In this document: in pieces, positions 1 to 64,000 of the stretch | Numbering within the stretch: position 1 is the stretch's first letter | Layout of the letters: each line of letters starts with the position of its first letter | IMG/VR virus record: IMGVR_UViG_3300020045_006153 | Coordinates: 115,550 to 179,549 of that record | Source of the DNA: a virus | Lineage: Duplodnaviria > Heunggongvirae > Uroviricota > Caudoviricetes | Length of the DNA: 64,000 bases | Direction: 5' to 3' (one strand) | Translations under genes and position numbers: made by a program | Notes under the pieces: generated by a model | The model's input: only the letters and a program-made list of their open reading frames with translations | The model's database searches: none | Told to the model about the DNA's origin: nothing

Positions 1-177
1 TAGACTTTTGCTACCCATTACTAACCATTCATTAAGTAATGTCTCAGCAGCAGATACAATTTCATCTGCGTTAAAATGTGGACCTGCATAGTTTACAAAA
101 TCTTTACCAGCAGTCCAGGACTTTGCTGCATGTTTTTGTTCTATGTAAGTACGGATTTGATTTAAAATTTCTTGCAT
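1..177 (-). CDS. RfbH/DegT-family sugar dehydrase-aminotransferase, N-terminal part (runs off window)
   Basis: Manual translation MQEILNQIRTYIEQKHAAKSWTAGKDFVNYAGPHFNADEIVSAAETLLNEWLVMG resembles RfbH N-terminus; adjacent to glycosyltransferases. Confidence 0.7.
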   Translation of the reverse strand, partial: MQEILNQIRTYIEQKHAAKSWTAGKDFVNYAGPHFNADEIVSAAETLLNEWLVMGSKSL

Positions 178-180
178 GTT

Positions 181-831
181 TTATTTTACTATCTGCGTTG
201 TGTAATATCTAGCCAATTGGATACGTTGTTCTAGACTAAGTCCGGGCCAATGAATAAGCCAATCTCCTATATGCCATGTACCGTCATTTCCGTAAAGATC
301 AGTTGAAGGTTGATTAGTATAGATAGCAGTATTGTATGCATTAAGATGACGTTGCGGCACTACTTTTACATTATCTTTAAAATCAGTTGCAATTAAATCA
401 ATCATCGATTGTTGTTCAAACCAATGATGACTTTTATATATTGGTTCTGATTCCCAGATTCGATTTATCCATTCTTTTCCTTTCGCACTGTTCTTTAATA
501 AAAAACTATCGCTATTAATACCATTACAATCGGATGCAATGATTACATCGAAGTTGTTATCAATTTTATCTTCTACTTTAGTTGTGAAATTTGTAATTAA
601 TGTGTCACAGCCCGTCCACCAGAACCAATCTACTTCGGGATTTAGTTCCATCATTTGCTTTAATAACCAAATCTTTTCAAATCCGATAGATATGTTTCCA
701 TGTAAGTCATCTGTCCTACAAAATGCTGTATAGTCGTGTAAGTCTGCATACACTTCTTTATTTTGAGTCCAAGTAATGTCACCGAGTGGTTGGTATTTTT
801 GATCATGCAGGCTAATTAGTGCTATATTCAT
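181..831 (-). CDS. Glycosyltransferase, GT34 (GMA12/MNN10)-like
   Basis: WFWWTGCDTLITN, DCNGINSDSFLLKN, EQQSM, DWLIHWPG motifs. Confidence 0.75.
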   Translation of the reverse strand: MNIALISLHDQKYQPLGDITWTQNKEVYADLHDYTAFCRTDDLHGNISIGFEKIWLLKQMMELNPEVDWFWWTGCDTLITNFTTKVEDKIDNNFDVIIASDCNGINSDSFLLKNSAKGKEWINRIWESEPIYKSHHWFEQQSMIDLIATDFKDNVKVVPQRHLNAYNTAIYTNQPSTDLYGNDGTWHIGDWLIHWPGLSLEQRIQLARYYTTQIVK

Positions 832-887
832 GACAATATTTATAGCCCTACTTAATGTAGGTAAATAAAATCAATACAAAGGTTAAC

Positions 888-1742
888 ATGAGAGTCTTCG
901 ACTGCTTCACATTTTACAACGAATTAGATATCGCAGAATTGCGAATACAAGAACTTTGGGACACAGTAGATTACTTTGTCATCGCCGAAGCAAATACAAC
1001 ACACCAAGGGAATCCGAAACCCTTCATTTTTAATGACAATTGGGAAAGATTTAAAAAATACGAAAGTAAGATTCGTCATATTATGATCGATGATATGCCA
1101 GTAAACTCAGATACATGGGTTCTGGAAAAGTTTCAACGTAAGAGTTTAGAAAGACGATTATTAGACTTGCAACCTGATGATATTGTAATTGTTAGTGACT
1201 GTGATGAAATTCCAAGGCCAGCAGCAATTGAAGCGATCAAAGAGGATGTAAACGACTATGATAGGTACATCCTTGCTATACCGTTAAATTACTATAGGTT
1301 TAACTTTATGATGATTAATCCCAATGTAAAGCAAAACAACATTGTTGTTACTCGTGGAAGAGCATTTACAAATCCTCAAGACGAACGTGCATTTACATTT
1401 AGTAGCAGCGGACTGCCTATGCATTTTGCAAACGAACATTTTTGTGTAATCGAGCATGGCGGGTGGCATTTTACATACTTTGGGCAGACTGATCATGCAA
1501 AGAACAAAATTAAAAACTTTGCACATGCTGAAACTAATGTACCTGAAATTATGGATAAGTTAGATGTTGACTACATGATTGCAAATAAAGTTGGATTGCT
1601 TGGTTTTGAATACCATGAAAGATTTGAATACATTAAAGTAGACGATTACTTTCCACAAACAATTTTAAATAATTTAGAAAAATACAAGGATATGATTGTC
1701 CCTAATGCAACTCACTTAGTTTACGATTTTTACCCGGAATAA
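888..1742 (+). CDS. Glycosyltransferase GT17 (beta-1,4-GlcNAc transferase)-like
   Basis: DCFTFYNELD, VDYFVIAE, SDCDEIP, GGWHFTY motifs. Confidence 0.85.
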   Translation: MRVFDCFTFYNELDIAELRIQELWDTVDYFVIAEANTTHQGNPKPFIFNDNWERFKKYESKIRHIMIDDMPVNSDTWVLEKFQRKSLERRLLDLQPDDIVIVSDCDEIPRPAAIEAIKEDVNDYDRYILAIPLNYYRFNFMMINPNVKQNNIVVTRGRAFTNPQDERAFTFSSSGLPMHFANEHFCVIEHGGWHFTYFGQTDHAKNKIKNFAHAETNVPEIMDKLDVDYMIANKVGLLGFEYHERFEYIKVDDYFPQTILNNLEKYKDMIVPNATHLVYDFYPE

Positions 1743-1744
1743 TT

Positions 1745-2317
1745 ATGCAACATTTTTATCAAGACATTTTTGGTTACTTTAGTTACGAATACATTTATCA
1801 CTACAAAGTGGCAGAAGCAGTAGACGGTGCAATATTTGTAGAGATCGGATCATTCAAAGGTAAGAGTTCATCCTTTATGGCAGTTGAGATTGCTAATAGT
1901 CAAAAGAAGATCGGATTTATTTGTATCGATCCCATGGAACTAATGAGCCACTATGTTAAAGATGCTTCTGCAAATCCGGCTTGGGAAGGATACAATGTAG
2001 AAAACTTTCGTAAAACAATGGAACCTGTAAAAGACTACTATATATTACTGCAAATGACAAGCGAAGCAGCCTCAACGCAGTTTAAGAATAATAGTATTGA
2101 CTTTATTATGATCGATGGAGACCACGAATATGAGGCAGTGAAGGCAGACATTCTTAACTTTTATCCAAAGATGAAAGACGGTGGTGAAATGTGGGGAGAT
2201 GATGCATGGGCTCCAACTATTTGGCAAGCAGCACAAGACGCAGCAAACGAACTAGGATTAGTAGCAGAACTCGTAAACAACAGTCATTTTAAAATTGTTG
2301 CCAAAAAACAACAATAA
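1745..2317 (+). CDS. Class I SAM-dependent methyltransferase (Methyltransf_24-like)
   Basis: VEIGSFKGKS, IDFIMIDGDHEYEAV motifs. Confidence 0.85.
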   Translation: MQHFYQDIFGYFSYEYIYHYKVAEAVDGAIFVEIGSFKGKSSSFMAVEIANSQKKIGFICIDPMELMSHYVKDASANPAWEGYNVENFRKTMEPVKDYYILLQMTSEAASTQFKNNSIDFIMIDGDHEYEAVKADILNFYPKMKDGGEMWGDDAWAPTIWQAAQDAANELGLVAELVNNSHFKIVAKKQQ

Positions 2318-2320
2318 TTG

Positions 2321-2534
2321 TTGACAAAGTATAAATAACTCTATACAATAAAGACTTGCTAGAGATTACTGCATACGCAAATTGATAAAACAAAATGCAA
2401 ACAGGGGTTGACAGCAGGGATAAATAAACGTATAATTTAAACTTGTTAGCAAATACTGTACGCTAAAAAGAATTTGTAAAAAGATTCAAAATAAGCAAAT
2501 AGTACTTGACAACAGAGATAAATAAACGTATAAT
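2321..2534 (+). promoter_or_regulatory. Three tandem sigma70 promoters each with embedded ATAAATA late-type box
   Basis: TTGACA-17-TACAAT (2321/2344), TTGACA-17-TATAAT (2408/2431; 2506/2529); ATAAATAA in each spacer. Confidence 0.85.
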
Positions 2535-2587
2535 TAAGACATACGCTGCATAGGGCAGTATATGTTAGTAGAAATTAAAAGAAACAA

Positions 2588-2743
2588 ATGACTAAAGTGA
2601 TATCATTATCGTTGAATTGTAAAGCAGAACTAGGCGGGTTTATGCCCTCTTATTGGTCTGCGAATACACAACAACATAATAGTGATCGCACACCGGTAGA
2701 GATTAGAATTAGGGTTCGAGAAGAAGGAGTAGGTCTAGGCTAA
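2588..2743 (+). CDS. Candidate 51-aa leader peptide (MTKVISLSLNCKAELGGFMPSYWSANTQQHNSDRTPVEIRIRVREEGVGLG)
   Basis: ATG..TAA between promoter cluster and terminator; weak SD; not in ORF track. Confidence 0.55.
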   Translation: MTKVISLSLNCKAELGGFMPSYWSANTQQHNSDRTPVEIRIRVREEGVGLG

Positions 2744-2772
2744 CAAGCCCAGTAACTACAACAAACTTTAAG

Positions 2773-2810
2773 AACCCTAGGATTAAAAACCCTGGGGTTT
2801 TTTGTTTTTA
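2773..2810 (+). terminator. Intrinsic terminator / attenuator hairpin
   Basis: AACCCTAGG-ATTAAAAAC-CCTGGGGTT followed by TTTTGTTTTT. Confidence 0.85.
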
Positions 2811-2973
2811 ACGCTGTGAAGCGTAAAGTGTTAGTGGCAGAGACTGTTAAGGCAGTTGTTGACGCAAACGTGTAATAAAGTACAGTAACGTAGACTGGAC
2901 CGGGCACGATAAACATCCGGTGAAAGGGCGGTGACGGGGATGGCTTATCTTCTTGTAGATAAAAAAATCCGTC

Positions 2974-3053
2974 ATATTAAAGCACACTGCATCGTTGTAA
3001 GTGACTCGGCGAAAGCTGATATCGACCGCGGGATGTTAGGTGTGCTTTAATAT
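2974..3053 (+). ncRNA. Long-stem cassette RNA 1
   Basis: 14-bp perfect IR ATATTAAAGCACAC / GTGTGCTTTAATAT enclosing structured interior. Confidence 0.5.
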
Positions 3054-3085
3054 ACACATTCGAAAGAGTGTGTTAAATTATATTT

Positions 3086-3169
3086 GGTTCTGTGGGTGAG
3101 TGGCTGAAACCGTCGGACTGTAAATCCGATCTTAATAGCGCGTTGGTTCGAATCCAACCGGAACCACCA
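3086..3169 (+). tRNA. tRNA-Tyr(GTA)
   Basis: Cloverleaf, loop CTGTAAA, TTCGAAT T-loop, ACCA. Confidence 0.92.
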
Positions 3170-3174
3170 AATAT

Positions 3175-3249
3175 ACTGCTGTCGTCTAGTGGCTAGGACA
3201 TCTGGTTTTCATCCAGAGAAAGACGGATCGAAACCGTTCAGCAGTACCA
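3175..3249 (+). tRNA. tRNA-Glu(TTC)
   Basis: Cloverleaf, loop TTTTCAT, T-loop ATCGAAA, ACCA. Confidence 0.88.
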
Positions 3250-3254
3250 GTTTT

Positions 3255-3314
3255 AGGATACATACAGCAAACTTAAAATTTTAATATGGTTTTAAAAGAC
3301 AAAAATGTATCCTG
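3255..3314 (+). ncRNA. CAGCAA-motif RNA copy 1
   Basis: AGGATAC-ATA-CAGCAA ... GTATCCTG with internal TTTTAA/TTAAAA hairpin. Confidence 0.7.
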
Positions 3315-3323
3315 TTATATTAT

Positions 3324-3409
3324 GGAGTATTATACCGTTAAGGAGACGGTCCGGCCTGTAAAGTCGGCGCATTATTGCTCTGTTGGATCGTTACCAACAT
3401 ACTCCACCA
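3324..3409 (+). tRNA. tRNA-Tyr(GTA)
   Basis: GGAGTAT/ATACTCC acceptor, loop CTGTAAA, long variable arm, ACCA. Confidence 0.88.
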
Positions 3410-3416
3410 AGTTTAT

Positions 3417-3494
3417 CTCTCATTAATGTCAATCTGGTAGACGGCCTGATCTGGAGTCAGGAGGCTGTACGTTCGAATCGTACATGGGAGACCA
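3417..3494 (+). tRNA. tRNA-Pro(TGG), C33 variant
   Basis: CCTGA-TCTGGAG-TCAGG anticodon arm, T-loop TTCGAAT, ACCA. Confidence 0.75.
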
Positions 3495-3503
3495 AGTTTT
3501 TAT

Positions 3504-3577
3504 GCATCGGTAGTTTAATGGCAGAACCGCGGTGTTACATACCGCTGATGGGAGTTCAATTCTCCAACGATGTACCA
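3504..3577 (+). tRNA. tRNA-Val(TAC)
   Basis: GCGGT-GTTACAT-ACCGC anticodon arm, ACCA. Confidence 0.8.
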
Positions 3578-3582
3578 GTTTT

Positions 3583-3638
3583 AGGATCAGTTCAGCAAAC
3601 TTAAAAATTCACTGTAAATGAAATCAAAGTTGATCCTG
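3583..3638 (+). ncRNA. CAGCAA-motif RNA copy 2 carrying Tyr-type anticodon stem-loop
   Basis: AGGATCA-GTT-CAGCAA ... TTCA-CTGTAAA-TGAA ... TGATCCTG. Confidence 0.75.
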
Positions 3639-3649
3639 TTATATTTTAA

Positions 3650-3723
3650 CTCCGTGTGGTGAAATGGTATCACTCTTGGTTTGGGACCAAGGAGCGTAGG
3701 TTCGATTCCTACTACGGAGACCA
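3650..3723 (+). tRNA. tRNA-Pro(TGG)
   Basis: Cloverleaf, loop TTTGGGA, ACCA. Confidence 0.92.
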
Positions 3724-3728
3724 CATTT

Positions 3729-3792
3729 AGGATGCTTCCAGCAAACTTCTAAAAAATCAAATTGAAACTTTGACACTAAGAAATGCATCCTG
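3729..3792 (+). ncRNA. CAGCAA-motif RNA copy 3 carrying Phe-type anticodon stem-loop
   Basis: AGGATGC-TTC-CAGCAA ... TCAAA-TTGAAAC-TTTGA ... GCATCCTG. Confidence 0.75.
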
Positions 3793-3803
3793 TTAGTTTT
3801 TAT

Positions 3804-3877
3804 TCGGGATTTGTGTAGTGGTAGCACAACAGACTTTGACTCTGTCGGTATAAGTTCGATTCTTATATCCCGTACCA
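3804..3877 (+). tRNA. tRNA-Gln(TTG)
   Basis: ACAGA-CTTTGAC-TCTGT, T-loop, ACCA. Confidence 0.88.
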
Positions 3878-3883
3878 ATATAT

Positions 3884-3958
3884 GCCATGGTAGGACTCTG
3901 GGAGTTTACCACACTGTCGATGTGATTTAGGCGGGTTCAATTCCCGTCCATGGCGCCA
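3884..3958 (+). tRNA. tRNA-Asp(GTC)
   Basis: GCCATGG/CCATGGC acceptor, loop CTGTCGA, GCCA. Confidence 0.82.
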
Positions 3959-4018
3959 AGTTTGAAGACGACAAGGTTACCTGCACCACAATGTCAAGCA
4001 GGACTTCAATTAGTTAAT

Positions 4019-4093
4019 GGGGGCAGCAGAGGGCTGCGGGTTTGCTTTGCAAGCATACTGACTAGAACGGTTCGATACCGTCGGCCTCCACCA
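4019..4093 (+). tRNA. tRNA-Ala(TGC)
   Basis: G3.U70, loop TTTGCAA, ACCA. Confidence 0.8.
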
Positions 4094-4099
4094 AAGTTA

Positions 4100-4157
4100 C
4101 GGGGCAACAAAGAGCAACTCTGTTAGAGTTCGTACAGCAAGTTAAAATGCCCCGCCA
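4100..4157 (+). ncRNA. Acceptor-minihelix RNA with permuted CAGCAA motif
   Basis: GGGGCA/TGCCCC-G-CCA enclosing AACTCTG-TT-AGAGTTC-GTA-CAGCAA. Confidence 0.65.
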
Positions 4158-4161
4158 ATAT

Positions 4162-4237
4162 GTCCCTGTCGTCTACCTGGTTAGGACGTCAGCCTTTCAA
4201 GTTGAAAAATCGGGTTCGAGACCCGATGGGGACGCCA
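4162..4237 (+). tRNA. tRNA-Glu(TTC)
   Basis: TCAGC-CTTTCAA-GTTGA, GCCA. Confidence 0.9.
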
Positions 4238-4243
4238 AGTTAT

Positions 4244-4338
4244 GGGGAAGATGCTCTAAGGTAGAGTAATATGCATTCTGCTTAGAATGTTTACTGCAAA
4301 AATCAAACTAATTGGTTCGATTCCAATCTTCTCCACCA
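4244..4338 (+). ncRNA. Anticodon-less tRNA-like RNA (Ala identity) with permuted motif in place of anticodon arm
   Basis: GGGGAAG/CTTCTCC (G3.U70, A73), D-arm, GCATTCTG-CTT-AGAATG-TTTA-CTGCAA, T-arm, CCA. Confidence 0.75.
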
Positions 4339-4343
4339 ATTAT

Positions 4344-4421
4344 GCGGGTATACAGTGCAAAGGGCGCACAGCAGATTTCCAATCTGAAGATCGCGGAGTT
4401 CGATTCTCCATACCCGCTCCA
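4344..4421 (+). tRNA. tRNA-Gly(TCC)
   Basis: GCGGGTA acceptor, loop TTTCCAA, TCCA. Confidence 0.88.
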
Positions 4422-4426
4422 ATTAT

Positions 4427-4490
4427 AGGATGCTTCCAGCAAACTTTATAAATTTCAAAACCATTATCTTTGAAAAGAAAAAGCATCCTG
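4427..4490 (+). ncRNA. CAGCAA-motif RNA copy 4
   Basis: AGGATGC-TTC-CAGCAA ... TTCAAA/TTTGAA hairpin ... GCATCCTG. Confidence 0.7.
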
Positions 4491-4499
4491 ATATTTTAT

Positions 4500-4577
4500 T
4501 CCGCAGAAGCCAAGTAAGGACAAGGCCGTGACTGTTAATCACTGTTTAAACTGGTTCGATTCCAGTGTGCGGAGCCA
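4500..4577 (+). tRNA. tRNA-Asn(GTT)
   Basis: GTGA-CTGTTAA-TCAC, GCCA. Confidence 0.85.
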
Positions 4578-4586
4578 AGTTAGTTA

Positions 4587-4662
4587 GGTCTCAAAGTGTT
4601 CATGGACGCACACGACACTGTCACTGTCGAAGAGTGGGGATCGTTACCCCCTGGGACCGCCA
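4587..4662 (+). tRNA. tRNA-Asp(GTC)
   Basis: CGACA-CTGTCAC-TGTCG, GCCA. Confidence 0.88.
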
Positions 4663-4669
4663 ATTTTAT

Positions 4670-4744
4670 GTCCCTTTAGTATAATGGATAATACACAACG
4701 CTACGAACGTTGGGATCCAGGTTCGATTCCTGGGAGGGGCTCCA
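4670..4744 (+). tRNA. tRNA-Arg(ACG)
   Basis: CAACG-CTACGAA-CGTTG, TCCA. Confidence 0.92.
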
Positions 4745-4748
4745 ACTT

Positions 4749-4822
4749 GCCTTTTTAGTTTAATGGTAGAGCACCGGTTTTGTATTCCGGGAATAGGGGT
4801 TCGATTCCTCTAAAAGGCACCA
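4749..4822 (+). tRNA. tRNA-Thr(TGT)
   Basis: GCCTTTT/AAAAGGC, loop TTTGTAT, ACCA. Confidence 0.88.
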
Positions 4823-4845
4823 TGTGTTAGTGAGACATCTTAGGT

Positions 4846-4918
4846 GTGGCCTTAGTGTAAAGGTTAAGCACCTCACTCTGTGAAAGTGATAGAATGGGAT
4901 CAATACCCATAGGTCACC
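4846..4918 (+). tRNA. tRNA-His(GTG), no encoded CCA, embedded in flanking stem
   Basis: TCACT-CTGTGAA-AGTGA; C73; flanked by ACATCTTAG/CTAAGATGT. Confidence 0.82.
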
Positions 4919-4934
4919 CCTAAGATGTTTATAT

Positions 4935-5008
4935 TCCCGGTTAATTAAATGGTATAATACTCGCCTGATAAGCGGAATTTACAAGTTCGATTCTTGTACT
5001 GGGAACCA
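4935..5008 (+). tRNA. tRNA-Ile(GAT)
   Basis: Loop CTGATAA, T-loop, ACCA. Confidence 0.85.
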
Positions 5009-5018
5009 TAAGTTTTAT

Positions 5019-5273
5019 TTCGTTATAGTGTAGAGGAAGGTAGAGTAGTATTGAGTAGGTGAGATAAGTCAGTTAGTAATTCAAAGTAGATAACAATCGC
5101 GTAGGCTTTAAAACCAAACACTGTGAGTCCGGGAAGTGCGGAACAGGTTGAAATGAATGAAGGGTGAGATAAGGCGCTGAGGGGATACGAGGGTAACTTT
5201 GGGAAACACACGGGGACCCAGCATACGCGATTTTAGCCCCGCATCGCAAGTTCGAGTCTTGCTGACGAAGCCA
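5019..5273 (+). ncRNA. 255-nt tRNA-like RNA (acceptor stem + T-arm + CCA, ~200-nt insert)
   Basis: TTCGTTA/TGACGAA-G-CCA; GCAAG-TTCGAGT-CTTGC; internal ATCGCGTA/TACGCGAT helix. Confidence 0.65.
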
Positions 5274-5279
5274 GTTTAT

Positions 5280-5373
5280 ATGTCTGTAGTTCAATGAGGT
5301 GCGCAAGTAATTCCTCGAAGTCAGAACGCCCTTGATCAGGGAGATGGAGGTTAGAGACCTTCTGGGCATGCCA
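5280..5373 (+). tRNA. Atypical tRNA with hairpin inserted in D-loop, 5-nt anticodon loop (TGATC)
   Basis: ATGTCTG/TGGGCAT-G-CCA; GTTC..GAAC D-stem enclosing GAGG..CCTC hairpin. Confidence 0.55.
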
Positions 5374-5378
5374 GTTTT

Positions 5379-5497
5379 AGGATGTTTACCGCAAACTTTA
5401 TCTTTATTCCAAACTAGTGGTCCGGTTCGATTCCGGCGTCCGATTCGGATGTGGTGTAATGGTAGCACACAAGTCCACAAGAGAAAACAGCATCCTG
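5379..5497 (+). ncRNA. Circularly permuted tRNA-Gly(TCC) bracketed by CAGCAA-type motif
   Basis: 3' half (nt33-73) 5407-5444 fused to 5' half (nt1-32) 5445-5475 inside AGGATG..CCGCAA / CATCCTG. Confidence 0.75.
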
Positions 5498-5506
5498 TTA
5501 TTTTAT

Positions 5507-5583
5507 GCCTTCGTACGCTAATTGGTAGTGCGGATAGTTTTAGAAACTGTTGGTTGGGGGTTCGAATCCGCCCGAAGGTACCA
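5507..5583 (+). tRNA. tRNA-Leu(TAG), short variable arm
   Basis: ATAGT-TTTAGAA-ACTGT, 5-nt variable loop, ACCA. Confidence 0.8.
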
Positions 5584-5590
5584 TAGTTAT

Positions 5591-5679
5591 TGGGGAGTGG
5601 TGAAATTGGTTAGCCACACTGGTCTTTGAAATCAGCGCCTGTAATGGGCATGTAGGTTCGACTCCTACCTCCTCAGCCA
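5591..5679 (+). tRNA. tRNA-Gln(TTG) with long variable arm
   Basis: U1-A72,G73; CTGGT-CTTTGAA-ATCAG; extra GCCT/GGGC arm. Confidence 0.8.
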
Positions 5680-5685
5680 AGTTAT

Positions 5686-5760
5686 ATCTTGTTAGTTTAA
5701 TGATTAGAACGCTAGCATTTTCGGCTAGTAATGCAGATTCGATCCTTGCACAAGATACCA
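5686..5760 (+). tRNA. Degenerate tRNA (anticodon TTT by position)
   Basis: CTAGC-ATTTTCG-GCTAG; imperfect T-arm; ACCA. Confidence 0.6.
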
Positions 5761-5865
5761 CAGAGTATAAGTAGTCCTAAGCAACCTGGACCCTGCTCAA
5801 ACGAACCAGCGTAACTGGGATGCGATACTTTCGCTTGAGAGGTTAGCCCTCACAGTAAGAATAAC

Positions 5866-5943
5866 GCCAGAGTAGCTCCAATTGCGTAGAGCAGCAGCCT
5901 GAAAAGTTGTGTGTTGTCGGTTCGAATCCGACCTTTGGTACCA
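5866..5943 (+). tRNA. tRNA-Phe(GAA)
   Basis: Loop CTGAAAA, ACCA. Confidence 0.9.
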
Positions 5944-5949
5944 TTTTAT

Positions 5950-6035
5950 GGATAGTTGTGCGCTGGCCGCAAGTTGGTTTGCTAAACCGATCCACTGCTA
6001 ACGCGGTGACAGTTCGATTCTGTATCTATCCTCCA
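5950..6035 (+). tRNA. tRNA-Ser(GCT)
   Basis: Loop TTGCTAA, long variable arm. Confidence 0.85.
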
Positions 6036-6042
6036 AGTTTAT

Positions 6043-6118
6043 GCACCTTTAGCTGATGTGGTCATAGTGGCGGTCTGAAGATCCGTTGAAGTTGGTTCGA
6101 TTCCAACAGGGTGCACCA
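6043..6118 (+). tRNA. tRNA-Phe(GAA)
   Basis: Loop CTGAAGA, ACCA. Confidence 0.85.
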
Positions 6119-6128
6119 AGTTAGTATT

Positions 6129-6202
6129 GCTCTTATCGTTAAATGGTAGGACACCTCTTTGGTAAGGAGGGAATAGAAGTTCGATTCTTCTTGAGAGCAC
6201 CA
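6129..6202 (+). tRNA. tRNA-Thr(GGT)
   Basis: CCTCT-TTGGTAA-GGAGG, ACCA. Confidence 0.9.
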
Positions 6203-6209
6203 AATTTAT

Positions 6210-6298
6210 GGGCTGGCGCCGTGGGACACGGCCGAAGTTGCAGTGATGTGACATGCGGAAAAGCGCTGAGAAGGTTCAACTCCTTTCCTAGTCCACCA
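6210..6298 (+). ncRNA. Aberrant tRNA-like RNA with Ala identity
   Basis: GGGCTGG/CTAGTCC (G3.U70) A73 CCA, T-loop TTCAACT, no canonical anticodon arm. Confidence 0.55.
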
Positions 6299-6300
6299 GA

Positions 6301-6476
6301 TTTTTGAGATAGACGAGGGAGTTATAGCATTGCCTAACAATGCTGAGTCGTAAGTAGCGGTGAATGTAGCAGGTCTAGTGCTACATTGACGGGTTTAACG
6401 TGAAAGAAACAAGATCTCCTCCCATCGAGACAACCCGTTGAGTCCCTTCAATAAGGATAGGCGGCCTCTCAAAAAA
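6301..6476 (+). ncRNA. Multi-helix structured RNA of unknown class
   Basis: TTTTTGAGA/TCTCAAAAA closing stem, hairpins AGCATTG/CAATGCT, AATGTAGCA/TGCTACATT, ACGGGTT/AACCCGT. Confidence 0.5.
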
Positions 6477-6675
6477 CTATTTGGGGTGAATGGTTAGAAG
6501 CGGGTTCGATTCCCGTATAGTCCACCATAAAGTATATCGCCTAGTCGACGAGGGTCAGGTCGTGCTTACTATAAGAAAGTAAGTTTTCCTGGCAGGTATA
6601 CTTCATAATGGGCTAGGTTGGATCCGCCTCCTAGGGGCATTGCAGGGTTCGATTCCCGCGCACTCCACCAAATAT

Positions 6676-6762
6676 GGATTATAGATGTGCTGGGCACTAA
6701 GCGGCTTCGAATACCGTTCCACTTAGAAATAGGTGATAGTTCGATTCTATTATAATCCGCCA
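6676..6762 (+). tRNA. tRNA-Ser(CGA)
   Basis: GGATTAT acceptor, loop TTCGAAT, long variable arm, GCCA. Confidence 0.75.
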
Positions 6763-6777
6763 ATAAATAAAGAATAT

Positions 6778-6867
6778 GGAGTGTAGAGTTCATGGTGAGC
6801 AAGCAGCCTTGAAAACTGTTCCACTGGTTAGTAGCCGGTGATGGTTCGATTCCATTACACTCCGCCA
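6778..6867 (+). tRNA. tRNA-Ser(TGA)
   Basis: Loop CTTGAAA, long variable arm, GCCA. Confidence 0.85.
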
Positions 6868-6873
6868 AAATAT

Positions 6874-6960
6874 GGAAGATAGAAGTGCTGGGCACTAAGC
6901 AACTTGGAAAGTTGTTCCACTGTGAAAACGGTGACAGTTCGATTCTGTTATCTTCCTCCA
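6874..6960 (+). tRNA. tRNA-Ser(GGA)
   Basis: GCAAC-TTGGAAA-GTTGT, long variable arm. Confidence 0.85.
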
Positions 6961-6966
6961 AATTAT

Positions 6967-7044
6967 AGTGCGGTGCCCGAGTGGTCCAAGGGAACTGATT
7001 GCAAACCAGTAAAACCGTGAGTTCAAATCTCACCCGCACTTCCA
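6967..7044 (+). tRNA. tRNA-Cys(GCA)
   Basis: Loop TTGCAAA, U73, CCA. Confidence 0.9.
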
Positions 7045-7049
7045 AATAT

Positions 7050-7125
7050 ACGTCGTTCTTCTAACTGGCAAGATAACGGACTCCAAATTCGTTTAATATA
7101 GGTTCGAATCCTATGCGGCGTGCCA
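7050..7125 (+). tRNA. tRNA-Trp(CCA)
   Basis: Loop CTCCAAA, GCCA. Confidence 0.88.
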
Positions 7126-7135
7126 ACATAAATAC

Positions 7136-7720
7136 GTGATGAGAATAACTGAACTTTTTGAATCACGTAGTGCTGATTTGTATCACGGTACAAATCTGTT
7201 AAAATTAAATAACATATTGCAAAGAAATATGTTTAAAGCAAGTGCATCTGTCCGCAGCGATATTGTACCGCATACGTTTAAAGGACATAGTAGAACTGTT
7301 TCTTTTTCTAGAGATCCGAATATGTCAGTTAACTTTGCTCGTTCTAAAGCAGGCGGGGAAGAAGGCATTAACGGTATACCAGTTGTCATTGTTGTGGATC
7401 AAAATAAATTATATCAAACTGTAGGTAGAAGAATGCAGGCATATAATGATCTTGCATTAACACATAATGGAACAGAAAGATCAAATGGCGGTAGTGAGTC
7501 TGAGGAAGTTGTTTTTGGAGACATAAATGATGCTAATGCTTTTATTAAAAAGATTATCATTCATATGCCCAAAAATGCAGGTAAAGACTTAACAAGTGCA
7601 TTGGCTAAATGCACTAATATCTTAGGTGATCCGCGTACTGTGATAGTAGATTTTCTAAATAAACCACTATCGGGTAAAGAATTCATCAATATAGCAAATA
7701 ATAATGTATCTCTAGTGTAA
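7136..7720 (+). CDS. ADP-ribosyltransferase-fold protein, putative virion-packaged
   Basis: LYHGT, VSFSRD, ESEEVV motifs; N-term MRITELFES; CATAAATA upstream. Confidence 0.6.
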   Translation: MMRITELFESRSADLYHGTNLLKLNNILQRNMFKASASVRSDIVPHTFKGHSRTVSFSRDPNMSVNFARSKAGGEEGINGIPVVIVVDQNKLYQTVGRRMQAYNDLALTHNGTERSNGGSESEEVVFGDINDANAFIKKIIIHMPKNAGKDLTSALAKCTNILGDPRTVIVDFLNKPLSGKEFINIANNNVSLV

Positions 7721-7779
7721 TGGCAGCATTCCGGTCTCCAAAACCGTCAGTCAAGGTTCGAGTCCTTGGAGGTACGCCA
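7706..7779 (+). tRNA. tRNA-Trp(CCA), overlapping upstream ORF end
   Basis: Loop CTCCAAA, T-loop TTCGAGT, GCCA. Confidence 0.9.
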
Positions 7780-7790
7780 TAAATATTGTT

Positions 7791-8327
7791 ATGAAATCTT
7801 TAAGACATTATATTAATTTAGTAGAGCAATCAGAGGATGACTACGTATATCACGGTGGATCATATGCAGGCGGAGAATATAATCCTAGCAAGGTGGGTGA
7901 ACCAGGTAATATTCGCCCACTAGGTGTAGGTATATATGCAGCCAAAACTCCTGAACATGCACAACTATATGTGAAATATGCAGGATCTAATGGTGCTGTT
8001 AAAAAATTTAAAGTTTCAAAAACTGCTAAATTATATCCATGGGGCGCTGATGCATGGAGTAAATTAACTCCTGCCGAAGCGGCACAATGGAGAGCAAAGT
8101 CTGCAGAAATTCAAACTGCATTTGAAAAAGCAAATTTAGTTAAATTTAATACTTTTAGAAAACAGTATAATCATTGGCAAGATGCAGTATCAGGATTTGG
8201 TGCATTTGATAAAGAACAAATGAGAAAGATTTTAGTATCAGTTGGAGTCGATGGCGCTAAACAAATTCTTAGCGACGACATGACTGAATTAGTGTTTTAT
8301 AACACTTCAGTGTTAACTCCGGTATAA
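7791..8327 (+). CDS. ADP-ribosyltransferase-fold protein (ART-PolyVal-like)
   Basis: VYHG, LGVGIYAA..A..Y, GVDG, ELVFY motifs; N-term MKSLRHYINLVE. Confidence 0.6.
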   Translation: MKSLRHYINLVEQSEDDYVYHGGSYAGGEYNPSKVGEPGNIRPLGVGIYAAKTPEHAQLYVKYAGSNGAVKKFKVSKTAKLYPWGADAWSKLTPAEAAQWRAKSAEIQTAFEKANLVKFNTFRKQYNHWQDAVSGFGAFDKEQMRKILVSVGVDGAKQILSDDMTELVFYNTSVLTPV

Positions 8328-8328
8328 T

Positions 8329-9057
8329 ATGAAAATCACAGAACTCATAACAGAACGCAGACAACAAAATATATCAGTTGTGTATCACGGTACATCTTCT
8401 AATTTTGTTAGATCTATTTTAAAAACAGGATTAAGTCCAGTGCCTCCAAAACGGTCGTGGGGTGATAGTGATAAGATGGGTGCTGATAAAGAAAGCCTTC
8501 CTGGAATATACTTAACTCCACGATTAGATTATGCTCAAACCGCAGCCAAACAGTCAGTGGAACTTAATGGCGGAACTCCGACTCTTATTACTGTACAATA
8601 CGTATCAGGAAGCGGAGGATTAGATGAAGATAATATCACTGGTATTGTGTGTTACGCTGTTTCAGAAGATTACGATGCATTTATAAAAGATTTTGATCAT
8701 CAATTTTTAGATATAATTAGTCGAGTTAAGGATCGATTAAAGAATACAGCATTGAATAATCGAAGTATTGAAATACTAAAACAATTAGTAAAAGTTGCGG
8801 TTAATATTACTTCAAAAAATTACGAAGAAGTTCAAGGAACTGAATTTCGATCAATATTATCTAATCCGCAGTTTAGACAATTACTGATAAAATTTACAGA
8901 ATCTGTTAAAGTTCACTCATCGGAAAATCCAGATTGGACTTCGGAACACATAAAAGTAACACGCATAATTGGTTTCAGCGGTAAGACGAAAATAGTTAAA
9001 ATCGAAGATTTAAAAACAAAAGCAGTGTACTATGAAAAGCATGAAGTCAGCCGCTAA
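8329..9057 (+). CDS. ART-fold protein, Tpt1/KptA-like first strand
   Basis: VYHGTSSNFVRSILKTGLSP, GIYLT..DYA; N-term MKITELITE. Confidence 0.6.
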   Translation: MKITELITERRQQNISVVYHGTSSNFVRSILKTGLSPVPPKRSWGDSDKMGADKESLPGIYLTPRLDYAQTAAKQSVELNGGTPTLITVQYVSGSGGLDEDNITGIVCYAVSEDYDAFIKDFDHQFLDIISRVKDRLKNTALNNRSIEILKQLVKVAVNITSKNYEEVQGTEFRSILSNPQFRQLLIKFTESVKVHSSENPDWTSEHIKVTRIIGFSGKTKIVKIEDLKTKAVYYEKHEVSR

Positions 9058-9226
9058 TTTTAAATTACGTGGAAAATTAAGAATGATGTGTCAATGTGGT
9101 TGTTGTGAAGTTTATAACCCTACATGGACAGAACGGTTAAAAGAAGCAAAGAAAGAAGTTGACAACTACTGTAACACGTTGTATAATAAACAAGAAGGAA
9201 AAGGCAATGAAGGCGAATTATCGTAA
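9032..9226 (+). CDS. Hypothetical protein (CxCGCC)
   Basis: ORF track, overlaps previous stop. Confidence 0.5.
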   Translation: MKSMKSAANFKLRGKLRMMCQCGCCEVYNPTWTERLKEAKKEVDNYCNTLYNKQEGKGNEGELS

Positions 9227-9350
9227 GTTAAATGATCATTCACACAGTTCGAGCACTTACCACAAGAAAGATGGCACACCAGTTCGTGCTATTTTAAAAG
9301 AAGAACTTAAGAAAGAAGTAAAGGCATTATATGAAGCGAAAATCCGCTAA
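9207..9350 (+). CDS. Small basic hypothetical protein
   Basis: In-frame ATG after sigma70 promoter at 9160-9190. Confidence 0.5.
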   Translation: MKANYRKLNDHSHSSSTYHKKDGTPVRAILKEELKKEVKALYEAKIR

Positions 9351-9422
9351 ACTATAGTGTCACACTAAACCCCATGTATGGTTTAAGGTGGCACGTAAAA
9401 GACAATTATCAATACGTAACAC

Positions 9423-9496
9423 CCACTGCAAACATTAAGGTGATGTACTAGGCTCTTACCCTAGGAAACACGGTTCAATACCGTGGCAGTGGACCA
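9423..9496 (+). tRNA. tRNA-Lys(CTT)
   Basis: CTAGG-CTCTTAC-CCTAG, ACCA. Confidence 0.88.
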
Positions 9497-9501
9497 TATA
9501 T

Positions 9502-9575
9502 GGGGTTCAAATTTTAAAGTGAAATATCTGGCTTTTAACCAGAAGAACACGGGGCAGTACCGTGGAGCCCTACCA
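9502..9575 (+). tRNA. tRNA-Lys(TTT)
   Basis: TCTGG-CTTTTAA-CCAGA; T-loop GGCAGTA; ACCA. Confidence 0.82.
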
Positions 9576-9694
9576 TATATAAGCATACTCGACGGCCTAA
9601 CACGGGCGCTTAAACCGTGTATCGAGAGACCAGAGATGTTGCTATCAGGAGTATGCTTATATATGGTATAAATAGTGTACAAGGAGTACAGTAT

Positions 9695-9928
9695 ATGACA
9701 GATATCAATAGTGCAATTACAGCCGCAGCAACTGATGCAATCTTAAGTGATGCAGTAGGTAAGAAGTGGTATGCATCTAAGACTTTTTGGGTTAATGTAA
9801 TTTCAGCAGCAACATTGCTTGCGCAAATACGTTATGGATTTATTATTGATCCAGCAACTCAAGCATTAATATTAACTGGAGTTAATATTGTATTGCGTAA
9901 AATTACAAAAGAATCAGTTACATTTTAA
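9695..9928 (+). CDS. Small membrane protein (holin-like), late promoter
   Basis: TATAAATA at 9667, AGGAG SD, KKWYASKTFWVN then hydrophobic helices. Confidence 0.55.
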   Translation: MTDINSAITAAATDAILSDAVGKKWYASKTFWVNVISAATLLAQIRYGFIIDPATQALILTGVNIVLRKITKESVTF

Positions 9929-10029
9929 TATGTAAAAATAATGCGCCGGGTTTGTTTATCCCGAGGAGTACACGGCTAGTGGAAGTGATTTAATTCATGG
10001 ACATCGAGGGAGCCTAACATAAACAATAT

Positions 10030-10104
10030 GCGGGTATGGTGCTAGTGGTAACACATAACTTTGCCAAAGTTAAATTACGAGTTCGATTCTCGTTACCCGC
10101 TCCA
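10030..10104 (+). tRNA. tRNA-Gly(GCC)
   Basis: Loop TTGCCAA, TCCA. Confidence 0.9.
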
Positions 10105-10108
10105 ATAT

Positions 10109-10183
10109 CGGTCTTTAGTGAAATGGATATCACCATTGTCTTCGAAACAGTAAGTAGAGGTTCGATTCCTCTAAGACCGGCCA
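10109..10183 (+). tRNA. tRNA-Arg(TCG)
   Basis: Loop CTTCGAA, GCCA. Confidence 0.9.
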
Positions 10184-10186
10184 AAT

Positions 10187-10384
10187 TTAAAACCGACGAT
10201 CGTTATTCACTAAGTCAATATATTCGCTTAGATGGTCTTCGTCGAAAAAATATCGTATTTGCTTTGTCTTATACGGTGTGAATACTTTAGTCATGAATAG
10301 ATCATCAATAATTGCAAGGTGTATTATATAACCGTAGTAATTTGTAATAGGTCCAAATGTTTGATAATGAAAATCTGTATTCAT
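10187..10384 (-). CDS. Hypothetical protein
   Basis: ORF fills gap between tRNA and GT gene. Confidence 0.5.
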   Translation of the reverse strand: MNTDFHYQTFGPITNYYGYIIHLAIIDDLFMTKVFTPYKTKQIRYFFDEDHLSEYIDLVNNDRRF

Positions 10385-10415
10385 GAAATATTTATTATTT
10401 TATAGTAAATATTTC

Positions 10416-11114
10416 ATGAATAAATTTACGTTAGTATTACCAACTATGTGGAGATATGCTCCATTTATGGACTTTCTTCCAGACCTATTAAATCACGAAT
10501 TAGTGGATGAGATTATTGTATTTGACAATGATCCAACAAAAACTCCATCTAGTGGAATACTTAATCATCCAAAGGTTAATTATCAATGCGTAGGAGAGAA
10601 CATTTATGTTAATCCAGCATGGAACAAAGGTGTAGAGTTAAGTAGAAATAAACTTATCGGGTTTATCAGTGACGATGTAATTTTTGATATGCGTTTGTTG
10701 CCTAGGGTTGCAAATTTGTTATCAACTAGATGCGGAGTAATAGGAAATTGTCCAGGACTTGAGCAGTTTAATCAGCCTCCATTTAAAGATGGAGCAATTA
10801 ATCTTGTTCCATGGGGAGGACAACATACATTCGGCTTTGGTTGCTTGATGTTTGTGCATAAAGATACATACATTCCAATACCCGAAGGACTAAAATTGTT
10901 CTACGGTGATGAATGGATTTTTGATACGTATTTGTATAGAGGGTATCTTAATTATTTGATAACGAATATTTTGTTACATACTCCACATGCGGCAACAACA
11001 ACTGACCCAAGTGCAAACTTAGATATTACTAAGTTTATGAGAGAAGAAAAAATTATATATGAACCTGCTTTTGCAGAGTTCAAAGAAAAAGTTAACGCGC
11101 AAGTAGTGCAATAG
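10416..11114 (+). CDS. GT2/GT-A fold glycosyltransferase
   Basis: LVLPT, DEIIVFDND, NPAWNKG, ISDDV motifs. Confidence 0.75.
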   Translation: MNKFTLVLPTMWRYAPFMDFLPDLLNHELVDEIIVFDNDPTKTPSSGILNHPKVNYQCVGENIYVNPAWNKGVELSRNKLIGFISDDVIFDMRLLPRVANLLSTRCGVIGNCPGLEQFNQPPFKDGAINLVPWGGQHTFGFGCLMFVHKDTYIPIPEGLKLFYGDEWIFDTYLYRGYLNYLITNILLHTPHAATTTDPSANLDITKFMREEKIIYEPAFAEFKEKVNAQVVQ

Positions 11115-11174
11115 GTAGGAGACAACAGACTTAAAATCTGTACAGTACGGGTTCGAATCCCGTCTTGCGCACCA
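11097..11174 (+). tRNA. tRNA-Leu(TAA), short variable arm, overlapping ORF end
   Basis: ACAGA-CTTAAAA-TCTGT, ACCA. Confidence 0.88.
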
Positions 11175-11179
11175 ATTAA

Positions 11180-11252
11180 CCCGAGTGTCGTCTAGATCCG
11201 AAAAGAAGCCAGGCACATAGTGCTTGATCGCAACTGAGTAGACTCGGGACCA
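11180..11252 (+). ncRNA. CCA-ended non-cloverleaf RNA
   Basis: CCCGAGT/ACTCGGG-A-CCA; internal CAGGCAC/GTGCTTG hairpin; no T-loop. Confidence 0.5.
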
Positions 11253-11257
11253 TTATC

Positions 11258-11331
11258 GCCCTTTTCGTATAGTGTGAATACGTCTGTTTCGTAATCAGAA
11301 TACAGGAGTTAGATTCTTCTAAAGGGCACCA
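11258..11331 (+). tRNA. tRNA-Thr(CGT)
   Basis: Loop TTCGTAA, ACCA. Confidence 0.85.
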
Positions 11332-11336
11332 AAAAT

Positions 11337-11456
11337 GCAGACCTAGCTTAATGGTAGAGCACGTAGAAAGCGATCCTGATAAGGATACAATACAGCACTA
11401 CAAATCATTCCACTCACTAGGACGGGATCGTGGTTCGAATCCACGGGTCTGCACCA
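11337..11456 (+). ncRNA. tRNA body with permuted CAGCA motif inserted in anticodon arm
   Basis: GCAGACC/GGTCTGC-ACCA, D- and T-arms intact; ATCCTG-ATA-AGGATAC-AATA-CAGCAC insert. Confidence 0.75.
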
Positions 11457-11461
11457 AACAC

Positions 11462-11535
11462 GGTTCGTTAGTTCAATGGTAGAACACTGATTTGACTTGT
11501 CAGATACAAAGGTCCGATTCCTTTACGATCCACCA
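11462..11535 (+). tRNA. tRNA-Val(GAC)
   Basis: CTGAT-TTGACTT-GTCAG, ACCA. Confidence 0.82.
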
Positions 11536-11596
11536 TAATCATACTGTAATCATGGTAATTACTTAGAATAACTAAATATTGATATTGGGAGCATCA

Positions 11597-12646
11597 ATGT
11601 CAAAAGTACTTTTTATTTTAAAACGCCGCGAAGATTACAACGCAACACTTCATTCTGCAATTGGCATGAGCACAGGACTTTATAATTCTGCAAGTTTCAT
11701 GAATGCTATGTTAAACGAAAATGGTGTTGACTCTACTTTAGTAGTAGTAACTGATAATAACGATATTGATCGAGAAGTACGTAAGCATAACCCAACTCAT
11801 GTAATTATTGAAGCATTGTGGGTAGTACCAACAAAGTTTACTGTATTGAAAAAGTTACATCCTAATGTAACATGGGTTATTCGTGTACATTCTGAAATGC
11901 CATTTATGGCCGGCGAGGGCATGGCAATGGATTGGTTAGGAGATTACAGTGCTACAAAAAATGTAGTTATTGCAATGAACGCGCCTCGCATGTTACGTGA
12001 GGTACGTATGTTTTTACAACATAAGAATCAATGGAGTGACGAGGTTGCAAATAAAAAAGTAATTTACTTACCTAATTATTATCCTCATGGACATGTAACA
12101 AAGAAAATAGATAAGACTAAAGATACAATTGATATTGGATGTTTTGGAGCAGTTCGTCCATTAAAAAATCATCTTGTGCAAGCATTTGCTGCAATTGATT
12201 TTGCAAATCAAATTGGAAAAAAATTAAGATTCCACGTAAATGCTGGCCGAATTGAAATGCAAGGTGGGCCTGTATTAAATAACTTAAGATCATTGTTTGA
12301 ACATATATATGATCATGGTCATGAGATGATTAATCACGAATGGGCTCCTAGAGAGCAGTTTCTTGATGTTTGTGCTCAAATGGACATAGGATTGCAAGTA
12401 AGTTTCTCTGAAACATTTAATATTGTCGGTGCTGACTTACTTAGTCAAGGTGTTCCGTTGGTAGGAAGCACAGAAATTCCATTTTGTGCATGGCCATTCT
12501 GTGCTAACCCTACTGAGAGTGAGGATATTGTGCGTAAACTAAAGTTAGCATACTACTTTCCAGAAATAAATGTTGCAGTAAACAATTGGTTACTAACGCG
12601 ATACACTAATAAAACTGCATGTATTTGGACTAAATACTTCAAATAA
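11597..12646 (+). CDS. GT4-like (GT-B) glycosyltransferase
   Basis: IGCFGAVRPLKN, QVSFSETFNIVGAD..SQGVPLV motifs. Confidence 0.75.
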   Translation: MSKVLFILKRREDYNATLHSAIGMSTGLYNSASFMNAMLNENGVDSTLVVVTDNNDIDREVRKHNPTHVIIEALWVVPTKFTVLKKLHPNVTWVIRVHSEMPFMAGEGMAMDWLGDYSATKNVVIAMNAPRMLREVRMFLQHKNQWSDEVANKKVIYLPNYYPHGHVTKKIDKTKDTIDIGCFGAVRPLKNHLVQAFAAIDFANQIGKKLRFHVNAGRIEMQGGPVLNNLRSLFEHIYDHGHEMINHEWAPREQFLDVCAQMDIGLQVSFSETFNIVGADLLSQGVPLVGSTEIPFCAWPFCANPTESEDIVRKLKLAYYFPEINVAVNNWLLTRYTNKTACIWTKYFK

Positions 12647-12656
12647 GGACAATATT

Positions 12657-12860
12657 ATGCAACGTAAAAAAAATCAACGCCACAAAGTACATTTATTTAA
12701 ATGGAGCGGGAGCACCTTGAAGAAGATCGAGCACTGGTTCGAACATTTTGTAGATGCATTATTTTTTGCCAATTGTAGCGGCAGCACTGCGGTGAAGATT
12801 TATCATGATGACGATTTAGTACATAGTGGTAAACCTTGCGCGCCAGACGGATATGCTTAA
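12657..12860 (+). CDS. Hypothetical protein
   Basis: ORF with SD. Confidence 0.55.
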   Translation: MQRKKNQRHKVHLFKWSGSTLKKIEHWFEHFVDALFFANCSGSTAVKIYHDDDLVHSGKPCAPDGYA

Positions 12861-12886
12861 ATTAAATTGGTAAAACAATAAAATTA

Positions 12887-12976
12887 AAACCCTGTTTACT
12901 ATTGACAGGGTTTCTTATTTGTGCTACAATATATACATACAGCAAGCAATTACTGTATACACGCTCTTTAAAAATT
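12887..12976 (+). promoter_or_regulatory. Terminator hairpin overlapping sigma70 promoter, followed by boxA
   Basis: AAACCCTGT/ACAGGGTTT; TTGACA(12902)-17-TACAAT; CGCTCTTTAAAAATT at 12962. Confidence 0.75.
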
Positions 12977-12989
12977 AGTTAAAATATGT

Positions 12990-13064
12990 GCCCAGGAGAC
13001 CGAATGGGGAGGTAGCGCCTTGATAAGGCGTTTGTAGTCAGATCGAAACTGACTCTGGGTACCA
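12990..13064 (+). tRNA. tRNA-Ile(GAT)
   Basis: GCGCC-TTGATAA-GGCGT, ACCA. Confidence 0.85.
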
Positions 13065-13170
13065 TATTAGAGTACATTGTGTTGAGTATATGAATAACTG
13101 AGGAACCGTCGAACGAACCTTTTATATCATGTCGTTAGACTGCGGCCGCAGCAGTGTACTCTAATATGGT
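13061..13170 (+). ncRNA. Long-stem cassette RNA 2
   Basis: 19-bp IR ACCATATTAGAGTACATTG / CAGTGTACTCTAATATGGT. Confidence 0.5.
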
Positions 13171-13202
13171 AAGCAAGAGTAATTAACTTGCACCATTTAC
13201 GG

Positions 13203-13281
13203 GAGTCATGACCCGTAGGACTCGCGTAGTGTAATGGTTAGCACAGCAAAAATCTTTAGGTTCGATTCCTAAGCCTGGCCA
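13203..13281 (+). ncRNA. Scrambled tRNA/CAGCAA-motif hybrid
   Basis: GAGTCATG..AGGACTC, D-arm GTGTAATGGTTAGCAC, CAGCAAAAATC, T-arm, CCA; no anticodon arm. Confidence 0.45.
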
Positions 13282-13344
13282 ATATACAGGACGGTGTGTG
13301 ATGAGTAGCAAATGATGGTTCGAATCCATCCGCAATGAGTCTGC

Positions 13345-13448
13345 ATATTAAAGTAAACTAAGGTTACGCAGGAACCCTGCCACAGTAGATATACTGTGAA
13401 AGTTCAAGTAAATAAGATTCACCTAACGGGTACAGTTTATTTTAATAT
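13345..13448 (+). ncRNA. Long-stem cassette RNA 3
   Basis: 15-bp IR ATATTAAAGTAAACT / AGTTTATTTTAATAT. Confidence 0.5.
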
Positions 13449-13562
13449 GGTATGAGAGCCTTGCAACCGGCCCAAGTGTCTTGTATTGTTGTGGAGATAA
13501 AATACTTGAACGACCTAAGAGGGGCAGTGTCCACTACTCGTAATTTTGCTCATATCATAAAT

Positions 13563-13639
13563 GCGGATGTAACCGAATTGGTATAGGTACTGGTCTAAGA
13601 AGCCAGGTTTTGAGAGTTCGAGTCTCTCCATCCGCACCA
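13563..13639 (+). tRNA. tRNA-Leu(AAG), A34, short variable arm
   Basis: CTGGT-CTAAGAA-GCCAG, ACCA. Confidence 0.85.
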
Positions 13640-13673
13640 TATACCATAATTATTTTTAACACAAGGAAATGAA

Positions 13674-13901
13674 ATGACACTAGCACTTTGCTCGCAAAAA
13701 GCAGCCGAAATGGTTGGAAACAAGTTTGATCTGGTACTTATTGCCAGTGCACGAGCACGTGAATTGAAGCGTGGATACAAGGCATTAGTTCCTAATCCAA
13801 CTGGTCCTATTGTTACTGCGCTTCGTGAAATTGAAGAAGGCTTTGTTGGCCGTGAATATTTGAAGAAGAAGGTTGCACAGTCGCAATCGAATCGCAGATA
13901 A
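13674..13901 (+). CDS. rpoZ: RNA polymerase omega subunit
   Basis: GNKFDLVLIASARAREL..G..LV....IVTALREIEEG matches omega consensus; AGGAAA SD. Confidence 0.9.
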   Translation: MTLALCSQKAAEMVGNKFDLVLIASARARELKRGYKALVPNPTGPIVTALREIEEGFVGREYLKKKVAQSQSNRR

Positions 13902-14003
13902 CAGTTCTTGCAAGAAGTACAGGGGTACGGTGATCCAACGAAGCGGGGATTATAAAAGCCGATAAGTGCCCGGGGTAAAACTCCATACGCTTTCCCAACA
14001 TAT

Positions 14004-14093
14004 GCAAGCGAGACTTGGAGTCCGAGGAGTCTTATAAGCTCTTTCCGCCAGATTAGCGGCTTTGAGAGAGTTCGATTCTCTCCGCTTGTACCA
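14004..14093 (+). tRNA. tRNA with TAT (Ile) anticodon and long variable arm
   Basis: GGAGT-CTTATAA-GCTCT; CCGC/GCGG extra arm; short D-arm; ACCA. Confidence 0.75.
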
Positions 14094-14177
14094 AAATTTA
14101 ACAACAGCGTTTTATTGGAAATTCGATTCGTTTACGAATCTAACAGAATCCCGGCTACGGGATGTTAAATACTGCAT

Positions 14178-14252
14178 CTGGCGTTCGTATAATGGATAAT
14201 ACAGGGGATTTCTACTCCCTAAATAGGGGTTCGATTCCTCTACGCCGGACCA
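14178..14252 (+). tRNA. tRNA-Arg(TCT)
   Basis: GGGGA-TTTCTAC-TCCCT, ACCA. Confidence 0.9.
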
Positions 14253-14270
14253 CATATGTATAAATATTGA

Positions 14271-14744
14271 ATGCGAATTAACGAAGTTATAATAAAACCT
14301 GCTCCCACTATTGAACAAGTTATTGAGGCTATGGGTGCTTGGTTTGAAATGTGGCAAGCATCGAAACAAGTTCCGATCATTTTAGCATCGCCTGCGGCTG
14401 CAAAGTTCAAGCATGTTGAAGGGAATACATTATTTCGATGCGTAGTCCTTACTAAAACTGGAAATTTTAAAGCACCGAAAACTACTTCGTTGATTGCAAC
14501 ATATACCACTGATATTAATGCTGCTCATAAATTTTACAATAGTTTATATATTGATAATCCATATGTAATTGTACAGAAAAAACTTAATCCCGCCGATGTG
14601 GCATTAAATTTCACAGCATTTGCTAATAGTTTAGGTCAAAGTGGAGGATGGGATGAAAAAGAAATCTGGATGAAGGCTACTCCTTATTACAAAGATATAA
14701 ATCCCGAAGAAATAGTTTTTGATTCGAGATCAGATCATAGTTAA
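14271..14744 (+). CDS. ART-fold protein (R-S-E type), late promoter
   Basis: TLFRCV, ATYTTDINAAHKF, DEKEIW motifs; TATAAATA at 14259; N-term MRINEVII. Confidence 0.55.
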   Translation: MRINEVIIKPAPTIEQVIEAMGAWFEMWQASKQVPIILASPAAAKFKHVEGNTLFRCVVLTKTGNFKAPKTTSLIATYTTDINAAHKFYNSLYIDNPYVIVQKKLNPADVALNFTAFANSLGQSGGWDEKEIWMKATPYYKDINPEEIVFDSRSDHS

Positions 14745-14772
14745 ACATATTATTGATAGTGTGTTTAACTAT

Positions 14773-14875
14773 GGTGCGTGAGGTACGCAGGACGTCAACG
14801 TGTATATCCTAAGACATAGACAAAATATTGTGGCCACAATATGCGACTAGTTTTAGGTTAACTCATGCACCGCCA
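14773..14875 (+). ncRNA. CCA-ended rod-like RNA
   Basis: GGTGCGTGAG/CTCATGCACC-G-CCA; internal ATATTGTGG/CCACAATAT. Confidence 0.5.
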
Positions 14876-15187
14876 AATTTAATGTTAGATGAGTTAGTAA
14901 CCGAGACACCTCGTCGTTGTCCTAAACCATATAATGGTGAGTAAAGGCTGCTGGAAAACCGATAAATTCCTTCTCAGGATTTGCAGCGACAGACATTAAT
15001 TGAATTATAGTTATAACTATCTGAGGACTCAACGAAAGTGTAGTCGCTGCATAGTACGCCTTAACTATATAAGGGCAACGTGAAGGCCCTTGTTATTAGT
15101 AGTATCGCGAGGGGTTCCTGGCGATACGAACAAACTAAAGGAGCGCCGGATCTCCACAACTCTTTGACAATTATCAGACTAAATTGT

Positions 15188-15260
15188 CACTATATTGAAG
15201 CATTGGGTTCATTGCCCTCAGCGCGAAGACTAGAAAGTACTAGTATGCTTCAATATAGTG
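15188..15260 (+). ncRNA. Long-stem cassette RNA 4
   Basis: 16-bp perfect IR CACTATATTGAAGCAT / ATGCTTCAATATAGTG. Confidence 0.5.
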
Positions 15261-15421
15261 TGTTATGCGTCTGAAATGAAATCCCTTCGAAAAGGATTGA
15301 CAGTAGGATAAGAAAAGCAACGTGAAGATCGAAGATACCTGCCTCTGAAGCAGACGTATTCGAAAGGCTAACGTAAGTATATTGCAATGAAAGCGTTAGA
15401 GGCTTATAACAGACTAGTTTT

Positions 15422-15498
15422 GGTGCGGTAGTATTATTGGCAATACGCTATCCTCATAAGGTAGAATGAAGGGAGTTCGAATCTCCCCCGCACCACCA
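15422..15498 (+). tRNA. tRNA-Met(CAT)
   Basis: CTATC-CTCATAA-GGTAG, ACCA. Confidence 0.88.
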
Positions 15499-15632
15499 TA
15501 TATTAAAACACATTGCCCTACCCAAGGGGTAGCAGACAGTGGTTGGAAGGATCTGCTCGTTGCTGATCGCGTTGGATGCACTCGGGTTGCACCGATGCCA
15601 ACAGATAGTGATTGCAGTGTGTTTCAATATAT
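15498..15632 (+). ncRNA. Long-stem cassette RNA 5
   Basis: IR ATATATTAAAACACATTGC / GCAGTGTGTTTCAATATAT. Confidence 0.5.
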
Positions 15633-15709
15633 GCCCATTTACGCTAATTGGAAGTGCGGATTCTCTCAAAAGGAGTTGGCTCTCGGTTCGAATCCGAGAA
15701 TGGGTACCA
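15633..15709 (+). tRNA. tRNA-Leu(CAA), short variable arm
   Basis: Loop CTCAAAA, paralog of 5507 tRNA, ACCA. Confidence 0.82.
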
Positions 15710-15837
15710 AGTTTAAGCAGAGCCTGACTGAAACGGGCATGAGATGTGGTAATACAAGGCCGAAAGCACAAGGGTTCAATTCCCTAGCGTCTTATTTCAG
15801 TCTGCTTAATTAATTTTCACAATGTTGCATATAGTAG

Positions 15838-16009
15838 TTGACAAAGTGTTAAATAGACAGTATAATTAATACATACACTAAGCAGTTAGTGTATAAAATA
15901 TATGTGTTGAGCAATTGCCCACTGTTTTGTGGGATGAAGGTAATAAGAAAACTATTGGATACGTTCATTAGTAGAAATATCTTTAACACATATCGCTCAT
16001 TAAAAATTT
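15838..16009 (+). promoter_or_regulatory. sigma70 promoter with downstream boxA-like site
   Basis: TTGACA(15838)-17-TATAAT; CGCTCATTAAAAATTT at 15994. Confidence 0.65.
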
Positions 16010-16301
16010 AACGTATAAGAGTTCTTATACACATACGCACAACGAAGTTTGATCGGTAGCAAGGTGCATCAAACAACCTATGTCTACAGTGCGTATATGT
16101 ATAGTAATTTTTATACACATGCACATAAATGCACAGTACATGCAGATATAGATGGACATTAGCCCGGCATACAGTTGGGTAGGCAGGTTCGATTCCTGTG
16201 AATGTGCAGTTGTATAAGAATTACACTTAGCCTGGATATAGTTTAGGTATTAAGGTAGGGACACCTCCGTCGTGAAACGTCCTAAGTGTAGTAAGTATAA
16301 T

Positions 16302-16376
16302 GGGGGATTGGCGTAATTGGGAACGCAGTAGCTTTGCAAGCTTCAGTCAGGAGTTCGAATCTCCTATCCTCCACCA
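16302..16376 (+). tRNA. tRNA-Ala(TGC)
   Basis: G3.U70, loop TTTGCAA, ACCA. Confidence 0.92.
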
Positions 16377-16382
16377 ATTTAG

Positions 16383-16518
16383 TTGTTTTATAAAAGCAAT
16401 CTTAGACGGATAGAATCCTGCAATAATAACAGGGTGTCTCTTCGGTTCCTGGTAGGGCGAACGGTGGTTATGTGCCAGCATGTACTGCTTATATCTTAGT
16501 GCGCTTTTATAAAACAAT
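16383..16518 (+). ncRNA. Long-stem cassette RNA 6
   Basis: 15-bp perfect IR TTGTTTTATAAAAGC / GCTTTTATAAAACAA. Confidence 0.5.
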
Positions 16519-16522
16519 TTAT

Positions 16523-16596
16523 TGCGGGTAGGGCAGTCACCACACCGGTCTCATAAGCCAGGTGCATCGGCCGTGCGAATCGGTCACCCGCATCCA
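16523..16596 (+). tRNA. tRNA with CAT anticodon (Met or Ile2)
   Basis: TGCGGGT/ACCCGCA, loop CTCATAA. Confidence 0.78.
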
Positions 16597-16776
16597 AATA
16601 CGCGCAGAGTGATGCTCTGCTAGGAGTGAAACAATTGTCGGTGTAACCTCTGCGTAAGATTACTTAACGGTGCTTACCCATGTTACAGGACTTCTTCGAA
16701 TGTAACTACTAATCCTAGAGAAATGTTTCAGATGCGAAGGCACAATCAGGTGGAAAGCCTGTTCAAATTGTTAGTT

Positions 16777-16861
16777 GCCCTGGTGGCGAAATTGGTAGAC
16801 GCACCAGATTTAGGTTCTGGCGCCGCAAGGCGTGGGGGTTCGAGTCCCCCCTAGGGCACCA
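16777..16861 (+). tRNA. tRNA-Leu(TAG), canonical long arm
   Basis: Loop TTTAGGT, GCC-GCAA-GGC arm, ACCA. Confidence 0.95.
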
Positions 16862-16871
16862 AAAGATAGAA

Positions 16872-16961
16872 GGAACGGTCCCATAATGGTATTGGAGAAG
16901 ATTGCTAATCTTTCGATCGTAGTAATACGGTTTCTGAGTTCGAGTCTCAGTCGTTCCGCCA
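16872..16961 (+). tRNA. tRNA-Ser(GCT)
   Basis: Loop TTGCTAA, long arm, GCCA. Confidence 0.92.
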
Positions 16962-16968
16962 TAGTTAT

Positions 16969-17130
16969 GTTGCGAGTTTAGTCGAGTGCGCTATCTATAG
17001 TAACGCACAAAGGTAGGTACCTAAAGACTATCCATTAATTTGAAAATATTATGTAGTAACAGTAGGTTGACTAGTTAAAACTTTCTGCGGGGCATAATAA
17101 CCCAAGGTTCGATTCCCGGGCGCAACTCCA
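16969..17130 (+). ncRNA. 162-nt tRNA-like RNA (acceptor + T-loop + CCA, large insert)
   Basis: GTTGCG/CGCAAC-T-CCA; GG-TTCGATT-CC. Confidence 0.5.
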
Positions 17131-17152
17131 AATTTAGTTTATTTTAAGGAAA

Positions 17153-17356
17153 ATGATGTATATTAAACCAACGAAGACATTCGTGTTAAGCAAGCGTTCA
17201 AAGACAATCGGTGCATTGTCGAAATTCAGAAGTGAAGACTTGCGTCATGACTTCAAGAACGCGATGATTCAAGCAGAACTTGCTTCGGCAATTCGTCCTG
17301 CGAATAAGAAGACACGTGATGTGAATAATATGCCTGTGGCTGACACAGAGGCATAA
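17153..17356 (+). CDS. Small basic hypothetical protein
   Basis: AAGGAA SD, ORF track. Confidence 0.6.
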   Translation: MMYIKPTKTFVLSKRSKTIGALSKFRSEDLRHDFKNAMIQAELASAIRPANKKTRDVNNMPVADTEA

Positions 17357-17367
17357 GTAAAGTATAT

Positions 17368-17442
17368 TCCACAGTAGCACAGCGGTAGTGCAGGAGACTG
17401 TTAATCTCTTGGTCGTTGGTTCGATCCCAGCCTGTGGAGCCA
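17368..17442 (+). tRNA. tRNA-Asn(GTT)
   Basis: GGAGA-CTGTTAA-TCTCT, GCCA. Confidence 0.93.
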
Positions 17443-17447
17443 AATTT

Positions 17448-17503
17448 AGAATGCGTTCTGCAACCAAAACAATTCAACTTTTAATTGAAAAATAAGCATT
17501 CTG
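17448..17503 (+). ncRNA. CTGCAA-motif RNA copy carrying Lys-type anticodon stem-loop
   Basis: AGAATGC-GTT-CTGCAA ... TTCAA-CTTTTAA-TTGAA ... GCATTCTG. Confidence 0.75.
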
Positions 17504-17513
17504 TTAGTTATTA

Positions 17514-17588
17514 GCCCGATTAGCGTAGTGGTAGCGCAATCGCCTTGTAAGCGATAGGTCGTCTGTTCGAACCAGACATTGGGCACCA
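17514..17588 (+). tRNA. tRNA-Thr(TGT)
   Basis: ATCGC-CTTGTAA-GCGAT, ACCA. Confidence 0.93.
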
Positions 17589-17593
17589 GTTTT

Positions 17594-17717
17594 AGGATAG
17601 GTACAGCAACCCATAAATCAATATGGAATGTTACGTGATACCCCGAAAGGGATTCTAGTAAATAGAGGAGTTTCGACAGTTCTTCTCGATAAACTCAAAA
17701 AGTAGACAACTATCCTG
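17594..17717 (+). ncRNA. CAGCAA-motif RNA copy with long multi-hairpin insert
   Basis: AGGATAG-GTA-CAGCAA ... CTATCCTG. Confidence 0.7.
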
Positions 17718-17725
17718 GTATTTTT

Positions 17726-17799
17726 GCGGGGTTCGTATAGTGGCAATACCTCAGTTTTCCAAACTGAAGCGAGGAGTTCGATTCTCCTACCCCGCTCCA
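17726..17799 (+). tRNA. tRNA-Gly(TCC)
   Basis: TCAGT-TTTCCAA-ACTGA, TCCA. Confidence 0.92.
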
Positions 17800-17810
17800 C
17801 TTATAATGTT

Positions 17811-18044
17811 ATGAATTTAACTGAACAACTTATTGAAATTGCTCGTGAGATTGAAAGCGAAGACCCGATTGATTGGGGAATGCTTGAAATCGATGAGTAT
17901 ACAGCATATGAACTAATGGCAGGAAGTATCCTTGAGAATTATCTCGCAACTGATGCAGATAGTAGGGATATGGTGTTATTAGCCACTGTATTAAAGTTGA
18001 CAGTAGAGAATTTTGTGTTAAACTTAAAGTTAATGCAGAAATAG
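17811..18044 (+). CDS. Acidic hypothetical protein
   Basis: In-frame ATG after tRNA. Confidence 0.6.
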   Translation: MNLTEQLIEIAREIESEDPIDWGMLEIDEYTAYELMAGSILENYLATDADSRDMVLLATVLKLTVENFVLNLKLMQK

Positions 18045-18050
18045 AATAAT

Positions 18051-18126
18051 AGGAACTTAACTCAGTTGGTAGAGTTTCTGCCTTACACGCAGACTGTCAT
18101 CGGTTCGAACCCGGTAGTTCCTACCA
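18051..18126 (+). tRNA. tRNA-Val(TAC)
   Basis: TCTGC-CTTACAC-GCAGA, ACCA. Confidence 0.93.
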
Positions 18127-18401
18127 AAGTTTTGCTAGTTAATAAACTAGCCGGTATTTGTATAGAGATGAGTGATTGCAACAATCTAATTATGCCTGAA
18201 CAGCATTATTGGAAACTTATATTTGTTCCAGTGATCCAAGATCATATTGCTTAATTGCATTGTTTATTGTTCCTTGGAAATATTGGTAACCTTTGTTTTT
18301 TGTTTGAGAATAGACCTCATGTATATTGCAAGTTGCATTTTGTCCCGCAATTAACTTGCTATACATTTACTGTAATAATTTAAATAGATAGAAAGAAGAA
18401 G

Positions 18402-18968
18402 ATGAAATTTACACTACGCAAGGCAAATGCTTTGCAAACAGCAATTCAAGAGCAAATTAAAGCGATCGAAGTTACAACTGATGTTTCGTTGAACGAATTT
18501 CAGTCTTCGGAATCCGCAATTCAAGTTGCACGTGATAAACTTGTAACCAATGACCTTAAACGTGCTCAATTGACCAAGACATTGTACGGTATTCGTGCAC
18601 AAATTGGTCGTGCAAACGTTGAGAGTGGTGTAAGTGACCTGCTTGCTGATGCTGCATACGTTGATAAGCGTATCAGTCACGTAAAAACTTTGTCTGAAAG
18701 CAAAGTAGTCGACGCATCTGAAGTAATTGTTGGCAAGTTAGAGAAACTTCGTACTGCTGATTCTGCAAGAAGTGCATACGGTTACAGCCAAACGGTCGAT
18801 ACTGGTGTGCTAACGGCGGAACAAATTGAGGATTACAAGTCAGAAATGCGTGAACTTAAGAAACGCAAGCAAAATATTAACGATAAGGTGCTAGAACTAA
18901 ATGTTCGCACTGAGATCGAACTAGATGATAGCACGGTAACACTGTTACAAGCGGAACAACTAGTTTAA
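18402..18968 (+). CDS. Coiled-coil hypothetical protein
   Basis: 188-aa ORF, heptad pattern. Confidence 0.7.
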   Translation: MKFTLRKANALQTAIQEQIKAIEVTTDVSLNEFQSSESAIQVARDKLVTNDLKRAQLTKTLYGIRAQIGRANVESGVSDLLADAAYVDKRISHVKTLSESKVVDASEVIVGKLEKLRTADSARSAYGYSQTVDTGVLTAEQIEDYKSEMRELKKRKQNINDKVLELNVRTEIELDDSTVTLLQAEQLV

Positions 18969-19066
18969 TTAGTAAGATACGCGGGCTGACCACAAGGACA
19001 CGTGTCAAGGTAAGGTATCTGAGGAGTAAGTAACAGGTTTGGTCATACTTACTCGCAAATAGTTTT

Positions 19067-19118
19067 AGGATTCATTCAGCAACTTAAATACTTTCATATG
19101 TAATAAAAGCGAATCCTG
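19067..19118 (+). ncRNA. CAGCAA-motif RNA copy (loop contains TT-CAT-AT)
   Basis: AGGATTC-ATT-CAGCAA ... GAATCCTG. Confidence 0.7.
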
Positions 19119-19130
19119 TTGTTTTTAGTT

Positions 19131-19204
19131 CAGGGTGTGGTGAAATGGTATCATGCGACGTTTGGGACGTCGTGGCGAAGGTTCGATTCCTTCTATCCTG
19201 ACCA
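19131..19204 (+). tRNA. tRNA-Pro(TGG)
   Basis: CGACG-TTTGGGA-CGTCG, ACCA. Confidence 0.92.
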
Positions 19205-19463
19205 AGTTTTGTAGTAAATCCCCCGGTGGGTGTTAAAAGGCGTTGCGGGTTGTTTATACAATCGTTAAATATCGAAGCGCAAACTAAATGAGTTTTGTCT
19301 CAGCCTACTATAAATTATTTTGCTGATGTGGACAAGGCGATCGTAAGCCCTCCATACGTAAACGTAGAATCAAAGTGTCTATGGCATCGGATCCATTTTG
19401 TGGCAAGTTAGGTCGACAGATTTATATCTGTATGTTGGTAAGGGGTAATTTCCGGAGGGACAT

Positions 19464-19539
19464 ACAGCGGTGGGAGGTAATATTACCCATTGTAAAGTGA
19501 GTTAATAGAAGTTGGGTTCGATTCCCAATTGCTGCACCA
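19464..19539 (+). pseudogene. Degenerate tRNA (no intact anticodon arm)
   Basis: ACAGCGG/TTGCTGC-ACCA and TTGGG-TTCGATT-CCCAA T-arm. Confidence 0.45.
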
Positions 19540-19556
19540 ATTTTTAAGGAAATAGA

Positions 19557-19727
19557 ATGAGCAAGGGTTCAAGACCACGTAAGTATAGCGTACCGCTAAA
19601 AGAGTTTGATAAGACATACGATAATATCTTCGGCGAAAAGCCAAAGAAAGAACAATATGTTCCACCACCACTTCCTAATATGGAAGAACCTAAGAAGCAA
19701 TCTCCTTGGGACAATACCTCGCTATAG
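19557..19727 (+). CDS. Small hypothetical protein (MSKGSRPR.., 56 aa)
   Basis: Manual translation; AAGGAAA SD; stop inside tRNA-Arg. Confidence 0.6.
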   Translation: MSKGSRPRKYSVPLKEFDKTYDNIFGEKPKKEQYVPPPLPNMEEPKKQSPWDNTSL

Positions 19728-19792
19728 TACAATGGATAGTACTACTCACTCCTACCGAGTTAATGTAGGTTCGATTCCTACTGGCGAGACCA
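19718..19792 (+). tRNA. tRNA-Arg(CCT)
   Basis: ACTCA-CTCCTAC-CGAGT, ACCA. Confidence 0.88.
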
Positions 19793-19802
19793 ACAAAGCA
19801 TA

Positions 19803-19836
19803 AAAGGCATATCATTTTGGTGATATGCCTTTTTTT
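19803..19836 (+). terminator. Intrinsic terminator ending tRNA region
   Basis: AAGGCATATCA/TGATATGCCTT + T7. Confidence 0.85.
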
Positions 19837-19841
19837 ACGAC

Positions 19842-19870
19842 TTGACACAAGGTAAAACCTATGTTATAAT
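19842..19870 (+). promoter_or_regulatory. sigma70 promoter with GGTAAAACC spacer box (also 22819, 28727, 31177)
   Basis: TTGACA-17-TATAAT, TG extension, conserved GGTAAAACC. Confidence 0.8.
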
Positions 19871-19907
19871 TAATGCATAGATTAACAAATAATGTAGAAA
19901 GTTTAAT

Positions 19908-20354
19908 ATGAAAAAAGGCGAGATGCTTGCAACAATGCTAGTCATTGCAACGAATGCACATTCTGGTCAATTTGATAAAGGTGGTAACCCCTACATTTTG
20001 CATCCGCTGAAGGTCATGCATTACACTAAGAGTGCAGATGAAGAAATTCAAGTCATGTCTCTAGGACATGATGTAATTGAAGATACCAGTGTAACATATA
20101 CTGACTTGCGTAATGCAGGTGTTAGCGAACGTGTAATTGCAGGAATTCGTTCGCTAACTAAGCAGCCAGGTCAAACATACGAAGAATACAAGGTTAGTGT
20201 TTTTGCTAATCGCGATGCTATGATTGTGAAGATGGCAGACTTGCGCCACAACAGCGATATTCGCCGCCTGAAAGGTGTAACTGAAAAAGACATTGCCCGT
20301 GTTGCAAAATATATGCAATTTTATTCTGAAATTCAAACAGCATTGGCTAATTAA
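19908..20354 (+). CDS. HD-domain protein, RelA/SpoT (p)ppGpp-hydrolase (Mesh1/SAH)-like
   Basis: AHSGQ.DKGGNPYILHP, HDVIEDT, VKMADLRHN motifs. Confidence 0.8.
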   Translation: MKKGEMLATMLVIATNAHSGQFDKGGNPYILHPLKVMHYTKSADEEIQVMSLGHDVIEDTSVTYTDLRNAGVSERVIAGIRSLTKQPGQTYEEYKVSVFANRDAMIVKMADLRHNSDIRRLKGVTEKDIARVAKYMQFYSEIQTALAN

Positions 20355-20364
20355 GGAGTTTATT

Positions 20365-23300
20365 ATGACGATTTCACGTTATGAAGTTGTGATAAAGATT
20401 GAATTTGATCTAATTGATGATCAAGAACCTACTGCACAGCAACTTGCTGAAAAATATGCCGATATGGCAAAACAGTATCGCAGTATTGGCGCACACGCTG
20501 CCGAAGTGGTTTCTGTTGAAAAAGTAATGTAATGGCAAACGTTTACACACAGGTGGTACAAACTGCAAAGATTGATATCATTATGCGTGAATGGGCAAAG
20601 GGTTACAAGCCCCTTAACGATTCACAAGAAATTATGAGCACTGAATGGTACGTTGATCCTGTTAAAGGCACAGTAGTATTTGTATTGAATATGAAAGAGG
20701 AAGAATAAAATGGCTAAAGAAACAATCGCTGAGCGCAAAGTGCGCGAAGCAAGAGAACATGAAGAATATCTTGCAGAACAAGCATCGACGTATCTGCAAC
20801 GACTAATGTCAACTATGGAACGTGCTTGCAGAGCAAATTTCGATCTAGATATTCGCGATAATGTGTTTGTATTGTATGATCGCGACGATCGAGCATACGA
20901 TAAGTACGAACTTCATGTTGTATTTGACCAAGAGACCGACGAAATGCTCAATCGCTTTGAAAGCGAAGTTTCTTGGAAAGAAAAGCGAATTGCAGAAGAA
21001 AATCGTAAGTATCTTGTTAAACAATCTGCTCTCGCTAAGTTGAGTGATGAAGAACGTGAATTGTTGGGACTATAAATGTTTTATTTTGCACCACGCAAGA
21101 AACCTATTAGTGGTTACACTCATTGGGATATTCATGCATTGGCTAGGGCGTTAGACCCCAACGCATGGGCTCAATTTGATCTGTTGCCAGAAATTGACCC
21201 TGTGACTAAAAATAAAAAGTACTATGGTTCGTTTGAACCCGTGAGTGTATCGTTTAATATGGCAATCAATGGTCTTAAAAATAGAATTCGTGCTACTAAA
21301 GAATGTTTATGGTCCGATGCAGATCTTCACAATCATATAATCGATCTTCAAATAAAGAAGTTGCAAAATGAAAAAGTCTAAATTGATTGAATTACTAAAC
21401 AAAATCGACGGTAATCCAGAAATTAAATTGTGGAATGGTTTTGTCAGCGACTGGGTTGATATCAATCCTACGCTAAGTGAGCAGGACCTTGTGAAACAAA
21501 CACTTGCTCACTATCTTGAAACGTGCCGACTAGAATATTGCCGCGATCGCAACGATTGGGATTATCAAATGCCCGCAGAAGAAGTTGCTCGATTGGAAAA
21601 GATGTATACAAAGGTCTGCAAGTGGGAAATGAATCCGTATGTTACTCAGGAAGATATTGATACCAAGCGTTATAGCGTTAAGATTGTGCAGATTATGCAG
21701 GCAAAGATCAAAGGTGAAAATGCCTGGGATCGAATCGGCGACATGAAGTACTAAGGAAAAACAATGAAACGAGAAGACTACGAAAAACTTTCCACTGATG
21801 ATCAGATCTCATATTGGAAAGGGCAAATGCTATTTGGTATCGGTAAAGGCGATCTTAACACTGAAATTTTCAGGATGATGGATTTCCTTCACCGGTTGGG
21901 ATATGAACGCGGCAGCGCATCTATAGTAGAAAAGAACTTATCATGATTACAGCAAACGACGCACGTAACCTTGCCCAAGAGAGCGAGACTGCGGTATTGA
22001 AGCACTGCGAAATTATTAGCAAGCATATTGAAAAGGCTGCTGCTGAAAATAAGCGAGAGATTTATCTCAGTGGCCTACTTCATAATCCGCTATACGATGT
22101 CAATAAGCCGGCATTTTATGCACCTGAATATACCGCATTTCAGAAAGTTCTTAAACAGAAACTCGAAGAAAACGGATTTACAGTTGCAATTGAATCACAC
22201 GAATATGACTTAAACAAAACCTTTAATAGCATGGCATATCATGATGATCCGCCTAACATGCAAGAGTCTTATTATATTACTGTAAAATGGTAAACGAACA
22301 CATAAAAGAAATTGCTGCACTTGCTGATATGCACTTCGACAAATACGATCTTGCATTTGCTGATAAAGATCATGCAGAAGACGGAGTAGACTTAGAAAAG
22401 TTTTCAAAGTTACTTATTGAAAAATGCATTGAAATTGCACGTAAAGCAGATAACGAAGATAAAGTGTACGCCCATTGGGCAATTGAACAATATTTTAAGG
22501 ATTAATTATGCCAGTGAATCGTGAACGACTATTAGTACCAAAACAAAATTCAACACTACGTCTTGAATATCGAACGCTAGAACAAATCTTAGAAGAGGTG
22601 AAAGAATGTATTGAGCATTATGGTAAAGATGCATATATTTCTAAGCATTCTTATGATTATGAAGAAACTGAATATTACTTCATTATGACAAAAGAACCCG
22701 AAACCGATGAACAGATGCAAAAACGAATTGCGCGAGAAGAGGCCTGGGAACGATCAAGTAATGAACAAGATGCGGCTGATTACAAAAGATTGCAAGAAAA
22801 GTTTGGTAATACTAAAACTTGACAATAGGTAAAACCTGTGTTATAATTAATGTATACAAACAGTAATACAATATGAATAACGATCTACCTAATTTAGAAG
22901 TTTCTTGGCCAAATGCCATTAGTTTTTCAATATACTACGGCGTTCGACTAATCGGCCTTTTCTTATTTGCAGTATCGTTAATTCCTATTGCACTTATTTT
23001 TAGTCCAATATTTCCCGGAGTGTTTACTAAAATTGCTAATAAGTTAGAGTTATATGCAGAAACAGAGTCTAAAAATTTAGATCGTGATTGGAAACGGTTA
23101 GCAAGGAAATTGAAATGAGCAAACAAGTTGTATACAAAGGTATCGGTCTCGCAAAAGGCAGCACTGCGCTGGAACTGTGGGAAGCATGGCAAAAAGAGAC
23201 CAAGGACCGCAATGCTGCACAAAAGAAACTCGATGTGCATATGAAGGATGTAGAAACTCGCCACAAAGAATTACTGGAGCGTTACAAATGAACGAGCGAA

Positions 23301-25612
23301 TTAAAGAACTTGACAAAGCAGCACAAGAATACGCAGGAACTATGGCTGGTAATGATGAAGATTCTAACTATGTGGAATGGTTTAACATCTACAAGAAAAC
23401 GTTCGCCGAACTGATTGTCAAAGAATGTATACAAACAATTCAAAATGAATCCATGAATTCTGGTGATGAATGGGAAGATGGTTTGCGTATAGCACAAGGT
23501 GCGATTCAAGAACATCTCGGAGTTGAAGGATGAACAAACACATGATGGAACTATATGCGCAAGCCCACGTGCCTTGCACAGCCATTGATCCGTCTAACAA
23601 CATGCCGTATGAGACAACCTGCTTTAGCGCAGATAAGTTCGCTGAGTTGATTGTGCTTGATTGCGCTGCCTTGGCTGAAAAATACACAGATGATAGTCGC
23701 ATCTACGATTATATTACATATCAATACGGAGTTGAATAATGGGAATTTCTACAAACTATTACACAGTATACGGCATTAAAGGTGAATTTAATGATGAATT
23801 CTTTGAGGCATATGATAATGTATACAACGACGACGATACTCCGACTGTATTGATCGATAGTATGTCCGGTGAATATGCAGTGCTCGGTACTATATTGTTT
23901 GATTCAGGCGACCAACGGTACGGCGAGGTAGAGGATGTTTTTGTTGAGATCGATATGGATAATCTTCCGGCCATTGAACTCAGTTACAAGAACTTGTTTA
24001 TTACAAAATTTCCACAGTTTGCGTCTTTAATGGACACACCATTTAAACTAATGACATTTGTGCATTATTCTTAAGAATTAAAATGATCAAAATTAAAACA
24101 CAGCAAGTTATCTCAGTGGATAGTTGGGATGAACTAGTTCAAAATACATACGGTCGACTTTACTCTTTTCAACAACAAGACGATTGTCAAGAACGTGGTA
24201 ATGTTGATATTACTGTTCCTGTCCTTGGATACACTGATGCGTTTAATAACAATACTGTTCTAGAAGAAGTCAACGGAGAAGAAATGGGAGTTAGTTTTGT
24301 TAACTGGCTGGACCGAGATCCAGCGCTATTAATTCCGAATCAAAAATACGATTGGGAATTAAGTATGTTCTGGGAACGAAATTTTTACCCCGATTTGCAG
24401 ATGGTTGCAAATGATCTGCACGCCAAAGGACTTATTCCTGCAGGCGAATACGTAATTAACATTGATTGGTAAGCATGCCAGATTATCTGTATGTAGAAAG
24501 CCACACTTACGGTAAAGAACGCCGTAATTTTATCAAAGATTGGTTTAACACTCATCCTGACGGCCGGTATTGTGTTAATGCAACGCATCGGCCTCAAGTT
24601 AAAAACGACTCAGACTTGCAGAAACTAATCCGCGTAGGGTTTCTGAAGGCAATTCGCATTCACGAATCAGCAAGTCACGCAAAAACATTTTTAGTGAAAG
24701 CATAGCATGACCGAAGCAGAAGAACATCCGTTGTTTAAAAAGTATCCAAAGATTTTTAAGAAACTGCGATACTTAGAAACTAGCGAGGGATGGAATAGCA
24801 TCCTCGACATGGCATGTAGTTCCATTCAATGGCATATTGATTCCACACGCAAGCAACGTGCGACGGCTATTAAGTATAACCGTGTGTTGCGGAGGGCGTT
24901 GAACGGAGATCTTAGAGGACTAGAGCATTGGTATACATACAAAGGTAATTTAAGCGAATGGGGCGCTAAGAAAGTACTATCTGATATTAATGAAGCACAG
25001 TTTAGAGTCGTTCCTGAATATTGTAAGCAAGTATATGCAGTACAAATTAAAGAAAAATTCGGAACTCTTCGTTTCTATTATGACGGCGGGGACGAATATG
25101 TATCAGGTGTTGTGACAATGGCAGAGGGTATGAGTTCGTGCACTTGTGAGAGTTGTGCAAAGCCTGGCCTGCGACGTAGTGGAGGTTGGGTTCGTACATT
25201 ATGCGATGATTGCAACATTGATGTCGAAAAGAGTAGACATACTGATTGACTTTTACCTGTTCTTGTGTTATAATAATATATGACAAATGGAACAGTATTT
25301 TTTATTAACAATAGCCCGCACGGCTGGTGGATTGCTGATGCACGAGTAGTGCCTACTGGTATTCGTGGATATGTGCGAGACGGATGCTGGTGGATGGACT
25401 ACAATATCGAAAAGAAAGTTGTAAATGTTTGCCCAGCGCAATTTAAAATTCGCACAGTTGAAGAAGAAACCCCCGACTGGGGATCTTCGGTTTCGTGGAA
25501 TGAACCGATGAATGTGATGAAGGTAAAAGTACTTCATCAGATTCCAGTTACAATAAACAGTGACGATTATAATACAGTAATGCAATGGGCAAAGGAACAA
25601 CATGTGGATTGA
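20365..25612 (+). other. Tightly packed cluster of ~18 short hypothetical early genes
   Basis: Abutting/overlapping + strand ORFs (20365,20532,20710,21076,21368,21764,21943,22287,22508,22873,23115,23288,23530,23739,24083,24475,24707,25280); 24707 has C-terminal CxxC..CxxC. Confidence 0.7.
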
Positions 25613-26078
25613 AAATTGTGCAGCGGTAGATATCCCTCAACGGTTCCATCACGATGCAGGACCTAACAGTATGCTTATCCAAATTATGGATACTGCTACT
25701 TCGTGGTGGCCTGAACCTAAGCACGAGTTTAAAGAAATTCATAAGTTTGAATTCCTTGATATCGAAAAGGATGATCATGTATTTGACGAAGAATGCCGCG
25801 TAAGTGACACCCAAGCGGCTGAACTTGTTCGCTTGCTGCAACATGCACTAGATAATAAAATGAACGTTGTAGTGCATTGCTATGCCGGCATTTGCCGTTC
25901 TGGCGCAGTGTGTGAACTAGGTGTAATGATGGGATTTGATGATCTTAAAAAATATCGCCAACCTAATTTGCTTGTAAAACATAAAATGATGAAAGCATTG
26001 GGCTGGACATATGATGAAGAAGAACAATCTAAACCTATCAACATTCAAATGATTGATGAATGGGAAGGCGACGTCTAG
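25602..26078 (+). CDS. Protein-tyrosine/dual-specificity phosphatase-like
   Basis: VVVHCYAGICRSGA (CX5R) motif. Confidence 0.8.
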   Translation: MWIENCAAVDIPQRFHHDAGPNSMLIQIMDTATSWWPEPKHEFKEIHKFEFLDIEKDDHVFDEECRVSDTQAAELVRLLQHALDNKMNVVVHCYAGICRSGAVCELGVMMGFDDLKKYRQPNLLVKHKMMKALGWTYDEEEQSKPINIQMIDEWEGDV

Positions 26079-26087
26079 AAAGAATAT

Positions 26088-26384
26088 ATGGAAAAAGTAA
26101 ACGGATTTATCGTATTTTGGATGGAACAGGATCCGTGGGACGACGCCGGTGATAATCGGATGTCGTCCAGATCTATGTTTTATAAAACTTCGGAGATGGC
26201 GTTGGCACTAACATTTATGGAATCACTGCGTAAATTGCCAACTCATCAGTTTGTAACAATGGCTTCTCAAAATTCCAACTCAGTTGGTAAGGCAGGAGTT
26301 GATACTGTTGCAAATGGCAAGACTCCTGACGGAGTTGAGTATGATTGGAACAAGAATTCACGCATTGGCGCAACTCGCCGATAA
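26088..26384 (+). CDS. Hypothetical protein
   Basis: ORF track. Confidence 0.55.
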   Translation: MEKVNGFIVFWMEQDPWDDAGDNRMSSRSMFYKTSEMALALTFMESLRKLPTHQFVTMASQNSNSVGKAGVDTVANGKTPDGVEYDWNKNSRIGATRR

Positions 26385-26585
26385 GGACTGACATGACTAA
26401 GCAAGAAGAACAAATTCGAACTCGAATTGCAAATAAAGGCATTTGGGCTGAAGATATTAAACATAAAGGTCGACTAACAGATGACGAAATTGCAACATTG
26501 CCGATTGAGAATGTTTATGCATGGGTCCGGCAAGGAGCATGGAAACCGAAACACTTTAACCAATGGTTAAAAATTATGAGAGTAA

Positions 26586-27647
26586 TTGAATAAAATGACT
26601 GAAAGAAAATTAGCAACAATTCGTAAAATTGATAATATCGAACCTATCCCAGGTGCTGATAAAATTGTTAAAGCAACTGTAGGCGGGTGGCAATTAGTAA
26701 CTGCGGTTGACAACTGTTTTAAGATTGGAGATCTTGTTGTATATTGCGAAATTGATTCGTGGATGCCAACTGAGATTGCTGCATTTTTATCTAAGGGCAA
26801 TGAACCACGCGAATACAATGGAGTAAAAGGTGAGCGGCTGCGCACTATGAAAATGCGCGGTCAAATCTCTCAAGGTCTTATTTTGCCATTGTCTATTGCT
26901 ATTGAGAAATTTGAAAACAGCAAGTACGACGAAGGACAAGAATTTTCTGAATTCTTCTTTCCAGGCAACGATGTTACAGACTTGCTCGGTATTCAAAAGT
27001 TTGAACCAGAAATTCCAGCATGCCTAGCAGGCGAAGTAGTTGGATATTTTCCGATCTTTATGCCAAAATCTGATCAGGAACGTATTCAAAATCTTACTAT
27101 CGATTTCGAACAATGGAAGACGCAAGGACTAACTTGGGAAGAAACTGAAAAGTTAGAAGGTGCTTCTATGACTGTGTTTCGCCGTGATGACGAATTCGGA
27201 GTGTGTACACGGAATTTGCAACTTAAACCAAATCCTGATAATTCGTTGTGGAAAATTGCAATACGAGAAAATCTCGAAGATGTTTTGCGCGATGCTGGCA
27301 ATTTTGCATTGCAAGGCGAAATTGTGGGCGCAGGAATCGAAGGTAATATTTACAAATTCAAGGATCAGAAATTTTACATTTACAACATTTACGATATTAA
27401 CAACAGTTGTTGGTTAACTCCTATGGAACGCAATCAGTTCATTACTAAGTACAAGTTACCGCATGTACCTGTGATCGAATCCGCAAAAGTATTGGATACA
27501 CATACTGTAGAAGATTTACTAAAGAATGCCGATGCTAAGGCTGTATTAAATGCTGAACAATGGCGAGAAGGTGTTGTATACAAATGTAATGAACTTCCTA
27601 TCTCATTTAAGGTGATTTCAAACGTATATTTGTTAGGTCAAGCATAA
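26586..27647 (+). CDS. RNA ligase, DRB0094/Rnl2-type with N-terminal OB-like domain
   Basis: IEPIPGADKI, TEKLEGAS, VCTRN, LQGEIVG, EGVVYK, SFKVISN motifs. Confidence 0.88.
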   Translation: MNKMTERKLATIRKIDNIEPIPGADKIVKATVGGWQLVTAVDNCFKIGDLVVYCEIDSWMPTEIAAFLSKGNEPREYNGVKGERLRTMKMRGQISQGLILPLSIAIEKFENSKYDEGQEFSEFFFPGNDVTDLLGIQKFEPEIPACLAGEVVGYFPIFMPKSDQERIQNLTIDFEQWKTQGLTWEETEKLEGASMTVFRRDDEFGVCTRNLQLKPNPDNSLWKIAIRENLEDVLRDAGNFALQGEIVGAGIEGNIYKFKDQKFYIYNIYDINNSCWLTPMERNQFITKYKLPHVPVIESAKVLDTHTVEDLLKNADAKAVLNAEQWREGVVYKCNELPISFKVISNVYLLGQA

Positions 27648-28165
27648 TGGCATATGTAAGCAAGATTGAAGATTTTGAGGAGTTTTCTTCAAATTTTATC
27701 ATTATCTATAATGAGAGTTTTTCATACCAAGGTTCGTGGTACGGCCCACCGGATCCGCCTGCTGGTACGGAAACTAAGAATTTCATCCAAACGGAATGCT
27801 TCTCTACTAAAGAAGAAGTAGTAGAGTGGATTAAAAAGAATGCAGAAACTAAATACGGCCGGCCAAAGGCTTTCAAAGTTTTTATGATCGACGAAATGAA
27901 GATTAAAACAGAGATCTCAATCTCAGTAGGATAATATGGAAGAAGAATACGAAGAAGCAGATAAGGCCGAGCGTTATGAATTCTACGCATGGCTATTATT
28001 TGTTGCAGTGATTGTACTTGCTGGTATGGGAGTAGATAGTTATAGAGAATACGGGCGTAGTCAATGTATTTCTGCATACTCTCAAAGCCTGCGTCCAGCA
28101 GCAGAAATACAGAAAATCTGTAACAAATAAGTTGACAAAATGTAAATCTATGTTATAATAGTTGC

Positions 28166-28711
28166 ATGAGAACATATATAACCAGTGATTTACATTTTGG
28201 GCATAATAACATTATGAAGTTTTGCCCCGTAACCCGTGCGCGTTTTCGCAATGACGTGGATTACATGAACGAAGCCATGATTAAGGAATGGAACGACATT
28301 GTCCAGCCAGACGATCTAATCTACATCCTAGGAGACGTTGCTTTTTCGTCTAGCCAAAAAGCAACCGATATTATGCGTCGGTTGAACGGCACAAAAATCC
28401 TAGTCGAAGGCAATCACGACCGCAAGGTATTGACTGATAAGCAATTTTACAACTGCTTTGCAGAAGTCCACAAGTACCTAGACATTCAATATAACGGAAC
28501 TAAATGCGTTATGTTTCATTATCCTATATCTGAGTGGGATCAAATGCACCGTGGCTCCGTACACTTTTACGGCCACTTGCACGGCAATGAATCGGGCCTG
28601 GAAAAGTATCGTTGCAAAGATATGGGAATGGATGCAACTGGTATGATAGTTATGCTGATCGACGATGCAATTCGTGAGGCAATGAAGGGCGAAATTAAAT
28701 CGCATCACTAA
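28166..28711 (+). CDS. Calcineurin-like metallophosphoesterase
   Basis: SDLHFGH, ILGDVA, GNHD, HYP, GHLH motifs. Confidence 0.88.
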   Translation: MRTYITSDLHFGHNNIMKFCPVTRARFRNDVDYMNEAMIKEWNDIVQPDDLIYILGDVAFSSSQKATDIMRRLNGTKILVEGNHDRKVLTDKQFYNCFAEVHKYLDIQYNGTKCVMFHYPISEWDQMHRGSVHFYGHLHGNESGLEKYRCKDMGMDATGMIVMLIDDAIREAMKGEIKSHH

Positions 28712-29736
28712 ACTTGAAATTATCACTTGACACACTGGTAAAACCATGTTATAATTAACACTTACTAGAAAGGAGTTAACGTGATAATTGCAAAGTATTG
28801 TAACAAAATAGTTCAAATCGTTAAGACGCAAGAGTCCGTTGGCTTCTCCGAAGACAAAGGGTGGATTTTTCTGTGCTTTGACTTTGATAAGATTAACCGC
28901 AGGCGTGAACAATTTAAGTGGGTGAGAATATCTCACACACGATTTGATTGGGTACGCGAATTCATCGGAGACTAACATGGAATATCAGTGTTTCTATCTT
29001 AACACTAAGAGTAAACTAGCGCACGATGATAACGCTGTGATTCTTTTTGAATCCGATCATCTACATGAATGCGCTGGGTTCATTTACCATAAGTTTCAAG
29101 AAGAAGGCCTTGATATTGCTGTTTATCAGCCACGGTCAAAGGGGTACCGTGAATATTATCGCAAACCGGCACGTGACAGTCTTGGCCGTTTTACTAAAAG
29201 ATAGGAAATAATTATGCGTGGAAAATATAGCCCAACAGTTAGTGCAGCATACCGAAAAGACCAAGAATGGTGGCGCCGTTACAGCCGCGAGGCTGAAGAA
29301 TGGACACAGTACGATCCCGAAGGATTTGACTCCTACGGATACGATGAGCACGATTACGATCGTGCAGGGAACCAGGAATCAACTTATTACAGCAACGATG
29401 CTCCTTGGGATAGTGATGATGATTACAACTATGCATACGATGCAGCCCTAGACGATTGGGGTTTTGACGGTACTAAACCTGTACAGAGAAAATAATGGTC
29501 TTACCAGTAATTAACGCAATTGTTCAGATTTATAATCCGTTATTTGATCACACTGATCCTTCATCGCATTTTCAAATATATGCAGCGCGGCAAGTTGAAG
29601 TAGTACAACTAAATCTAAACTCCGGTGGGATGCGTGTTCGGTTTAATGATTCTTATCTAGGCAAGGTTAAAGTTGTCACGCAAGATATAGATATTAATGT
29701 GTTTTTTGAACAGTATCAAATTGTAAAGAAATAAAA

Positions 29737-30647
29737 ATGAACCAATTAGACTTAAAGAAGTTTGTAGAAGATAATTCTAAACTAGTTACTATGCGTGAAG
29801 CAGGTGACGGAATTTTTGTATTGAAGTACAAGAAGACTGTGTTCTTCGACAACCTGTGGAACGAGTACTTAGAGGAATGTCGCGGTACAATTGTGGACGC
29901 TGACTTCAATGTTGTGTCCCGTCCTTTTACTAAAATCTATAACTATGGTGTTGAAAAGAAGGCGCCTGTTTTATCCGACGACACTCTTGTTACTGCTTAC
30001 CGCAAGGTAAACGGCTTCATGGTAGCAATGACCTGGTACAACGGTGACATCTTATTGTCTACTACTGGTTCCACTGAGAACGAGCACACCGCCATGGCGC
30101 GTGAGTTGATGTTGAAGCACCAGTGTTGGGAAGATTGGCGATTTGAACTGCGGAATGCCGAAGGCGCGACGCTGATGTTTGAGTGCTGCCACAAAAACGA
30201 CCCGCACATTGTTGTAGAAAACGAAGGGCTGTATTTTTTAGGTCTGCGGGAAACACATGGGATTCTAAGGTAAAGATGTTTGGCAAAGATAATGCAGATT
30301 GGGCACGTGACTATGCACTGTCGCATTTGAAGTGCGGATATGCCGAGGCTTTCCATGTAACTATGGGCAAGTTGAAAGACATGTCTGCTAAAGTGCAGCA
30401 TGAGGGATTTGTGTTTTATACCGAAGACGGGCGTTCTGCAAAGATTAAGTCTCCGTATTACTTGACTTCTAAATGGGTAGCACGTAATCCTCGCACTGAG
30501 AAGTTGACTAATCCCGACTTTAAGAAGCAAATTGACGAAGAATACTACCCACTTGTAAATGCAATTAACGCTAATATTGTTGAGTACACTGCAATGGATG
30601 AGCAAGGTCGGCTTGCATGGGTTCGTGACTTTTTGGAAGTAGTATGA
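29737..30647 (+). pseudogene. T4 Rnl1-like RNA ligase split by a 1-nt frameshift near 30250
   Basis: ECRG, SRPFTKIYNYG, RKVNGFM, FECC in 29737-30273; EGFV, KIKSPYY in -1 frame to 30647. Confidence 0.75.
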
Positions 30648-31254
30648 GAGAGTTCTTGTTAGGAGTAGTTTTAGGACTATTAATATCCGGAGCCATGCGT
30701 GGCCTTCCAAACAGCACCGATGCTCTCTATCGCAAAGCGATAGAGCAATGTGAGAGATCAATACCACGTGATAAACATTGCGTAATAACAGGAATTGAAG
30801 CAAAATGAAAGACTGCCCAGATTGCTGGCATGAAGTTGTTGATATAAATGCAACTGAATGCGAAGTATGCAGTTGTAAGTTTGTAGAACTAATTGCTAAT
30901 GATGTAGATTGGGAAGAAATAGAATGAAAGATTTCTTAGGACGTGCACTTGAGTTAGGAGATAGTGTTGTTATTATCGCTCCTAACTACAGACATTTTGT
31001 TCTTGCGCGTGTGATTAAGTTTACACCTCAAAGCGTGAGAGTAGCATACAACAATGATTGGAACGGTTACGGATACAAAGAATTGTTGCAGTCCCCTAGT
31101 CAACTTGTAAAAGTAGACGGGCCCGACCTTACGATGTATTTGCTGAAACTAAAAACATAGTTTGGTAATATAGATATTGACAGCAGGTAAAACCTGTGTT
31201 ATAATTAATGCACACAGACAGTGTTTAACTTAACTTAACTAGTAGATAGGAATT

Positions 31255-32034
31255 ATGATGGAAGATGAAGTTCAAAAGCAAAAGTTTATTACGATTGCTA
31301 AATGGGGCATTACAATTTTAGCAGTAGCAGTTCTTGCGCCAATAGCATGGCTGGCTGTGGGCACAATGGTTGGCATTGCACTTGCAGCAGGCATCGGCCT
31401 CATCGGCATTAATGCTGCGCCGGTGCTTGCACTTAAGGCAGCAAATATGCGATATCGCGCAATTGATGCAGAACGTGTTGAACATATTGAAAAAGTGTCA
31501 ACGGCGGCGGCGGTTAATCCGATCGAAACGCTAATCCAGCAAAGCATGGAAAAGCGCCAAGCAAGTGATGCGTTCAAACAAGCAATTACGATCTTCCGAA
31601 CTGAAGTTAAGAACTTTGCGGATCAGATTGCAGGATTTGCTAAAGAGTATCCGGATGATGTTGCACGGTTTCAAACGCAGCAAGATGCAATGAACAAACT
31701 GTTGAAGTTTCGAGAAGATCGGTACAAGCAACTTCAGGTTGAATTGGATAATTTTGATGCAGCAATCAAACGTGCACAAGCCATGTGGAAGATGTCTCAG
31801 GCTGCACAGAAAATGAATAAACTTGCTGGCATGGAACTCGGTGATCCGTTTGAGAAGATCAAGGCTGATTCCGCAATCAACAGCGTAATGACCAGCATGA
31901 ACAAGGCGTTTGCTGAAATGGAAACTGCACTTATGGACAATAAGGAAGTGCAACAAGCACAGCGGATTGAAAACAATGCAAGCCCTGTGCTAACAATTGA
32001 TACAACTGTTGTAACTCAGAAAGTGAATGTTTAA
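31255..32034 (+). CDS. Membrane-anchored coiled-coil protein (PspA/IM30-like)
   Basis: Two N-terminal TM helices then long coiled coil. Confidence 0.55.
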   Translation: MMEDEVQKQKFITIAKWGITILAVAVLAPIAWLAVGTMVGIALAAGIGLIGINAAPVLALKAANMRYRAIDAERVEHIEKVSTAAAVNPIETLIQQSMEKRQASDAFKQAITIFRTEVKNFADQIAGFAKEYPDDVARFQTQQDAMNKLLKFREDRYKQLQVELDNFDAAIKRAQAMWKMSQAAQKMNKLAGMELGDPFEKIKADSAINSVMTSMNKAFAEMETALMDNKEVQQAQRIENNASPVLTIDTTVVTQKVNV

Positions 32035-33100
32035 TATGTCTAAAACTGTAATGTCGGTAGTGTTCGTGGTCATCCTATTGATCGCAGGTGTGTTTACTAA
32101 TGTGGATTTCCGCAATAAGGTAAACAGTGTTGTTCCTGCTAAAGTAGCAGAAACTGTTACTCAAGTAGCACCTGTTACTCCTGCAAGTGGTCGACTGGCT
32201 GCTATTCAGGAAACTGGTGTAGTGCGAGCAAGTGTACAGAATCCTAGCAAGCCATTTTACTTTGGTGAAGGTACTCGAGCAAAAGGCTTCAACGTGGACT
32301 TTATGAACATCCTGTTCTCTCAAAGCGAATTTAAGGGTAAGATTAAAGTTGAGGCAGTGCCTGTAGAAACATATGCGGATGTGCCGAAGCAATTGCTTGA
32401 CAGCAAGAAAATCGATATTGCTATTGACGGTCTAACGTTTAATGACGAAGATTTGAATGGCGTAGTTTATACGATCCCATACGTAAAAGATTTTGGATAC
32501 AGTTTGATTACTGCTAAAGGTAACAACATTGCAAGCGTTTCCGATGTAACTACTGTTGGTGTGTTGCAAGGTGATCCAGATGCTAAGGCATTTGCTGAAC
32601 AAACATTCCCTGGTGCAAAGATTGTTGAATTGAGCGACAAGGCTGATGCTAATGGTAAGTGGATTGTTGGACATATTAAGTCAAACAAGGTTGATGCAGT
32701 AATGTATGACTATCCTTTTGCTGTGGCAGAAGTTGAAGGAACTGATCTACAGTTTGCAATGACTAAGATTAAGGGCAGCGATATTCAATATCGAATCGGT
32801 GTACATAAGGAAGACAAGGACCTGTTGGTAGCATTGAATGGTGCTATCCGCAAGGCAGTTGATACTCCTGAGTACACTGACATGCTGAAACAGTACTTTA
32901 TGAGCAATAGCGTAGCCGCAGTACGTCGGGCAAGTTCCGGTGAAGTTAGTTATGTAGTAGTTAAGGGCGATACATTGAGTACTATTGCACAGTCGCAACT
33001 TGGTGACAAGATGAAGTACAGTGATATTCAAACACGCAACAACTTGGCTAATCCTAACTTTATTGCAGTTGGTCAGAAGTTGATTATTCCTGGAAAGTAA
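32027..33100 (+). CDS. Amino-acid-type solute-binding protein fused to C-terminal LysM
   Basis: N-term TM; GFNVD, DIAIDG, VGVLQG, DAVMYD; YVVVKGDTLSTIA..IAVGQKLIIP LysM. Confidence 0.85.
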   Translation: MFNMSKTVMSVVFVVILLIAGVFTNVDFRNKVNSVVPAKVAETVTQVAPVTPASGRLAAIQETGVVRASVQNPSKPFYFGEGTRAKGFNVDFMNILFSQSEFKGKIKVEAVPVETYADVPKQLLDSKKIDIAIDGLTFNDEDLNGVVYTIPYVKDFGYSLITAKGNNIASVSDVTTVGVLQGDPDAKAFAEQTFPGAKIVELSDKADANGKWIVGHIKSNKVDAVMYDYPFAVAEVEGTDLQFAMTKIKGSDIQYRIGVHKEDKDLLVALNGAIRKAVDTPEYTDMLKQYFMSNSVAAVRRASSGEVSYVVVKGDTLSTIAQSQLGDKMKYSDIQTRNNLANPNFIAVGQKLIIPGK

Positions 33101-33279
33101 TTAATTGACAGGATAACAAAACTGTGTTACAATTCATATGTAACACAGTTTTTAACGAAGGAATAATATGTTTGGTAATTCAGTTATTGCACTTGGTATT
33201 GTACTTGCATTAATTATACCTCTATATCTTGGTGTATTTATTTGGATTGCTACAATGATCGAAGTTGGGATAGAATAAA

Positions 33280-33723
33280 ATGACACTATTTGAAAAGATT
33301 AAAGCAGACCAACTTGCTGCCCGTAAAGCAAGAAACGGAGTAGAAGCAACTTTGCTTACTACATTAATTGGGGAACTTACTGCTATTGGTAAAAACGACG
33401 GTAATCGCGAAGTAACAGATGCAGATGTTGTTAAGTTGGTTAAGAAATTTCTTGACGGCGTAAACGAAACGATTAAGTTAATGACCGACGCTACGAATGT
33501 AGACGGTAGTGCAGATCGATATGTTAATCTTCTAAAAGAACAAATGTATCTCACTGCATACATGCCACAACAAATGACCGAGATTGAACTGACTGTTGCA
33601 GTGAAGGCAATTGTTGCTGAGGTTGGCAGCAATATGGGCAAGGTGATGGCCGCGCTAAAGGCGGCACATGCCGGCAAGTACGATGGTGCTATGGCATCTA
33701 AAATCGTTAAGGCTTGCATTTAA
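33280..33723 (+). CDS. GatB/YqeY domain protein
   Basis: IKADQLAARKA, YMPQQMTE, MGKVMAALK..GKYDG. Confidence 0.85.
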   Translation: MTLFEKIKADQLAARKARNGVEATLLTTLIGELTAIGKNDGNREVTDADVVKLVKKFLDGVNETIKLMTDATNVDGSADRYVNLLKEQMYLTAYMPQQMTEIELTVAVKAIVAEVGSNMGKVMAALKAAHAGKYDGAMASKIVKACI

Positions 33724-33737
33724 TTAAAGGAAACACT

Positions 33738-34821
33738 ATGACACAAACTATTATCCCTGCTGGCTATCGCGTTACTATTACATCGTGGGAAAACGACGGC
33801 GACCACTACGAAAACACTGTTCACGAAGGCCTGACTAAAGAGCGCGTAGAATACATTCTTGAACTGTGCAATCTATTCAAGAGTGATTCTAGCACCGGTG
33901 GCAAAACTTTCGGTAACCTGTACGAACCTGATCGTACAGAACGAGCCGAAGCAGAATCTGCTATCACTGTGGTAATGGAAAAGCATAAACCAGTGCTTAC
34001 CAAATACGAACTCAAGCAACTTACTGCTGTGGCAGTCCCCAATGAGCCATACTCTGGACCAGAGTATGGCGATATCGTGAGGGAACTTGTGGGCTACAGC
34101 GAGTACTATACATATCGTGTTTACGATGGTGCTAAAGTGGAATTCATCCCGAACGAGATCACAATGGAAGATGTGACTGGGCAGTTTAAGGTCTAATATG
34201 CGACTAATGTTAGGAACAACTACTGATCCAAGGTTGCTAGTCGAGGTGTCTGCTAATTATGACCCTAAACAGTTTAAATTCTCTGTTATTAATGGTGGGT
34301 GGGAAGGGGAGTTTACAAACGGATATATTACTGTGTTTGGCTGCCCGGGCGGCGCCTTCTCTGATTTAGATAAAATTGAAATTCTTTGCACTAATCAAGA
34401 CAGACTACGATGTAGGTACAGAGATTATCAAGACGTGTTTAACAACTTCAGCAATGCTGAGTATGTTGCGCCCGTGCACAAAGAAGTTAAATTTGATAAC
34501 ATGGACGACGACATTCCGTTTTAATATATGAGCAAACGTGCTAAAGAACTGCTTGAAATTTTTAAGGACAACGACGTGATTACATCGGGTTGTGCAACAA
34601 GTATGAACGAGCAAGATTTGGTTTACCGCTTGAACAAGCGAGCAGCGATACGCAGGGTTGCTAAAGGACGTAAGAGTGTGGAACAAGGTAAGCCTGATCG
34701 AATTTCAGACTTGCTGGAAGAAGCCGCAAAAGAGATTGAAAAACTACGTAAACAAGTTACATCTCTCAATCAAATGATTTCTTATGACGACGGTCCGATG
34801 ATTAAAATGTTTAGGGATTAA
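33738..34821 (+). other. Three hypothetical genes (33738-34196, 34198-34524, 34528-34821)
   Basis: Abutting ORFs. Confidence 0.6.
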
Positions 34822-34984
34822 TATGAAAATTGAATTTAATAAAGAAACAATGCCTGACGAACTGTATAATGCATTACTACAACATTTCGTAACCGAAGCA
34901 GTTGCTCAAGGAATTACTGTAAATAAGTACACACAATTTAACAAATGGGTTGTTTCTTGTGAGGTTAGAGAGTTAGTTCATTAA

Positions 34985-35770
34985 ATGTCGCATTCAATAT
35001 TACGGAATAAATCTATATTCAAAGTTACAAGTTTATCAACTCAGTTGTTTTTTATACTTGGATGGATAATGATTCCGTATTGGGCGAGCAATGCAACATG
35101 GGGAGAGGCTGCAATATGTGCCTTTTCCTTTTTTGTATTTGTTACAATCGGTAGTTCAATCGGATTCCATAGAATTACAGCACATAGACTAAAAGTAAGC
35201 AGATGGTTTTATTACTTTGCAACTACAATATCAACATTACAGGGTGCAGGGTCAATAATTGCATATGTTGCAAATCATAGGCAACATCATCGATTTGCAG
35301 ACACTAATAAAGACCCGCACTCCCCCCATACGCAATCTTTAATAAAAGTATTGTTTATGCGAGGATATCAGTCACTGGATCCTAAAGTAATGATACGACA
35401 AACTAGAGGATTAACATCAACTGATTGGTATGCGTTTACGTACACATATTATTGGGCATTTGCAATAATTTTCAGCATATTCTTATTTCTGATCTCTCCT
35501 AGAGCAATCATGTACGCATATGTAATTCCTGCAGTGTTATCTACATTTGCAATTAGTTTTTTTGTAGATTTTATGTGTCATTGCAAGGTAGGATATACTA
35601 ATTTTTATGTATCTGATACTAGCAGGAACATCCCATGGACGGTATTATTCACCGGAGGAGAATCATTGCACAATAATCATCATAGATATGCTAGCAAACA
35701 GAATATGAGTGTACGATGGTACGAGTTTGATATCGGATATTACGTACTTAAATTGTTTAGACAAGCATAA
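34985..35770 (+). CDS. Membrane fatty-acid (delta-9-type) desaturase
   Basis: His boxes FHRITAH, HRQHH, HNNHH; TM helices. Confidence 0.88.
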   Translation: MSHSILRNKSIFKVTSLSTQLFFILGWIMIPYWASNATWGEAAICAFSFFVFVTIGSSIGFHRITAHRLKVSRWFYYFATTISTLQGAGSIIAYVANHRQHHRFADTNKDPHSPHTQSLIKVLFMRGYQSLDPKVMIRQTRGLTSTDWYAFTYTYYWAFAIIFSIFLFLISPRAIMYAYVIPAVLSTFAISFFVDFMCHCKVGYTNFYVSDTSRNIPWTVLFTGGESLHNNHHRYASKQNMSVRWYEFDIGYYVLKLFRQA

Positions 35771-35812
35771 AGTACTTGACTTTGCAATAGAACTTAAATA
35801 CAATATATGTAT

Positions 35813-35919
35813 GCAGTCGTAAGCGAACAGGCATAGCTCCAGAGAACTGCCCAAAAAACAGTTTGCGGGAAAGGACGAATCTAATTCTCCTTGTAGGTTC
35901 AAATCCTACCGACTGTACC
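35813..35919 (+). pseudogene. Aberrant Leu-like tRNA (9-nt anticodon loop, enlarged variable region, no CCA)
   Basis: GCAGTCG/CGACTGT acceptor, GTAGG-TTCAAAT-CCTAC. Confidence 0.5.
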
Positions 35920-35994
35920 CGCCCTTTCGTCTAATGGATAAGACACTGTGTTCCGAACGCAGTAATAGAAGTTCGATTCTTCTAAGGGCGACCA
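35920..35994 (+). tRNA. tRNA-Arg(CCG)
   Basis: CTGTG-TTCCGAA-CGCAG, ACCA. Confidence 0.9.
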
Positions 35995-36005
35995 ATTATA
36001 CATAT

Positions 36006-36482
36006 ATGACTCAAAAATTTACATTATTCTGGCAAAACAGAAGTCCATTTTCAAATTGGTATCCTAGTGTGTTTACACACAATGGCATTACTTTCACACG
36101 AGGCGAACAATACATGATGTACTGTAAAGCAATTATATTCAACGATCTCGAAACGGCTGACGCAATTATGTCGACAGACAACCCTCGAGAACAAAAAGAG
36201 TTAGGAAGAGCGGTCTCTAATTATAATGATGCAGTATGGTCTGAGGTTAGAGAACAAGTTATGGTCGAAGGATTGACTGAAAAATTCAAACAAATTCCAA
36301 AACTTAAAGAGGCACTACTTGCGACAGGTGACACTATTATTGCAGAAGCCAGTCCGTACGATTTAGTTTGGGGAATTGGATTTACAGCAGATCAACCTGA
36401 AGCAACTGACCAATCAAAATGGCGTGGCCTGAATTTGTTGGGCAAAGTTTTAATGAAGGTACGAGATGAAATCAAAATTTAA
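36006..36482 (+). CDS. NADAR (YbiA) family protein
   Basis: FSNWY, EQYMM.CKA, KELGRAV, EASPYD.VWGIG, GLNLLGK.LM.VR. Confidence 0.9.
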   Translation: MTQKFTLFWQNRSPFSNWYPSVFTHNGITFTRGEQYMMYCKAIIFNDLETADAIMSTDNPREQKELGRAVSNYNDAVWSEVREQVMVEGLTEKFKQIPKLKEALLATGDTIIAEASPYDLVWGIGFTADQPEATDQSKWRGLNLLGKVLMKVRDEIKI

Positions 36483-36981
36483 AAAAACATACATGGATGT
36501 TGCAAAGAGATTTGCAGAATTATCACATGGACGCAGATTACAAGTTGGTTGTGTTATTGTTAAAGATGATATTATGCATCCAGGGTATAATGGTACACCT
36601 ACAGGATTTGATAATAACTGTGAAACAGTAGAATGGTGTTCAGGCGGTGGATGGTTAAGTCCTGAAGAAATTGAAGAAAGTTGGCCGTATGAAGGCATGT
36701 ACGAAGATGCAGACGGATTTAAAATGAAAGGACGATATCGCCTTAAAACTAAACCAGAAGTACTTCATGCTGAACCAAATGCACTTGCAAAAATGCTTAA
36801 GGCAGGTATGAGTACAAAAGATGCAGATGTATTTGTAACGCATGCACCATGCATGGACTGTGCTAAAATTCTTTCTCAAGCAGGTGTGCGTAGTGTTACA
36901 TTCGGAAAACATTATCGTGATAATGCCGGTATTGATTTTTTAGCAAAAACTGGTGTAATAGTCGAGTTGTACGAAGAGTAA
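36466..36981 (+). CDS. dCMP deaminase
   Basis: GYNGTP, HAE, PCMDC motifs. Confidence 0.9.
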   Translation: MKSKFKKTYMDVAKRFAELSHGRRLQVGCVIVKDDIMHPGYNGTPTGFDNNCETVEWCSGGGWLSPEEIEESWPYEGMYEDADGFKMKGRYRLKTKPEVLHAEPNALAKMLKAGMSTKDADVFVTHAPCMDCAKILSQAGVRSVTFGKHYRDNAGIDFLAKTGVIVELYEE

Positions 36982-37043
36982 AACACCAACTTTATACGTA
37001 TCCTGCAGAGATAATTACATATATTAATGTAGGATACGCATAT

Positions 37044-37775
37044 ATGGTCAAACTGACAGGGTTTAATTGGAGTGAATTAACTAGATCTGCTATAATACAG
37101 ATGGTATTTCTTTGTAAAGATCAAATCGTAAATCAATCGTTACAAGTTAACCAATTACATAAAATACTGTCAATTCATATAAAAAAGTACATACCTGTTA
37201 CTATACATAAACAGACTCGGAAAAAAACTGAAGCAGGGCTAGTGTATGTAGGTGGATTATATTATAGTGAATATGACCAAGCAGGAACAAAGCCTATTAA
37301 AGTTGTGTTGCAATATAATCCATCTGATGTTCATATTATGGTAACCGCAATTCGTTTTAAAAAAATAGCCATATTAATTGCCGACACAATATTGCATGAA
37401 ATTATTCACATGCGTCAATATAGAAGAAGATCGTTTAATGATGGGTTAGAGTATGTCGGTACTGCAAACAATTATACTCAATGTGCAGATCAATCTTATT
37501 TAGGAAAAACAGATGAGATCGATGCATATGGATTTAATATTGCATGTGAACTTGATCTCAAGTTTAAAAGTGACGAACATGCAATAACTGAATATTTAAA
37601 CAGTTGCCCGTCACTAACTGTAAAAGAGAAAAGTAATTGGATCAAATATCTTGTTGCATTTGATAATAATCACAATCATCCAAAAATTAAACAATTAAAG
37701 AAGAAAATCCTCCATCATCTTCCAAATGCTAAATTAGGTAAACCGTATACTAATTCAAACTGGTTAACTAACTAA
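37044..37775 (+). CDS. Hypothetical protein with HExxH (zinc-peptidase-like)
   Basis: LHEIIHMRQY, DEIDAY motifs. Confidence 0.55.
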   Translation: MVKLTGFNWSELTRSAIIQMVFLCKDQIVNQSLQVNQLHKILSIHIKKYIPVTIHKQTRKKTEAGLVYVGGLYYSEYDQAGTKPIKVVLQYNPSDVHIMVTAIRFKKIAILIADTILHEIIHMRQYRRRSFNDGLEYVGTANNYTQCADQSYLGKTDEIDAYGFNIACELDLKFKSDEHAITEYLNSCPSLTVKEKSNWIKYLVAFDNNHNHPKIKQLKKKILHHLPNAKLGKPYTNSNWLTN

Positions 37776-38065
37776 CCCGGATTGTTTGACATTAAGTAAC
37801 GCATAGCGTATACTTAATATATGACCAATTATAATGTATCAATAGATGTTCGCTTTACGTTTGAAGTTGAAGCAACATCAATGAACGATGCTTTAGAAAA
37901 AGCAACTCATTTTCAAGAAACAATGAAGCACACATGGGGCGATAATGCATTCACTAACACTGTTACGTGGATGGATTCATATGCTGTAAAAAATGCGGTC
38001 AGCCACGATACTGATCTTGCGTAAAAATTTACGATAATTACAGTATCCATAACTAAAGGACAATA

Positions 38066-38776
38066 ATGAAAAACAAAGGTAAACTTAATATCCCAAGTCG
38101 CCCACAAGTAGCACAATCATCAAGTATGGCTGCACCACCACAATCAACTGGTAAGAAACCACCTAGTATTATGATTGCAGTTCCTGCAATGGAAATGGTT
38201 AATGCAGAATTTGCACAACATTTAGCAATGGCGGCAGCAAATTTAGTTGCAAACGGTGTACGAATTAATTGTGCATTTAATATCGGATCTGTTATTACTA
38301 TTGCTCGTCGAAATCTAGTCGATATCTTTTTAAAGAGTGACTTTGATTATATTTGGTGGATTGATAGCGATATGAAATTTCCAATTGATGCACCATTGCG
38401 ATTACTAGCACGTAACAAAGATATTGTTGGTGCAAATTATCGTCGTCGGCGCTTTCCTAATCCTAACTTCACAGGAATGACTGGTAAGCCCGGTACATAT
38501 ACTGAGTTCCAAACAACTGACAATAGTCCTGCTATGGAACTGATCGATGTGTTACCGCATGGATTAGTACTTGTTAAACGTGAAGTATATGAGAAGATTC
38601 CACAACCGCATTACTTGCAAGAGTTTGTTCCAGAACTTAATCTCGAAATCGGCGAGGATATTTACTTTTGCCAACTTGCACAAAAAGCAGGATATCAAAT
38701 TTGGTGTGATCAAGAACTTTCTAAAGAAACATCACATATTGGTATTTTCCACTTTAACTATAACCTGAGCGTATAA
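38066..38776 (+). CDS. GT-A fold glycosyltransferase-like protein
   Basis: IARRNLV, WIDSDM, GEDIYFC motifs. Confidence 0.7.
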   Translation: MKNKGKLNIPSRPQVAQSSSMAAPPQSTGKKPPSIMIAVPAMEMVNAEFAQHLAMAAANLVANGVRINCAFNIGSVITIARRNLVDIFLKSDFDYIWWIDSDMKFPIDAPLRLLARNKDIVGANYRRRRFPNPNFTGMTGKPGTYTEFQTTDNSPAMELIDVLPHGLVLVKREVYEKIPQPHYLQEFVPELNLEIGEDIYFCQLAQKAGYQIWCDQELSKETSHIGIFHFNYNLSV

Positions 38777-38942
38777 TATGTCTGAAACTTCATTGTTTGA
38801 AAGTATTGAAATCCGTAAAGTAAAAAACGGAATCATCATTACTCTTCGTGCAGACGAGGAGGATAGCGAGTATGTATACGATACTGACCGTAAAGCATTG
38901 AAGTTTGTTAAAGATCTTCTAGAAACAAAAGAACTAAAATAA

Positions 38943-39926
38943 GTGAAAAAAATTCTAGTCACTGGTGGTAGTGGTTATATAGGTAGTCATGTGGCGAAGA
39001 TGCTATATGAAAACGGATATGAACCAGTAGTATATGATATGCAATCTCGTTCTCGTCCATGGGCACATTTGAATTGGGAAGCAGTTGCTGGTGATATTAC
39101 TAACAAATGGTCAATTGGGCACATATTTGATAATCATAAATTTGATGCAGTAATTCACCTTGCTGCGATTAGTACTGTAGAAAGAAGTATAACAGATCCA
39201 TTACCATATTACCAAACAAATGTCGGTGGCGCAGCCGCATTAGTAGAGGCCTGTAGGTGGCACGGTGTAAATAAAATAGTGTTTAGTTCGTCTAGTTCAG
39301 TATATGGTTTATCAAATTATAAACCAAGACTCGAATCTGATGCTAAAAATCCAGTAACTGCATATGGTGCAAGTAAGTTAGCCGCTGAATACTTATTTAG
39401 AGATGCTAGTTCATTAGGAATTCAAACTGTCGGACTTAGATATTTTAACGCAAGTGGTGCTAGTCCTGATGCTAAAATAGGAGAGTACAGAACAGCAGCG
39501 TCTCATCTAATTCCTAGCATACAGTGTGTAATAGAAGGTAAGCGCAGCCAATTATCAATATACGGTAATGAATTCAATACTGTTGACAATACTGCTATTA
39601 AAGATTTTACACATGTCTGGGACATTGCAGCCTCACATTTGAATGCTTTAGACTATTTGTTTAACGGTGGCAAATCAGATGTGTTTAATATAGGAGCAGG
39701 AGATGGTAAAACTGTATTTCAAATGTTTCTCGAATATCAATTGCAATCGGATGTTAAAATTCCATTTGTATTTGGCAATACAAGGCCAGGCGATGTTGAA
39801 TGCAATTATGCAGACATCAGTAAGGCTAAACACATACTAGGGTGGGAACCTAAACTCAGTGATAAAGCAACAATTGTTCGCGATGCGCGGCGGTGGTATT
39901 CCACAGAACTATATAAATCATTATGA
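38943..39926 (+). CDS. galE: UDP-glucose 4-epimerase
   Basis: TGGSGYIGSH, YGASK, LRYFNASGA, KDFTHV. Confidence 0.85.
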   Translation: MKKILVTGGSGYIGSHVAKMLYENGYEPVVYDMQSRSRPWAHLNWEAVAGDITNKWSIGHIFDNHKFDAVIHLAAISTVERSITDPLPYYQTNVGGAAALVEACRWHGVNKIVFSSSSSVYGLSNYKPRLESDAKNPVTAYGASKLAAEYLFRDASSLGIQTVGLRYFNASGASPDAKIGEYRTAASHLIPSIQCVIEGKRSQLSIYGNEFNTVDNTAIKDFTHVWDIAASHLNALDYLFNGGKSDVFNIGAGDGKTVFQMFLEYQLQSDVKIPFVFGNTRPGDVECNYADISKAKHILGWEPKLSDKATIVRDARRWYSTELYKSL

Positions 39927-41796
39927 CAAACAAATACAATATTAAAGACACAGTTTGGATCCACTTAGGTGAACCAAACTTAGTACAAGGAAGAGTAGTA
40001 GAAATCGTTACTCTCAATCATTTAAATGAACCGGGATATATTATCGATCGAGAACTGTATGTTATTGAAATCGTGACGCACATTGATAATATATACGAAG
40101 TGCGAGAATGGGAGACTATTAGTCCCAACAAGACTGGTCCTATTAATTGTTTTAGAAATCTAGGAACAGAAACACGTAAACTAAAGAAACTAGGAATTAA
40201 ATCCACGCAAGTCAACGAACTTGAAGACTTTGTTGAAGTCGGTGAACCAACTGCTGATCAAATCAATGCAGCACTCGAACGTTCTGAGCAATCAATTAAA
40301 CACTCAGCAATGTCTATGCCACTTAATCCAAAACCGAAGCGCAGAAGTTTCAAGAAGCGTAGTTCACTATGAGCATCGTTTGGGATCGAATGGTTAGAGA
40401 ACTTGCACCTGATTATGATAAATTAACAAAAATTATGAACGAAGGTGCAGAAATCGTATCACGGTCGATTACACGCCCCACTGGTATTGATTTTATGGTA
40501 GTAGATGAATCTGCTGTATTGTTAGATTACGATCCAAGTGAAATAACAAAACGAGTTAATTGGTTAGAGACGCAGTTGCTAACATGGCCCAATTGTAATA
40601 GACTAACATGGGATACTTGGCATTTTACAACAATAGAATCTTATAGACGGTTTATGACAATATATCATCTAAAATGGCCTACTTAAAATCTGTTATATCT
40701 AACAACAATAAACCTGTTAATATTCACCAGGTAAAGGTGTATGAGTTTACATTATTCATTCCGGCTTCTAGAGAAGATGCAAATGAGGAAATTGCTAATT
40801 GGAAGGCAAGTAAAGAAGGAATGTTTGTTACAGAAAATGCAGTTGTTTCTATTCACGATATGGCCGAATATACTTCGCTAGTACATAGATATGCAATTGT
40901 TGCAGAAATAGAAGAAAAGAAATTAAGCGAATATTATTTAAAGTTTGGTAAAATATAACATGGCACAACATTCAACTTATTGGTCTTGCTCCTCTTTTGC
41001 AGATTGGCTGAGAGGAACACCCACTCCAGGTCCAGCATCATCAAAAGGATGGAGCAACTGGACAAAAGCAGCAATGGCTGCTCATCCCTGCCGGTATTGG
41101 CTAGCAGAAACTGGCCTAAGCAAATTACAGGATTTTGTAACCTGGCCTATTAGAAAACTTTATGACATCAAGTATTATATTAATAATCGTTGGGTTACTA
41201 GTACCCACACTCTTACTGCCCATCCTCGTGATGTGCGGCCTGGTTCTTGGAGTGACGTTGGCTATCGTTTTTTGCCCTGCCTTTTCAACGAACTCGTTAA
41301 TTTCATCGAAGTCGAACAAGCGTGGAGTAAAATTGCATGGGGTGGCGAAGAAACCCGCAAGAAATATAACCCGCCGTTTTGGGCAGCGGGGTGGTTTCGG
41401 TGGCGCACTTGGAGATGTCCACAAGCGGGATTAGACTATCTTAATTGGGCGTCATCACTAACTAACAATGAATGGTTAGAACAAGGTGATGACGGATGGG
41501 ATAAACCAACTCCCCAAGCAATTTGTGCGCGTGAAGAAATAGAACTGTACAATTGGTGGACCGTCACGCGGCCAGCGCGGCCTGATGTATACGAGGCGAG
41601 TGGTTGGTCTTCTATATGTGATCGAAATAATAAACGCGATCCTGATAATATATTTGGTGAAGATAGAAACGAAGAAGAAAAAGCGCAAACTTCTGCTGCA
41701 CTAGAAACGATACGAAAGTTAGAGGAAGAGTATGAAAAGGAGGACGAAGAAATGATGATTCGCCTAATTAAGATTAGACATCATCTTTGGACATAA
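39923..41796 (+). other. Four hypothetical genes (39923, 40369, 40674, 40945)
   Basis: Overlapping start/stop ORFs; 40945 is Trp-rich. Confidence 0.65.
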
Positions 41797-41799
41797 TTA

Positions 41800-43182
41800 A
41801 TGGCACACGATACACAAATTGTACGGTTTGAATTAAACAAAGTAAGTCAATCGTTTTGCCTTGCAAAATGGCAACAAGTAACATTACATCTTCAAACAGG
41901 GCATACTCACAGTTGTCATCACCCAACTACTCATAAAATTCCATTAACTGATCTTGTTAGTAATCCAAGTGCATTGCATAATACTTCTTTCAAAAAACTA
42001 CAGCGTAAGAAAATGCTCGAAGGAGAAAGACCATCTGAATGTGATTACTGCTGGCGTGTTGAAGATAGCGCAGAAAATGTGCTAAGTGACCGAACATACA
42101 AGTCTTCAGAAAGTTGGGCGTGGCCATATCTAGATAAAGTTAAATCATTACCGTGGGACCATGACGTTATTCCGTCATATCTCGAAGTGTCATTTAGTAA
42201 TGTTTGTAATTTTAAATGTAGTTATTGCTCTCCTCAAGTTAGTAGCAAATGGATGGAAGAAATCGAAAGATACGGACCTTATCCAACATCGTCTAAATTT
42301 GGCAACATTCAATGGCTTAAAGATACTGATGCAATGCCGATTCCGCATAAAGAAGAAAATCCGTATGTTGATGCATTTTGGAAGTGGTGGCCCGAAATAT
42401 ATTCTAAACTACAACAGTTTAGAATAACCGGAGGCGAGCCATTAATGTCCAAAGATACATTTAAAGTACTCGATTTTGTAATTGATCAACCAAATCCGTC
42501 ATTAATATTATCTATTAATAGTAATATGTGTGTTCCTGATATACTGCTTGATAAATTTATTGAAAAAATTAAAATTATCGTAAATGAAAAGAAAGTAAAG
42601 CAATTTAGTATTTTTACAAGTTGTGACACATACGGAGCCCAGGCTGAATATATTAGAGATGGGTTAGACTACCAAAAATGGTTATCAAATATACGAAGAG
42701 TGTTAACTGAAGTTCCGGGCTGCACTTTTACAGTAATGAGTACGTATAACGCATTAAGCATTTTTAGTTATGACAAATTTATTCAAGATGTATTATCTAT
42801 AAAAAAAGAATTTGTTACTAACGATTCAAAATATTCTCCTATTTTATTAGACACACCGTACTTAAGATGGCCAGCACATCAATCTATTTTTATATTACCT
42901 GAACATATGTTGATGAATATCAAACATCAATCAGCATTGATGTCTGCAAATTTAGAATCAATTGATAATCCATTTATGGGATTTTTTCAATTCGAAGTTG
43001 ATAAATTCGACAGAATATACGATACTGCACTAGCATCAATCACAACTACTGAAACAACAACAGAACAAAAAGATTTTGTGTTATTTGTAGACGAACACGA
43101 TCGCAGACGAGGAACTAACTTTCTAAATACATTCCCGGAAATGAGTGAACTATATCATAAATGGAAATCAGCATTAACTTAA
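41800..43182 (+). CDS. Radical SAM protein with N-terminal twitch/SPASM-like domain
   Basis: CNFKCSYC, TGGEPL; FCLAKW, SCHH, CDYCW. Confidence 0.85.
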   Translation: MAHDTQIVRFELNKVSQSFCLAKWQQVTLHLQTGHTHSCHHPTTHKIPLTDLVSNPSALHNTSFKKLQRKKMLEGERPSECDYCWRVEDSAENVLSDRTYKSSESWAWPYLDKVKSLPWDHDVIPSYLEVSFSNVCNFKCSYCSPQVSSKWMEEIERYGPYPTSSKFGNIQWLKDTDAMPIPHKEENPYVDAFWKWWPEIYSKLQQFRITGGEPLMSKDTFKVLDFVIDQPNPSLILSINSNMCVPDILLDKFIEKIKIIVNEKKVKQFSIFTSCDTYGAQAEYIRDGLDYQKWLSNIRRVLTEVPGCTFTVMSTYNALSIFSYDKFIQDVLSIKKEFVTNDSKYSPILLDTPYLRWPAHQSIFILPEHMLMNIKHQSALMSANLESIDNPFMGFFQFEVDKFDRIYDTALASITTTETTTEQKDFVLFVDEHDRRRGTNFLNTFPEMSELYHKWKSALT

Positions 43183-43254
43183 TGGTAAAACCTATCATTG
43201 ACAATACACTAGATCTAGTGTATAATAAGTTATTGTTTACGCAATAGGACTAAC

Positions 43255-44490
43255 ATGGCAACAAAGACAGTAACTAAACCCACCGCTAAGAAAACAGCAC
43301 CTCAAGTACGAGTGACTGCTAAACAAGTAGCCGCGCACCGCGAAAAGGCTAGCCGTGATCACAGTCCTAAATGGGATAACACTGCTGACTTAGATGCTGC
43401 AACGTTTCTTCGATTGTTTCATGAAGCAATGAAATGGTATCGGCTGGAAAGCAGTGTTAAGGAACTTAAGCCTAAAGTTGTCGAATGGATGATAACTGCT
43501 GGTTTTAATAAAAATGAAATTGCAGCGTATAAAAAAACTAAAGATTGGCGATCTGATGTAACTACTTGTTCTATTGCAGCAAGTTTGATTAAAGGTATGC
43601 CGAAAGTGCATGCTGGGCTAAACAACGGTGCTGACACGTCTCAATGGTTGTATAATGCGATTCTTCGAATTATCGAAGAAGGCAAGTACGATATTGAAGT
43701 AATTGTTGCTGACAAAGGTGCAAAAAAATCCGCAGTAGTAATTGCGGCACCTAATATTCAAGATCGAATTCGTGAACAGGCAGCGCAAATGAGCGAGGAA
43801 ATTGATGCTGCAATTGATAGTTTTATTACAGATCCTGAAGCATTTGATCCAAAAGCATTTAAGATGGTTAGTTTGCTACGGGGCAAAGGAGCCAAAGGCG
43901 CACAAGCACGATATATTAAAGGGTTTTTTGAAAATAGTCGTGCAGAATTGAAAGAACTTGCTAGCGGGCAAGGTGATGATCAACTGCGTGAAGCATACAA
44001 GCACTTGCCGCGTAAACATGTTAAGAAACTTATCGAATTTTACGATAGCATAGAACAAGCATGTGACCAGATTGCCGCTGAAGCAAAAGTAATGAAAAAA
44101 CCTCGAGCAACTAAGGTTAAACCTGCTGAAGATCTTGTAAAGAAGATTAAGTTTAAACTCACTGACGATAAGTTAGGAGTAACGAGTGTTCCTGCTGCTG
44201 GTATTATCGGTGCACAAGGTGTAATTGTATATAATGCAAAAACTCGCAAGATCGGCATGTATGTTGCAAAATCTAGTGCGGGATTAAGCGTTAAAGGTGC
44301 AAGTATTATTGATTACACTGAAAAGAGCATTCAAAAGACATTGCGTAAACCCGCTGAACAGTTGAAAGAGATGAAACTTGAAAATACTCAACGCAGAGTT
44401 GATGCATGGATCAGTAAAATTAAAGCAACTGATACTGTACTTACCGGTCGGATCAATGAAGACATCATGATTTTAAAAGTATTTAAATGA
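43255..44490 (+). CDS. Conserved phage hypothetical protein
   Basis: 411-aa ORF after sigma70 promoter at 43198. Confidence 0.75.
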   Translation: MATKTVTKPTAKKTAPQVRVTAKQVAAHREKASRDHSPKWDNTADLDAATFLRLFHEAMKWYRLESSVKELKPKVVEWMITAGFNKNEIAAYKKTKDWRSDVTTCSIAASLIKGMPKVHAGLNNGADTSQWLYNAILRIIEEGKYDIEVIVADKGAKKSAVVIAAPNIQDRIREQAAQMSEEIDAAIDSFITDPEAFDPKAFKMVSLLRGKGAKGAQARYIKGFFENSRAELKELASGQGDDQLREAYKHLPRKHVKKLIEFYDSIEQACDQIAAEAKVMKKPRATKVKPAEDLVKKIKFKLTDDKLGVTSVPAAGIIGAQGVIVYNAKTRKIGMYVAKSSAGLSVKGASIIDYTEKSIQKTLRKPAEQLKEMKLENTQRRVDAWISKIKATDTVLTGRINEDIMILKVFK

Positions 44491-45363
44491 TATCGACACA
44501 CTTCAGGATTGAAAATCCTTGGATAAATGCCAAGTTTAACAATATATTTCATAAAGACTGGTTGCCTTTTAAGCACACAGTTTTCGAGATTGAGATTACA
44601 CAATCTACAAGTACACTTGCAGAAATAAAATTTAACTTAACTTTCAAACGAGACCATGCAGGAATGGTATTTGCAATAGGATTGTTTACATATAGTGTGT
44701 GTTTTAATCTATATGATACAAGGCATTGGAACAATGACGCCAACTCATGGGAAGTATACGACGAGCAGGCTTTCAAAAAAGAAGATATGAAAATTACGCA
44801 ACACATGATAAACGAAATGGTAGAAAGATTTAACAAGATAAAGAGCAATGATAACACTTAAACAATGGTTAGAACTTTGTGAATATAAAATCACAGAAGG
44901 TAGTGAATACCAGTGGTGGTGTTTTGGCAAAAATGTACAAACACTCGACAGTTGGAATGGCGATAACGAGAACGGTTATTCGCTTGTAATTCAGTTTGAC
45001 AGAGTCGATCAAACAGTATACAGTGTTGAAATACACGATTATTTAAATCGGCAGGCATATCGTATAATTCATCCAGATCATCTTGATGCATATAAAAATG
45101 AATGTAATTCACGGGGTATTTGCTTTTCTGAAGCAACTGACGAATACAATTTTATCGATCTCGATGTTGACGAAGATTTTATGGAAAAGGCATCTGTAAT
45201 TATTGCTGGTAAAGTATACAGTGAAAAAATTATGATGCCTCTTACATTGCCTGACAATCTAATGTTGCAATTATGCATGTTAGCACACAATGAAGATGTA
45301 ACACTAAACGAGTATGTTACTATGATGCTTAAAGAATTTATAAAGGAAAAAGCAAATGATTGA
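44487..45363 (+). other. Two hypothetical genes (44487-44861, 44848-45363)
   Basis: Overlapping ORFs. Confidence 0.6.
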
Positions 45364-45988
45364 AAATAATTTGGTACCTATGGTTATTGAGAAGACCGGC
45401 AATGGCGAGCGCGCCATGGACATTTATAGTCGGCTGCTTAACGAACGTATTGTATTTTTGAATAGCAGTGTAAATGATCATATGGCGAACATTATTGTTG
45501 CTCAATTGTTGCATTTAGAGAGTGCCGATGCTGAGAAGGATATTCACATTTATATTAATAGCCCAGGTGGCGGCGTTACTGCTGGACTTGCGATCTATGA
45601 TACAATGCAATTTATTAAACCCGATATCTGTACATACGTTATGGGTCAAGCGGCATCTATGGGATCGTTCTTAGCACAAGCAGGAGCACCTGGTAAACGA
45701 TTTGTCTTGCCCGAAGCACGTACTATGATTCATCGTGTTAGTTCTGGTACTCCGGGCACTAGCGGGTCAGTACACGTACAAGCACTTGAATTTGAAGATG
45801 CAAAACGCTCATATGACGAATCGATTCGCATTAATAAACGACTAACTGAATTGTACGTTAAACATAACACTGCCGGCAAGACATATGAAGAATTGTATGA
45901 AACTATGAAATTTGATACATTTCTAAGTGCAGAAGAAGCAGTAGCATATGGTCTCGCTGACCAAGTTGTTAATAAACGACCAACTTAA
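45356..45988 (+). CDS. clpP: ATP-dependent Clp protease proteolytic subunit
   Basis: [43 protein letters not shown]. Confidence 0.95.
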
Positions 45989-46012
45989 AAAAGGACCGAA
46001 AGGTCCTTTTTT
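45987..46012. terminator. Bidirectional terminator
   Basis: AAAAAAGGACC-GAAA-GGTCCTTTTTT between convergent genes. Confidence 0.9.
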
Positions 46013-46367
46013 ATTGAACTAACATTGTTAATTTAGTAACCAATCCTGTAGTTATCAATCCTGCAATAAAAATTACTATCATTTTAATAATTTGTTTAGT
46101 TGCATCAGTTTTATAACCATCCATTATTTCTTGACCTTTTCTCAGTTCAACGTGTTGACGCCGATGTCCCGCATAATCTGGTTTACTTAAATCGTCAATA
46201 GGAAATGCAGTAGTAATTGTGTCAAAGTTTCTTTCTAAATCGTCTAATCTATCATTAATTTCATTTAATAATTTCCATACATCTACAATCGTAGGTTGGT
46301 GGCCGCCGGCTAATGTATCAGACGAGCGACGTTTGTAACTACGATTGTTATCTTGAAAATCCGGCAT
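46011..46367 (-). CDS. Hypothetical protein with C-terminal TM helix
   Basis: ORF track. Confidence 0.65.
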   Translation of the reverse strand: MPDFQDNNRSYKRRSSDTLAGGHQPTIVDVWKLLNEINDRLDDLERNFDTITTAFPIDDLSKPDYAGHRRQHVELRKGQEIMDGYKTDATKQIIKMIVIFIAGLITTGLVTKLTMLVQ

Positions 46368-46833
46368 ATCTAATATATCCTTCTGCTAATATGTAAGGGC
46401 GTACCCAAATCCAAAGTGCTGCAAATGCTAATGCAATTTCACCGCCGATTGCTGCTGGCGGCGGGTAAACTGATAGCAACATACTAAAAACAGTGTATCC
46501 CCATAATACTGCATTCCAGCCTGCAAAATATCTAGCAAATTTGCTATGTAAATCATCTAACAACACAATAGTCAACTGTGTTGTACTAGAAATTAAAAAT
46601 AATATACCCCATGCTTCTTCACTTATAACCATTGCCATGTGAGAATAGGTTGGCCGTGTAAACGTGTCACCGGGCCATAATAGCATAACTGCCCAGAAAA
46701 ATTCACTCATTGCCAGCGTAACTCGGCTTGCAATAAGGTCTGAGTCCCATAATACTCTTGATACAGCTTTAATAATTTTATTAGAACCGGCAGATACTAG
46801 TTGTTGCATAACGCCCTCGTTGATATTGTGCAT
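46348..46833 (-). CDS. Four-TM membrane protein, late promoter
   Basis: Hydrophobic helices; TATAAATA on minus strand at 46842-46849. Confidence 0.7.
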   Translation of the reverse strand: MHNINEGVMQQLVSAGSNKIIKAVSRVLWDSDLIASRVTLAMSEFFWAVMLLWPGDTFTRPTYSHMAMVISEEAWGILFLISSTTQLTIVLLDDLHSKFARYFAGWNAVLWGYTVFSMLLSVYPPPAAIGGEIALAFAALWIWVRPYILAEGYIRYAGFSR

Positions 46834-46942
46834 ATTACATGTATTTATAAAATATACATCAAACTTCTATAGGTAGATAACTAATAATAGCATCGACACT
46901 CAAGTCGCTTGATAAATTCTAATGTCTATGCTATAATATAAC

Positions 46943-47344
46943 ATGACTAGAGTTAATTCCAATTTAGATCCAAAAATTCTTAAGCGTATGCATTTAATTG
47001 CAGAATTACGTGAGATTACAATGGTACCAGCAGCATTACGTCGTAGTTTACGTACAAAATCGCCTGCTGATATTCTTAAGAGTATTCCAAAAAAGTTTAC
47101 ATTAAACACAGGGCATGTTAAATTCTTCTATAACAAACAAGAATTTTTAAAACAAAGATTTACTCGATTAGCAGACGAAATGGTTCGACGTGGATACAAT
47201 CCAGATCGAACCCGTATTCAAGCGTTTGACGAGTTATCGTCTGTATGGATGAATAACTGGGAGTCAACTCCCGAAGACGATAACATTGTTATAGAGCGCA
47301 TAAACTTTCGCATATCACAAAAACCACATTTATATAAGGATTAA
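46943..47344 (+). CDS. denV: Pyrimidine dimer DNA glycosylase (T4 endonuclease V)
   Basis: MTRVN, HLIAE.REI, FTLNTGHVKFFY, EM..RG. Confidence 0.9.
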   Translation: MTRVNSNLDPKILKRMHLIAELREITMVPAALRRSLRTKSPADILKSIPKKFTLNTGHVKFFYNKQEFLKQRFTRLADEMVRRGYNPDRTRIQAFDELSSVWMNNWESTPEDDNIVIERINFRISQKPHLYKD

Positions 47345-47345
47345 A

Positions 47346-47843
47346 ATGATTCCAACCACTTACAAATACACAAGTACAAAAGAATATGTAGATGCATTTC
47401 CGTGTGCATATCGTCAATGGAAATCAGACTCTCATTGCAATATGATTCACGGCTATGCATTTAGCATGAAGTTTTACTTTGGTACAAACAATCTCGATGC
47501 GCGTAATTGGGCGGCCGATTATGGCGGACTAAAAGAACTGAAAAAGATCCTTGAATCCCAATTTGATCATACATTGCTCGTTGCAGAAGATGATCCTGAA
47601 ATCGAATTGCTTAAGCACCTGCAAGAAAAAAATCTTGCAAAACTAACAATTCTCCCGCGCCTAGGATGCGAATCGCTTGCTGATATGCTGTACAAGTATG
47701 TCAACGGTGTGTACATTCCGGAAATGTGGGGCGAAGGTGAAGCCAATCGTCTTTGGTGCTACAAAGTGGAGGTGCGCGAAACACAAGCAAACATGGCCTT
47801 CCGAGAAGGGCATCGCGAATGGAATGAAGACTTATTTGCGTGA
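47346..47843 (+). CDS. queD: 6-carboxytetrahydropterin synthase / PTPS
   Basis: C..IHG, DYG.LK, FDH, ET motifs. Confidence 0.8.
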   Translation: MIPTTYKYTSTKEYVDAFPCAYRQWKSDSHCNMIHGYAFSMKFYFGTNNLDARNWAADYGGLKELKKILESQFDHTLLVAEDDPEIELLKHLQEKNLAKLTILPRLGCESLADMLYKYVNGVYIPEMWGEGEANRLWCYKVEVRETQANMAFREGHREWNEDLFA

Positions 47844-48003
47844 ATATGAGTTTTGATTTTATTATTGAATTTAGGGCAAATCGAGGCATGGAATGGCTCA
47901 CCTGGATAGGAAGCCCTATGATATTCGACGGTGGATTGTGTGTTAATCGCACAGCAGAAGAACATAAAGAAAACAACAAACATATACAAGCAAGGCTAAT
48001 GGT

Positions 48004-48285
48004 ATGAGTTTAACAAAACAACAAGAAGAAATTCTCCGCATTTTGCAAGAAGAATGCGGAGAAGTAGTGCAAATTGTTTCTAAAGTTTGCAGATTCGGAA
48101 TCGATCAACAACATCTTAAAGATAGCAAACCTAATCGAGAACGGTTGACAGAAGAATTAGGCGATGTTGCATGCATGATTAAATTAGCAGTTGATTTTGG
48201 TCTTATTACAGAAGACGGACTGCTAGACGCAAGTATTGCTAAAGAAGAAAAACTTAAAGAATGGTCGAATATTTTTAAAGAATAG
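48004..48285 (+). CDS. MazG-like NTP pyrophosphohydrolase
   Basis: LQEECGEV, EELGDV motifs. Confidence 0.75.
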   Translation: MSLTKQQEEILRILQEECGEVVQIVSKVCRFGIDQQHLKDSKPNRERLTEELGDVACMIKLAVDFGLITEDGLLDASIAKEEKLKEWSNIFKE

Positions 48286-48463
48286 CAATGTTGCAAAACA
48301 AAGTTTGGAGAATGTGGGCAAAGGCGCTCGGAGAAAAAGCAGGAAGCAGTAATAGTGAAGCAGATAAAATCGCTTGCTTTCGCACATTAATAGTTGTATC
48401 GTATATTATAACTAATTGCTTTATTATTGCAGGTGTTATACGACATTGGTAAAAGGAAACAAA

Positions 48464-48985
48464 ATGAAAACAACAGAACAATGGTTAAATGAAATTAAAG
48501 CAAGCCCTGCTAAATTAGAGCATTGGTTGCAACGACAATATGTAGGCGAAGCGCTTGCCGCAGTACGTATTAAGTCTTTAGCAGAAACAACTGAAACACG
48601 AGCGTACCACGTGCTTGAAAAAATTGCACAAGATGAAGCAAAGCATTGTGAATGGATTAAAGAATTGCTAGTAACACGCGGCATTGTCCTTCCAGAAATC
48701 ACACTCGACGGTACCCGATATTGGGAACCTATCTTAAAGAATATACACACGTTTGAAGAAATTGCTGGCGCTGGCCACCACGCAGAAGCGATGCGGCTAG
48801 TTCGTATACGTGCATTAGCCGCGGATGAGAGCATTGCAGAAGATATTCGCACTGTGTTTACTAATATTCTACCTGATGAAGAAATGCATTCACGTGCATT
48901 TGCATCAATGAGCACAACAGAAGCAATTGAGTCTACTAGATCGTTGCATGAGAAAGGGTTAGAAGTACTCGGATTAGAAATGTAA
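48464..48985 (+). CDS. Ferritin-like di-iron protein
   Basis: GE..AA, DEAKH, AE, DEEMH motifs. Confidence 0.7.
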
Positions 48986-49923
48986 TGATTAAAAAGATTT
49001 TAGTAACTGGTGGTGCAGGGTTTTTAGGAAGTCATTTATGCGATAGATTAGTTGCACAAGGACACCATGTCCTATGTGTAGATAACTATTTTACTGGCAG
49101 CAAAGCAAATATTGCACATTTGCTTGCATACAGTAATTTCGAAGTTATTCGCCAAGATATTTGCATCCCGCTATATGTTGAAGTAGATGAAATATACAAT
49201 CTTGCTTGCCCGGCAAGTCCATATTATTATCAACTAGATCCTATTCAGACGATGAAGACAAGTGTGTTAGGTGCATACAACATGCTAGGTCTTGCAAAGC
49301 GTACTGGTGCTAAAATCTTGCAAGCAAGCACATCAGAAGTGTACGGTGATCCATTACAACACCCGCAGACCGAAGAGTATTGGGGCAATGTAAATCCAGT
49401 AGGGATTCGTTCTTGTTATGACGAAGGCAAGCGAGCGGCTGAAACATTGTTTATGGATTATAATCGCATTCACGGTGTCCGCACAAAGATAATGCGTATC
49501 TTTAACACGTATGGCCCAAGAATGGCAGAAAATGATGGGCGGGTAGTAAGCAACTTTGTAATGCAGGCCCTTCAAGATAAAGACCTTACTATTTACGGAA
49601 ACGGTCAACAAACTAGAAGTTTTTGCTATGTTGACGATTTGTTAGATGGGATGATGGCGATAATGGCAACTGGAGATGAAGTCACTGGACCAATTAATAT
49701 AGGAAATCCCACAGAATTTACTGTATTAGAACTTGCTATCAAAGTAATCCAACTCGTTGATACATGCACAAGTGTCGTTATTCAATCGGCGCTGCCACAA
49801 GACGATCCTAAACAACGCAAGCCTGATATCACAAAGGCTAGAGAAGTGTTAGGATGGGAGCCTAAAATTCAATTAGAAGACGGATTAATAAAAACCATTA
49901 AATATTTTAAAGGACGCAAGTGA
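48985..49923 (+). CDS. UDP-glucuronate decarboxylase (UXS-type NAD epimerase)
   Basis: [39 protein letters not shown]. Confidence 0.92.
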
Positions 49924-50213
49924 TTACATACAAAGATGATTGTAATTTATCTGCGTTTGTTCGATATACTGAGATTTGGGAATTCTTAAAAAATCATCAA
50001 ATCGCAATTATTGAATTTAAAAAGAAGGACGGAACAATTCGTGTTATTGAAGGAACATTTGATACTAGTTTAATGTTGCCAAAAGCAGTAGATGAATTTC
50101 ATCAAACTAGAATAATAGATTACGAAACTTTTCCAATCTGGTCTGTAAAAGATCTAAGTTGGAAAAGTTTCAAAACACTAAATGTAATTTCAATTAAGGA
50201 AAAAAATGACTAA
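49920..50213 (+). CDS. WYL_2/SH3-barrel phage protein
   Basis: [20 protein letters not shown]. Confidence 0.65.
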
Positions 50214-50663
50214 CCACGCAACCCAAACAATTTACGGATTAATTTCGGACAGCGGAGACGGTAGTGCAAGCATAAGATGGTTCCGTAATAAGGATGATAT
50301 TGATTTTATGTTAGATGAAGAAAACGGATTAGAACAATTCTGGGCCGCTAACGAAGGGGGCGCTGCTGAAATCCTTACCTTTCCTACAGAGTTAGATTTA
50401 TCTAAATGTGGATTTACGTTTGACGATATAAAGGATTATGAATGACCGATATTAAACAATGGGCTAATTCTCAAACATGGACCATTACTCTCGAGGAAGA
50501 TCCAGAGACAGGCGACTTAATTCTTCCATTTCCTCCTGAATTTCTTGCGCAAGCAAATTGGAATATCGGAGATACATTAAACTGGGAAGAACAGTTAGAT
50601 GGTAGTTTTATTCTGTCAAAAAAAGAGGTCGATAACATTTCTGCTGTCGACCAATCTAAATAA
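50206..50663 (+). other. Two small genes; 50442-50663 AbrB-like
   Basis: EEDPETGDLILPFP, IGDTLNW pattern. Confidence 0.55.
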
Positions 50664-50664
50664 A

Positions 50665-50955
50665 TTAAGACTTTTTCTTTTTCTTAGATACCACAACCAT
50701 AGCAGCAGGCTTCTTTACAGGAGTTGCTGCTTTTTCTTTAGGTAATTTCTTAGTAGGCACAACAGGAGCAATTACTACTGTTTTAAGTACACGTGGTTTA
50801 CGTGTTTTTACAGAAGTAACAACTGCAACTGGAGCAATAGCAGACGGAGCAATTGATAATACTAGAGGCGTAGGAGTTTCTACTTTATATGGTGCTTCTA
50901 TTGTTTCTTTAGCACTGCTCGGGCCGAAGAAGAATTCTTTTAACTTTTTAAACAT
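50665..50955 (-). CDS. Lys/Pro-rich basic protein, late promoter
   Basis: AGGAAA SD; TATAAATA on minus strand at 50983-50990. Confidence 0.6.
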   Translation of the reverse strand: MFKKLKEFFFGPSSAKETIEAPYKVETPTPLVLSIAPSAIAPVAVVTSVKTRKPRVLKTVVIAPVVPTKKLPKEKAATPVKKPAAMVVVSKKKKKS

Positions 50956-51051
50956 GATTTTCCTTTATAAAAAAGTATAATGTATTTATAACCAATAAAT
51001 ACCTATATTAAAAACATTGCTTTTTAATTTAATATACAGTAAAATAAGTAC

Positions 51052-51780
51052 ATGCTGAAAATAAAAAAACTGACCGCAGTAATTGACGAAGAGAATATAC
51101 TTGACGAAATTACGTTAGAAGTCAATAAAGGAGAAATCCATGCTATTATTGGACCAGAAGGTGCTGGAAAGACTTTCTTATCTCATATTATACTCGGTAA
51201 TCCAAATCTAACAGTTAAGAGTGGGTCTCTCACTTTTAACAAAAAATCTATTTTAGAAAAGAGTATTGAAGAACGAAACTTATTAGGAATCTTTAGTAGT
51301 TTCCAATATCCGCCTGCAATGACTGGAATTTCTAATTTTGCATTTCTTGAACATGCGTTAACTGCGAGAAAAGATAAACGAACATTAAATGAAGTTGCAC
51401 TAGAATATAAATTGCTTTGCAAAAAACTAGGACTATCTTCAGATCATGGAAAAAAAGACGTAAATCATATGATAATGACTCCTGCAGAATGTAAGAAAAA
51501 CGAGTTGATTCATATGTTAATGCTTAATCCCAGTTTAATTGTATTAGACGAGATTGATGCAGAAGTTGAAGAAGATGAAGTAGAGTTAATCGGTGCTGTT
51601 ATTAAAGAATTTTTATCAGATGGATCAAAGGCTGCAATTATTATTACGCGGCGTCACGAAATTTTAGACATACTAACACCAACTCGCGTTCACGTTATGG
51701 TAGCAGGCGAAATTAAAGTGTCTGGACCAACAGAATTATATAAAAGGATCGTAACCGATGGCTATTCACAGTTTTCTTAA
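51052..51780 (+). CDS. sufC: SufC-like ABC ATPase with degenerate signature
   Basis: GPEGAGKT, FQYP, LDEID; SGGE replaced by TPAE, H-loop His to Arg. Confidence 0.8.
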   Translation: MLKIKKLTAVIDEENILDEITLEVNKGEIHAIIGPEGAGKTFLSHIILGNPNLTVKSGSLTFNKKSILEKSIEERNLLGIFSSFQYPPAMTGISNFAFLEHALTARKDKRTLNEVALEYKLLCKKLGLSSDHGKKDVNHMIMTPAECKKNELIHMLMLNPSLIVLDEIDAEVEEDEVELIGAVIKEFLSDGSKAAIIITRRHEILDILTPTRVHVMVAGEIKVSGPTELYKRIVTDGYSQFS

Positions 51781-52582
51781 AGCAGAACGAGACGATCCGG
51801 ATTGGCAATTTACTCCGGACGAGTATTATGGCAAAGAATTTAAAATTATCGATGCTGTAGTAATTGACCTGCAAGCAGGGGCCACTGACACGGTAGTATT
51901 GCGGCAAAGCCCTATCGAAAAAGAAATGCTTGCGAAGCATCTTAAAGTATTAGTTCAAGAAAATGCAAACTTAGAATTAATTATTATTAATGAAGTTGAT
52001 GCAAATTTGCAGCAAGTATTTTTGTACGACATTCATCTAGAAGTAGGTGCAACGCTTAGTCTTGGGCTGTTTGCAAAAGATGGAAAACTTAACAAGCACA
52101 TTATTCAAGTTGCATTAGAAGACGATTCTAAAATTGCAGCCTACGGGCTAATTTCAAACGAATGCGAAGGTGATACTGAAATAATTACCAAGATAGTGCA
52201 TCGAGGCGCTGGGTCAGCAAGTACGCAATTATTTTCAGGATTAGCAGGAGAAAATAGTCAAACAGTATTTCAAGGAATTACAATTGCTGAACATGCAGCA
52301 ATTGAAAGCGAAATGTTGATTGAAAATACTAATTTAGTAACAGGGTTAGCAGGTAGGTGTTTCTCTAAACCTGAAAACTATTCTAATGCAGAATTTGTAA
52401 CAATCTCACAAACTTCAGAAACAGACACAATTAGTTTAGAAAAAATTAGTTACTTACAAAGTCGTGGTATTCCGGAAGACATTGCTCGTAACATTGTAGT
52501 TGCTGGATTTAGAAATCAAGTAATTGATATTATAATTAGTGATACAATTCGACAAGAAGTAACAGAAATGTATGTAGAGTAA
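51758..52582 (+). CDS. SufB/SufD-like beta-helix protein (divergent)
   Basis: VFQG, KPE, YLQSRGIPEDIA. Confidence 0.75.
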   Translation: MAIHSFLKAERDDPDWQFTPDEYYGKEFKIIDAVVIDLQAGATDTVVLRQSPIEKEMLAKHLKVLVQENANLELIIINEVDANLQQVFLYDIHLEVGATLSLGLFAKDGKLNKHIIQVALEDDSKIAAYGLISNECEGDTEIITKIVHRGAGSASTQLFSGLAGENSQTVFQGITIAEHAAIESEMLIENTNLVTGLAGRCFSKPENYSNAEFVTISQTSETDTISLEKISYLQSRGIPEDIARNIVVAGFRNQVIDIIISDTIRQEVTEMYVE

Positions 52583-52679
52583 GTTAGTCACTGTCTAATT
52601 ACATAGGATTTACTTAGGTAAATACCTATGTAATTTTTTAAGCCAATTTATAGGTAAATATGGCTTATAGAGGACAGAT

Positions 52680-53801
52680 ATGACTAAGCAAACTATTAAC
52701 ATCGGCGCAGCCGATAACGACGGCACAGGCGATTCAATTCGCCATTCGTTTGATCTAGCAAATCAAAATTTTACCGAATTATATAATCTAATCAACGGAG
52801 GAGATGGTGTACATTTTCTCAACTTAGTTGATACTCCCAAGATTTTAATTCCAAGTACTTCAATTAATCCAGTTGTATTAATTAGCAGTGACGTTGGTAG
52901 TACTGTTACGCAAAGTACATTAGTTGCTGGATACGGAATTGAGATTAAAACTGCAAATACGTTAACAAACTCATCTGCTATCACTATTGCATTAAGCACG
53001 TCTACTGGACTATATAATTTTAATTTAGCATCAGATGCTAACCCTACTTTAGGAAACGATTTAGATGGTATGGGATTTGCTGCAACTAATTTTGCAGATC
53101 CATTTAATCCATCTGATTTAGTTACTAAACAATATTTTGATGACAATGTTCCGCTATCATTAGAAGGAGCAAATACGTTATATGATGTAGATACCGCGCA
53201 GTGGCGTGGAGGAAGTAGTGCATTAGCAAGACTTAATCATGTAGTAATTCGCAATAATGTCGGTGATATATACGTTAACGATGTCCACTCGCTGAAATTG
53301 TTTCCTACTGAAATTGTTGCAACAGGCGATGTTTCCATTGGCGGGGAGATCGCTGCAATCGGTAATATTACATCCAGTGGTGACATGTATGCTACTGTGT
53401 TTCATGGAGAAGCAACATCTGCAAGATATGCTGACCTTGCTGAAAATTATCTTGCAGATGCAGTATATGGGCATGGAACTGTATTAATTTTTGGTGGCAA
53501 TGCTGAAGTTACTGCATCTAAGTTTATGATGGATAGACGCGTTGCCGGGGTTGTTTCAACTAATCCAGCGCATTTAATGAACAGTATGCAAGAAGGAGGC
53601 ACTCCGGTTGCATTAACTGGACGGGCGCCTTGCAAGGTAGTTGGTAAGGTTAGAAAAGGCGATATGCTTGTTACTTCTAACATTGAGGGAGTTGCTATGG
53701 CGTCTGATGATCCAAAGACCGGAGCAGTAATAGGAAAGTCTTTAGAAAATTATAACTCATCAGAAGTAGGCGTAATAGAAGTTGCAATAGGTAGAGTGTA
53801 A
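52680..53801 (+). CDS. Tail/baseplate-associated protein with C-terminal autocleavage (peptidase G2-like) domain
   Basis: INIG..NDGTGD.IR..F..ANQNF; ARYADLAENY, GVVSTNPA, ALTGRAPCKV. Confidence 0.7.
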   Translation: MTKQTINIGAADNDGTGDSIRHSFDLANQNFTELYNLINGGDGVHFLNLVDTPKILIPSTSINPVVLISSDVGSTVTQSTLVAGYGIEIKTANTLTNSSAITIALSTSTGLYNFNLASDANPTLGNDLDGMGFAATNFADPFNPSDLVTKQYFDDNVPLSLEGANTLYDVDTAQWRGGSSALARLNHVVIRNNVGDIYVNDVHSLKLFPTEIVATGDVSIGGEIAAIGNITSSGDMYATVFHGEATSARYADLAENYLADAVYGHGTVLIFGGNAEVTASKFMMDRRVAGVVSTNPAHLMNSMQEGGTPVALTGRAPCKVVGKVRKGDMLVTSNIEGVAMASDDPKTGAVIGKSLENYNSSEVGVIEVAIGRV

Positions 53802-56680
53802 TGGCTACTACGTTTACTCCTCAATGGATAACAAGTGCTGGCCTGTTAGGAACTGCAACTGAATTAACAACTACCACATTTAGTATTTCGATATCAAATG
53901 CAACTACTTCAACTACTATGTCAGTTATTAGTGGAAAATTACCAACAGGTTTTTCATTAACTACTAGCACTTCTAGTTACACTTCGTTAATAACAGGAAG
54001 TTCACCTAGCATATCTAGATCAACATCTAGTCAATTTGTTATCAGGGCTGCAAATGATGTAGGCATAACCGACAGAACATTTAACATAAACATAACAAAT
54101 ACTGCAAGTATTCATTGGATTACCAGTCCTACTTTAAATGATACATATATTATTAACAAGTCAATGGTTGATTTTCAACTAGAAGCAAGTGCAGATGTAG
54201 GATCAGTATTATATTATATAGCAACACCTGATTCGTTTGAGCCGTTATCTATTCCTCCTTACTCTCAATTACAACTTCCGCCAGGATTAACATTATCCCG
54301 ATCTGGAAAATTGTCAGGAATAGTAGATGATCCGGCTCTTACTGATTACGCATTAAAACAGTATACATTTTATGTAACTGCAACTGACGGAATTACAGAT
54401 CCAGTATCAGGAATATATAGATTAAATCGAGCATTTACACTATCAGTTGCTGGAGTTAATGCATTAAAAGCAGATACTACTATATTAGATGCAGACAATA
54501 CTATATTCGATGCCGATAGTTCATCATTAGTACTACCTAATTGGCTAGATACAGTTGATCTCGGAACAGTTCGCGCAAATAATCATCATGTAATTCAAAT
54601 GGATCAATATGATGCTTATCCTAAAATTGGGCCAACACTGTTTGATTGGGTAACTGCAAGTGTTATTCCAGTAACAAAAGGATTAAGCGACAGCCCTTCG
54701 GATTCTACTGGATATCAATTAGTTAATCGAGAAAATGACAATACAATATATTTAAAAAATATAGATGAGTTACCGTTAATTGGACAAATATTTAGATTAG
54801 ATCCATACGTAGACGGAGCAAATACTACTGAATACGAAATTATAACCGTTACTGAACCAACAGTTGGAACATGCACTATTACATTTGGTATTCGATTAAA
54901 TGATAATACTATTATTCCAACTGTATTACCTGTAAGAATATTAGATAATGTAGAATTATATTTTGGTACGCAAACACAACATCCTCCAAATTTTCATCTT
55001 GATCCAGATTCAGGGTCAATATATGGCACATTTGATTTTAATCCAAAATATACAACATCATACACGTTTCCTGTTCGTATATTTAAAATAGATGTTAACA
55101 ATGAATTATTACGCTACATGGGGCCGTGGAAAGTTGATAGATATTATCGTGCAAATGACATTGTAAGGGTAAAAACTGAGTTAGATCAACCGGGTAAACC
55201 AAATAATGGACATATTCTCACTGCTGAAGATCTACCAGTATCGGGAAATATAATAGGAGATAAGTATGTTTCAATATATAACAGTCATTTATGGGTATAC
55301 ACTGGTGTTGGGCCAATTAATGGGTTTGTTGATGTTGGGCATGTAACTTATAGTAGTCAGCAAACTGATCATTATACGTATTATATTGCATTAAACACTG
55401 ATCCAATATCTGATCCTATTACAAGTGAACCAGTATTACCACCATCTTTCTTTGATACTACTAAATGGAAATTGTTTGATTTATCAGGCACAAATGTATC
55501 ATTTAAAGAAAAAGTGTTTACATTAACAGTAAGAGGCGACATAAAAAACGGAATTACTTTTATAACTGATTCGAATCTTGGTTCATTTATTGCAGGTTAT
55601 CAAAGTGAGCAAGTTATCCGGGCGGCGCATATCACAGAGCCTTTAGAAATAACATACAATGTTAGTAAAGGAATATTGCCGCCTGGTATAGAATTACAAT
55701 ACGACGGAACGCTAACAGGCAAAGTTCCTTATGATTTTAATACAGCATTTGATTTTATATTAGATAATAACGTATATAATTTTGATACTCAATTCAATTT
55801 TACGGTATCTGCAAACGATGTGTTTGATAGAGGAATTACTACTAGAGACTATGTTAGTTCGATTAGCCAATCTGATCCAACTAATTATACTCATATATAT
55901 GCAACACCTCGAATATCAGCAGATAAACGAGATGTGTTTTCTCAATTCATTAACGATGAAACTGTTTTTAATCCGTCTGCATTATACAGACCAAATGATC
56001 CTGAATTCGGCGTGCAGCGTATATTAAAAGCATATATTGAACACGGAATTGAACAAATTAAATTAGATGATTATGCTGAACCATTAAGAAAATATTTTTG
56101 GAAAAAAAGATTTTATTTTGGAAAAATTCAAAGTAAAGCAGCATACGACGAAAATAAAAAATATGTATACGACGCTGTATATGTTGAGATTATTGATCCG
56201 TTTGTTAACAATGACGGAATTAGCATCAGTTCATATTTAAATTCGGCAAATGTGACAATATTTCCTAATAGTGCGTTTAATATTCAAAGTACATTAGAGG
56301 CAATCACTATTAACAACGTTACAGTTAAAACTGATCAGTTTTTAAGACCTAGATTTATGCGTACCGTACAAGTAGGAACTGGAGCACCGTTAGGTTTTGT
56401 TCTTGCTGCGCCATTGTGTTATGCATTGCCAGGTGCAGGAGATAGCATTGTTAAACAGGCAGAATTATACAATTTTAATTTTTCAACATTAGATTTTGAG
56501 ATTGATCGGTTAATTGTTGAAGATAGTTTGCCAAAACAAACCGCTAAATATATGTTGTTCCCGAGAAGAGAAGTTGTTGGCAGTGACACTGGCATTAACA
56601 TAACCGATTATCGACTGTATGGGGACGATAACTTAGAAATAGATACAGAGGGCAATGACCCTTTATACTTGGAGATATAA
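53801..56680 (+). CDS. Large structural protein with Ig-like repeats (baseplate wedge-like)
   Basis: SGKLPTG, LPPGLTLS.SG.LSG, LPPGIEL repeats. Confidence 0.65.
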   Translation: MATTFTPQWITSAGLLGTATELTTTTFSISISNATTSTTMSVISGKLPTGFSLTTSTSSYTSLITGSSPSISRSTSSQFVIRAANDVGITDRTFNINITNTASIHWITSPTLNDTYIINKSMVDFQLEASADVGSVLYYIATPDSFEPLSIPPYSQLQLPPGLTLSRSGKLSGIVDDPALTDYALKQYTFYVTATDGITDPVSGIYRLNRAFTLSVAGVNALKADTTILDADNTIFDADSSSLVLPNWLDTVDLGTVRANNHHVIQMDQYDAYPKIGPTLFDWVTASVIPVTKGLSDSPSDSTGYQLVNRENDNTIYLKNIDELPLIGQIFRLDPYVDGANTTEYEIITVTEPTVGTCTITFGIRLNDNTIIPTVLPVRILDNVELYFGTQTQHPPNFHLDPDSGSIYGTFDFNPKYTTSYTFPVRIFKIDVNNELLRYMGPWKVDRYYRANDIVRVKTELDQPGKPNNGHILTAEDLPVSGNIIGDKYVSIYNSHLWVYTGVGPINGFVDVGHVTYSSQQTDHYTYYIALNTDPISDPITSEPVLPPSFFDTTKWKLFDLSGTNVSFKEKVFTLTVRGDIKNGITFITDSNLGSFIAGYQSEQVIRAAHITEPLEITYNVSKGILPPGIELQYDGTLTGKVPYDFNTAFDFILDNNVYNFDTQFNFTVSANDVFDRGITTRDYVSSISQSDPTNYTHIYATPRISADKRDVFSQFINDETVFNPSALYRPNDPEFGVQRILKAYIEHGIEQIKLDDYAEPLRKYFWKKRFYFGKIQSKAAYDENKKYVYDAVYVEIIDPFVNNDGISISSYLNSANVTIFPNSAFNIQSTLEAITINNVTVKTDQFLRPRFMRTVQVGTGAPLGFVLAAPLCYALPGAGDSIVKQAELYNFNFSTLDFEIDRLIVEDSLPKQTAKYMLFPRREVVGSDTGINITDYRLYGDDNLEIDTEGNDPLYLEI

Positions 56681-59041
56681 ATGCCAACAATCAGTAATTT
56701 ACCCGCTTTATCCACAACTACCGGCGTAGTTATTTTCCCTGTGGTGCAAGACGGCATTACAAAAAAAGCAAGATTTGACCAACTAGGCGGATGGGGGTTT
56801 GCAGGATCTCAAGGTACAATCGGATATGTTGGATCTAGCGGTAACGGGTATGTCGGGTCGATCGGATATATCGGCAGTAAGGGGTTTGTTGGATCACAAG
56901 GAAACATCGGATATGTAGGATCATTAGGATTTACTGGTTCGCAAGGAGTCGGATTTACTGGTTCGCAAGGAGTAGTTGGATTTATTGGAAGTAGTGGATT
57001 AGGATATACTGGTTCTATCGGTATAGGATTTACTGGATCACAAGGAACAACTGGTTTCGTGGGATCAATCGGGTCTTTAGGATATACTGGTTCAGGTGAT
57101 ACCGGATTTACTGGTTCTGTTGGATTTATAGGCAGTGCAAGTACTGCATCAGGATTTACAGGTAGTACTGGATTTACAGGTAGTACTGGATTTACAGGTA
57201 GTACTGGATTTATTGGATCACAAGGTATAGGGTATACTTCTGTTAAAACACAAAATACATTAACTATATCAACTGGTACAATTAGTATTGATATCGATAA
57301 TACAAGCACTGCATTGTCAGCGGGACATTGGGTAGTTATTGCGAATGATTTAAATAATTTTGTTGTTGGTCAAATATCAACCTTAGTAAATAGCACCGCA
57401 ACATTAAATGTGTACCAAGCACACGGAACTGGAAATATTAGTTCTGGTACTGGTATTTTTATTAGTGGGCCTGGCTCTCTTGGGTTTACAGGTAGTGTTG
57501 GGGCTGGGTTTACCGGTAGTACTGGATTTATTGGATCACAAGGTTATCTAGGTTCTAAAGGATACACAGGGTCTGTCGGAAACCAAGGGGGGCTCGGATT
57601 TGTTGGATCACAAGGTGCAAACGGCACTGCTCCTAATATCATAGGAAGTACTTCAACTTCTGCAGGATTACCAAATAGTGGCCAATCACTTGCTGATGCA
57701 TATATTACTACATCAACTGGCCACCTTTGGATTTATACAGGTGACATAAGCGGAGTGAATGGATTTGTTGACGTTGGGCAGATTGTTGGACCATTAGGAT
57801 ACACCGGCAGTGCAAGTACTATTACCGGGTATACTGGTAGTATAGGTATCGGATTTGCAGGTAGTAGAGGAGTTGCAGGATTTATAGGTAGTCGAGGAAC
57901 AACCGGATTCATTGCTAATGTAATCGGTAGCACATCAACTTCTGCGGTTTTGCCAAATAGCGGATCAGTTTTAGCAGATGGATATATCACTTCGGACACA
58001 GGGCATTTATGGGCATATACTGCATCAACTGCATCAGGTAGCGTAAATGGATTTATTGATGTATGCCAAGCAACCGGGTTCACTGGTTCAGTTGGATTCA
58101 TTGGATCAGTAGGATATCAAGGATCTAGAGGATTTATCGGTAGTGAAGGTAGTACCGGCACAATTGGATATGTGGGCAGTATTGGATTTGTAGGAAGTAC
58201 TGGTGCGGGATTTATTGGATCAATGGGCGATACTGGCACGCAAGGTAATACTGGATTCATTGGATCAATTGGGTACACTGGATCAACAGGCACGCAAGGT
58301 AATACTGGATTCACTGGATCAATTGGGTACACTGGATCAACAGGCACGCAAGGTAATACTGGATTCATTGGATCACAAGGAATCCCAGGTGCAGCAGATG
58401 CAATAGGTTATACAGGATCAGTTGGATTTACAGGTAGTACTGGATTCATCGGATCACAAGGAATTCCAGGTGCTGCGAGTGCAATCGGATATGTTGGTTC
58501 TAAAGGATACACCGGAAGTATCGGGTTCGTTGGTAGTACTGGCTTTGTGGGCAGTGCAAGTACTGCATCTGGGTATGCAGGGTCAAGAGGATTCGCAGGC
58601 TCGGTTGGTTTTGTAGGTAGTACTGGCTTTATTGGCAGTACTGGAACAATCGGATATACTGGTAGTGTTGGATCTGGATTTGTGGGCAGTGCAGGATTTG
58701 TAGGCAGTGCAGGATCATCTGGTAGCACATCAGGATATAGTTCAGTAATCCTAAAAACAACATCTTATATAACAACTGCATCCGATGCAGGATCGTTAGT
58801 ACTAATGAATAACGGCAGCGCAACTACTATTACTATTAATTCTAGTACAATTGTTAATTATGCGATCGGAACAACCATTGATGTTATACAATCAGGTTCC
58901 GGACAAATCACATTTGCTGGGTCAGCCGGAGTAACATTAAATGCAACTCCAGGATTAAAAACAAGAGCACAATATAGTGGTGCAACTGCTATTAAAATAG
59001 GAACAGATGCTTGGATTATAATCGGAGATTTATCAGCATGA
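56681..59041 (+). CDS. Collagen-like G-x-x repeat fibre protein (GFTGS type)
   Basis: Long Gly-every-third-residue tracts; C-terminal AQYSGATAIKIGTDAWIIIGDL domain. Confidence 0.8.
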   Translation: MPTISNLPALSTTTGVVIFPVVQDGITKKARFDQLGGWGFAGSQGTIGYVGSSGNGYVGSIGYIGSKGFVGSQGNIGYVGSLGFTGSQGVGFTGSQGVVGFIGSSGLGYTGSIGIGFTGSQGTTGFVGSIGSLGYTGSGDTGFTGSVGFIGSASTASGFTGSTGFTGSTGFTGSTGFIGSQGIGYTSVKTQNTLTISTGTISIDIDNTSTALSAGHWVVIANDLNNFVVGQISTLVNSTATLNVYQAHGTGNISSGTGIFISGPGSLGFTGSVGAGFTGSTGFIGSQGYLGSKGYTGSVGNQGGLGFVGSQGANGTAPNIIGSTSTSAGLPNSGQSLADAYITTSTGHLWIYTGDISGVNGFVDVGQIVGPLGYTGSASTITGYTGSIGIGFAGSRGVAGFIGSRGTTGFIANVIGSTSTSAVLPNSGSVLADGYITSDTGHLWAYTASTASGSVNGFIDVCQATGFTGSVGFIGSVGYQGSRGFIGSEGSTGTIGYVGSIGFVGSTGAGFIGSMGDTGTQGNTGFIGSIGYTGSTGTQGNTGFTGSIGYTGSTGTQGNTGFIGSQGIPGAADAIGYTGSVGFTGSTGFIGSQGIPGAASAIGYVGSKGYTGSIGFVGSTGFVGSASTASGYAGSRGFAGSVGFVGSTGFIGSTGTIGYTGSVGSGFVGSAGFVGSAGSSGSTSGYSSVILKTTSYITTASDAGSLVLMNNGSATTITINSSTIVNYAIGTTIDVIQSGSGQITFAGSAGVTLNATPGLKTRAQYSGATAIKIGTDAWIIIGDLSA
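57152..57205 (+). repeat. 18-bp tandem repeat x3
   Basis: GGATTTACAGGTAGTACT. Confidence 0.9.
58235..58374 (+). repeat. 54-bp tandem repeat x2.6
   Basis: GGCACGCAAGGTAATACTGGATTC.. at 58235, 58289, 58343. Confidence 0.9.
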
Positions 59042-61263
59042 GACATGTAGGCCATTTTGCAAGTTCGCGGTATTTTTCAGTACATGGATCAAATTTAAAT
59101 AGTGGTAAATTTAAAGATTTAAATTTACTCGGTGGAAATATTACATGGACAAACGATTATTCAACTTCTAGATATTATCAAAATGCTTTTTTAGATTCTA
59201 GAGGATTTGGGTTGCCAGGTACGTACGGCGGAGAAAATATAGGAATACCACTTGATGCAAATGGATGGCCGACAGTAGCATCATTAGTTGTTATTACAAG
59301 TGCATCATCTGATACAACCGATGGTAGTTTATCAGCAGGTACGTATCATTGCAGTTATCAATCATCAAATCATTCAACTACTATATCAGCCGTTAACACG
59401 CTAAATGGCACAATTACTAATATCGTAAATGTAAACGACGGGCTAACCACTACATTTGATCTTATTCTGTCGGGGCAACCAGGGCAAAATCAAATGCATT
59501 TTTCATTTAGTGGTGCTGTTCAAAATATTATTATTGCACGATCTGGATTACCGAATACGTTAACTGGCAAGTTTACAACTGAGTTTTTAAATCATGCAAG
59601 CAAATTTGCAAGCATTCGATTAATGGATTTTATGGAAGTAAATAATAACGATACTGTATTATGGGCTGACAGACAACCGTATTCAGCATCATTTCCGCAT
59701 GCATTCGAAGATGCAATAGAGTTGTGTAATGCATTATATACTCACTCAGGAAGTCTTGTTAAAACCGTATGGATAAACCTTCCAGGATTAGCAGATAATA
59801 ATTACGGCACACAAGCAGTAAATTTGCTTAATTCATTAGGAAATAATAATTTACAATGGATTGTAGAAATTGGAAATGAACCATGGAATTCACAATTTTC
59901 TCAATTCCATTTAAATCTGTCAAGTGCATTAACAGAAATGCAAACTGTTGCAAATTACGGAGACATAAACACAGTAGCATCTGCAGTTCGTCTTAATAAT
60001 ATAACCACTGTAACAGTATCTGGTACATTTCCTGCATTTATTACTACCGGGCATACTGCAATGGTATGGTGTAGTGACGATACATTTGCTGCAGGCGAAG
60101 TTAATGCACCGATCACTGTAACTGTAACTGGTGCAAATACATTCACTTATGCAAATACTGGAGTAAATGCAAATATAGGATCTGCCAATTTTGCAGTTAT
60201 ATTTAATTTAGCATCAACATTAGTTACTGATAACGGTGATAAATCATTGTGGAATATGGCTGACAAATATTACACTCGTCGAGCATATGAAATTGCAACA
60301 ATTTGGCATACAATTAGGCCACAGGATAAATTTATTTTAAATCTTCAAATGTATGGTGGATCATATACTGGATACGGCTCGTATCCATCTCCACATTGGG
60401 CATATGCAAAATATTTAGGTGGAGGAAATGTAAATTGGCTATGGGGTGCAGCAATAGCACCGTATTTTTCATCCGAATCAGAAACTACGTTAGAAGGCGC
60501 AATTGTGTCATTGCAATCTAGTTTAGATAACTCAATTGTATATGCCATTACTGCACACATTTATCAATGTTTGAAATACGGAATTATGCCTATTTGTTAT
60601 GAAGGTGGTCCGGATTGTCAGCAAGCGGCTACTGTAAATATTGCAGTAAATACTGACATTAGAATGAGTAATTTAGTAACACAATTATTAAATTTATGGT
60701 TTCAAACTGGCGGAAATTTATTTCATTTTTATAAAATTACACCAAACGGATTTTCAAATGCACAACAAGGAACCTGGTCGTCTTCACAAACATATGATGA
60801 TGAATCTAGTCCTAAACATGCAGCATTATTAGCATATCAAGAAAGTGCCCTACCTGTTACGTATCACAATCAGTTTGGTAATCCTGGTACAGTGTTAGCA
60901 AGTCAATATGCAATAATGACAGATAATGGGCAAGTAGATAGTGCAGGATTAATAGGATTTTACGGACCAACTAACACTAGTGCACTTGAATATTTGATTG
61001 TTGTTGAAACTACCAGAACATACACATTTACACTGTGGGGGTCAGATAATGTAAGTAATACTGCAATAAAAATATTAGTTGATAATACACAAATAGGATC
61101 ATCTATATTGCATAACGGTGGCGCGTGGAATAGTGGATCAGCAATAGCAGCAGCAAGTTCATCATTCACTGCATCGCTATCTGCAGGCGCGCATATACTG
61201 CGATTACAATTAACATCTGGGTTATATTCTGCTCCTGGATTCCAAAAAATAGTTATATCATAA
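59038..61263 (+). CDS. Virion-associated glycoside-hydrolase-like protein with C-terminal CBM-like domain
   Basis: IRLMDF, VEIGNEPWN, CYEGG (clan-A-like E residues). Confidence 0.6.
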   Translation: MRHVGHFASSRYFSVHGSNLNSGKFKDLNLLGGNITWTNDYSTSRYYQNAFLDSRGFGLPGTYGGENIGIPLDANGWPTVASLVVITSASSDTTDGSLSAGTYHCSYQSSNHSTTISAVNTLNGTITNIVNVNDGLTTTFDLILSGQPGQNQMHFSFSGAVQNIIIARSGLPNTLTGKFTTEFLNHASKFASIRLMDFMEVNNNDTVLWADRQPYSASFPHAFEDAIELCNALYTHSGSLVKTVWINLPGLADNNYGTQAVNLLNSLGNNNLQWIVEIGNEPWNSQFSQFHLNLSSALTEMQTVANYGDINTVASAVRLNNITTVTVSGTFPAFITTGHTAMVWCSDDTFAAGEVNAPITVTVTGANTFTYANTGVNANIGSANFAVIFNLASTLVTDNGDKSLWNMADKYYTRRAYEIATIWHTIRPQDKFILNLQMYGGSYTGYGSYPSPHWAYAKYLGGGNVNWLWGAAIAPYFSSESETTLEGAIVSLQSSLDNSIVYAITAHIYQCLKYGIMPICYEGGPDCQQAATVNIAVNTDIRMSNLVTQLLNLWFQTGGNLFHFYKITPNGFSNAQQGTWSSSQTYDDESSPKHAALLAYQESALPVTYHNQFGNPGTVLASQYAIMTDNGQVDSAGLIGFYGPTNTSALEYLIVVETTRTYTFTLWGSDNVSNTAIKILVDNTQIGSSILHNGGAWNSGSAIAAASSSFTASLSAGAHILRLQLTSGLYSAPGFQKIVIS

Positions 61264-61306
61264 AAACACTCAAATAGTTAAATAAAAGAAAAGAAAAGGT
61301 TAAACA

Positions 61307-63844
61307 ATGGCAACTAGACAAGATTATATTAATGCAATCGACGAAACATACCCAGTTGCAGGTATAAACAATAATAGTCAAGGATTTCGTGATAATTTTG
61401 CAAATATTAAAACTGCACTAAGTCTATCCGACGGATCTAGCGGCAGTGGAACAGGCGGTAGCGGAGGCGGTACTGCTACAGTGCAGGCCACTCCAGAAGC
61501 AATGGGCAGTGTATTAGGTTACACTACCGGAACATCTGCGTTTATCGGAGCCGATGCAGGAAATATATTAAATACCGGAACAAATAATGTTGCTATAGGA
61601 TATAATTCATTACATTTTGGGCAATCTGTTGGTCCTATATCGGCTGTACAAGGAATAATAGATGCTGGAATTTATAATTCATCAAATACATTAGTTAGTA
61701 CATTTGCAGTACAACCAATTACTAGTACACAACGAATTATTACTACTTCTGATGTTGATGCAACTATTACAGCATTAAGTACTATTGCAATCCCTAGTGT
61801 TTCTGGACTAACATTATCTACAACCCCTCAATTCGGAGATAATGATGAAGGAGCATTTGAAATAACACTGCCGTTTGACATTATGTTTTTAGGGACACCG
61901 TACGGACCGACTGCTGGAGAAGCAGTATTTGTTGGAACAAACGGATTTTTATCGTTTGGTAATTATAATATAGATTCAGCAAATAGTCCTCCAATTTACT
62001 ACATGCCGTTAATAGGAACATATTTAGGTGATGCGTGGACTCAAGGAATATATACTGGATCAACTGGATCTAGTCCTACTCGAACGTTTAGAATTGTAAT
62101 CGAAGCAAGTGCAAGTTGGGACACCGGACAATCAACGGCATTAGGAGATGGAGATACTAGATTAGAATATACATTCTACGAAGCAACTCCTAATCAAATA
62201 GACGTTAATGTAGAGCGCAATGGACAGACAGTTGTTATTATTCCGGCTACTACTTCAACACAAGGTACAGGAAATATTGCAATCGGTGCCTATGCATTAT
62301 ACAGCACTAGCACACAATCGTGGGGAACAAACAATACTGCAATCGGCGAATGTGCACTATATAACGAAGGATATGGAGACAATAATATTGCAATCGGTAA
62401 GTTAGCAATGTTTAGTGACAAGTGTGGCAGTAATAATATTGCAATCGGTGAATGCAGTTTATACAAAAATTCAACATCATCTGGATTTGACAATATAGCA
62501 ATCGGCAGAGAAGCATTAAGAAACCTATGCGATTCTAAGAATGTTGTAATCGGTACAGGAGCATTTTCAACTGCTACACACGGTCGTTGTAACATAGTAA
62601 TAGGACACAACGCAGGATGTGAAGTTACTTACGGCTTTTGCAACACGATTATTGGAAATTATACAGGCACAGCAGGATGTGCATTATACGGAACTGTAGT
62701 AATTAATGCAGGCAATTGTGAACGTATCAAAATCGACTGCAACGGATTATATATAAACGGAGCAACTCTATCAACCACGCCTTCTATTAATTCAAACTGC
62801 AACTTTGCAATAAGTTCGCCAACTACAGGTAATCCATATTCATTACTAGGAAATGGCGTTAATAATATGTCAATCGGTGCCTATGCATTATTTTGCAATT
62901 GTGCAGGCAGTGGAAATATTGCATTAGGATACGGAACATTATGTAAAAACATATCAGGTAGTTGCAATATTGCAATCGGAGCAAGTGCAATGAGATCAAA
63001 TACCACAGGTGTTCGAAATATTGCATTTGGTCAATCTGCATTATATAATAATGTATGTGGCAGTAACAATGTAGCATTAGGGTATTTTTCACTAATTGCA
63101 AATACTATAGGAAATAATAATGTTGCAATCGGATGCCAATCTCTACGATTTAATTCATTAGGTAATTCCAATGTTGCAATCGGAGCAGGTGCATTATACG
63201 GTAATATCACCGGAGGTGATAATGTTGCAATCGGAGCAGGTGCATTATCATCAAACTTGTCAGGCAATCTTAACATAGGAATAGGATGTAATAGTGGAAG
63301 ATTAAATGCGATCGGATCTAATAATGTATCATTAGGAAACATGGCCCTTTGCTGCAATTTAACTAGCAATAATACAGCAATCGGATTTTGTGCCGGCGGA
63401 ACAAATACTACAGGATGTAATAATTCCTTTTTAGGTAACGGCGCTGCCGGTGCATCAGGAACTACAAATAATGCAATTACATTAGGAAATGCTTCTATTG
63501 CAACTATAAGAGCACAAGTTACAACTATTACTGCATTATCAGACTGCCGGGATAAAACTAATATTGCAGGTATTCCGATTGGATTAGATTTTATTAAAGA
63601 AGTACGGCCTGTGCAATTTGATTGGGCAATGCGTGACGGTGCAAAAGTAGGAATCGCTGAAATGGGATTTATTGCACAAGAATTAGATGCATTGCAAATT
63701 AAATACGGTGTAGAATCTGCATTAGGTTTAGTGTTAAAAGACAACCCGGATCGGTTAGAAGCAACACCTGGAAAATTATTACCAGTAGTAATTAAAGCAA
63801 TTCAAGAGTTAGCAGCAATTGTTGATCAACTAGGAACAAAATAA
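61307..63844 (+). CDS. Tail fibre with N-x-A-I-G repeats and C-terminal S74-type chaperone
   Basis: YPVAGINNNSQGFRDNF; repeated NNVAIG; SDCRDKTNI, GFIAQE. Confidence 0.85.
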   Translation: MATRQDYINAIDETYPVAGINNNSQGFRDNFANIKTALSLSDGSSGSGTGGSGGGTATVQATPEAMGSVLGYTTGTSAFIGADAGNILNTGTNNVAIGYNSLHFGQSVGPISAVQGIIDAGIYNSSNTLVSTFAVQPITSTQRIITTSDVDATITALSTIAIPSVSGLTLSTTPQFGDNDEGAFEITLPFDIMFLGTPYGPTAGEAVFVGTNGFLSFGNYNIDSANSPPIYYMPLIGTYLGDAWTQGIYTGSTGSSPTRTFRIVIEASASWDTGQSTALGDGDTRLEYTFYEATPNQIDVNVERNGQTVVIIPATTSTQGTGNIAIGAYALYSTSTQSWGTNNTAIGECALYNEGYGDNNIAIGKLAMFSDKCGSNNIAIGECSLYKNSTSSGFDNIAIGREALRNLCDSKNVVIGTGAFSTATHGRCNIVIGHNAGCEVTYGFCNTIIGNYTGTAGCALYGTVVINAGNCERIKIDCNGLYINGATLSTTPSINSNCNFAISSPTTGNPYSLLGNGVNNMSIGAYALFCNCAGSGNIALGYGTLCKNISGSCNIAIGASAMRSNTTGVRNIAFGQSALYNNVCGSNNVALGYFSLIANTIGNNNVAIGCQSLRFNSLGNSNVAIGAGALYGNITGGDNVAIGAGALSSNLSGNLNIGIGCNSGRLNAIGSNNVSLGNMALCCNLTSNNTAIGFCAGGTNTTGCNNSFLGNGAAGASGTTNNAITLGNASIATIRAQVTTITALSDCRDKTNIAGIPIGLDFIKEVRPVQFDWAMRDGAKVGIAEMGFIAQELDALQIKYGVESALGLVLKDNPDRLEATPGKLLPVVIKAIQELAAIVDQLGTK

Positions 63845-63846
63845 AA

Positions 63847-64000
63847 ATGGCATATATTCTAAATAAAACTAATGGGTCGGCTATTGCAACTATTAGTAAT
63901 GGTAGTATCGATCAATCAACAGATCTTGTGTTTGTAGGTAAAAATTATGCAGGGTACGGACAATCAATTAATGAAGATTTATTAAAATTACTTGAAAATT
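63847..64000 (+). CDS. Baseplate/tail protein, N-terminus (partial)
   Basis: MAYILNKTNG..TDLVFVGKNYAGYG..NEDLLKLLEN. Confidence 0.7.
   Translation, partial: MAYILNKTNGSAIATISNGSIDQSTDLVFVGKNYAGYGQSINEDLLKLLEN

Follow-up and report, generated by a model that had tools for sequence, protein, structure and literature searches.

Our analysis gives good support to the view that a phage tRNA array is preceded by a conserved leader of the translated type that carries a terminator/antiterminator switch. We consider this likely, with translation itself being inferred. The conservation of the leader's open reading frame (ORF), the covarying and mutually exclusive helices, the geometry that relates them, and the link to tRNA arrays are shown. 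The best explanation that we can offer is that the element is a trp-type ribosome-mediated attenuator at the head of the array, which senses slow decoding of any codon. We favor this explanation by a modest margin, as translation, the direction of the switch, and its trigger are all inferred and there are no data on expression, ribosomes, or termination.

The window (the whole 64,000-nucleotide stretch of DNA that was analyzed) comes from a giant lake phage, in a 353-kb viral record that is 99% complete according to CheckV, and it contains 45 tRNA genes, which cover all 20 amino acids. All of the features described here are on the + strand. The leader is driven by three tandem sigma-70 promoters, which we identified by a consensus scan (2321-2349, matching at 11/12; 2408-2436, at 12/12; and 2506-2534, at 12/12), and the relatives have one to three sigma-70 consensus promoters at the equivalent position upstream of the leader. 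The leader transcript is predicted to fold into a 25-nt hairpin at its 5' end (2540-2564). This hairpin is present in relatives too, but its sequence differs, and in six relatives the whole 5' UTR is absent. In these six loci, only 6-8 nt separate the −10 box from the ATG, which would place the start of the transcript at the start codon or adjacent to it (a leaderless mRNA). The leader ORF (2588-2743) has 51 codons, of which 38 are distinct; it encodes all 20 amino acids and includes the motifs GGFMPSYWS and (N/S)DRTP. The body of the ORF is predicted to be structured (2597-2691), with a long helix between 2602-2609 and 2679-2686 and flanking pairs that together enclose the FMPSYWS codons. Beyond the terminator, the first 24 tRNA genes and the tRNA-like RNAs that are interspersed among them (3086-7779) are presumed to be the regulated genes. 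In the window after the terminator, no + strand promoter that matches at 10/12 or better is found from 2810 until 8299 (10/12), and the next 12/12 match is at 9159, so no such promoter lies between the terminator and these genes. The array has consensus promoters at 9159, 12902, 15838, and 19842, and a scan of the window found no similar leader downstream of any of them. As a separate observation, this phage often has small ORFs behind strong early promoters.

A preliminary description of this region, made from the sequence alone, had reported the promoters, the 51-codon ORF, a terminator with a U-tract, and the tRNA array, and all of these held, including their positions. Its account of the codon content of the ORF (38 distinct codons, all 20 amino acids, the Arg codons CGC, AGA, AGG, and CGA, all four Gly codons, and ATA) was also correct. 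The clustering of the four different Arg codons at the switch, which it had emphasized, is present but specific to the window and is not a feature of the family. It had cautioned that a possible promoter (TTGACG at 2859 and TACAGT at 2881) lies downstream of the terminator. We rejected this candidate (2859-2886): it matches at 9/12, which is at chance level (68 such matches were found in the region versus 60 expected), and relatives that share the layout do not retain it. The segment around 2859 is homologous to a structured RNA of the relatives that has no −10 box.

Searches of known phages and families placed the element nowhere. Neither the region nor the peptide gave a meaningful match when compared by BLAST with the phages in GenBank, and the neighboring methyltransferase-like gene has only distant relatives there. 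Rfam covariance models run over 2200-3200 at E ≤ 1 matched tRNA alone, with no T-box, leader, or riboswitch family, and comparison of the leader peptide with Pfam and PHROGs profiles gave nothing below E = 0.1. When 5.8 billion proteins were searched with a profile, 298 matched at E ≤ 0.01, all of them without names and, start-site extensions excepted, 43-53 amino acids long. For DNA, a search with the peptide of IMG/VR and metagenome contigs yielded 9 loci, a pattern scan added one more lineage, a metagenome scan yielded 49 loci, and seven look-ups with variant peptides gave further sequence. With duplicates removed, we kept 45 distinct loci, all from uncultured phages in freshwater-type samples. 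(Two exact-pattern matches on viral contigs, L029 and L037, were discarded as chance matches that lie inside an unrelated gene.) There is one copy of the element per genome. Contigs of relatives from RNA libraries span the terminator into the downstream ORF; we did not count them as evidence, since such contigs may derive from DNA and do not reveal where transcripts end.

The case that the ORF is coding rests on in-frame insertions and deletions and on synonymous change in a specific block; translation itself remains an inference. The ATG, the frame, and the stop codon are kept in all 45 loci (the stop is TAA except for TAG in two loci). The spacing from the ATG to the Phe codon has three length classes and the spacing from the Trp codon to the Asp codon has six, and all nine are multiples of three. 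Indeed, every length change upstream of the Pro codon (at least seven) is a multiple of three. Frame 0 has no stops within the ORF in any of the 45 loci, whereas the averages for the two alternative frames are 2.6 and 4.8 stops. In the DRTP block, which is outside every search pattern that we used, variation is almost exclusively synonymous and at the third position (CGT/CGC and CCA/CCG/CCT). The sole exception, among 38 sequences, is locus L091, where Thr-Pro is replaced by Leu-Gln. Outside of the motifs, the signal is only weakly coding-like, both in pN/pS (0.73 in the ORF frame versus 0.87 and 1.38 in the other frames) and in the diversity at each codon position. A large share of the peptide sequence is free to vary.

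The pattern changes downstream of the Pro codon, where the linker to the antiterminator's 5' strand (region 2, below) is not always a multiple of three. The GGGUCC core of region 2 is read in all three frames across the family (giving the peptide variants GS, GV/RV, and KGP), so this segment is constrained as RNA and not as peptide. Conversely, the strong conservation of the FMPSYWS and NDRTP motifs, which show conservative replacements such as S/T and F/V, is not explained by mere codon sampling, and it might reflect either the RNA helices or a function of the peptide. AlphaFold2 on 84 sequences predicted no secondary structure (pLDDT 56, pTM 0.12). The lack of a predicted fold is compatible with a leader peptide and proves little.

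Initiation at the ORF appears to be weak or unusual. An AAGGAA box lies 12-14 nt upstream of the ATG. The weakness of the Shine-Dalgarno sequence had been raised earlier as a caveat, which is true but ordinary here, as a Shine-Dalgarno core is missing from the 30 nt before the ATG in 26 of the 42 long ORFs of the window. With this initiation, and with six leaderless members in the family, tight coupling between ribosome and polymerase has to be regarded as an assumption. An internal start at a second ATG behind a GGAGG box was considered and rejected because many members do not have the box and the frame is conserved in the N-terminal part.

The leader contains no run of one regulatory codon. 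Instead, it has near-complete and under-dispersed coverage of the 20 amino acids. All 20 are present in 95 of 119 family peptides (mean length 48 amino acids) and at least 19 are present in 117 of 119, as compared to all 20 in 2-3% of windows of equal length from this phage's proteins. The coverage holds for the part of the peptide that is encoded upstream of region 2 (34-43 codons, roughly 39), where all 20 are present in 35 of 45 loci and at least 19 in 43 of 45. (In 39-residue windows of the background, these frequencies are 0.7% and 5%.) The preliminary description had considered the use of all 20 amino acids in the window to be only suggestive, and it now proves to be family-wide and to exceed both a column-shuffle null and a tree-aware null. 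When alignment columns were shuffled, the fraction of complete peptides was 0.30 ± 0.035, as compared to 0.80 in the actual peptides, and none of 2,000 shuffles reached the observed value. Simulation along the tree, with site-specific frequencies and rates, gave 0.29 with a maximum of 0.54, and none of 300 runs reached the observed value. Since both nulls fall short, the coverage is not due to inheritance alone.

Individual residues show how the coverage is maintained. Of the 119 peptides, 93 have a single Cys, which is found at eight or more different alignment columns (variance/mean of 0.22). His is absent from its usual column in 29 peptides, and all 29 have His elsewhere, as compared to 10 of the 90 peptides that retain it. 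Similarly, the 17 peptides that lack Tyr at its usual column all have it elsewhere, and Lys too reappears elsewhere whenever its main column is lost. The number of distinct codons per leader is also higher than expected (36.3 versus 32.3). Two codons that are fixed in the leaders, GCC and CCC, are seldom used by the phage, and its own tRNAs include no obvious match for them. As the sequences are related and their tree is poorly resolved, the exact probabilities from these statistics are rough, but the direction of the effect is robust: there is selection for full amino-acid coverage.

The switch spans the end of the ORF and the sequence that follows it. Region 2, which is the 5' strand of the antiterminator, lies inside codons 41-43 (2709-2717), and region 3 (2772-2781) is a shared strand that pairs with either region 2 or region 4. 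The terminator (3:4) has its loop at 2782-2790, its 3' arm at 2791-2800, and its T-run at 2798-2809. (The stem is 10-12 bp long; RNAfold joins 2770-2781 to 2791-2802, with a loop of 9 nt and the T-run extending to 2809, at −15.7 kcal/mol. The only reason that a consensus scanner missed this terminator is its upper limit of 8 nt for loops.) The preliminary description had proposed the antiterminator, in which 2709-2717 pairs with 2772-2780, and it held: its 9 bp appear in the minimum-free-energy structure predicted for the entire leader (−80.8 kcal/mol, z = −5.8 relative to shuffles), and it shows covariation. Its inner part (2720-2769) has a short helix, formed by 2720-2723 and 2766-2769, and an apical hairpin at 2729-2759, within which the stop codon lies (2741-2743). 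In the eight relatives that we inspected, regions 2 and 3 are likewise separated by a short helix (such as GGAG with CUUC) together with an apical hairpin, variable in sequence, in which the stop codon lies.

Both of the competing helices are supported by covariation in an alignment of the 3' halves of 43 distinct loci (A3), which was made with MAFFT without using any structural information. The 7-bp core of the 2:3 helix is about 98% paired across these loci, and 2-4 of its pairs covary (one is G-C in 31 loci, A-U in 8, and G-U in 1; another is C-G in 38, U-A in 3, and U-G in 2). A shift of the partner strand by one column lowers the pairing to about 60%, as compared to 90% in register. Pairing in the terminator is complete (100%) across the 43 loci, and five of its nine pairs show compensatory changes. 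For either helix, none of 500 shuffles reached the covariation score. The two helices cannot coexist because both use columns 103-111 of A3. In locus L101, regions 2, 3, and 4 are altered together (GAGGUCC, GGACCUC, and CCUGAGG), which is a three-way covariation.

The energies and the geometry suggest how the ribosome's position might matter. According to nearest-neighbor energies for free RNA, the antiterminator and the terminator are 0.2 ± 1.3 kcal/mol apart across the 45 loci, so that the model predicts two iso-energetic states, or a balanced switch. If the RNA from the end of region 2 to stop+13 is held single-stranded, which mimics a terminating ribosome, then the terminator is ahead by 3.9 ± 1.8 kcal/mol across the same loci. 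The stop codon is 15 or 18 nt past region 2 in 39 of 45 loci; it is always inside the antiterminator and it never reaches the terminator, whose arm is 28-35 nt away. This geometry, with support from the energy model, indicates that the end of the ORF is placed so that the ribosome's position could select the structure. We infer that the default in the absence of translation should be read-through, because the antiterminator is transcribed first.

Other parts of the leader are less clear. The helix in the ORF body, which pairs codons 4-9 with the codons just before the Asp codon, is 82.7% paired, with changes on both sides at 10 of 14 pairs, and it could be a pause hairpin. A classical anti-antiterminator (1:2) is not established: the candidates from RNAalifold (GCCCU with GGGGU and UUGGU with ACCAG) are invariant and so show no covariation, some variants break them, and folds of single sequences favor other partners. 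Two other arrangements were rejected. A fixed arrest of the nascent chain at DRTP that covers region 2 is hard to reconcile with a Pro-to-region-2 spacing that varies from 5 to 15 nt, and for direct masking of the terminator as in pyrBI the stop codon is too far upstream.

The element is consistently linked to tRNA genes. Every locus but one with at least 500 nt of downstream sequence has a tRNA array within 250-950 nt downstream, and the first gene of the array is most often tRNA-Tyr. The genes upstream of the leader vary by locus (ClpP, radical SAM proteins, and 2OG oxygenases; transferase-like genes in the window). In about 29 of 39 relatives, a conserved ORF of 52-60 amino acids with its own Shine-Dalgarno sequence starts 16-21 nt past the T-run. 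As there is no room for a promoter, this ORF can be expressed solely by read-through, and so the terminator must be leaky or regulated. The window and about ten relatives do not have this ORF, and the RNA genes come directly after the switch. In about half of the relatives, a consensus promoter lies 35-40 nt before the first tRNA. Because the first tRNA then has its own promoter, the switch can gate the tRNAs only partially in these phages. The first 24 tRNAs of the window and the tRNAs of about a dozen relatives have no strong promoter of their own and would depend on read-through.

We propose that the element works as follows. Host RNA polymerase would start at the tandem early promoters and transcribe the leader. 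If there is no ribosome at the end of the ORF, then region 2, the inner helices, and region 3 would zip first into the long antiterminator hairpin. The terminator would then be blocked, and transcription would continue into the RNA genes (crossing the ORF of 52-60 amino acids first in most relatives). In contrast, a ribosome that reaches the stop codon without delay would melt the inner helices and abut region 2; with region 2 unavailable, region 3 would pair with region 4 and transcription would end at the T-run. A stall anywhere upstream of the zone of the Pro codon and region 2 leaves region 2 free in every member of the family, and the full set of amino acids sits there. As almost all of the amino acids, and many synonymous codons, are represented in these roughly 39 codons, a delay at practically any codon would lead to more read-through, and transcription of tRNAs would be coupled to decoding capacity.

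The idea of an attenuator that reads through when the ribosome stalls at any upstream codon was put forward in the preliminary description, along with the statement that it would be refuted if the ORF or the antiterminator were not conserved in relatives. We checked this and both are conserved, and so is the terminator, with covariation. So, the idea is supported, with the mechanism still being inferred. The suggestion that host anticodon nucleases are the trigger was pure inference and has gained no support. A bolder reading is that the leader is a test peptide that has been selected to contain one of every kind of residue and that gauges the whole supply of aminoacyl-tRNA in real time, so that any shortage, whether from a mismatch with the host's codon usage or from defenses that cleave tRNAs, would turn on a complete set of tRNAs along with the small RNAs of the same array that mimic tRNAs. 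On balance, we lean slightly against this reading.

One alternative is that the leader is an ordinary small early protein gene with a leaky intrinsic terminator, whose product works in trans (on a host factor, for instance), and that the extra helix serves the stability or processing of the transcript. The strong conservation of FMPSYWS and NDRTP, with conservative replacements, would fit a protein; so would the many other small ORFs that follow strong early promoters in this phage; and many relatives have separate promoters for their tRNAs. Nevertheless, this seems unlikely. The alternative helix shares at least 6 nt with the terminator stem, covaries, and is energetically balanced with it, and a stability element would not need such competition. 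Also, the C-terminal part is read in three frames, there is no predicted fold, single-copy residues that shift in position do not fit a structural or binding role, and the upstream genes vary from locus to locus but the link to tRNAs does not. Alternatively, the same RNA switch could be set by another input, such as a nascent-peptide arrest of the TnaC or SecM style that responds to a ligand or factor, or the binding of a protein or RNA to the structured leader. The invariant W, D, and R and the near-invariant P do recall arrest peptides, and the conserved, covarying RNA structure of the ORF body is a conceivable binding site. However, the distance from W to P ranges from 9 to 14 residues, and with the Pro codon 5 to 15 nt before region 2, region 2 would be covered by an arrest at DRTP in certain members and left free in the rest, so that the outputs would be opposite. 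This alternative also leaves the maintained coverage of all 20 amino acids unexplained, and no Rfam family, T-box included, had a match to the leader at E ≤ 1. We consider it to be unlikely as well.

Two further alternatives fare worse. The switch might mainly control the ORF of 52-60 amino acids, with the tRNAs being transcribed chiefly from their own promoters and their adjacency being merely positional. The ORF is indeed just past the T-run (16-21 nt) in about 29 of 39 loci, and about half of the loci have consensus promoters 35-40 nt before the first tRNA. But the window and about ten relatives lack the ORF and have RNA genes next instead, no strong promoter precedes the 24 tRNAs in the window, and a sensor for all 20 amino acids would be logical for a complete set of tRNAs and not for a small ORF. 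So, we view this possibility as very unlikely. Finally, the element could be a structured small RNA that is non-coding, with an open frame that is incidental. Its strong predicted structure (z = −5.8), its several covarying helices, and its discrete promoter and terminator would all be expected for such an RNA. Against this, the length changes before the Pro codon (at least seven) come only in multiples of three, no stop interrupts frame 0 in any of the 45 loci, the variation in the DRTP block is almost all synonymous (1 of 38 sequences differs), and the leaderless members start transcription at the ATG. Together, these observations all but exclude a non-coding element. The ribosome-mediated attenuator remains our preferred explanation.

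The reason that some phages carry large sets of tRNAs is debated, and the control of these sets is poorly understood. In bacteria, tRNA genes are regulated at the promoter and not by attenuation. If the leader is indeed a conserved sensor that samples every amino acid, then phages run feedback control on decoding capacity, and the idea that phage tRNAs are a counter-defense becomes directly testable. It would also provide a small natural element (about 220 nt) with which general translation stress could be read out. Residues that are kept in copy number but not in position are an unusual signature for a protein family, and this signature could be used to find similar sensors.

In the literature that we searched, we found no published case of a leader peptide that gates tRNA genes and no description of this peptide family, but several known systems resemble the element in part. 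In layout, it is like the attenuators of amino-acid operons in Proteobacteria (trpL, hisL, thrL, leuL, pheL, and the ilv leaders). These have a short ORF after the promoter, a terminator before the regulated genes, an antiterminator that uses a strand of the terminator, and a stop codon that is located where a finishing ribosome disrupts the antiterminator. Unlike these, the phage leader has about one of each amino acid rather than a run of a single codon, and it precedes viral genes for tRNAs and tRNA-like RNAs rather than biosynthetic enzymes. Also, the 1:2 anti-antiterminator cannot be demonstrated in the phage element, so the untranslated default is probably read-through. There is no relationship to these attenuators in sequence or in Rfam. 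The pyrBI attenuator of E. coli has a leader of roughly 44 codons, and there too the coupling of translation to polymerase decides termination. However, the ribosome at pyrBI covers the terminator and prevents termination, whereas the stop codon of the phage leader is too distant for this and the expected direction is the opposite. T-box riboswitches share a function, in that a terminator/antiterminator decision reports the status of tRNA. But a T-box binds one uncharged tRNA directly, has no ORF, and controls genes for aminoacyl-tRNA synthetases or amino acids, while the phage element is built around a coding frame.

The nearest described system in function is the upstream ORF (uORF) attenuator of whiB7 (wblC) in mycobacteria and other Actinobacteria, which is activated by knock-down of many genes for amino acids, tRNAs, and tRNA synthetases (PMC10274678). 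The coding sequence of this uORF, which is enriched in alanine, determines which starvations are sensed (PMC10274678). Like the phage element, as we interpret it, whiB7 combines a uORF and a terminator/antiterminator in a 5' leader and is a broad sensor of translation stress. The two are not homologous, and they differ in what they read and in what they control: the uORF of whiB7 is alanine-rich rather than balanced and it controls a bacterial transcription factor, whereas the phage element would gate RNA genes.

In about 29 of 39 relatives (loci of related uncultured freshwater phages that carry the same leader family), the T-run of the terminator is followed by a conserved ORF of 52–60 amino acids, with a Shine-Dalgarno sequence of its own and a start 16–21 nt 3' of the T-run (for example, L005 3177–3359, with the others in the equivalent place). 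The predicted peptides share the motif ...EEQ.RKLI.DKF.RA..., and neither Pfam nor PHROG gave a match. The window itself does not contain this ORF. Read-through of the terminator is the only way that this ORF can be expressed.

Between the terminator and the first tRNA lies a conserved structured RNA of at least 200 nt (window 2890–3080; also in L007, L041, L080, L086, L079, and L101). Its stems covary (for example, CCGG...CCGG in the window versus CTGG...CCAG in relatives), and it appears to be a member of the CAGCAA-handle small-RNA family of this genome. Also, nine relatives (L002, L053, L060, L069, L070, L072, L079, L093, and L098) have a perfect or near-perfect sigma-70 promoter about 35–40 nt 5' of the first tRNA, so placed that the predicted transcription start nearly exactly matches the 5' end of that tRNA. 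This is usually tRNA-Tyr, which opens the array in most loci.

The end of the leader ORF has a further feature in relatives such as L003, L004, and L008: a Shine-Dalgarno-like GGAGG lies within the ORF, 8–12 nt 5' of the stop codon. It is directly 3' of region 2 (the 5' strand of the antiterminator) and doubles as a strand of an inner antiterminator helix. The anti-Shine-Dalgarno sequence of a terminating ribosome might bind this GGAGG. The 9-nt loop of the terminator, of the AUUAAAAAC type, is kept in the window (2782–2809, loop and T-run) and in all relatives. The A-run of this loop is able to pair with the T-run, and in the antiterminated fold this pairing forms a small additional hairpin.

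Every consensus early promoter in the window's array directly precedes a similar 5'-terminal hairpin of the ACATAC...GTATGT type (2540–2564, about 12932–12960, about 15868–15895, and about 19872–19895). Conceivably, these hairpins are a common stabilizing or processing signal of early transcripts. Six relatives (L008, L060, L062, L063, L069, and L085) have leaderless versions of the leader, with the −10 box 6–8 nt 5' of the ATG and without the 5' UTR, the 5' hairpin, or the AAGGAA box.

Two other ORFs in the window's tRNA region follow consensus promoters. At 9159–9350, the promoter is followed by a 47-amino-acid ORF (9207–9350) and shortly afterward by tRNA-Lys (at 9423); no obvious terminator or antiterminator was seen at this ORF. 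Where the tRNA region ends, a 148-amino-acid ORF (19908–20354, + strand) contains an HD...ED motif. Judged by this motif alone, it resembles small SpoT/Mesh1-type hydrolases of (p)ppGpp.

What the first reader, a model, noticed from the sequence alone, without database searches (positions are those of the whole stretch)
3255..19118. Unnamed RNA motif family occupying tRNA slots (>=11 copies, linear and circularly permuted)
Seen: consensus AG(G/A)AT-N2 helix, 3-4 nt, C(A/C/T)GCAA, variable arm, A-rich strand, helix complement, G. Linear copies at 3255, 3583, 3729, 4427, 5379, 17448, 17594, 19067, most starting 4-6 nt after a tRNA CCA and all ending 7-13 nt before the next tRNA. The helix covaries (GGATAC/GTATCC, GGATCA/TGATCC, GGATGC/GCATCC, GAATGC/GCATTC, GGATAG/CTATCC, GGATTC/GAATCC, GAGTT/AACTC) while CAGCAA is conserved. 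Permuted copies (3' strand first, closed by a 3-4 nt loop) sit inside tRNA-like bodies at 4100, 4244, 11337 and possibly 13203. Inference: a conserved two-helix RNA module that is physically interchanged with tRNA anticodon arms; candidate splicing/ligation handle, ribozyme or protein-binding scaffold. I do not recognise it as a named Rfam family but cannot run the search.
Basis: partly seen in the sequence, partly recalled or inferred. Interest (0 to 1): 0.92.

Follow-up and report, generated by a model that had tools for sequence, protein, structure and literature searches.

The report
Phage Y-like RNAs with CAGCAA handle
The repeated motif between this giant phage's tRNA genes is a real, widespread family of small RNAs whose shared "handle" is most likely the docking site for a phage protein shaped like the Ro60 RNA-surveillance ring; the handle carries pieces of tRNA as cargo, and I found no description of the family in Rfam or in the papers I could search.

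Summary
Eight open copies and three closed (permuted) copies lie at the stated places, all on the + strand inside the tRNA array. The 13203 copy is not confirmed.

The conserved unit is a "handle": a 7-bp covarying stem, three bases, CAGCAA, an A-rich return strand and a 3' G. Its cargo varies:
- an anticodon-stem-loop mimic (most copies);
- a whole tRNA body with a capped acceptor (YrlA-like);
- in closed form, the handle sits as a ~45-nt insert in the anticodon stem of an otherwise normal tRNA.

The family is absent from Rfam at gathering scores. It scores below threshold against Dictyostelium Class I RNA and, for long forms, against YrlA.

A ~470-aa DUF2828+DUF7788 protein is encoded next to the RNAs:
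- Its predicted fold matches Ro60/Rsr.
- In 24 of 25 loci a handle abuts its ribosome-binding site.
- In cultured phages, 14 of 15 with the protein have handle RNAs. Of 5 without it, 4 have none and one has a single borderline hit.

Best reading: these are Y-RNA-like partners of a divergent Ro60 paralogue, released from the tRNA operon. Binding and function are inferred, not shown. This scan has noted the same family in at least 43 other genomes.

The parts
3255..3314 (+). Open short handle RNA. P1 is AGGATAC/GTATCCT with ATA-CAGCAA; the interior is AU-rich with no clear anticodon-like hairpin.
   Evidence: (84 bits); Rfam RF01414 30.9 bits, below threshold
3583..3638 (+). Open short handle RNA. 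The interior hairpin TTCA-CTGTAAA-TGAA resembles a Tyr (GUA) anticodon loop.
3729..3792 (+). Open short handle RNA. The interior hairpin TCAAA-TTGAAAC-TTTGA resembles a Phe (GAA) anticodon loop.
4427..4490 (+). Open short handle RNA. It has the same P1 as the 3729 copy and a 9-nt interior loop.
   Evidence: RF01414 25.4 bits
5379..5497 (+). Open long handle RNA. Its cargo is a tRNA body in permuted order: T-arm, acceptor strands fused head to tail, then D-arm. The handle joins at the anticodon-loop end.
17448..17503 (+). Open short handle RNA. The interior hairpin TTCAA-CTTTTAA-TTGAA carries a canonical Lys (UUU) anticodon loop.
   Evidence: RF01414 31.5 bits, full length; 66.8 bits
17594..17717 (+). 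Open long handle RNA with a 100-nt cargo of three hairpins that is not tRNA-like.
19067..19118 (+). Open short handle RNA. P1 is AGGATTC/GAATCCT.
   Evidence: RF01414 29 bits
4100..4157 (+). Closed form. A 7-bp acceptor-like stem ending in CCA encloses the A-rich strand, the P1 hairpin (4116-4130, GTT loop), CGTA and CAGCAA (4135-4140).
   Evidence: a homologous arrangement is at L032:2349
4244..4338 (+). Closed form. A tRNA-like body (acceptor, D-arm, T-arm, CCA) has its anticodon arm replaced by the P1 hairpin (4274-4289), TTTA and CTGCAA (4294-4299).
   Evidence: (weak match to the tRNA-like domain of tmRNA); a homologue is at L105:10661
11337..11456 (+). Closed form. An otherwise complete tRNA (Rfam tRNA 45.4 bits) carries a 45-nt insert (11365-11409: A-rich strand, P1 hairpin, AATA-CAGCAC, tail) in the 5' strand of the anticodon stem. 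Removing the insert gives the stem CGTCC/GGACG.
   Evidence: homologues are at L138:7783, L138:7914 and L010:3412
25602..30273 (+). Context, not part of the RNA. This is an RNA end-healing and sealing gene cluster just after the array: DSP phosphatase 25602-26078, RNA ligase (PF09414 with OB domain) 26586-27647, metallophosphoesterase 28166-28711 and an Rnl1-like ligase 29737-30273.
   Evidence: The phosphoesterase and the phosphatase families recur in 25 and 16 of 60 motif loci.

Best explanation
The repeats are genes for small non-coding RNAs that work like Y RNAs.

The conserved handle is a 7-bp terminal stem, three bases, single-stranded CAGCAA, an A-rich return strand and a 3' G. It is the recognition site for a phage-encoded Ro60-like ring protein (DUF2828 helical domain plus a vWA domain with the MIDAS motif DVSGSM). 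In this genome that protein is encoded about 12 kb upstream of the window.

The handle holds a variable cargo: an anticodon-stem-loop mimic, a whole tRNA body with a capped acceptor stem, or another hairpin. In the closed form the handle is an extra arm on a real tRNA.

Because the RNAs sit in tRNA slots of the tRNA operon, processing of the neighbouring tRNAs would release them as tRNA-sized molecules.

A handle copy abutting the protein gene's ribosome-binding site probably lets the protein repress its own translation.

By analogy with Ro60/Y-RNA particles, the complex would do one of two things during infection: present tRNA-like surfaces to tRNA-recognising enzymes or nucleases, or tether an exoribonuclease or repair enzyme. 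This fits the RNA ligase and phosphoesterase genes next to the array.

Shown by computation: structure, covariation, tRNA mimicry, gene linkage, fold likeness and co-occurrence. Inferred: binding, autoregulation, release by tRNA processing and the biological role.
For: RNA family:
- P1 is 99.6-100% paired, and 6 of 7 pairs covary, in 118 model-aligned copies and in 38 MAFFT-aligned copies.
- CAGCAA and the 3' G are invariant.
- 68 of 107 short copies hold a perfect 5-bp/7-nt hairpin (about 10 in shuffles). 45 of them have Y32-U33...A37 (0.7 in shuffles).

Topologies: long forms contain a T-arm, capped acceptor and D-arm. One scores 48.9 bits on Rfam YrlA.

Linkage to the protein gene:
- The gene family most often found beside the motif (25 of 60 loci) is DUF2828+DUF7788.
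- 24 of 25 such genes have a handle ending 13-43 nt before the start codon (21 of them 13-30 nt), or 90 nt in one case.
- This includes the window's own genome and cultured phage BUCT-ZZ01.

Protein fold:
- The AlphaFold model has pLDDT 81.
- Its top 13 PDB matches are all Ro60/TROVE proteins over the full length, E 4e-9 to 5e-4.
- Its top 5 Swiss-Prot matches are Ro60.

Co-occurrence in cultured phages:
- 14 of 15 phages with the protein have handle RNAs.
- Of 5 without it, 4 have none and RaK2 has one borderline hit.
- 10 of the 14 have a copy within 2 kb of the gene.

Precedent:
- Y RNAs lie next to rsr and mimic tRNA (PMC4201824).
- Thermus phage phiLo Ro60 binds two upstream Y-like RNAs (PMC12135203).
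- In Listeria phage CKA15, abundant non-coding transcripts map within 2 kb upstream of the homologous gene (PMC12282133). My model places handles in that gap.
Against: - No binding, expression or end-mapping data exist for this phage.
- In this genome most copies lie 15-31 kb from the protein gene.
- The Pfam TROVE model does not match the protein, and the fold similarity is moderate (TM 0.55-0.57).
- Acinetobacter phage ME3 has the protein but no hit. RaK2 lacks the protein and has one borderline hit (E 0.007).
- The co-occurrence sample is small. The positive phages were chosen by protein similarity, and related phages are not independent observations.
- The conserved motif differs from the GNCGAA(N)G of YrlA, so the binding mode is not established by homology.
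- A protein-docking role alone does not explain why handles interrupt otherwise functional-looking tRNAs.
Confidence: 0.75

Rival explanations
1. Splicing or circularisation handle. The handle marks sites where an endonuclease cuts on both sides and a phage RNA ligase rejoins the ends. Closed copies would then be protein-spliced introns of tRNAs. Open copies around permuted tRNA bodies would give circular intermediates that are reopened at the acceptor, as with the archaeal and red-algal bulge-helix-bulge system. This could coexist with Ro-like binding for a minority of copies.
For: - Removing the insert from five closed-form tRNAs restores a 5-bp anticodon stem. Four of them then have a 7-nt loop (CAU, GUU, GUC, GUG); the window's own copy at 11337 would have an 8-nt loop.
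- An insert-less tRNA-Asn homologue aligns across the junction.
- Open long forms hold complete tRNA bodies in permuted order with 7-8-bp capped acceptors.
- Two RNA ligases, a phosphoesterase and a phosphatase lie just after the array.
- M. smegmatis YrlA is cut by RNase P and receives CCA in vivo (PMC4201824).
Against: - About 90% of copies carry only a 17-nt hairpin or a non-tRNA cargo, so excision would yield nothing useful.
- Some closed forms have no anticodon arm or no tRNA body left.
- The distance from the handle to the putative junctions varies (7-14 nt and 7-12 nt), and so does the insertion site (26/27, 27/28, 29/30, 32/33).
- The genome has no EndA-type endonuclease and no RtcB.
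- By eye I saw no bulge-helix-bulge geometry.
Confidence: 0.1
2. Stand-alone decoys. The RNAs are non-chargeable mimics of tRNA anticodon arms or bodies. They soak up host anticodon nucleases or other tRNA-targeting defences. In this reading the handle is only a stabilising clamp and no dedicated protein partner exists.
For: - The anticodon-loop signature is present in most short copies, with varied anticodons; UUU is the commonest.
- The mini-hairpin at 17448 has the canonical Lys loop CUUUUAA. The phage's own tRNA-Lys(UUU) has the unusual loop AUUUUCG.
- Capped acceptors prevent charging.
- RNA-repair genes lie nearby.
Against: - A passive clamp would not need an invariant single-stranded CAGCAA and 3' G across phages of Gram-negative, Gram-positive and mycobacterial hosts.
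- It would not explain the handle in the leader of the Ro-like gene in 24 of 25 loci, nor copies with no tRNA-like cargo.
- The hairpin stems are AU-only, unlike real tRNA stems.
Confidence: 0.07
3. Processing or stability element. The hairpin with its AU-rich flanks merely guides RNase E or RNase P cuts, or protects spacer RNA in the polycistronic tRNA transcript.
For: - Spacing to the flanking tRNAs is constant.
- The flanks are AU-rich.
Against: - Most tRNA-tRNA junctions in the same array lack the element.
- The element also occurs away from tRNAs, with its own sigma-70-type promoters, and in mRNA leaders.
- This reading leaves the anticodon-loop mimicry and the CAGCAA conservation unexplained.
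Confidence: 0.04
4. Self-cleaving ribozyme that cuts the tRNA precursor.
For: - Circular permutation of helices is typical of small ribozymes.
- The element lies right after tRNA 3' ends.
Against: - No match to any ribozyme family in Rfam, even at E up to 5.
- The conserved core is only about 8 unpaired bases beside one helix.
- The interior is freely replaceable.
- The same element sits in a translated mRNA leader.
Confidence: 0.02

Closest known systems
YrlA-type bacterial and phage Y RNAs bound by Ro60/Rsr (Rfam RF02553; Chen et al. 2014, PMC4201824)
   Same: - The 5' and 3' ends pair in a stem, with a short conserved motif just after the 5' strand.
- A tRNA-like domain with T-arm, capped acceptor and D-arm is present in the long forms.
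- The RNAs are encoded beside the gene for a ring-plus-vWA protein.
- There are often several copies per locus.
   Different: - The partner protein is the DUF2828/DUF7788 family, which Pfam TROVE does not detect.
- The motif is CAGCAA, not GNCGAA(N)G.
- Most members are about 60 nt with only an anticodon-arm mimic.
- Copies are scattered through tRNA operons.
- The handle also occurs closed, as an extra arm on real tRNAs and in the protein's own mRNA leader.
- No copy reaches the YrlA gathering score.
Thermus phage phiLo Ro60 with Yrl1/Yrl2 (PMC12135203; PDB 9KOP, 9L5Y)
   Same: - The best structural match to the predicted protein.
- A phage-encoded ring protein with two Y-like RNAs directly upstream of its gene.
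   Different: - phiLo Ro60 is a recognisable Ro60 homologue, and its RNAs were picked by a CGAA motif.
- No tRNA-array embedding or tRNA insertion is reported for it.
Class I RNAs of Dictyostelium (Rfam RF01414; Kjellin et al. 2021, PMC7919456)
   Same: - About 60 nt long.
- An invariant 5' G pairs with the C of a 3' CUGU.
- A short covarying terminal stem.
- (U)UACAGCAA next to the 5' strand.
- A variable AU-rich interior.
- The Rfam model aligns over its full length to phage copies in two unrelated lineages (25-31.5 bits).
   Different: - All scores are below the gathering score of 41.5.
- The spacer is one base shorter.
- There is no DUSE promoter.
- The known binder in amoebae is an RRM protein (Rnp1A).
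- Class I RNAs are reported as unique to dictyostelids.
- Whether amoebae carry a DUF2828 protein was not testable here.
Bulge-helix-bulge tRNA introns and permuted tRNA genes of archaea and Cyanidioschyzon
   Same: - Inserts lie at non-canonical positions in tRNA stems.
- tRNA bodies occur in permuted order.
- One structural element serves both arrangements.
   Different: - No bulge-helix-bulge geometry was seen.
- The genome has no EndA endonuclease.
- Most copies carry no tRNA to mature.
Putative Y RNAs of Listeria phage CKA15 (PMC12282133)
   Same: - The protein CKA15_055 is homologous; the authors' HHpred best match was Rsr.
- Abundant non-coding transcripts were seen within 2 kb upstream of that gene.
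- My model finds two handles in the unannotated gap at 25403-25556 of that record.
   Different: - The authors only raised the possibility and defined no motif or structure.
- One of their three regions is a ROOL-like RNA, judged from the homologous locus in phage LP-124.
- I could not confirm that their other two regions are the handles.

Membership tests
Y RNA (functional class: partner RNA of a Ro60-type protein) | Bound by a Ro60/Rsr-type protein | not testable with these tools
   There is only indirect support: gene linkage and co-occurrence.
Y RNA (functional class: partner RNA of a Ro60-type protein) | Encoded close to the Ro60-type gene | tested here: met
   24 of 25 loci have a handle within 100 nt upstream of the gene. 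10 of 14 cultured phages have a copy within 2 kb. In the window's own genome one copy abuts the gene and the rest lie 15-31 kb away.
Y RNA (functional class: partner RNA of a Ro60-type protein) | Termini pair in a stem that carries a conserved recognition motif | tested here: met
   The 7-bp stem covaries, and CAGCAA and the 3' G are invariant. The motif sequence differs from that of known Y RNAs.
Rfam YrlA (RF02553) | Score at or above the gathering score (69 bits) | tested here: not met
   Best scores are 48.9 bits (L076 long form) and 38.3 bits (Whirlwind). No copy in the window scores at E up to 5.
Rfam YrlA (RF02553) | tRNA-like domain with T-arm, capped acceptor-like stem and D-arm | tested here: met
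   This is met for long forms only (win 5379, L022, L024, L085, L076, Whirlwind). It is not met for the roughly 90% of copies that are short.
Rfam YrlA (RF02553) | GNCGAA(N)G motif near the 5' end | tested here: not met
   CAGCAA occupies the equivalent position (PMC4201824).
Dictyostelium Class I RNA (RF01414) | Score at or above the gathering score (41.5 bits) | tested here: not met
   Scores are 25.4-31.5 bits in the window and 25.7-29.6 bits in Aeromonas phage LAh_9. All are full-length alignments.
Dictyostelium Class I RNA (RF01414) | 5' G, short covarying stem, 11-nt motif with near-invariant U3, C6, C9, A10, A11, and 3' CUGU | tested here: met
   G6 is invariant. C, C, A, A of CAGCAA are invariant. 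U precedes CAGCAA in 89 of 118 copies. C-U-G-U follows the stem in 111 of 118. The spacer is one base shorter (PMC7919456).
Dictyostelium Class I RNA (RF01414) | DUSE promoter about 60 nt upstream; dictyostelid genome | tested here: not met
   These are phage genes in tRNA operons or behind sigma-70-type promoters.
Ro60/TROVE protein family (for the partner protein) | Pfam TROVE domain match | tested here: not met
   PF05731 finds nothing in the genome. The protein matches PF11443 and PF25043 instead.
Ro60/TROVE protein family (for the partner protein) | Helical-repeat ring plus C-terminal vWA domain with a MIDAS motif | tested here: met
   Foldseek's top 13 PDB matches are all Ro60, over about 500 columns with TM 0.55-0.57. 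DVSGSM is invariant in 22 sequences. There is a weak VWA_2 match.
Bulge-helix-bulge tRNA introns / permuted tRNAs | EndA-type splicing endonuclease available | tested here: not met
   PF01974 is absent from the phage genome. The host is unknown.
Bulge-helix-bulge tRNA introns / permuted tRNAs | Two 3-nt bulges separated by a 4-bp helix at the junctions | tested here: inconclusive
   I saw none when inspecting five closed forms. I ran no formal search.
Canonical tRNA | Cloverleaf with an open acceptor stem plus CCA, D-arm and T-arm | tested here: not met
   Short copies have none of these, and ARAGORN and Rfam tRNA do not call them. Closed forms 11337 and 4244 keep the acceptor, D-arm, T-arm and CCA.
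Known self-cleaving ribozyme classes | Match to a ribozyme covariance model | tested here: not met
   No ribozyme family matches at E up to 5 over 2900-20000.

The most novel reading that the evidence does not exclude
The handle is an ancient recognition element for the DUF2828-type Ro60 paralogue, and it crosses domains of life. On this reading the orphan Class I RNAs of dictyostelid amoebae share the same 5' G, stem, CAGCAA and CUGU, and would be the eukaryotic members of this family. They would then act as Y-like partners of a DUF2828 protein; this protein family does occur in eukaryotes. In phages, the handle-bearing and permuted tRNAs would additionally be matured or repaired on the ring by the neighbouring RNA ligases.
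Probability: 0.2. Interest if true: 0.9.

Novelty: new variant of a known kind. Interest (0 to 1): 0.8.

Why it matters
- **Scale.** The partner protein family is present in 710 cultured phage records, including Felix O1-like, KVP40-like, Listeria P100-like, Campylobacter, Staphylococcus, Bacillus and mycobacterial phages. It has thousands of metagenomic relatives. Yet it has no assigned function, and its RNAs are unannotated.
- **An experimental handle.** Recognising the CAGCAA handle gives a sequence rule for finding the partner RNAs. It also gives a testable autoregulatory site and model phages in which to study a second branch of the Ro60/Y-RNA system.
- **Link to tRNA biology.** The cargoes (isolated anticodon arms, capped tRNA bodies, real tRNAs carrying the handle as a fifth arm) tie the particle to tRNA surveillance, repair or defence evasion during infection.
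- **Annotation.** The same rule explains many unexplained gaps in phage tRNA arrays, and tRNA genes that gene finders miss.
- **Amoebae.** It offers a concrete hypothesis for the Class I RNAs of social amoebae, whose mechanism is unknown.

Tried and rejected
**Hypotheses rejected**
- Promoter reading of the 3' flank (TG-n-TATATT as an extended -10): over 118 copies the base at the key -11 position is A in only 53% and G in 25%. Closed copies keep the UG in a hairpin loop.
- Pairing of the flanks across a tRNA (leader-trailer helix): neighbouring copies have different variable pairs, so the helix forms within each element.

**Searches that found nothing**
- Rfam at gathering scores: only tRNAs.
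- TROVE, RtcB, EndA and RRM domains in the phage genome: none.
- PDB sequence search with the protein: nothing. Only the fold search worked.
- Megablast of the array against cultured phages: only a tRNA match to RsoM2USA.

**Method limits**
It missed Felix O1-like copies whose stem reads AGACCNN, so I built R2 from 38 diverse copies.
- The 13203 copy and a CAGCAA after the promoter near 12935 were not supported by R2.

- Literature terms gave no description of the RNA family: tRNA array decoy, permuted tRNA in phage, DUF2828.
- The Avesson 2011 paper on Class I RNA-binding proteins is not held.
- I did not build a model for the closed form. Closed copies come from a pairing script, so their count is a lower bound.

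Full report
**Setting.** ARAGORN finds 45 tRNA genes, 44 of them between 3.0 and 19.8 kb on the + strand. At gathering scores Rfam sees only tRNAs.

**Observation.**
- A strict pattern finds 11 copies on the + strand, all inside the array, and one unrelated hit on the - strand.
- Three closed copies have the helix capped by a 3-4-nt loop. The rest of the element then opens into an acceptor stem or a tRNA body. They lie at 4100-4157, 4244-4338 and 11337-11456.
- The suggested copy at 13203 is not supported.

**A real family beyond this genome.**
- A scan of IMG/VR for a 14-base pattern hit more than 119 contigs, many with several copies.
- A covariance model built from the six short window copies found 118 copies at E below 0.01 in 58 loci. 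Those loci also hold 915 tRNA genes.
- The helix is 99.6% paired. Six of seven pairs change on both sides, all four Watson-Crick pairs occur at the two inner positions, and the second pair (G:C) is invariant.
- On an independent MAFFT alignment of 38 diverse copies the helix is 100% paired.
- C15, G17, C18 and A19 of CAGCAA and the G after the helix are invariant. U precedes the hexamer in 75% of copies.
- 64 of 118 copies start 4-11 nt (63 of them 4-8 nt) after a tRNA. 61 of 118 end within 15 nt of the next tRNA, and 54 of those at 9-12 nt.
- The variable base pairs of neighbouring copies differ, so the helix forms within each element and not across a tRNA.

**What the handle carries.** In 68 of 107 distinct short copies the interior is a perfect 5-bp stem with a 7-nt loop; shuffled interiors give about 10. 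In 45 the loop has a pyrimidine, U, three free bases, then A (shuffles 0.7). This is the signature of an anticodon loop. The stems covary but are AU-only, unlike the phage's real tRNAs.

Long open copies hold whole tRNA bodies with the acceptor stem capped by a loop, in the order anticodon arm, T-arm, capped acceptor, D-arm. Alternatively the handle stands in for the acceptor stem. One such copy has its own sigma-70-type promoters and scores 48.9 bits on Rfam YrlA, whose gathering score is 69.

**Closed copies are of three kinds.**
- An acceptor stem with CCA and nothing else (4100-4157).
- A tRNA body lacking an anticodon arm (4244-4338).
- Complete tRNAs with the handle inserted in the 5' strand of the anticodon stem (11337-11456 and homologues in other phages). 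Removing the insert restores a 5-bp stem. In four homologues the loop is then 7 nt (CAU, GUU, GUC, GUG); in the window's own copy it would be 8 nt. One insert-less tRNA-Asn homologue aligns across the junction.

**The partner.** I clustered all open reading frames in the motif loci. The most frequent neighbour, in 25 loci, is a protein of about 470 aa with Pfam DUF2828 and DUF7788.
- In 24 of 25 cases a handle ends 13-43 nt before its start codon (13-30 nt in 21), or 90 nt in one case. That is usually at the ribosome-binding site. A second handle often lies 80-150 nt further upstream.
- The stem sequences differ between lineages while CAGCAA stays.
- The window's own genome has this gene about 12 kb upstream of the window, with a minimal handle ending at the Shine-Dalgarno sequence.
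- An AlphaFold model from 22 homologues (pLDDT 81, pTM 0.74) matches Ro60 proteins as its 13 best PDB hits, over the whole length. These include Thermus phage phiLo Ro60, Xenopus and human Ro60, and Deinococcus Rsr. Its five best Swiss-Prot hits are also Ro60.
- The vWA MIDAS motif DVSGSM is invariant.
- Pfam TROVE does not detect the protein. Some GenBank records already call it 'Ro-like RNA binding protein'.

**Co-occurrence.** The protein occurs in 710 cultured phage records of many hosts. I built a general model from 38 diverse copies and searched 20 complete phage genomes. Presence of the protein was checked with PF25043 or tblastn.
- 14 of 15 protein-positive phages have handle RNAs: BUCT-ZZ01, RSP15, LPCS28, Munch, phi-pp2, the Felix O1-like CL1, PX29, Campylobacter NCTC12673, mycobacteriophage Whirlwind, Bacillus Tsamsa, Listeria LP-124, Staphylococcus SEP9, Aeromonas LAh_9 and Serratia BF. 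ME3 has none.
- None of the five negatives has a clear hit: RsoM2USA, Phosso, T4, T5 and RaK2. RaK2 has one borderline match at E 0.007.
- Ten of the 14 have a copy within 2 kb of the gene.
- In Whirlwind three tandem copies follow the gene. The middle one has a YrlA-like tRNA body and the third an anticodon-like hairpin.
- The sample is small and the positives were chosen by protein similarity, so this is supporting evidence, not proof.

**Published context.**
- Y RNAs pair their ends in a stem with a short conserved motif after the 5' strand, are encoded next to rsr, and in bacteria mimic tRNA. M. smegmatis YrlA is even cut by RNase P and given CCA (PMC4201824).
- Thermus phage phiLo Ro60 binds two Y-like RNAs encoded just upstream and assembles with host PNPase (PMC12135203).
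- In Listeria phage CKA15 the homologous protein was found in virions. Three abundant non-coding transcripts lie within 2 kb upstream, and the authors suggested they might be Y RNAs (PMC12282133).
- My model places two handles in the unannotated gap directly upstream of that gene. I could not confirm that these are among the reported transcripts.
- Searches of the held papers found no description of the CAGCAA family.

**Most likely mechanism.** The handle is the docking site for the Ro60-like ring protein. The copy in the leader gives feedback on the protein's own translation. The copies in the tRNA operon are set free when the neighbouring tRNAs are processed. The cargo presents tRNA-like surfaces.

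What the particle then does is inferred by analogy only. It could tether an exoribonuclease or repair enzymes, or engage tRNA-targeting host factors. Two observations fit this, without proving it:
- Just after the array lie genes for two RNA ligases, a metallophosphoesterase and a phosphatase. Two of these families recur in many motif loci.
- The phage's own tRNA-Lys has an altered anticodon loop, while a handle RNA displays the canonical one.

**Rivals.**
- A splicing or circularisation role is attractive for the few copies that interrupt or permute real tRNAs. It cannot explain the majority, and no suitable endonuclease was found.
- A pure decoy, a processing signal and a ribozyme each leave the conserved CAGCAA, the leader copies or the gene linkage unexplained.

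**Resemblance to Dictyostelium Class I RNAs.** The Rfam Class I model aligns over its full length to four window copies (25-31.5 bits; gathering score 41.5) and to three copies in Aeromonas phage LAh_9. The shared features are the ones that define Class I RNAs: a 5' G paired to the C of a 3' CUGU, a short covarying stem, CAGCAA with an upstream U, and a variable interior (PMC7919456).

The DUF2828 family also occurs in eukaryotes. I could not test whether dictyostelids have it, so this remains a lead.

**Status.** Other reports of this scan have described the same handle-plus-Ro60-like pairing in at least 43 other genomes. I read those notes only after reaching the conclusion from this window, and they are not independent evidence.

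This window adds the following:
- eight open and three closed copies embedded in a 44-tRNA array;
- the anticodon-arm statistics;
- tRNAs with the handle inserted in the anticodon stem;
- the protein-positive versus protein-negative genome comparison.

Noticed in passing
window 5009-5278: After tRNA-Ile there is a ~270-nt stretch that begins like a tRNA 5' end and ends with a T-arm, acceptor strand and CCA. It may be a tRNA with a ~200-nt insert. Rfam matches no intron or other family there.
   Followed up: no
window 3410-3503, 3960-4093, 4346-4416, 4500-4586, 12990-13061, 9503-9571: These are further tRNA-like genes. Some are missed by ARAGORN but score 27-42 bits on Rfam tRNA, so the array holds more tRNA-like genes than the 45 called.
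   Followed up: partly
window 5686-5760 versus 17448-17503: The phage's own tRNA-Lys(UUU) has the unusual anticodon loop AUUUUCG. The handle RNA at 17448 displays the canonical bacterial Lys loop CUUUUAA.
   Followed up: partly
window 16962-17125 and 19205-19545: Two long structured stretches end in a T-arm, acceptor strand and CCA. The second has a weak match to the tRNA-like domain of tmRNA. They may be tRNA-like 3' domains on large RNAs.
   Followed up: no
window 29737-30647: The Rnl1-like RNA ligase match covers a 178-aa ORF that overlaps a second ORF (30183-30647) in another frame. The gene may be split or frameshifted.
   Followed up: no
window 12895-12960: A terminator hairpin is followed by a near-consensus promoter (TTGACA, 17 nt, TACAAT) and then ATACATACAGCAAGC. 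This may be a degenerate or minimal handle at a transcript start. Model R2 does not hit it.
   Followed up: partly
L154:87-523 (Listeria phage LP-124) and the homologous region of CKA15: A ROOL-like RNA (84 bits; gathering score 99) lies about 1 kb upstream of the Ro60-like gene and its handles. It probably corresponds to the most highly transcribed non-coding region reported for CKA15.
   Followed up: partly
L157:322-1459 (Aeromonas phage LAh_9): Nine tandem handle RNAs fill the 1.1 kb in front of the Ro60-like gene. The last one overlaps the annotated start of the gene, so that start may be called too far upstream.
   Followed up: no
L138:794-869 and 1916-2334 (Synechococcus phage BUCT-ZZ01): An amber-suppressor-type tRNA (anticodon CUA) and a phage tmRNA lie in the same tRNA region as the handle RNAs.
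   Followed up: no

Follow-up and report, generated by a model that had tools for sequence, protein, structure and literature searches.

The window examined here is a 64,000-nt stretch of the 353-kb genome of a virus of the class Caudoviricetes, in which copies of a repeated element of 51–123 nt are scattered in a 45-tRNA array. The element consists of a covarying closing stem (P1, AGGATnn/nnATCCT), a single-stranded (T)ACAGCAA, an A-rich 3' strand and a CUGU tail. The three hairpins with anticodon-like loops that a preliminary description had reported are exact in position and sequence (Table 1), and they form the interior of this element. It is probable, and we attach this judgment jointly to the whole of the explanation favored below, that these hairpins are carried as cargo by small, stem-closed RNAs of one family, which we name CAGCAA-handle RNAs. 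Eight open copies lie in the window (first eight rows of Table 1), and the genome holds a single further copy outside it, which is cargo-less and precedes a Ro60-like gene. We found no Rfam entry for the family and no description of it in the literature that we searched; among Rfam models, Dictyostelium Class I RNA comes closest, with a score below threshold.

Table 1. Open copies and rotated forms of the handle RNA in the window.
Feature	Position	Strand	Details
Handle RNA, cargo an 8-bp hairpin with 7-nt loop TTAATAT	3255..3313	+	RF01414 30.9 bits, with alignment
Handle RNA, Tyr-like anticodon-arm cargo	3583..3637	+	Hairpin 3608–3622 TTCA-CTGTAAA-TGAA; P1 AGGATCA/TGATCCT; model R1 61 bits
Handle RNA, Phe-like cargo	3729..3791	+	Hairpin 3757–3773 TCAAA-TTGAAAC-TTTGA, included in the minimum-energy fold; P1 AGGATGC/GCATCCT
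Handle RNA, cargo a 7-bp hairpin with 9-nt loop ACCATTATC, not anticodon-like	4427..4489	+	
Long handle RNA, circularly permuted tRNA-like body	5379..5496	+	Body order: T arm, acceptor stem joined end to end without free CCA end, D arm
Handle RNA, Lys(UUU)-like cargo	17448..17502	+	Hairpin 17473–17489 TTCAA-CTTTTAA-TTGAA; P1 AGAATGC/GCATTCT (compensated variant); RF01414 31.5 bits, below threshold
Long handle RNA, 123 nt	17594..17716	+	Related to copies that precede the Ro60-like gene in other phages
Handle RNA, weakly paired cargo CTTT-CATATGTAATA-AAAG	19067..19117	+	
Rotated form, CCA-ended acceptor minihelix around closed handle	4100..4157	+	AACTCT-GTT-AGAGTT, then GTACAGCAA
Rotated form, CCA-ended tRNA-like RNA, closed handle as anticodon arm	4244..4338	+	GCATTCTGCTTAGAATG, then TTTACTGCAA; weak match to tmRNA model, 23.4 bits
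Rotated form, CCA-ended tRNA-like RNA, closed handle replacing anticodon arm	11337..11456	+	ATCCT-GATA-AGGAT, then ACAATACAGCAC

The closing stem covaries. With a pattern covering only the 5' half of the element, 59 of 125 matches have an exact 7-nt complement 30–270 nt downstream (47% vs. 1.5% by chance), and pairs 6–7 of P1 occur as eight different dinucleotides with 5–6 pair types. CAGCAA-handle RNAs are closed by a stem of at least 7 bp whose core is conserved and whose inner pairs covary; a single-stranded C(A/U)GCAA lies 3–5 nt past the 5' strand of this stem, the 3' strand is A-rich, and a G(U)U tail follows the stem. Of 132 copies, 120 have GCAA beginning at position 13; the 3' strand is 62–77% A, and the flank downstream of the stem reads G (93%), T (85%), T (86%). 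RNAalifold, applied to the copies, recovered P1 alone. G-U pairs are present and the orientation is strictly that of the tRNAs, which points to structure at the RNA level.

These properties bear on two further readings of the element. It could be a cis element of the tRNA operon (a processing spacer, or an internal promoter, given the likeness of the tail CCTGTTATATT to an extended −10 box) rather than a trans-acting RNA, and weak promoter-like matches with TG preceding the −10 box do lie over three copies, while a tRNA is found at most 30 nt upstream in 71 of 112 short copies. We consider this very unlikely, as the promoter matches are not above expectation (9 vs. 6.4 in shuffled sequence), the −35 position would lie in the variable cargo, both the covariation and the G-U pairs speak for a folded RNA, and the element also occurs in the leader of the DUF2828 gene discussed below, away from tRNAs and with a tail lacking a −10 box. 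The inverted-repeat ends and variable center also give the units, which are shuffled among tRNA neighbors, a layout like that of attC sites, so that they might be recombination sites at the DNA level or else supply pieces to tRNA repair or trans-splicing; rotated forms joining tRNA and handle are present in the window, and an Rnl2-type RNA ligase gene lies at 26586–27647. However, the units, which include G-U pairs, are strand-specific and lack a linked recombinase, their cargo consists of tRNA parts in the sense strand, the loops have no conserved break or joining sites, and neither RtcB nor Rnl1 was found, all of which makes this reading extremely improbable. The role of trans-splicing donor put forward in the preliminary description finds no support: there is one Rnl2-type ligase, yet nothing indicates defined sites of breakage or joining.

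To characterize the cargo we took 93 distinct short copies, chosen with cargo disregarded, from this phage genome and from 56 phage contigs of metagenomic origin. The loop is 7 nt long in 57 of these (7.6 in shuffled interiors), its second position is U in 54 (2.1 in shuffles), and it fits Y-U-NNN-R in 46 (0.5 in shuffles); among hairpins genome-wide, 10% have 7-nt loops, with 8.3% of these conforming to Y-U-NNN-R. Loops of homologous copies in different phages are strongly enriched for 7-nt Y-U-NNN-R, just as had been anticipated. When the cargo is clustered, 11 of 28 lineages are mostly canonical. Of 36 distinct 17-mers, 34 have C/U at position 32, 34 have U at position 33, 32 have A at position 37 and 33 have A/C at position 38. 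The stems of these 17-mers, which were picked for a hairpin, show 71 cells altered on both sides yet pairing (19.9 in shuffles), with 97.8% of stem cells paired. The loop CTTTTAA is carried on nine different stems in 23 contigs, and 12 of 23 loop 7-mers match exactly the anticodon loop of a real phage tRNA from the same contigs. Within the window, CTGTAAA is indeed the loop of both tRNA-Tyr genes (3086 and 3324), and CTTTTAA that of a tRNA-Lys-like gene near 9502, which was recognized by eye and is called by neither ARAGORN nor Rfam.

A 5-bp stem and a 7-nt loop with pyrimidine 32, U33 and purine 37 are present in both the Phe-like and the Lys-like hairpin, while the stem of the Tyr-like copy has 4 bp only. 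No short copy was called as a tRNA cloverleaf (RF00005) by ARAGORN or Rfam, each consisting of a single hairpin inside P1. The proposal that these are small RNAs presenting anticodon-type loops without an acceptor stem is supported, and the weak stem described for the copy at 19067 is likewise borne out. The loops at 3255 and 4427 had both been taken as non-canonical, which is correct for the 9-nt loop at 4427; that at 3255 formally conforms to Y-U-NNN-R on its 8-bp stem. Roughly half of the short copies have other hairpins as cargo, with TTTTGGTT-type loops, 9-nt loops or 5-nt loops, and because the same handle bears many other cargoes, the family is modular and anticodon display one of its options. 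In the longer copies the parts of a tRNA recur in permuted order (T arm, closed acceptor, D arm and sometimes a canonical anticodon arm), and it is from these circularly permuted tRNA bodies that we conclude that the cargo is tRNA-derived.

A tRNA-derived stem-loop need not have an anticodon-specific function, and it could serve as a spacer or generic effector arm of Ro60-like partner RNAs, its loop simply inherited. This would account for the many cargo types that one handle tolerates, for the C or U found at position 37 in some lineages (TTTATCC, TTCATTC), for anticodon letters that vary freely within a lineage, and for the weak stems: cargo hairpins are AU-rich (22% GC vs. 61% in real anticodon stems), and their stability is marginal at 37°C (mean ΔG of +0.14 kcal/mol), though they are stable at 20°C. 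We nevertheless regard it as unlikely, since unused inherited loops would be expected to decay in length and sequence, whereas positions 32, 33, 37 and 38 remain tRNA-like while the stems covary and positions 34–35 vary. Moreover, position 36 is U/A in 36 of 36 displayed loops, compared with 297 of 545 real tRNAs (Fisher 1e-9).

The handle is coupled to a protein gene that the preliminary description did not consider. This phage encodes a 465-aa ORF with DUF2828 and DUF7788 whose vWA domain conserves D270-x-S272-x-S274, which we read as a putative MIDAS motif. The AlphaFold model of the protein (pLDDT 75.8) has a Ro60-like fold, its best structural matches being the Ro60/TROVE structures 9kop, 9l5y, and 1yvp (E 4e-10 to 1e-6, TM 0.5–0.6), while Pfam TROVE has no match anywhere in the genome, the DUF2828 protein included. 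The ATG of this gene is preceded, at a distance of 13 nt, by the cargo-less handle (G000:103161-103194). We also examined 77 loci retrieved through the DUF2828 protein alone: in 74 of them a handle ends 0–120 nt upstream of the gene, where 0.07 would be expected. Only 6 of 62 distinct copies preceding the protein gene have a canonical loop. On these sequence grounds, the motif is a predicted docking handle tied to the Ro60-like (DUF2828) gene.

Our best reading, which we hold to be probable, is that the elements are Y-RNA-like partner RNAs displaying parts of tRNAs. The handle RNAs would be transcribed together with the tRNA array and probably excised by tRNA-processing enzymes. Their constant part (a terminal stem of 7–10 bp, the single-stranded (U)ACAGCAA, the A-rich 3' strand and the CUGU tail) most likely docks on the Ro60-shaped ring protein of the phage (DUF2828/DUF7788, vWA/MIDAS), as Y RNAs do on Ro60, and the variable part is the displayed tRNA piece. 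In the three named copies and roughly half of all short copies this piece is an anticodon arm with a 4–5 bp stem and a 7-nt loop carrying C/U32, U33, A37, and A/C38. Such an arm would interact with a protein that recognizes anticodon loops. Candidate targets are a host anticodon nuclease, which the arm would bait or decoy, or else an enzyme of tRNA modification or repair that would be recruited to the ring. The handle in the leader of the DUF2828 gene suggests autoregulation.

The closest known parallel is the Ro60 (Rsr)/Y RNA system, especially the YrlA of bacteria and phages (RF02553; PMC4201824) and Yrl1/Yrl2 of the Thermus phage phiLo, which has its own Ro60 (PMC12135203). There, as here, small RNAs have a terminal stem with a protein-binding site (here predicted) and a tRNA-mimicking variable module, and their genes adjoin that of a ring-shaped HEAT-repeat and vWA protein; the "anticodon arm" of D. 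radiodurans Yrn1, whose loop has 6 nt, is a case in point (PMC4201824). The differences lie in the handle sequence (ACAGCAA here, a CGAA bulge in the phiLo Yrl RNAs), in the protein (DUF2828/DUF7788 here, without a Pfam TROVE match), in the short copies, which unlike Y RNA/YrlA present an anticodon arm alone without a T or D arm, and in the number of copies and their scatter through the tRNA array. The YrlA model matched no copy, its sole match lying over tRNA genes (16.4 bits, E 6.8). Class I RNAs of Dictyostelium (RF01414; PMC7919456) resemble the handle RNAs in their 42–65 nt length, short covarying terminal stem, 11-nt motif ending UACAGCAA directly after the 5' strand, variable interior, A-rich 3' part and CUGU end. 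Five window copies align full-length to RF01414 at 20–31.5 bits (best E 0.00012–0.0035), all below the gathering score of 41.5. Unlike the handle RNAs, Class I RNAs are products of eukaryotic polymerase with their own upstream promoter element (DUSE), their reported partner is the RRM protein Rnp1A (PMC7919456), and tRNA-like cargo is not described for them.

The displayed anticodons could also mean that the hairpin RNAs act as free-standing decoys which on their own absorb anticodon nucleases or modification enzymes, the frame being merely a protective stem and the Ro60-like protein playing no part. Lys UUU is the most frequent display (23 contigs), and tRNA-Lys(UUU) is the target of PrrC, which recognizes mainly the anticodon stem-loop (PMC1484252), and of PARIS AriB (PMC1484252, PMC12409363). 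The backbone TTCAA..TTGAA is found with UUU, UGU, GUU, and CGU, the four reported AriB substrates, and U36-A-A-U39 is kept in all four of these displays (PMC12409363). However, AriB also requires D-loop contacts that are missing from a bare arm (PMC12409363), the match to the AriB set was spotted post hoc among loops one mutation apart, the frame (ACAGCAA, CUGU tail) is far more conserved than a protective stem requires and is coupled to the DUF2828 gene as described above, and non-anticodon cargo occurs on the same frame. Decoys acting alone therefore seem quite unlikely. The overlap of displayed anticodons with known targets is compatible with a putative anticodon-nuclease decoy role, for which it is circumstantial.

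Within the preferred reading of Y-RNA-like partner RNAs, a bait function in the phage-host fight over tRNA may be considered. In its most specific form, which we advance only as a tentative and minor possibility, the Ro60-like ring and the handle RNA would make up a programmable bait particle: the arm would capture AriB, PrrC/RloC or Cas13-type nucleases, the ring would sequester them or pass them to an exonuclease, and single base changes would retune the anticodon to host defences. The displays concerned are Lys UUU, Thr UGU/CGU, Asn GUU and Tyr GUA, along with others.

Cleavage of tRNA anticodon loops is a common anti-phage defence in bacteria. The phage answer documented in the literature that we consulted is a set of resistant replacement tRNAs, as in T5 against PARIS (PMC11464382, PMC12409363). 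These T5 RNAs likewise come from a phage tRNA array and have anticodons for Lys (UUU), Thr (UGU), and Asn (GUU), but they are complete, chargeable tRNAs, themselves resistant, that replace the cut host tRNAs (PMC11464382, PMC12409363); the handle RNAs are without acceptor, D, and T arms and are therefore unable to decode. If our reading is true, this conserved and abundant class of phage RNAs, in which a Ro60-type handle presents a bare anticodon arm, would add a third kind of answer or else give Ro60-like particles a new role. The brevity and modularity of these RNAs, in which the handle is constant and the cargo swappable, make the hypothesis directly testable. It would give a testable function to DUF2828, a very widespread protein family, and might also illuminate the Class I RNAs of social amoebae.

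The window opens with 44 tRNA genes arrayed over 17 kb, followed by one further tRNA gene at 35920, and corresponds to G000:C1:115550-179549 of a 353-kb parent viral record that is 99% complete. Between the tRNAs recurs a unit of the form ttttAGGATnn-n3-CAGCAA...A-rich...nnATCCTgtt, on the same strand as the tRNAs in every case, which we call the CAGCAA-handle RNA: a terminal closing stem (P1), a single-stranded (T)ACAGCAA, an A-rich 3' strand and a CUGU tail, together holding a variable interior, the cargo. The three anticodon stem-loop look-alikes singled out in the preliminary description lie exactly where it had placed them, each within a handle copy. It had also matched two of their loops to tRNAs of the array, and correctly so: CTGTAAA is the anticodon loop of both tRNA-Tyr genes, and CTTTTAA is that of a tRNA-Lys-like gene near 9502 that ARAGORN does not call. 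Compared with deposited phages by megablast, the array gave a single match of 56 nt, to Ralstonia phage RsoM2USA, and Rfam at its gathering score returned nothing beyond tRNAs.

Handle RNAs and associated features of the window
Feature	Position	Strand	Remark
Open handle copies (starts)	3255, 3583, 3729, 4427, 5379, 17448, 17594, 19067	tRNA strand	
Tyr look-alike	3608-3622		in copy 3583
Phe look-alike	3757-3773		in copy 3729
Lys look-alike	17473-17489		in copy 17448
Rotated form, acceptor minihelix	4100-4157		CCA-ended; handle closed by short loop
Rotated form, tRNA-like body	4244-4338		CCA-ended; without normal anticodon arm; weak tmRNA model match (23.4 bits)
Rotated form, tRNA-like body	11337-11456		CCA-ended; without normal anticodon arm
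Promoter-like sites, perfect TTGACA-17-TATAAT	2408-2436, 2506-2534		just 5' of tRNA array
tRNA-Lys(UUU), called	5686-5760		odd anticodon loop ATTTTCG (A32, C37)
Second Lys(UUU)-like gene	~9502-9575		canonical anticodon loop, unusual T loop; also uncalled by Rfam
Rnl2-type RNA ligase domain (PF09414, 99.8 bits), 353-aa ORF	26586-27647	+	

The handle behaves as a real folded unit. When IMG/VR was scanned with the 5' half of the motif alone (120 loci, 125 pattern matches), an exact 7-nt stem complement was present 30-270 nt downstream in 59 of the 125 matches, with a chance expectation of 1.5%, and the two variable P1 pairs took 8 different dinucleotides. Among 132 distinct copies the AGGAT/ATCCT core is near-invariant, with one compensated variant, AGAAT/ATTCT, which is the one at 17448, while P1 pairs 6 and 7 use five or six pair types, G-U included. 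GCAA begins at position 13 in 120 of these copies, the A-rich strand precedes the 3' arm, and G-T-T directly follows the stem. RNAalifold on a MAFFT alignment recovered P1 independently and did not recover the cargo hairpin, because its stems are AU-rich and shift register between lineages; the hairpins were therefore anchored on their loops instead. Stem covariation in that set (71 cells altered on both sides vs. 19.9 in shuffles) is descriptive only, since the set was picked for pairing, so the fair test is a comparison with shuffled interiors.

For this comparison we gathered copies blind to their interior; in each of the 93 distinct copies of at most 72 nt, the hairpin of lowest energy was chosen from the stretch that separates CAGCAA from the 3' arm. 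A 7-nt loop was observed in 57 of the 93 (7.6 in shuffled interiors) and U at its second position in 54 (2.1 when shuffled). The expectation that homologous loops across phages would be enriched for Y-U-NNN-R is borne out, with 46/93 against 0.5. Elsewhere in the genome, the loops of 5-bp hairpins show a flat length distribution; 10% of them measure 7 nt, and of these only 8.3% fit Y-U-NNN-R. Because the copies are mutually related, their interiors were clustered into lineages: of 28 cargo lineages, 14 have mostly 7-nt loops and 11 mostly canonical ones. Of 36 distinct stem-loop 17-mers, 34 have C or U at position 32, 34 have U at 33, 32 have A at 37 and 33 have A or C at 38; variation is greatest at positions 34 and 35. 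The loop CTTTTAA alone occurs in 23 contigs on nine different stems, and 12 of 23 loop sequences are identical to bona fide tRNA anticodon loops of the same contigs (Lys, Tyr, Asn, Thr, Ser, Phe, Ile and Met). All 36 displays (the anticodon-arm-like cargo hairpins of the 17-mer set) carry U or A at position 36, compared with 297/545 real phage tRNAs (Fisher 1e-9), so that the displayed anticodons are restricted to codons starting with A or U. In real tRNAs, the anticodons that read such codons are the classes with a hypermodified A37.

It is also important to consider what such a display might be for, and the displayed arm may bait enzymes that read anticodons, a reading favored by three observations. 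UUU (Lys) is displayed far more often than any other anticodon, and the anticodon stem-loop of tRNA-Lys is the part through which PrrC mainly recognizes its target (PMC1484252). Within a lineage the anticodon letters switch while the loop frame stays constant, and the backbone TTCAA-CUNNUAA-TTGAA is found with UUU, UGU, GUU and CGU, the four reported substrates of PARIS AriB, all of which keep the U36-A-A-U39 that AriB requires (PMC12409363). This coincidence was spotted post hoc, however, among loops that are one mutation apart, and AriB also requires contacts with the D-loop (PMC12409363). Three further points also speak against a bait. The cargo stems, at 22% GC, have only marginal stability at 37 °C but are stable at 20 °C, and in some lineages position 37 is a pyrimidine. 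Other cargo is found in half of the short copies (at most 72 nt), as well as in 56 of 62 distinct copies lying 5' of the Ro60-like protein gene discussed below.

Longer copies of 85-135 nt, to which window copy 5379 belongs, hold tRNA parts within the handle frame in circularly permuted order: a variable hairpin, a GGTTCGA-containing T arm, an acceptor stem capped by a loop of 4-5 nt (CCA plus one base in one copy) and a D arm, to which some add a canonical anticodon arm (e.g., CTTGAAA, CTGAAAA, CTCGTAA). The rotated forms, in which a 3-6 nt loop closes the handle and the RNA ends in a CCA-bearing acceptor stem, are circular rotations of the same design of tRNA part plus handle. Given these tRNA parts, the short copies are the minimal form within a modular series of tRNA parts on a handle. 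A reading of the short copies as a permuted working tRNA or a two-piece tRNA was rejected as they lack an acceptor stem; it might still apply solely to rare CCA-carrying long copies in other contigs (L017). RtcB was sought in the genome and not found, and a search for Rnl1 was likewise empty, as was its control, which makes that absence weak. Conserved tRNA neighbors were sought for each cargo type in 120 phage loci (L001-L120) and the window and none were found, and the Asn-[Lys display]-Thr order of the window is not kept elsewhere; the units are thus shuffled within arrays, and the conserved ends of the handle RNAs could be recombination points. The 123-nt cargo at 17594-17716 has a conserved 3' block, GAGTTTCGA...AAAAAGTAGACAAC, in common with L050:3055-3217 and L154:2304-2411, copies from other phages where they sit just 5' of the Ro60-like gene; contigs with such related copies have recurring bigger cargo classes of ~160 nt and ~240 nt.

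The likely partner is a 465-aa DUF2828 + DUF7788 protein encoded at G000:103208-104605, whose conserved D270-x-S272-x-S274 we read as a MIDAS motif. No match to the Pfam TROVE profile was found in the genome, and the best structure matches of the protein's AlphaFold model (pLDDT 75.8) are Ro60/TROVE proteins (E 4e-10 to 1e-6, TM 0.5-0.6), namely those of phage phiLo (9kop, 9l5y) and Xenopus (1yvp, 2i91). A covariance model built from short copies gave scores of 40-61 bits to six short copies of the array and matched the two long ones only weakly (E 0.7-9); over the remainder of the 353-kb sequence its top match is a handle without cargo, AGGTTA-tat-ACAGCAA-12 nt-TAACCT, located 13 nt 5' of the DUF2828 start codon and downstream of a promoter-like site. 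The gene is flanked by its own promoter-like site and, at its end, a terminator-like hairpin; adjacent genes yielded no informative family. Of 80 loci retrieved through the protein alone, 77 had enough upstream sequence, and in 74 of these the start codon follows the end of a handle by 0-120 nt, with 20-25 nt the most frequent spacing, against a background of 0.07 per such window for the same detector inside the coding region. This position over the ribosome-binding region suggests that the protein binds its leader handle and restrains its own synthesis. Many leader copies in L156-L171 have 8-9 nt loops centered on CAT then A (TTTCATAAT, ATTCATAAA, AAGCATATC), and in some of these the inner seven can be read as a loop of Met type with a mismatch on the flank. 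About 500 nt downstream of the gene, outside the window, lies a strong match to the Rfam Polynucleobacter-1 RNA (RF01718, 96.7 bits vs. a gathering score of 37; L128:6092-6237, G000:C1:105092-105237), a possible pointer to a host among freshwater Betaproteobacteria.

Our literature search returned no description of a CAGCAA-handle RNA family, nor any function for DUF2828. The nearest Rfam model is the Dictyostelium Class I RNA, matched full-length by five window copies at 20-31.5 bits (gathering score 41.5), with which these five copies have in common the stem, UACAGCAA, an A-rich stretch toward the 3' end and a terminal CUG (PMC7919456); at relaxed E-values, these sub-threshold matches were the only ones on handle copies, with no ribozyme or YrlA match. 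Judging from anatomy and context, the handle RNAs are most likely transcribed along with the tRNA array, for which the consensus promoters at 2408 and 2506 would serve, and would then be released by tRNA processing and dock by their handle on the Ro60-like ring, leaving the exposed cargo to imitate a part of a tRNA. Although the handle RNAs fail the YrlA model and the protein fails the TROVE profile, the pair would operate like Ro60 with its Y RNAs, especially the tRNA-mimicking YrlA (PMC4201824), and like the Ro60 of phage phiLo with its Yrl RNAs (PMC12135203).

What the first reader, a model, noticed from the sequence alone, without database searches (positions are those of the whole stretch)
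4244..4338. Anticodon-less, alanine-identity tRNA whose anticodon arm is replaced by the motif
Seen: perfect acceptor with G3.U70 and A73-CCA, normal D- and T-arms, but ATAT-GCATTCTG-CTT-AGAATG-TTTA-CTGCAA-AAATCAAACTA where the anticodon arm should be (same helix variant as the Lys-ASL copy at 17448). Knowledge: AlaRS needs only G3.U70, and tmRNA uses an anticodon-less Ala domain plus SmpB. Inference: a chargeable, non-decoding tRNA mimic, possibly for ribosome rescue/stalling or as a splicing acceptor for ASL donors.
Basis: partly seen in the sequence, partly recalled or inferred. Interest (0 to 1): 0.75.

Follow-up and report, generated by a model that had tools for sequence, protein, structure and literature searches.

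The report
Anticodon-less tRNA mimic with protein handle

Summary
A capped, circularly permuted copy of a repeated stem+C[ACT]GCAA 'handle' replaces the anticodon arm. The D arm is not normal (A8, 6-7-bp hairpin). I found 16 distinct orthologues (68-91% identical). All four helices covary (97% of cells paired; acceptor 100%), so it is not a pseudogene. G3.U70 occurs in only 2/16 (G-C 11, A-U 3), the discriminator varies, and encoded CCA is relaxed, so alanine identity is not the selected function. The helix match to the Lys-ASL RNA is not conserved. No SmpB, tmRNA or splicing endonuclease was found. The handle travels with a DUF2828 protein predicted to fold like Ro60, and also sits at that gene's ribosome-binding site. 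Best reading: a Y-RNA-like partner of this protein, with the opposite permutation to YrlA, displaying a tRNA acceptor/elbow (decoy or tether; inferred). The scan has already reported the DUF2828+handle family on many other genomes. I found no paper on the family or on this open-ended form. Binding, charging and expression are untested.

The parts
4244..4338 (+). Whole RNA gene (95 nt): tRNA body with free 5' and CCA ends and a capped handle in place of the anticodon and variable arms
   Evidence: lies between tRNA-Glu (4162-4237) and a tRNA-Gly-like gene (4346-4416), with 6-7-nt spacers
4244..4250 (+). Acceptor stem 5' strand (G3 = 4246); pairs with 4328-4334
   Evidence: 112/112 cells paired in 16 orthologues, 4 of 7 pairs with changes on both sides
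4252..4268 (+). Non-canonical D hairpin (6-7 bp, AGG loop carrying the G18/G19 equivalents); A8 instead of U8
   Evidence: (6 of 6 pairs covary, 90% paired)
4273..4299 (+). Circularly permuted handle: 3' helix strand + G, 3-nt cap, 5' helix strand, 4 nt, CTGCAA core; predicted docking site for the DUF2828 (Ro60-fold) protein
   Evidence: (99% paired, 3 pairs covary)
4300..4310 (+). A-rich linker, 9-11 nt in the 11 orthologues parsed
4311..4327 (+). T arm; four inner stem pairs invariant and T loop canonical
4328..4338 (+). Acceptor 3' strand (U70 = 4332), discriminator A73 (4335) and encoded CCA
4100..4157 (+). Sibling: permuted handle closed by an acceptor-like minihelix ending in CCA; an orthologue follows the type-A RNA in G013
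5379..5497 (+). Sibling: linear handle enclosing T arm, closed acceptor and D arm (YrlA topology, the opposite permutation of the finding)
17448..17503 (+). Sibling: linear handle with the same helix variant, enclosing a Lys(UUU)-like anticodon hairpin
3255..3314 (+). Sibling linear handle RNA; further copies start at 3583, 3729, 4427, 17594 and 19067
   Evidence: weak match to Dictyostelium Class I RNA
2408..2534 (+). Two perfect sigma-70-type promoter matches ahead of the tRNA array; likely source of the polycistronic precursor (inferred)
   Evidence: 12/12 matches

Best explanation
The gene encodes a Y-RNA-like partner of the phage's DUF2828/DUF7788 protein, a Ro60-fold ring (gene outside the window, G000:103208-104605, about 15 kb upstream). 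Shown here: the RNA structure is conserved; the handle is a family motif shared by about ten RNAs of this array and by the leader of the DUF2828 gene; the protein is predicted to fold like Ro60; handle and protein co-occur across phages. Inferred steps: (1) the RNA is cut from the tRNA polycistron like a tRNA (RNase P at the 5' end, trimming to CCA at the 3' end); (2) the protein binds the stem+CAGCAA-type handle, which occupies the anticodon-arm position exactly as the Ro60-binding stem does in YrlA, except that here the handle is capped by a loop and the acceptor end is open; (3) the particle displays the top half and elbow of a tRNA without any decoding capacity. Its siblings display anticodon loops, a minihelix or a sealed tRNA body, so the most likely job (about 50% given the rest) is bait or decoy for host enzymes that attack or use tRNA acceptor ends and elbows; the alternative is a Y-RNA-style tether for a host nuclease such as PNPase. 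Amino-acid identity is not what is selected: G3.U70 is best read as the wobble intermediate between the G-C and A-U states of this pair.
For: Covariation in 16 orthologues: 97.4% of cells paired, 14 of 24 pairs changed on both sides, 0/500 shuffles as high, slid controls 45-58% (the alignment is fitted to the model, but one search gives 95.8% on a plain MAFFT alignment of 11). Five orthologues were found with a pattern covering only T arm and acceptor, and they again carry the handle, some with other helix sequences. Pair 3-70: G-C 11, A-U 3, G.U 2; N73 is A, G or U. Encoded CCA is missing in 4 of 15 orthologues from genomes whose ordinary tRNAs encode it in 243 of 252 cases (Fisher p 0.003). 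DUF2828 is in this genome; PHROG 850 'RNA-binding protein'; invariant D-x-S-G-S MIDAS-type motif; AlphaFold model pLDDT 82 whose 13 Foldseek hits at E<=0.001 are all Ro60 proteins, TM 0.43-0.61. A linear handle ends 12 nt before the DUF2828 start codon, next to its Shine-Dalgarno; 27/40 DUF2828 leaders have one against 6/742 other ORFs (many leaders are close kin). All 10 long records with a tRNA-bodied permuted handle encode DUF2828, as do the near-complete G091, G092 and G094. Of 19 large control records 2 had DUF2828 and both carry handles; the other 17 gave at most one isolated candidate (by inspection). YrlA precedent: Ro60 stem at the anticodon position; M. smegmatis YrlA is opened by RNase P and receives CCA (PMC4201824; 10.1101/312249).
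Against: The handle lacks the GNCGAAN0-1G motif of YrlA (PMC4201824), the Rfam YrlA model finds nothing over cut-off, and TROVE PF05731 is absent. The gene is 15 kb from DUF2828, farther than the 4 kb typical of YrlA. G017 (71% complete) has handles but no DUF2828 match. Eleven orthologues were found with patterns that contained the handle, which inflates its apparent conservation. The decoy function rests only on the anatomy of the siblings.
Confidence: 0.68

Rival explanations
1. One reading: an alanine-charged, tmRNA-like mimic that enters the ribosome for rescue or stalling.
For: G3.U70, A73 and CCA in this copy and in its closest orthologue L056; a weak tmRNA model match over exactly 4244-4338; G3:U70 suffices for Ala charging of odd tRNAs (PMC5389517).
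Against: G3.U70 in only 2/16 orthologues, mixed discriminator; CCA relaxed; no SmpB, no tmRNA over cut-off, no tag frame; the true tRNA-Ala at 16302 scores higher on the same model, so the match reflects the acceptor/T arm only. A 465-aa ring at the anticodon position would not fit the decoding centre (inference).
Confidence: 0.06
2. The handle is a general stability or processing element, or the site of another phage or host protein; DUF2828 linkage is real but indirect, and the tRNA body mainly protects the RNA from exonucleases.
For: Binding is untested; the same stem+ACAGCAA design in Dictyostelium Class I RNAs was reported to bind an RRM protein directly (PMC7919456); Chen et al. propose nuclease protection as one role of the tRNA module (PMC4201824).
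Against: The handle abuts the ribosome-binding site of DUF2828 itself in 27/40 leaders, the usual arrangement for an autoregulated RNA-binding protein; the protein has the Ro60 fold; T-stem and acceptor sequences are more conserved than pairing needs.
Confidence: 0.15
3. A charged carrier for a non-ribosomal use or a sink for a synthetase, with an identity that differs between phages.
For: A perfect acceptor stem in all 16 orthologues, invariant G1-C72, G2-C71 and A6-U67; CCA encoded in 11/16; the host enzyme could add CCA to the rest (general knowledge).
Against: No common identity set across orthologues; loss of encoded CCA is well above the rate in neighbouring tRNAs; no partner enzyme identified.
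Confidence: 0.06
4. A splicing acceptor that receives an anticodon loop from linear donors such as the 17448 RNA.
For: Same helix variant in both RNAs of this genome; the two are circular permutations of each other; an Rnl2-family ligase is encoded at window about 26586-27647.
Against: In G006 the Lys-ASL RNA has a different helix from the type-A RNA, and G043, G044 and G041 have Lys-ASL RNAs with the common helix and no type-A RNA in the stretches read. No splicing endonuclease or RtcB. The body lacks U8/A14 and any anticodon stem; the product would put Ala at Lys codons, and the genome already has tRNA-Lys(UUU) and tRNA-Ala.
Confidence: 0.03
5. A decayed tRNA gene (pseudogene) into which a motif copy was inserted.
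For: Lacks U8 and an anticodon; not called by ARAGORN.
Against: 16 orthologues at 68-91% identity with no acceptor or T-stem mismatch and compensatory changes in all four helices.
Confidence: 0.02

Closest known systems
YrlA-type bacterial and phage Y RNAs with Ro60/Rsr (Rfam RF02553; Chen et al. 2014, PMC4201824; Wang et al. 2018, 10.1101/312249)
   Same: tRNA-like acceptor/T/D module without anticodon loop; protein-docking stem in the anticodon-arm position; Ro60-fold protein in the same genome; several sibling RNAs. The RNase P-opened, CCA-tailed M. smegmatis YrlA is the two-piece equivalent.
   Different: Opposite circular permutation (open acceptor with encoded CCA, capped docking stem, one piece); core C[ACT]GCAA, not GNCGAAN0-1G; protein is DUF2828+DUF7788, not TROVE; long D hairpin without U8; no Rfam YrlA match; 15 kb from the protein gene.
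Thermus phage phiLo Ro60 with Yrl1/Yrl2 (PMC12135203; PDB 9KOP, 9L5Y)
   Same: Best structural match of the DUF2828 model (TM 0.61, 16% identity); a phage Ro60-fold protein binding phage RNAs with a stem and a short motif.
   Different: Its RNAs use a CGAA motif and were not described as tRNA-bodied.
tmRNA tRNA-like domain with SmpB (Rfam RF00023)
   Same: Anticodon-less, CCA-ended; G3.U70 and A73 in this copy.
   Different: No mRNA-like domain or tag, no SmpB, has a D stem, and Ala identity is not conserved.
Dictyostelium Class I RNAs (Rfam RF01414; PMC7919456)
   Same: Short terminal stem, adjacent motif ending ACAGCAA, closing CUG and a variable interior; a linear sibling scores 30.9 bits.
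   Different: Below the 41.5-bit cut-off; reported only in dictyostelids; no tRNA body; here the handle is permuted; homology versus convergence is not resolved.
allo-tRNAs with 8/4 or 9/3 acceptor branch (Mukai et al., PMC5389517)
   Same: Long D stem with a small loop; position 8 can pair with 65 in 16/16 orthologues, allowing an 8/4 fold.
   Different: allo-tRNAs have an anticodon arm and a long variable arm and many decode; 7/5 and 8/4 folds have nearly equal computed energy here, so 8/4 is not established.

Membership tests
YrlA Y RNA (RF02553) | Match to the Rfam covariance model | tested here: not met
   Best score in the genome 16.4 bits against 69, and not at this element
YrlA Y RNA (RF02553) | GNCGAAN0-1G Ro60-binding motif near the 5' end | tested here: not met
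   Core is C[ACT]GCAA, internal; only minor variants in the orthologues
YrlA Y RNA (RF02553) | Order T arm, closed acceptor, D arm (permuted tRNA) | tested here: not met
   Canonical order with open acceptor and CCA; the sibling at 5379 has the YrlA order
YrlA Y RNA (RF02553) | tRNA-like D/T elbow module, no anticodon loop | tested here: met
   Canonical T loop in 16/16 and GG in the D loop in 15/16 as aligned
Ro60/Y RNA particle (broad) | Ro60-fold protein (helical ring + vWA/MIDAS) in the genome | tested here: met
   DUF2828 model matches only Ro60 structures at E<=0.001; D-x-S-G-S invariant. TROVE HMM itself is negative
Ro60/Y RNA particle (broad) | RNA gene within about 4 kb of the protein gene, same strand | tested here: not met
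   Same strand but about 15 kb away; another handle copy abuts the gene start
Ro60/Y RNA particle (broad) | Direct binding of the RNA by the protein | not testable with these tools
   Only indirect support
tmRNA (RF00023) | mRNA-like domain with tag frame; score over 47 bits | tested here: not met
   95 nt, 23.4 bits; ARAGORN calls no tmRNA
tmRNA (RF00023) | Conserved G3.U70 and A73 | tested here: not met
   Present in this copy but in only 2/16 orthologues
tmRNA (RF00023) | SmpB partner | tested here: inconclusive
   No SmpB in the phage; a host SmpB cannot be excluded
tRNA-Ala (decoding tRNA) | Anticodon stem-loop, U8 and A14 | tested here: not met
tRNA-Ala (decoding tRNA) | Alanylation by AlaRS | not testable with these tools
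   Determinants present in this copy only
Dictyostelium Class I RNA (RF01414) | Terminal stem plus 11-nt motif; score over 41.5 bits | tested here: not met
   The finding itself gives no match; linear siblings 20-30.9 bits
allo-tRNA | 8/4 or 9/3 acceptor branch | tested here: inconclusive
   8-65 is Watson-Crick in 16/16, but 49-65 also pairs in 16/16 and the energies are close
allo-tRNA | Anticodon arm and long variable arm | tested here: not met
   Replaced by the handle

The most novel reading that the evidence does not exclude
Jumbo phages use a DUF2828 Ro60-like ring to display a library of tRNA parts (anticodon loops, minihelix, sealed body, and this open CCA-ended top half) as decoys against tRNA-targeting immunity, including tail-cutting effectors such as Cas12a3 (PMC12851939). 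The same handle would be homologous to the unexplained Dictyostelium Class I RNAs, making DUF2828 proteins a second, cross-domain Ro60/Y-RNA branch.
Probability: 0.22. Interest if true: 0.87.

Novelty: new variant of a known kind. Interest (0 to 1): 0.6.

Why it matters
It would add a topology to the Ro60/Y-RNA world: a single-piece, CCA-ended tRNA mimic whose anticodon arm is a protein-docking site. What the tRNA module of Y RNAs binds is an open question (PMC4201824; 10.1101/312249). Here both permutations sit in one operon, and related handle-bearing tRNA bodies exist in cultured phages (Aeromonas Aeh1, PX29, phiAS5), so the question can be tested at the bench. It also assigns a probable RNA ligand to DUF2828, a widespread family of unknown function, suggests a test for Dictyostelium Class I RNAs, and flags mis-annotated phage tRNAs (the Aeh1 'tRNA-Val CAC').

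Tried and rejected
TROVE PF05731 search: negative. Sequence search of the PDB with DUF2828: nothing; only the fold search worked. BLAST of 4090-4500 against cultured phages hit only the neighbouring tRNA-Gly; no cultured phage with the exact type-A RNA was found. A tree of the 16 RNAs was unresolved (1 of 13 inner branches supported), so one or two origins of G3.U70 cannot be told apart. 7/5 versus 8/4 folding could not be separated by energy. The scan of genome contigs gave no answer, so bacterial copies were not examined. T4-type Rnl1 search was uninformative because no control rang; RtcB, CCA/poly(A) polymerase and splicing endonuclease were negative. Two reviews (Burroughs and Aravind 2016; Sim et al. 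2020) are not held, so the literature check has that gap; DUF2828 appears in 5 unrelated papers and other searches found no description of this RNA. The co-occurrence Fisher value printed was built from hand-sorted, partly circular counts and is not used. No protein-complex job was sent because the tool cannot score RNA partners. Whether Dictyostelium DDB_G0281243 (a Class I RNA pull-down protein of unknown function, 10.1101/2020.04.05.026054) is a DUF2828 protein could not be checked.

Full report
Setting. The window is positions 115550-179549 of a 353-kb, 99% complete phage record with about 45 tRNA genes in window 3000-20000. The finding lies between tRNA-Glu and a tRNA-Gly-like gene, separated by 6-7-nt spacers, downstream of two perfect sigma-70 consensus promoters. 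Co-transcription and tRNA-like processing are inferred from this layout.

Observation. The letters are as described: a 7-bp acceptor with G3.U70, A73 and CCA, a canonical T arm, and between D and T arms a hairpin, a 4-nt spacer, the hexamer CTGCAA and an A-rich linker. There is no anticodon stem-loop. The fold is far better than shuffles (z -3.76). The D arm is not normal: A8 and U14 replace U8 and A14, and the arm is a 6-7-bp hairpin with an AGG loop; 43 of 49 ordinary tRNAs of the genome have U8. The inserted part is a circularly permuted copy of a motif ('handle', a word taken from earlier scan notes) found in ten RNAs of the array: eight linear copies whose ends form the helix and which enclose anticodon-like hairpins or a back-to-front tRNA body, and two permuted copies, this one and a minihelix at 4100. 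The permuted pattern never arose in 300 resamples.

Orthologues. Pattern scans of viral and metagenomic contigs gave 11 distinct orthologues. A pattern made only of T arm and acceptor gave five more, again with the handle, some with changed helix sequences. The 16 are 68-91% identical to this copy. On the model-fitted alignment 97.4% of cells pair, 14 of 24 pairs show changes on both sides, and acceptor and T stems have no mismatch; a plain MAFFT alignment of 11 gives 95.8%. This rejects the pseudogene reading. It also removes the alanine reading: pair 3-70 is G-C in 11, A-U in 3 and G.U in 2, and N73 is A, G or U. G.U is the expected intermediate between G-C and A-U, and the A-U group shares this copy's 3' strand. 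Encoded CCA is absent in 5 of 16. One of these genomes does not encode CCA on its tRNAs either, but the other four do: 4 of 15 against 9 of 252 ordinary tRNAs (Fisher p 0.003). What is kept is the shape of the tRNA top half and elbow, plus the handle. This copy may still be alanylated, since G3:U70 is enough in odd tRNAs (PMC5389517).

The partner. No TROVE domain is encoded, but a 465-aa DUF2828+DUF7788 gene lies about 15 kb upstream on the same strand. PHROGs names the family an RNA-binding protein. Its predicted structure (pLDDT 82) matches only Ro60 proteins at E<=0.001: phiLo Ro60, Xenopus, human and Deinococcus (TM 0.43-0.61, 10-16% identity). A linear handle sits in its leader, ending next to the Shine-Dalgarno sequence. 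27 of 40 DUF2828 leaders have one, including divergent variants in distant phages, against 6 of 742 other ORFs (the leaders are not independent). All 10 long records with tRNA-bodied permuted handles encode DUF2828, as do three further near-complete ones. Among 19 large control records the only two with DUF2828 turned out to carry handles, and the rest gave at most one isolated candidate. One 71% complete record has handles without a DUF2828 match. Binding is therefore strongly suggested but not shown.

How it most likely works. In YrlA the Ro60-binding stem takes the place of the anticodon arm, the acceptor is sealed, and the RNA ends lie in the docking stem; in M. smegmatis RNase P opens the acceptor and CCA is added (PMC4201824; 10.1101/312249). 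The finding has the same geometry with the ends moved: open acceptor, capped docking stem. The sibling at 5379 has the YrlA order. I infer a particle in which the ring holds the handle and presents a tRNA top half that cannot decode. Because the siblings present other tRNA parts, among them Lys, Tyr, Asn and Glu anticodon-like loops in this and related phages, bait for tRNA-attacking host enzymes is the single most likely job; tail-cutting immunity exists (Cas12a3, PMC12851939). A tether for PNPase, as shown for Deinococcus and phiLo (PMC4201824, PMC12135203), is the main alternative. Neither is tested.

Ribosome rescue lacks SmpB, a tag frame and conserved Ala identity; the weak tmRNA score is exceeded by the genome's real tRNA-Ala. 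Splicing with the 17448 RNA rests on a shared helix variant that G006 does not keep; there is no splicing endonuclease or RtcB, although an Rnl2-type ligase is present.

Relatives and literature. Other tRNA-bodied permuted forms exist: with a canonical D arm and the same acceptor in Aeromonas phages Aeh1, PX29 and Ah1 (annotated tRNA-Val in Aeh1), and with an added Tyr-like loop in other jumbo phages. The handle resembles the Dictyostelium Class I RNA consensus (30.9 bits, under cut-off), whose function is unknown (PMC7919456). Rfam has no family for the element and paper searches found no description, with two relevant reviews unavailable. The scan's own notes already report the DUF2828+handle family on at least 176 genomes; those notes are not independent evidence. 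None of the 16 notes shown from other genomes described the open, CCA-ended form or tested its amino-acid identity.

Verdict. A real, conserved RNA gene that works most likely like a Y RNA but is not a member of YrlA by motif, topology or model score. New variant of a known kind; interest 0.6.

Noticed in passing
G000:103161-103195 (outside the window; L001 about 956-990): Linear handle between a sigma-70-type promoter and the Shine-Dalgarno of the DUF2828 gene; probable autoregulatory operator, conserved in 27/40 leaders.
   Followed up: yes
window 3256-3314, 4428-4490, 3730-3792: Linear handle RNAs match the Dictyostelium Class I RNA model at 20-30.9 bits; DDB_G0281243, a Class I pull-down protein of unknown function, is worth a DUF2828 check.
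   Followed up: partly
L010:8905-9026 and 9043-9158 (Aeh1, AY266303 96384-96637): Two tandem tRNA bodies with an inserted permuted handle in cultured Aeromonas phages; one is annotated as tRNA-Val(CAC), about 2.7 kb from the DUF2828 gene Aeh1ORF154c.
   Followed up: partly
L059:2305-2425, L023, L017, L033, L043, L019: tRNA bodies that carry both the permuted handle and a Tyr(GUA)-like 7-nt loop before the T arm.
   Followed up: no
window 4100-4157; L592 (G013): CCA-ended minihelix closing a permuted handle; an orthologue lies directly after the type-A RNA in G013.
   Followed up: partly
window 26586-27647: Rnl2-family RNA ligase gene (PF09414, 99.8 bits).
   Followed up: no
G000:98311-98387 (outside the window): tRNA with a CUA (amber) anticodon called by ARAGORN.
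   Followed up: no
window 5591-5679: Gene called tRNA-Gln(UUG) with G3.U70 and a long variable arm; identity and anticodon disagree.
   Followed up: no
window 4018-4093, 3418-3490, 4346-4416: tRNA-like genes missed by default ARAGORN (Ala UGC and Gly UCC at a relaxed threshold; 3418 by Rfam only).
   Followed up: no
window 5019-5276: About 255-nt tRNA-ended RNA with a long purine-rich insert.
   Followed up: no
window 181-2317: Glycosyltransferase (GT34, GT17) and methyltransferase genes just upstream of the tRNA array.
   Followed up: no
L212, L216, L218 leaders: In 350-380-kb phages with 46%-identical DUF2828 the leader handle has a CAACA core, and their tRNA arrays use a different helix: possible co-evolution of protein and motif.
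   Followed up: no
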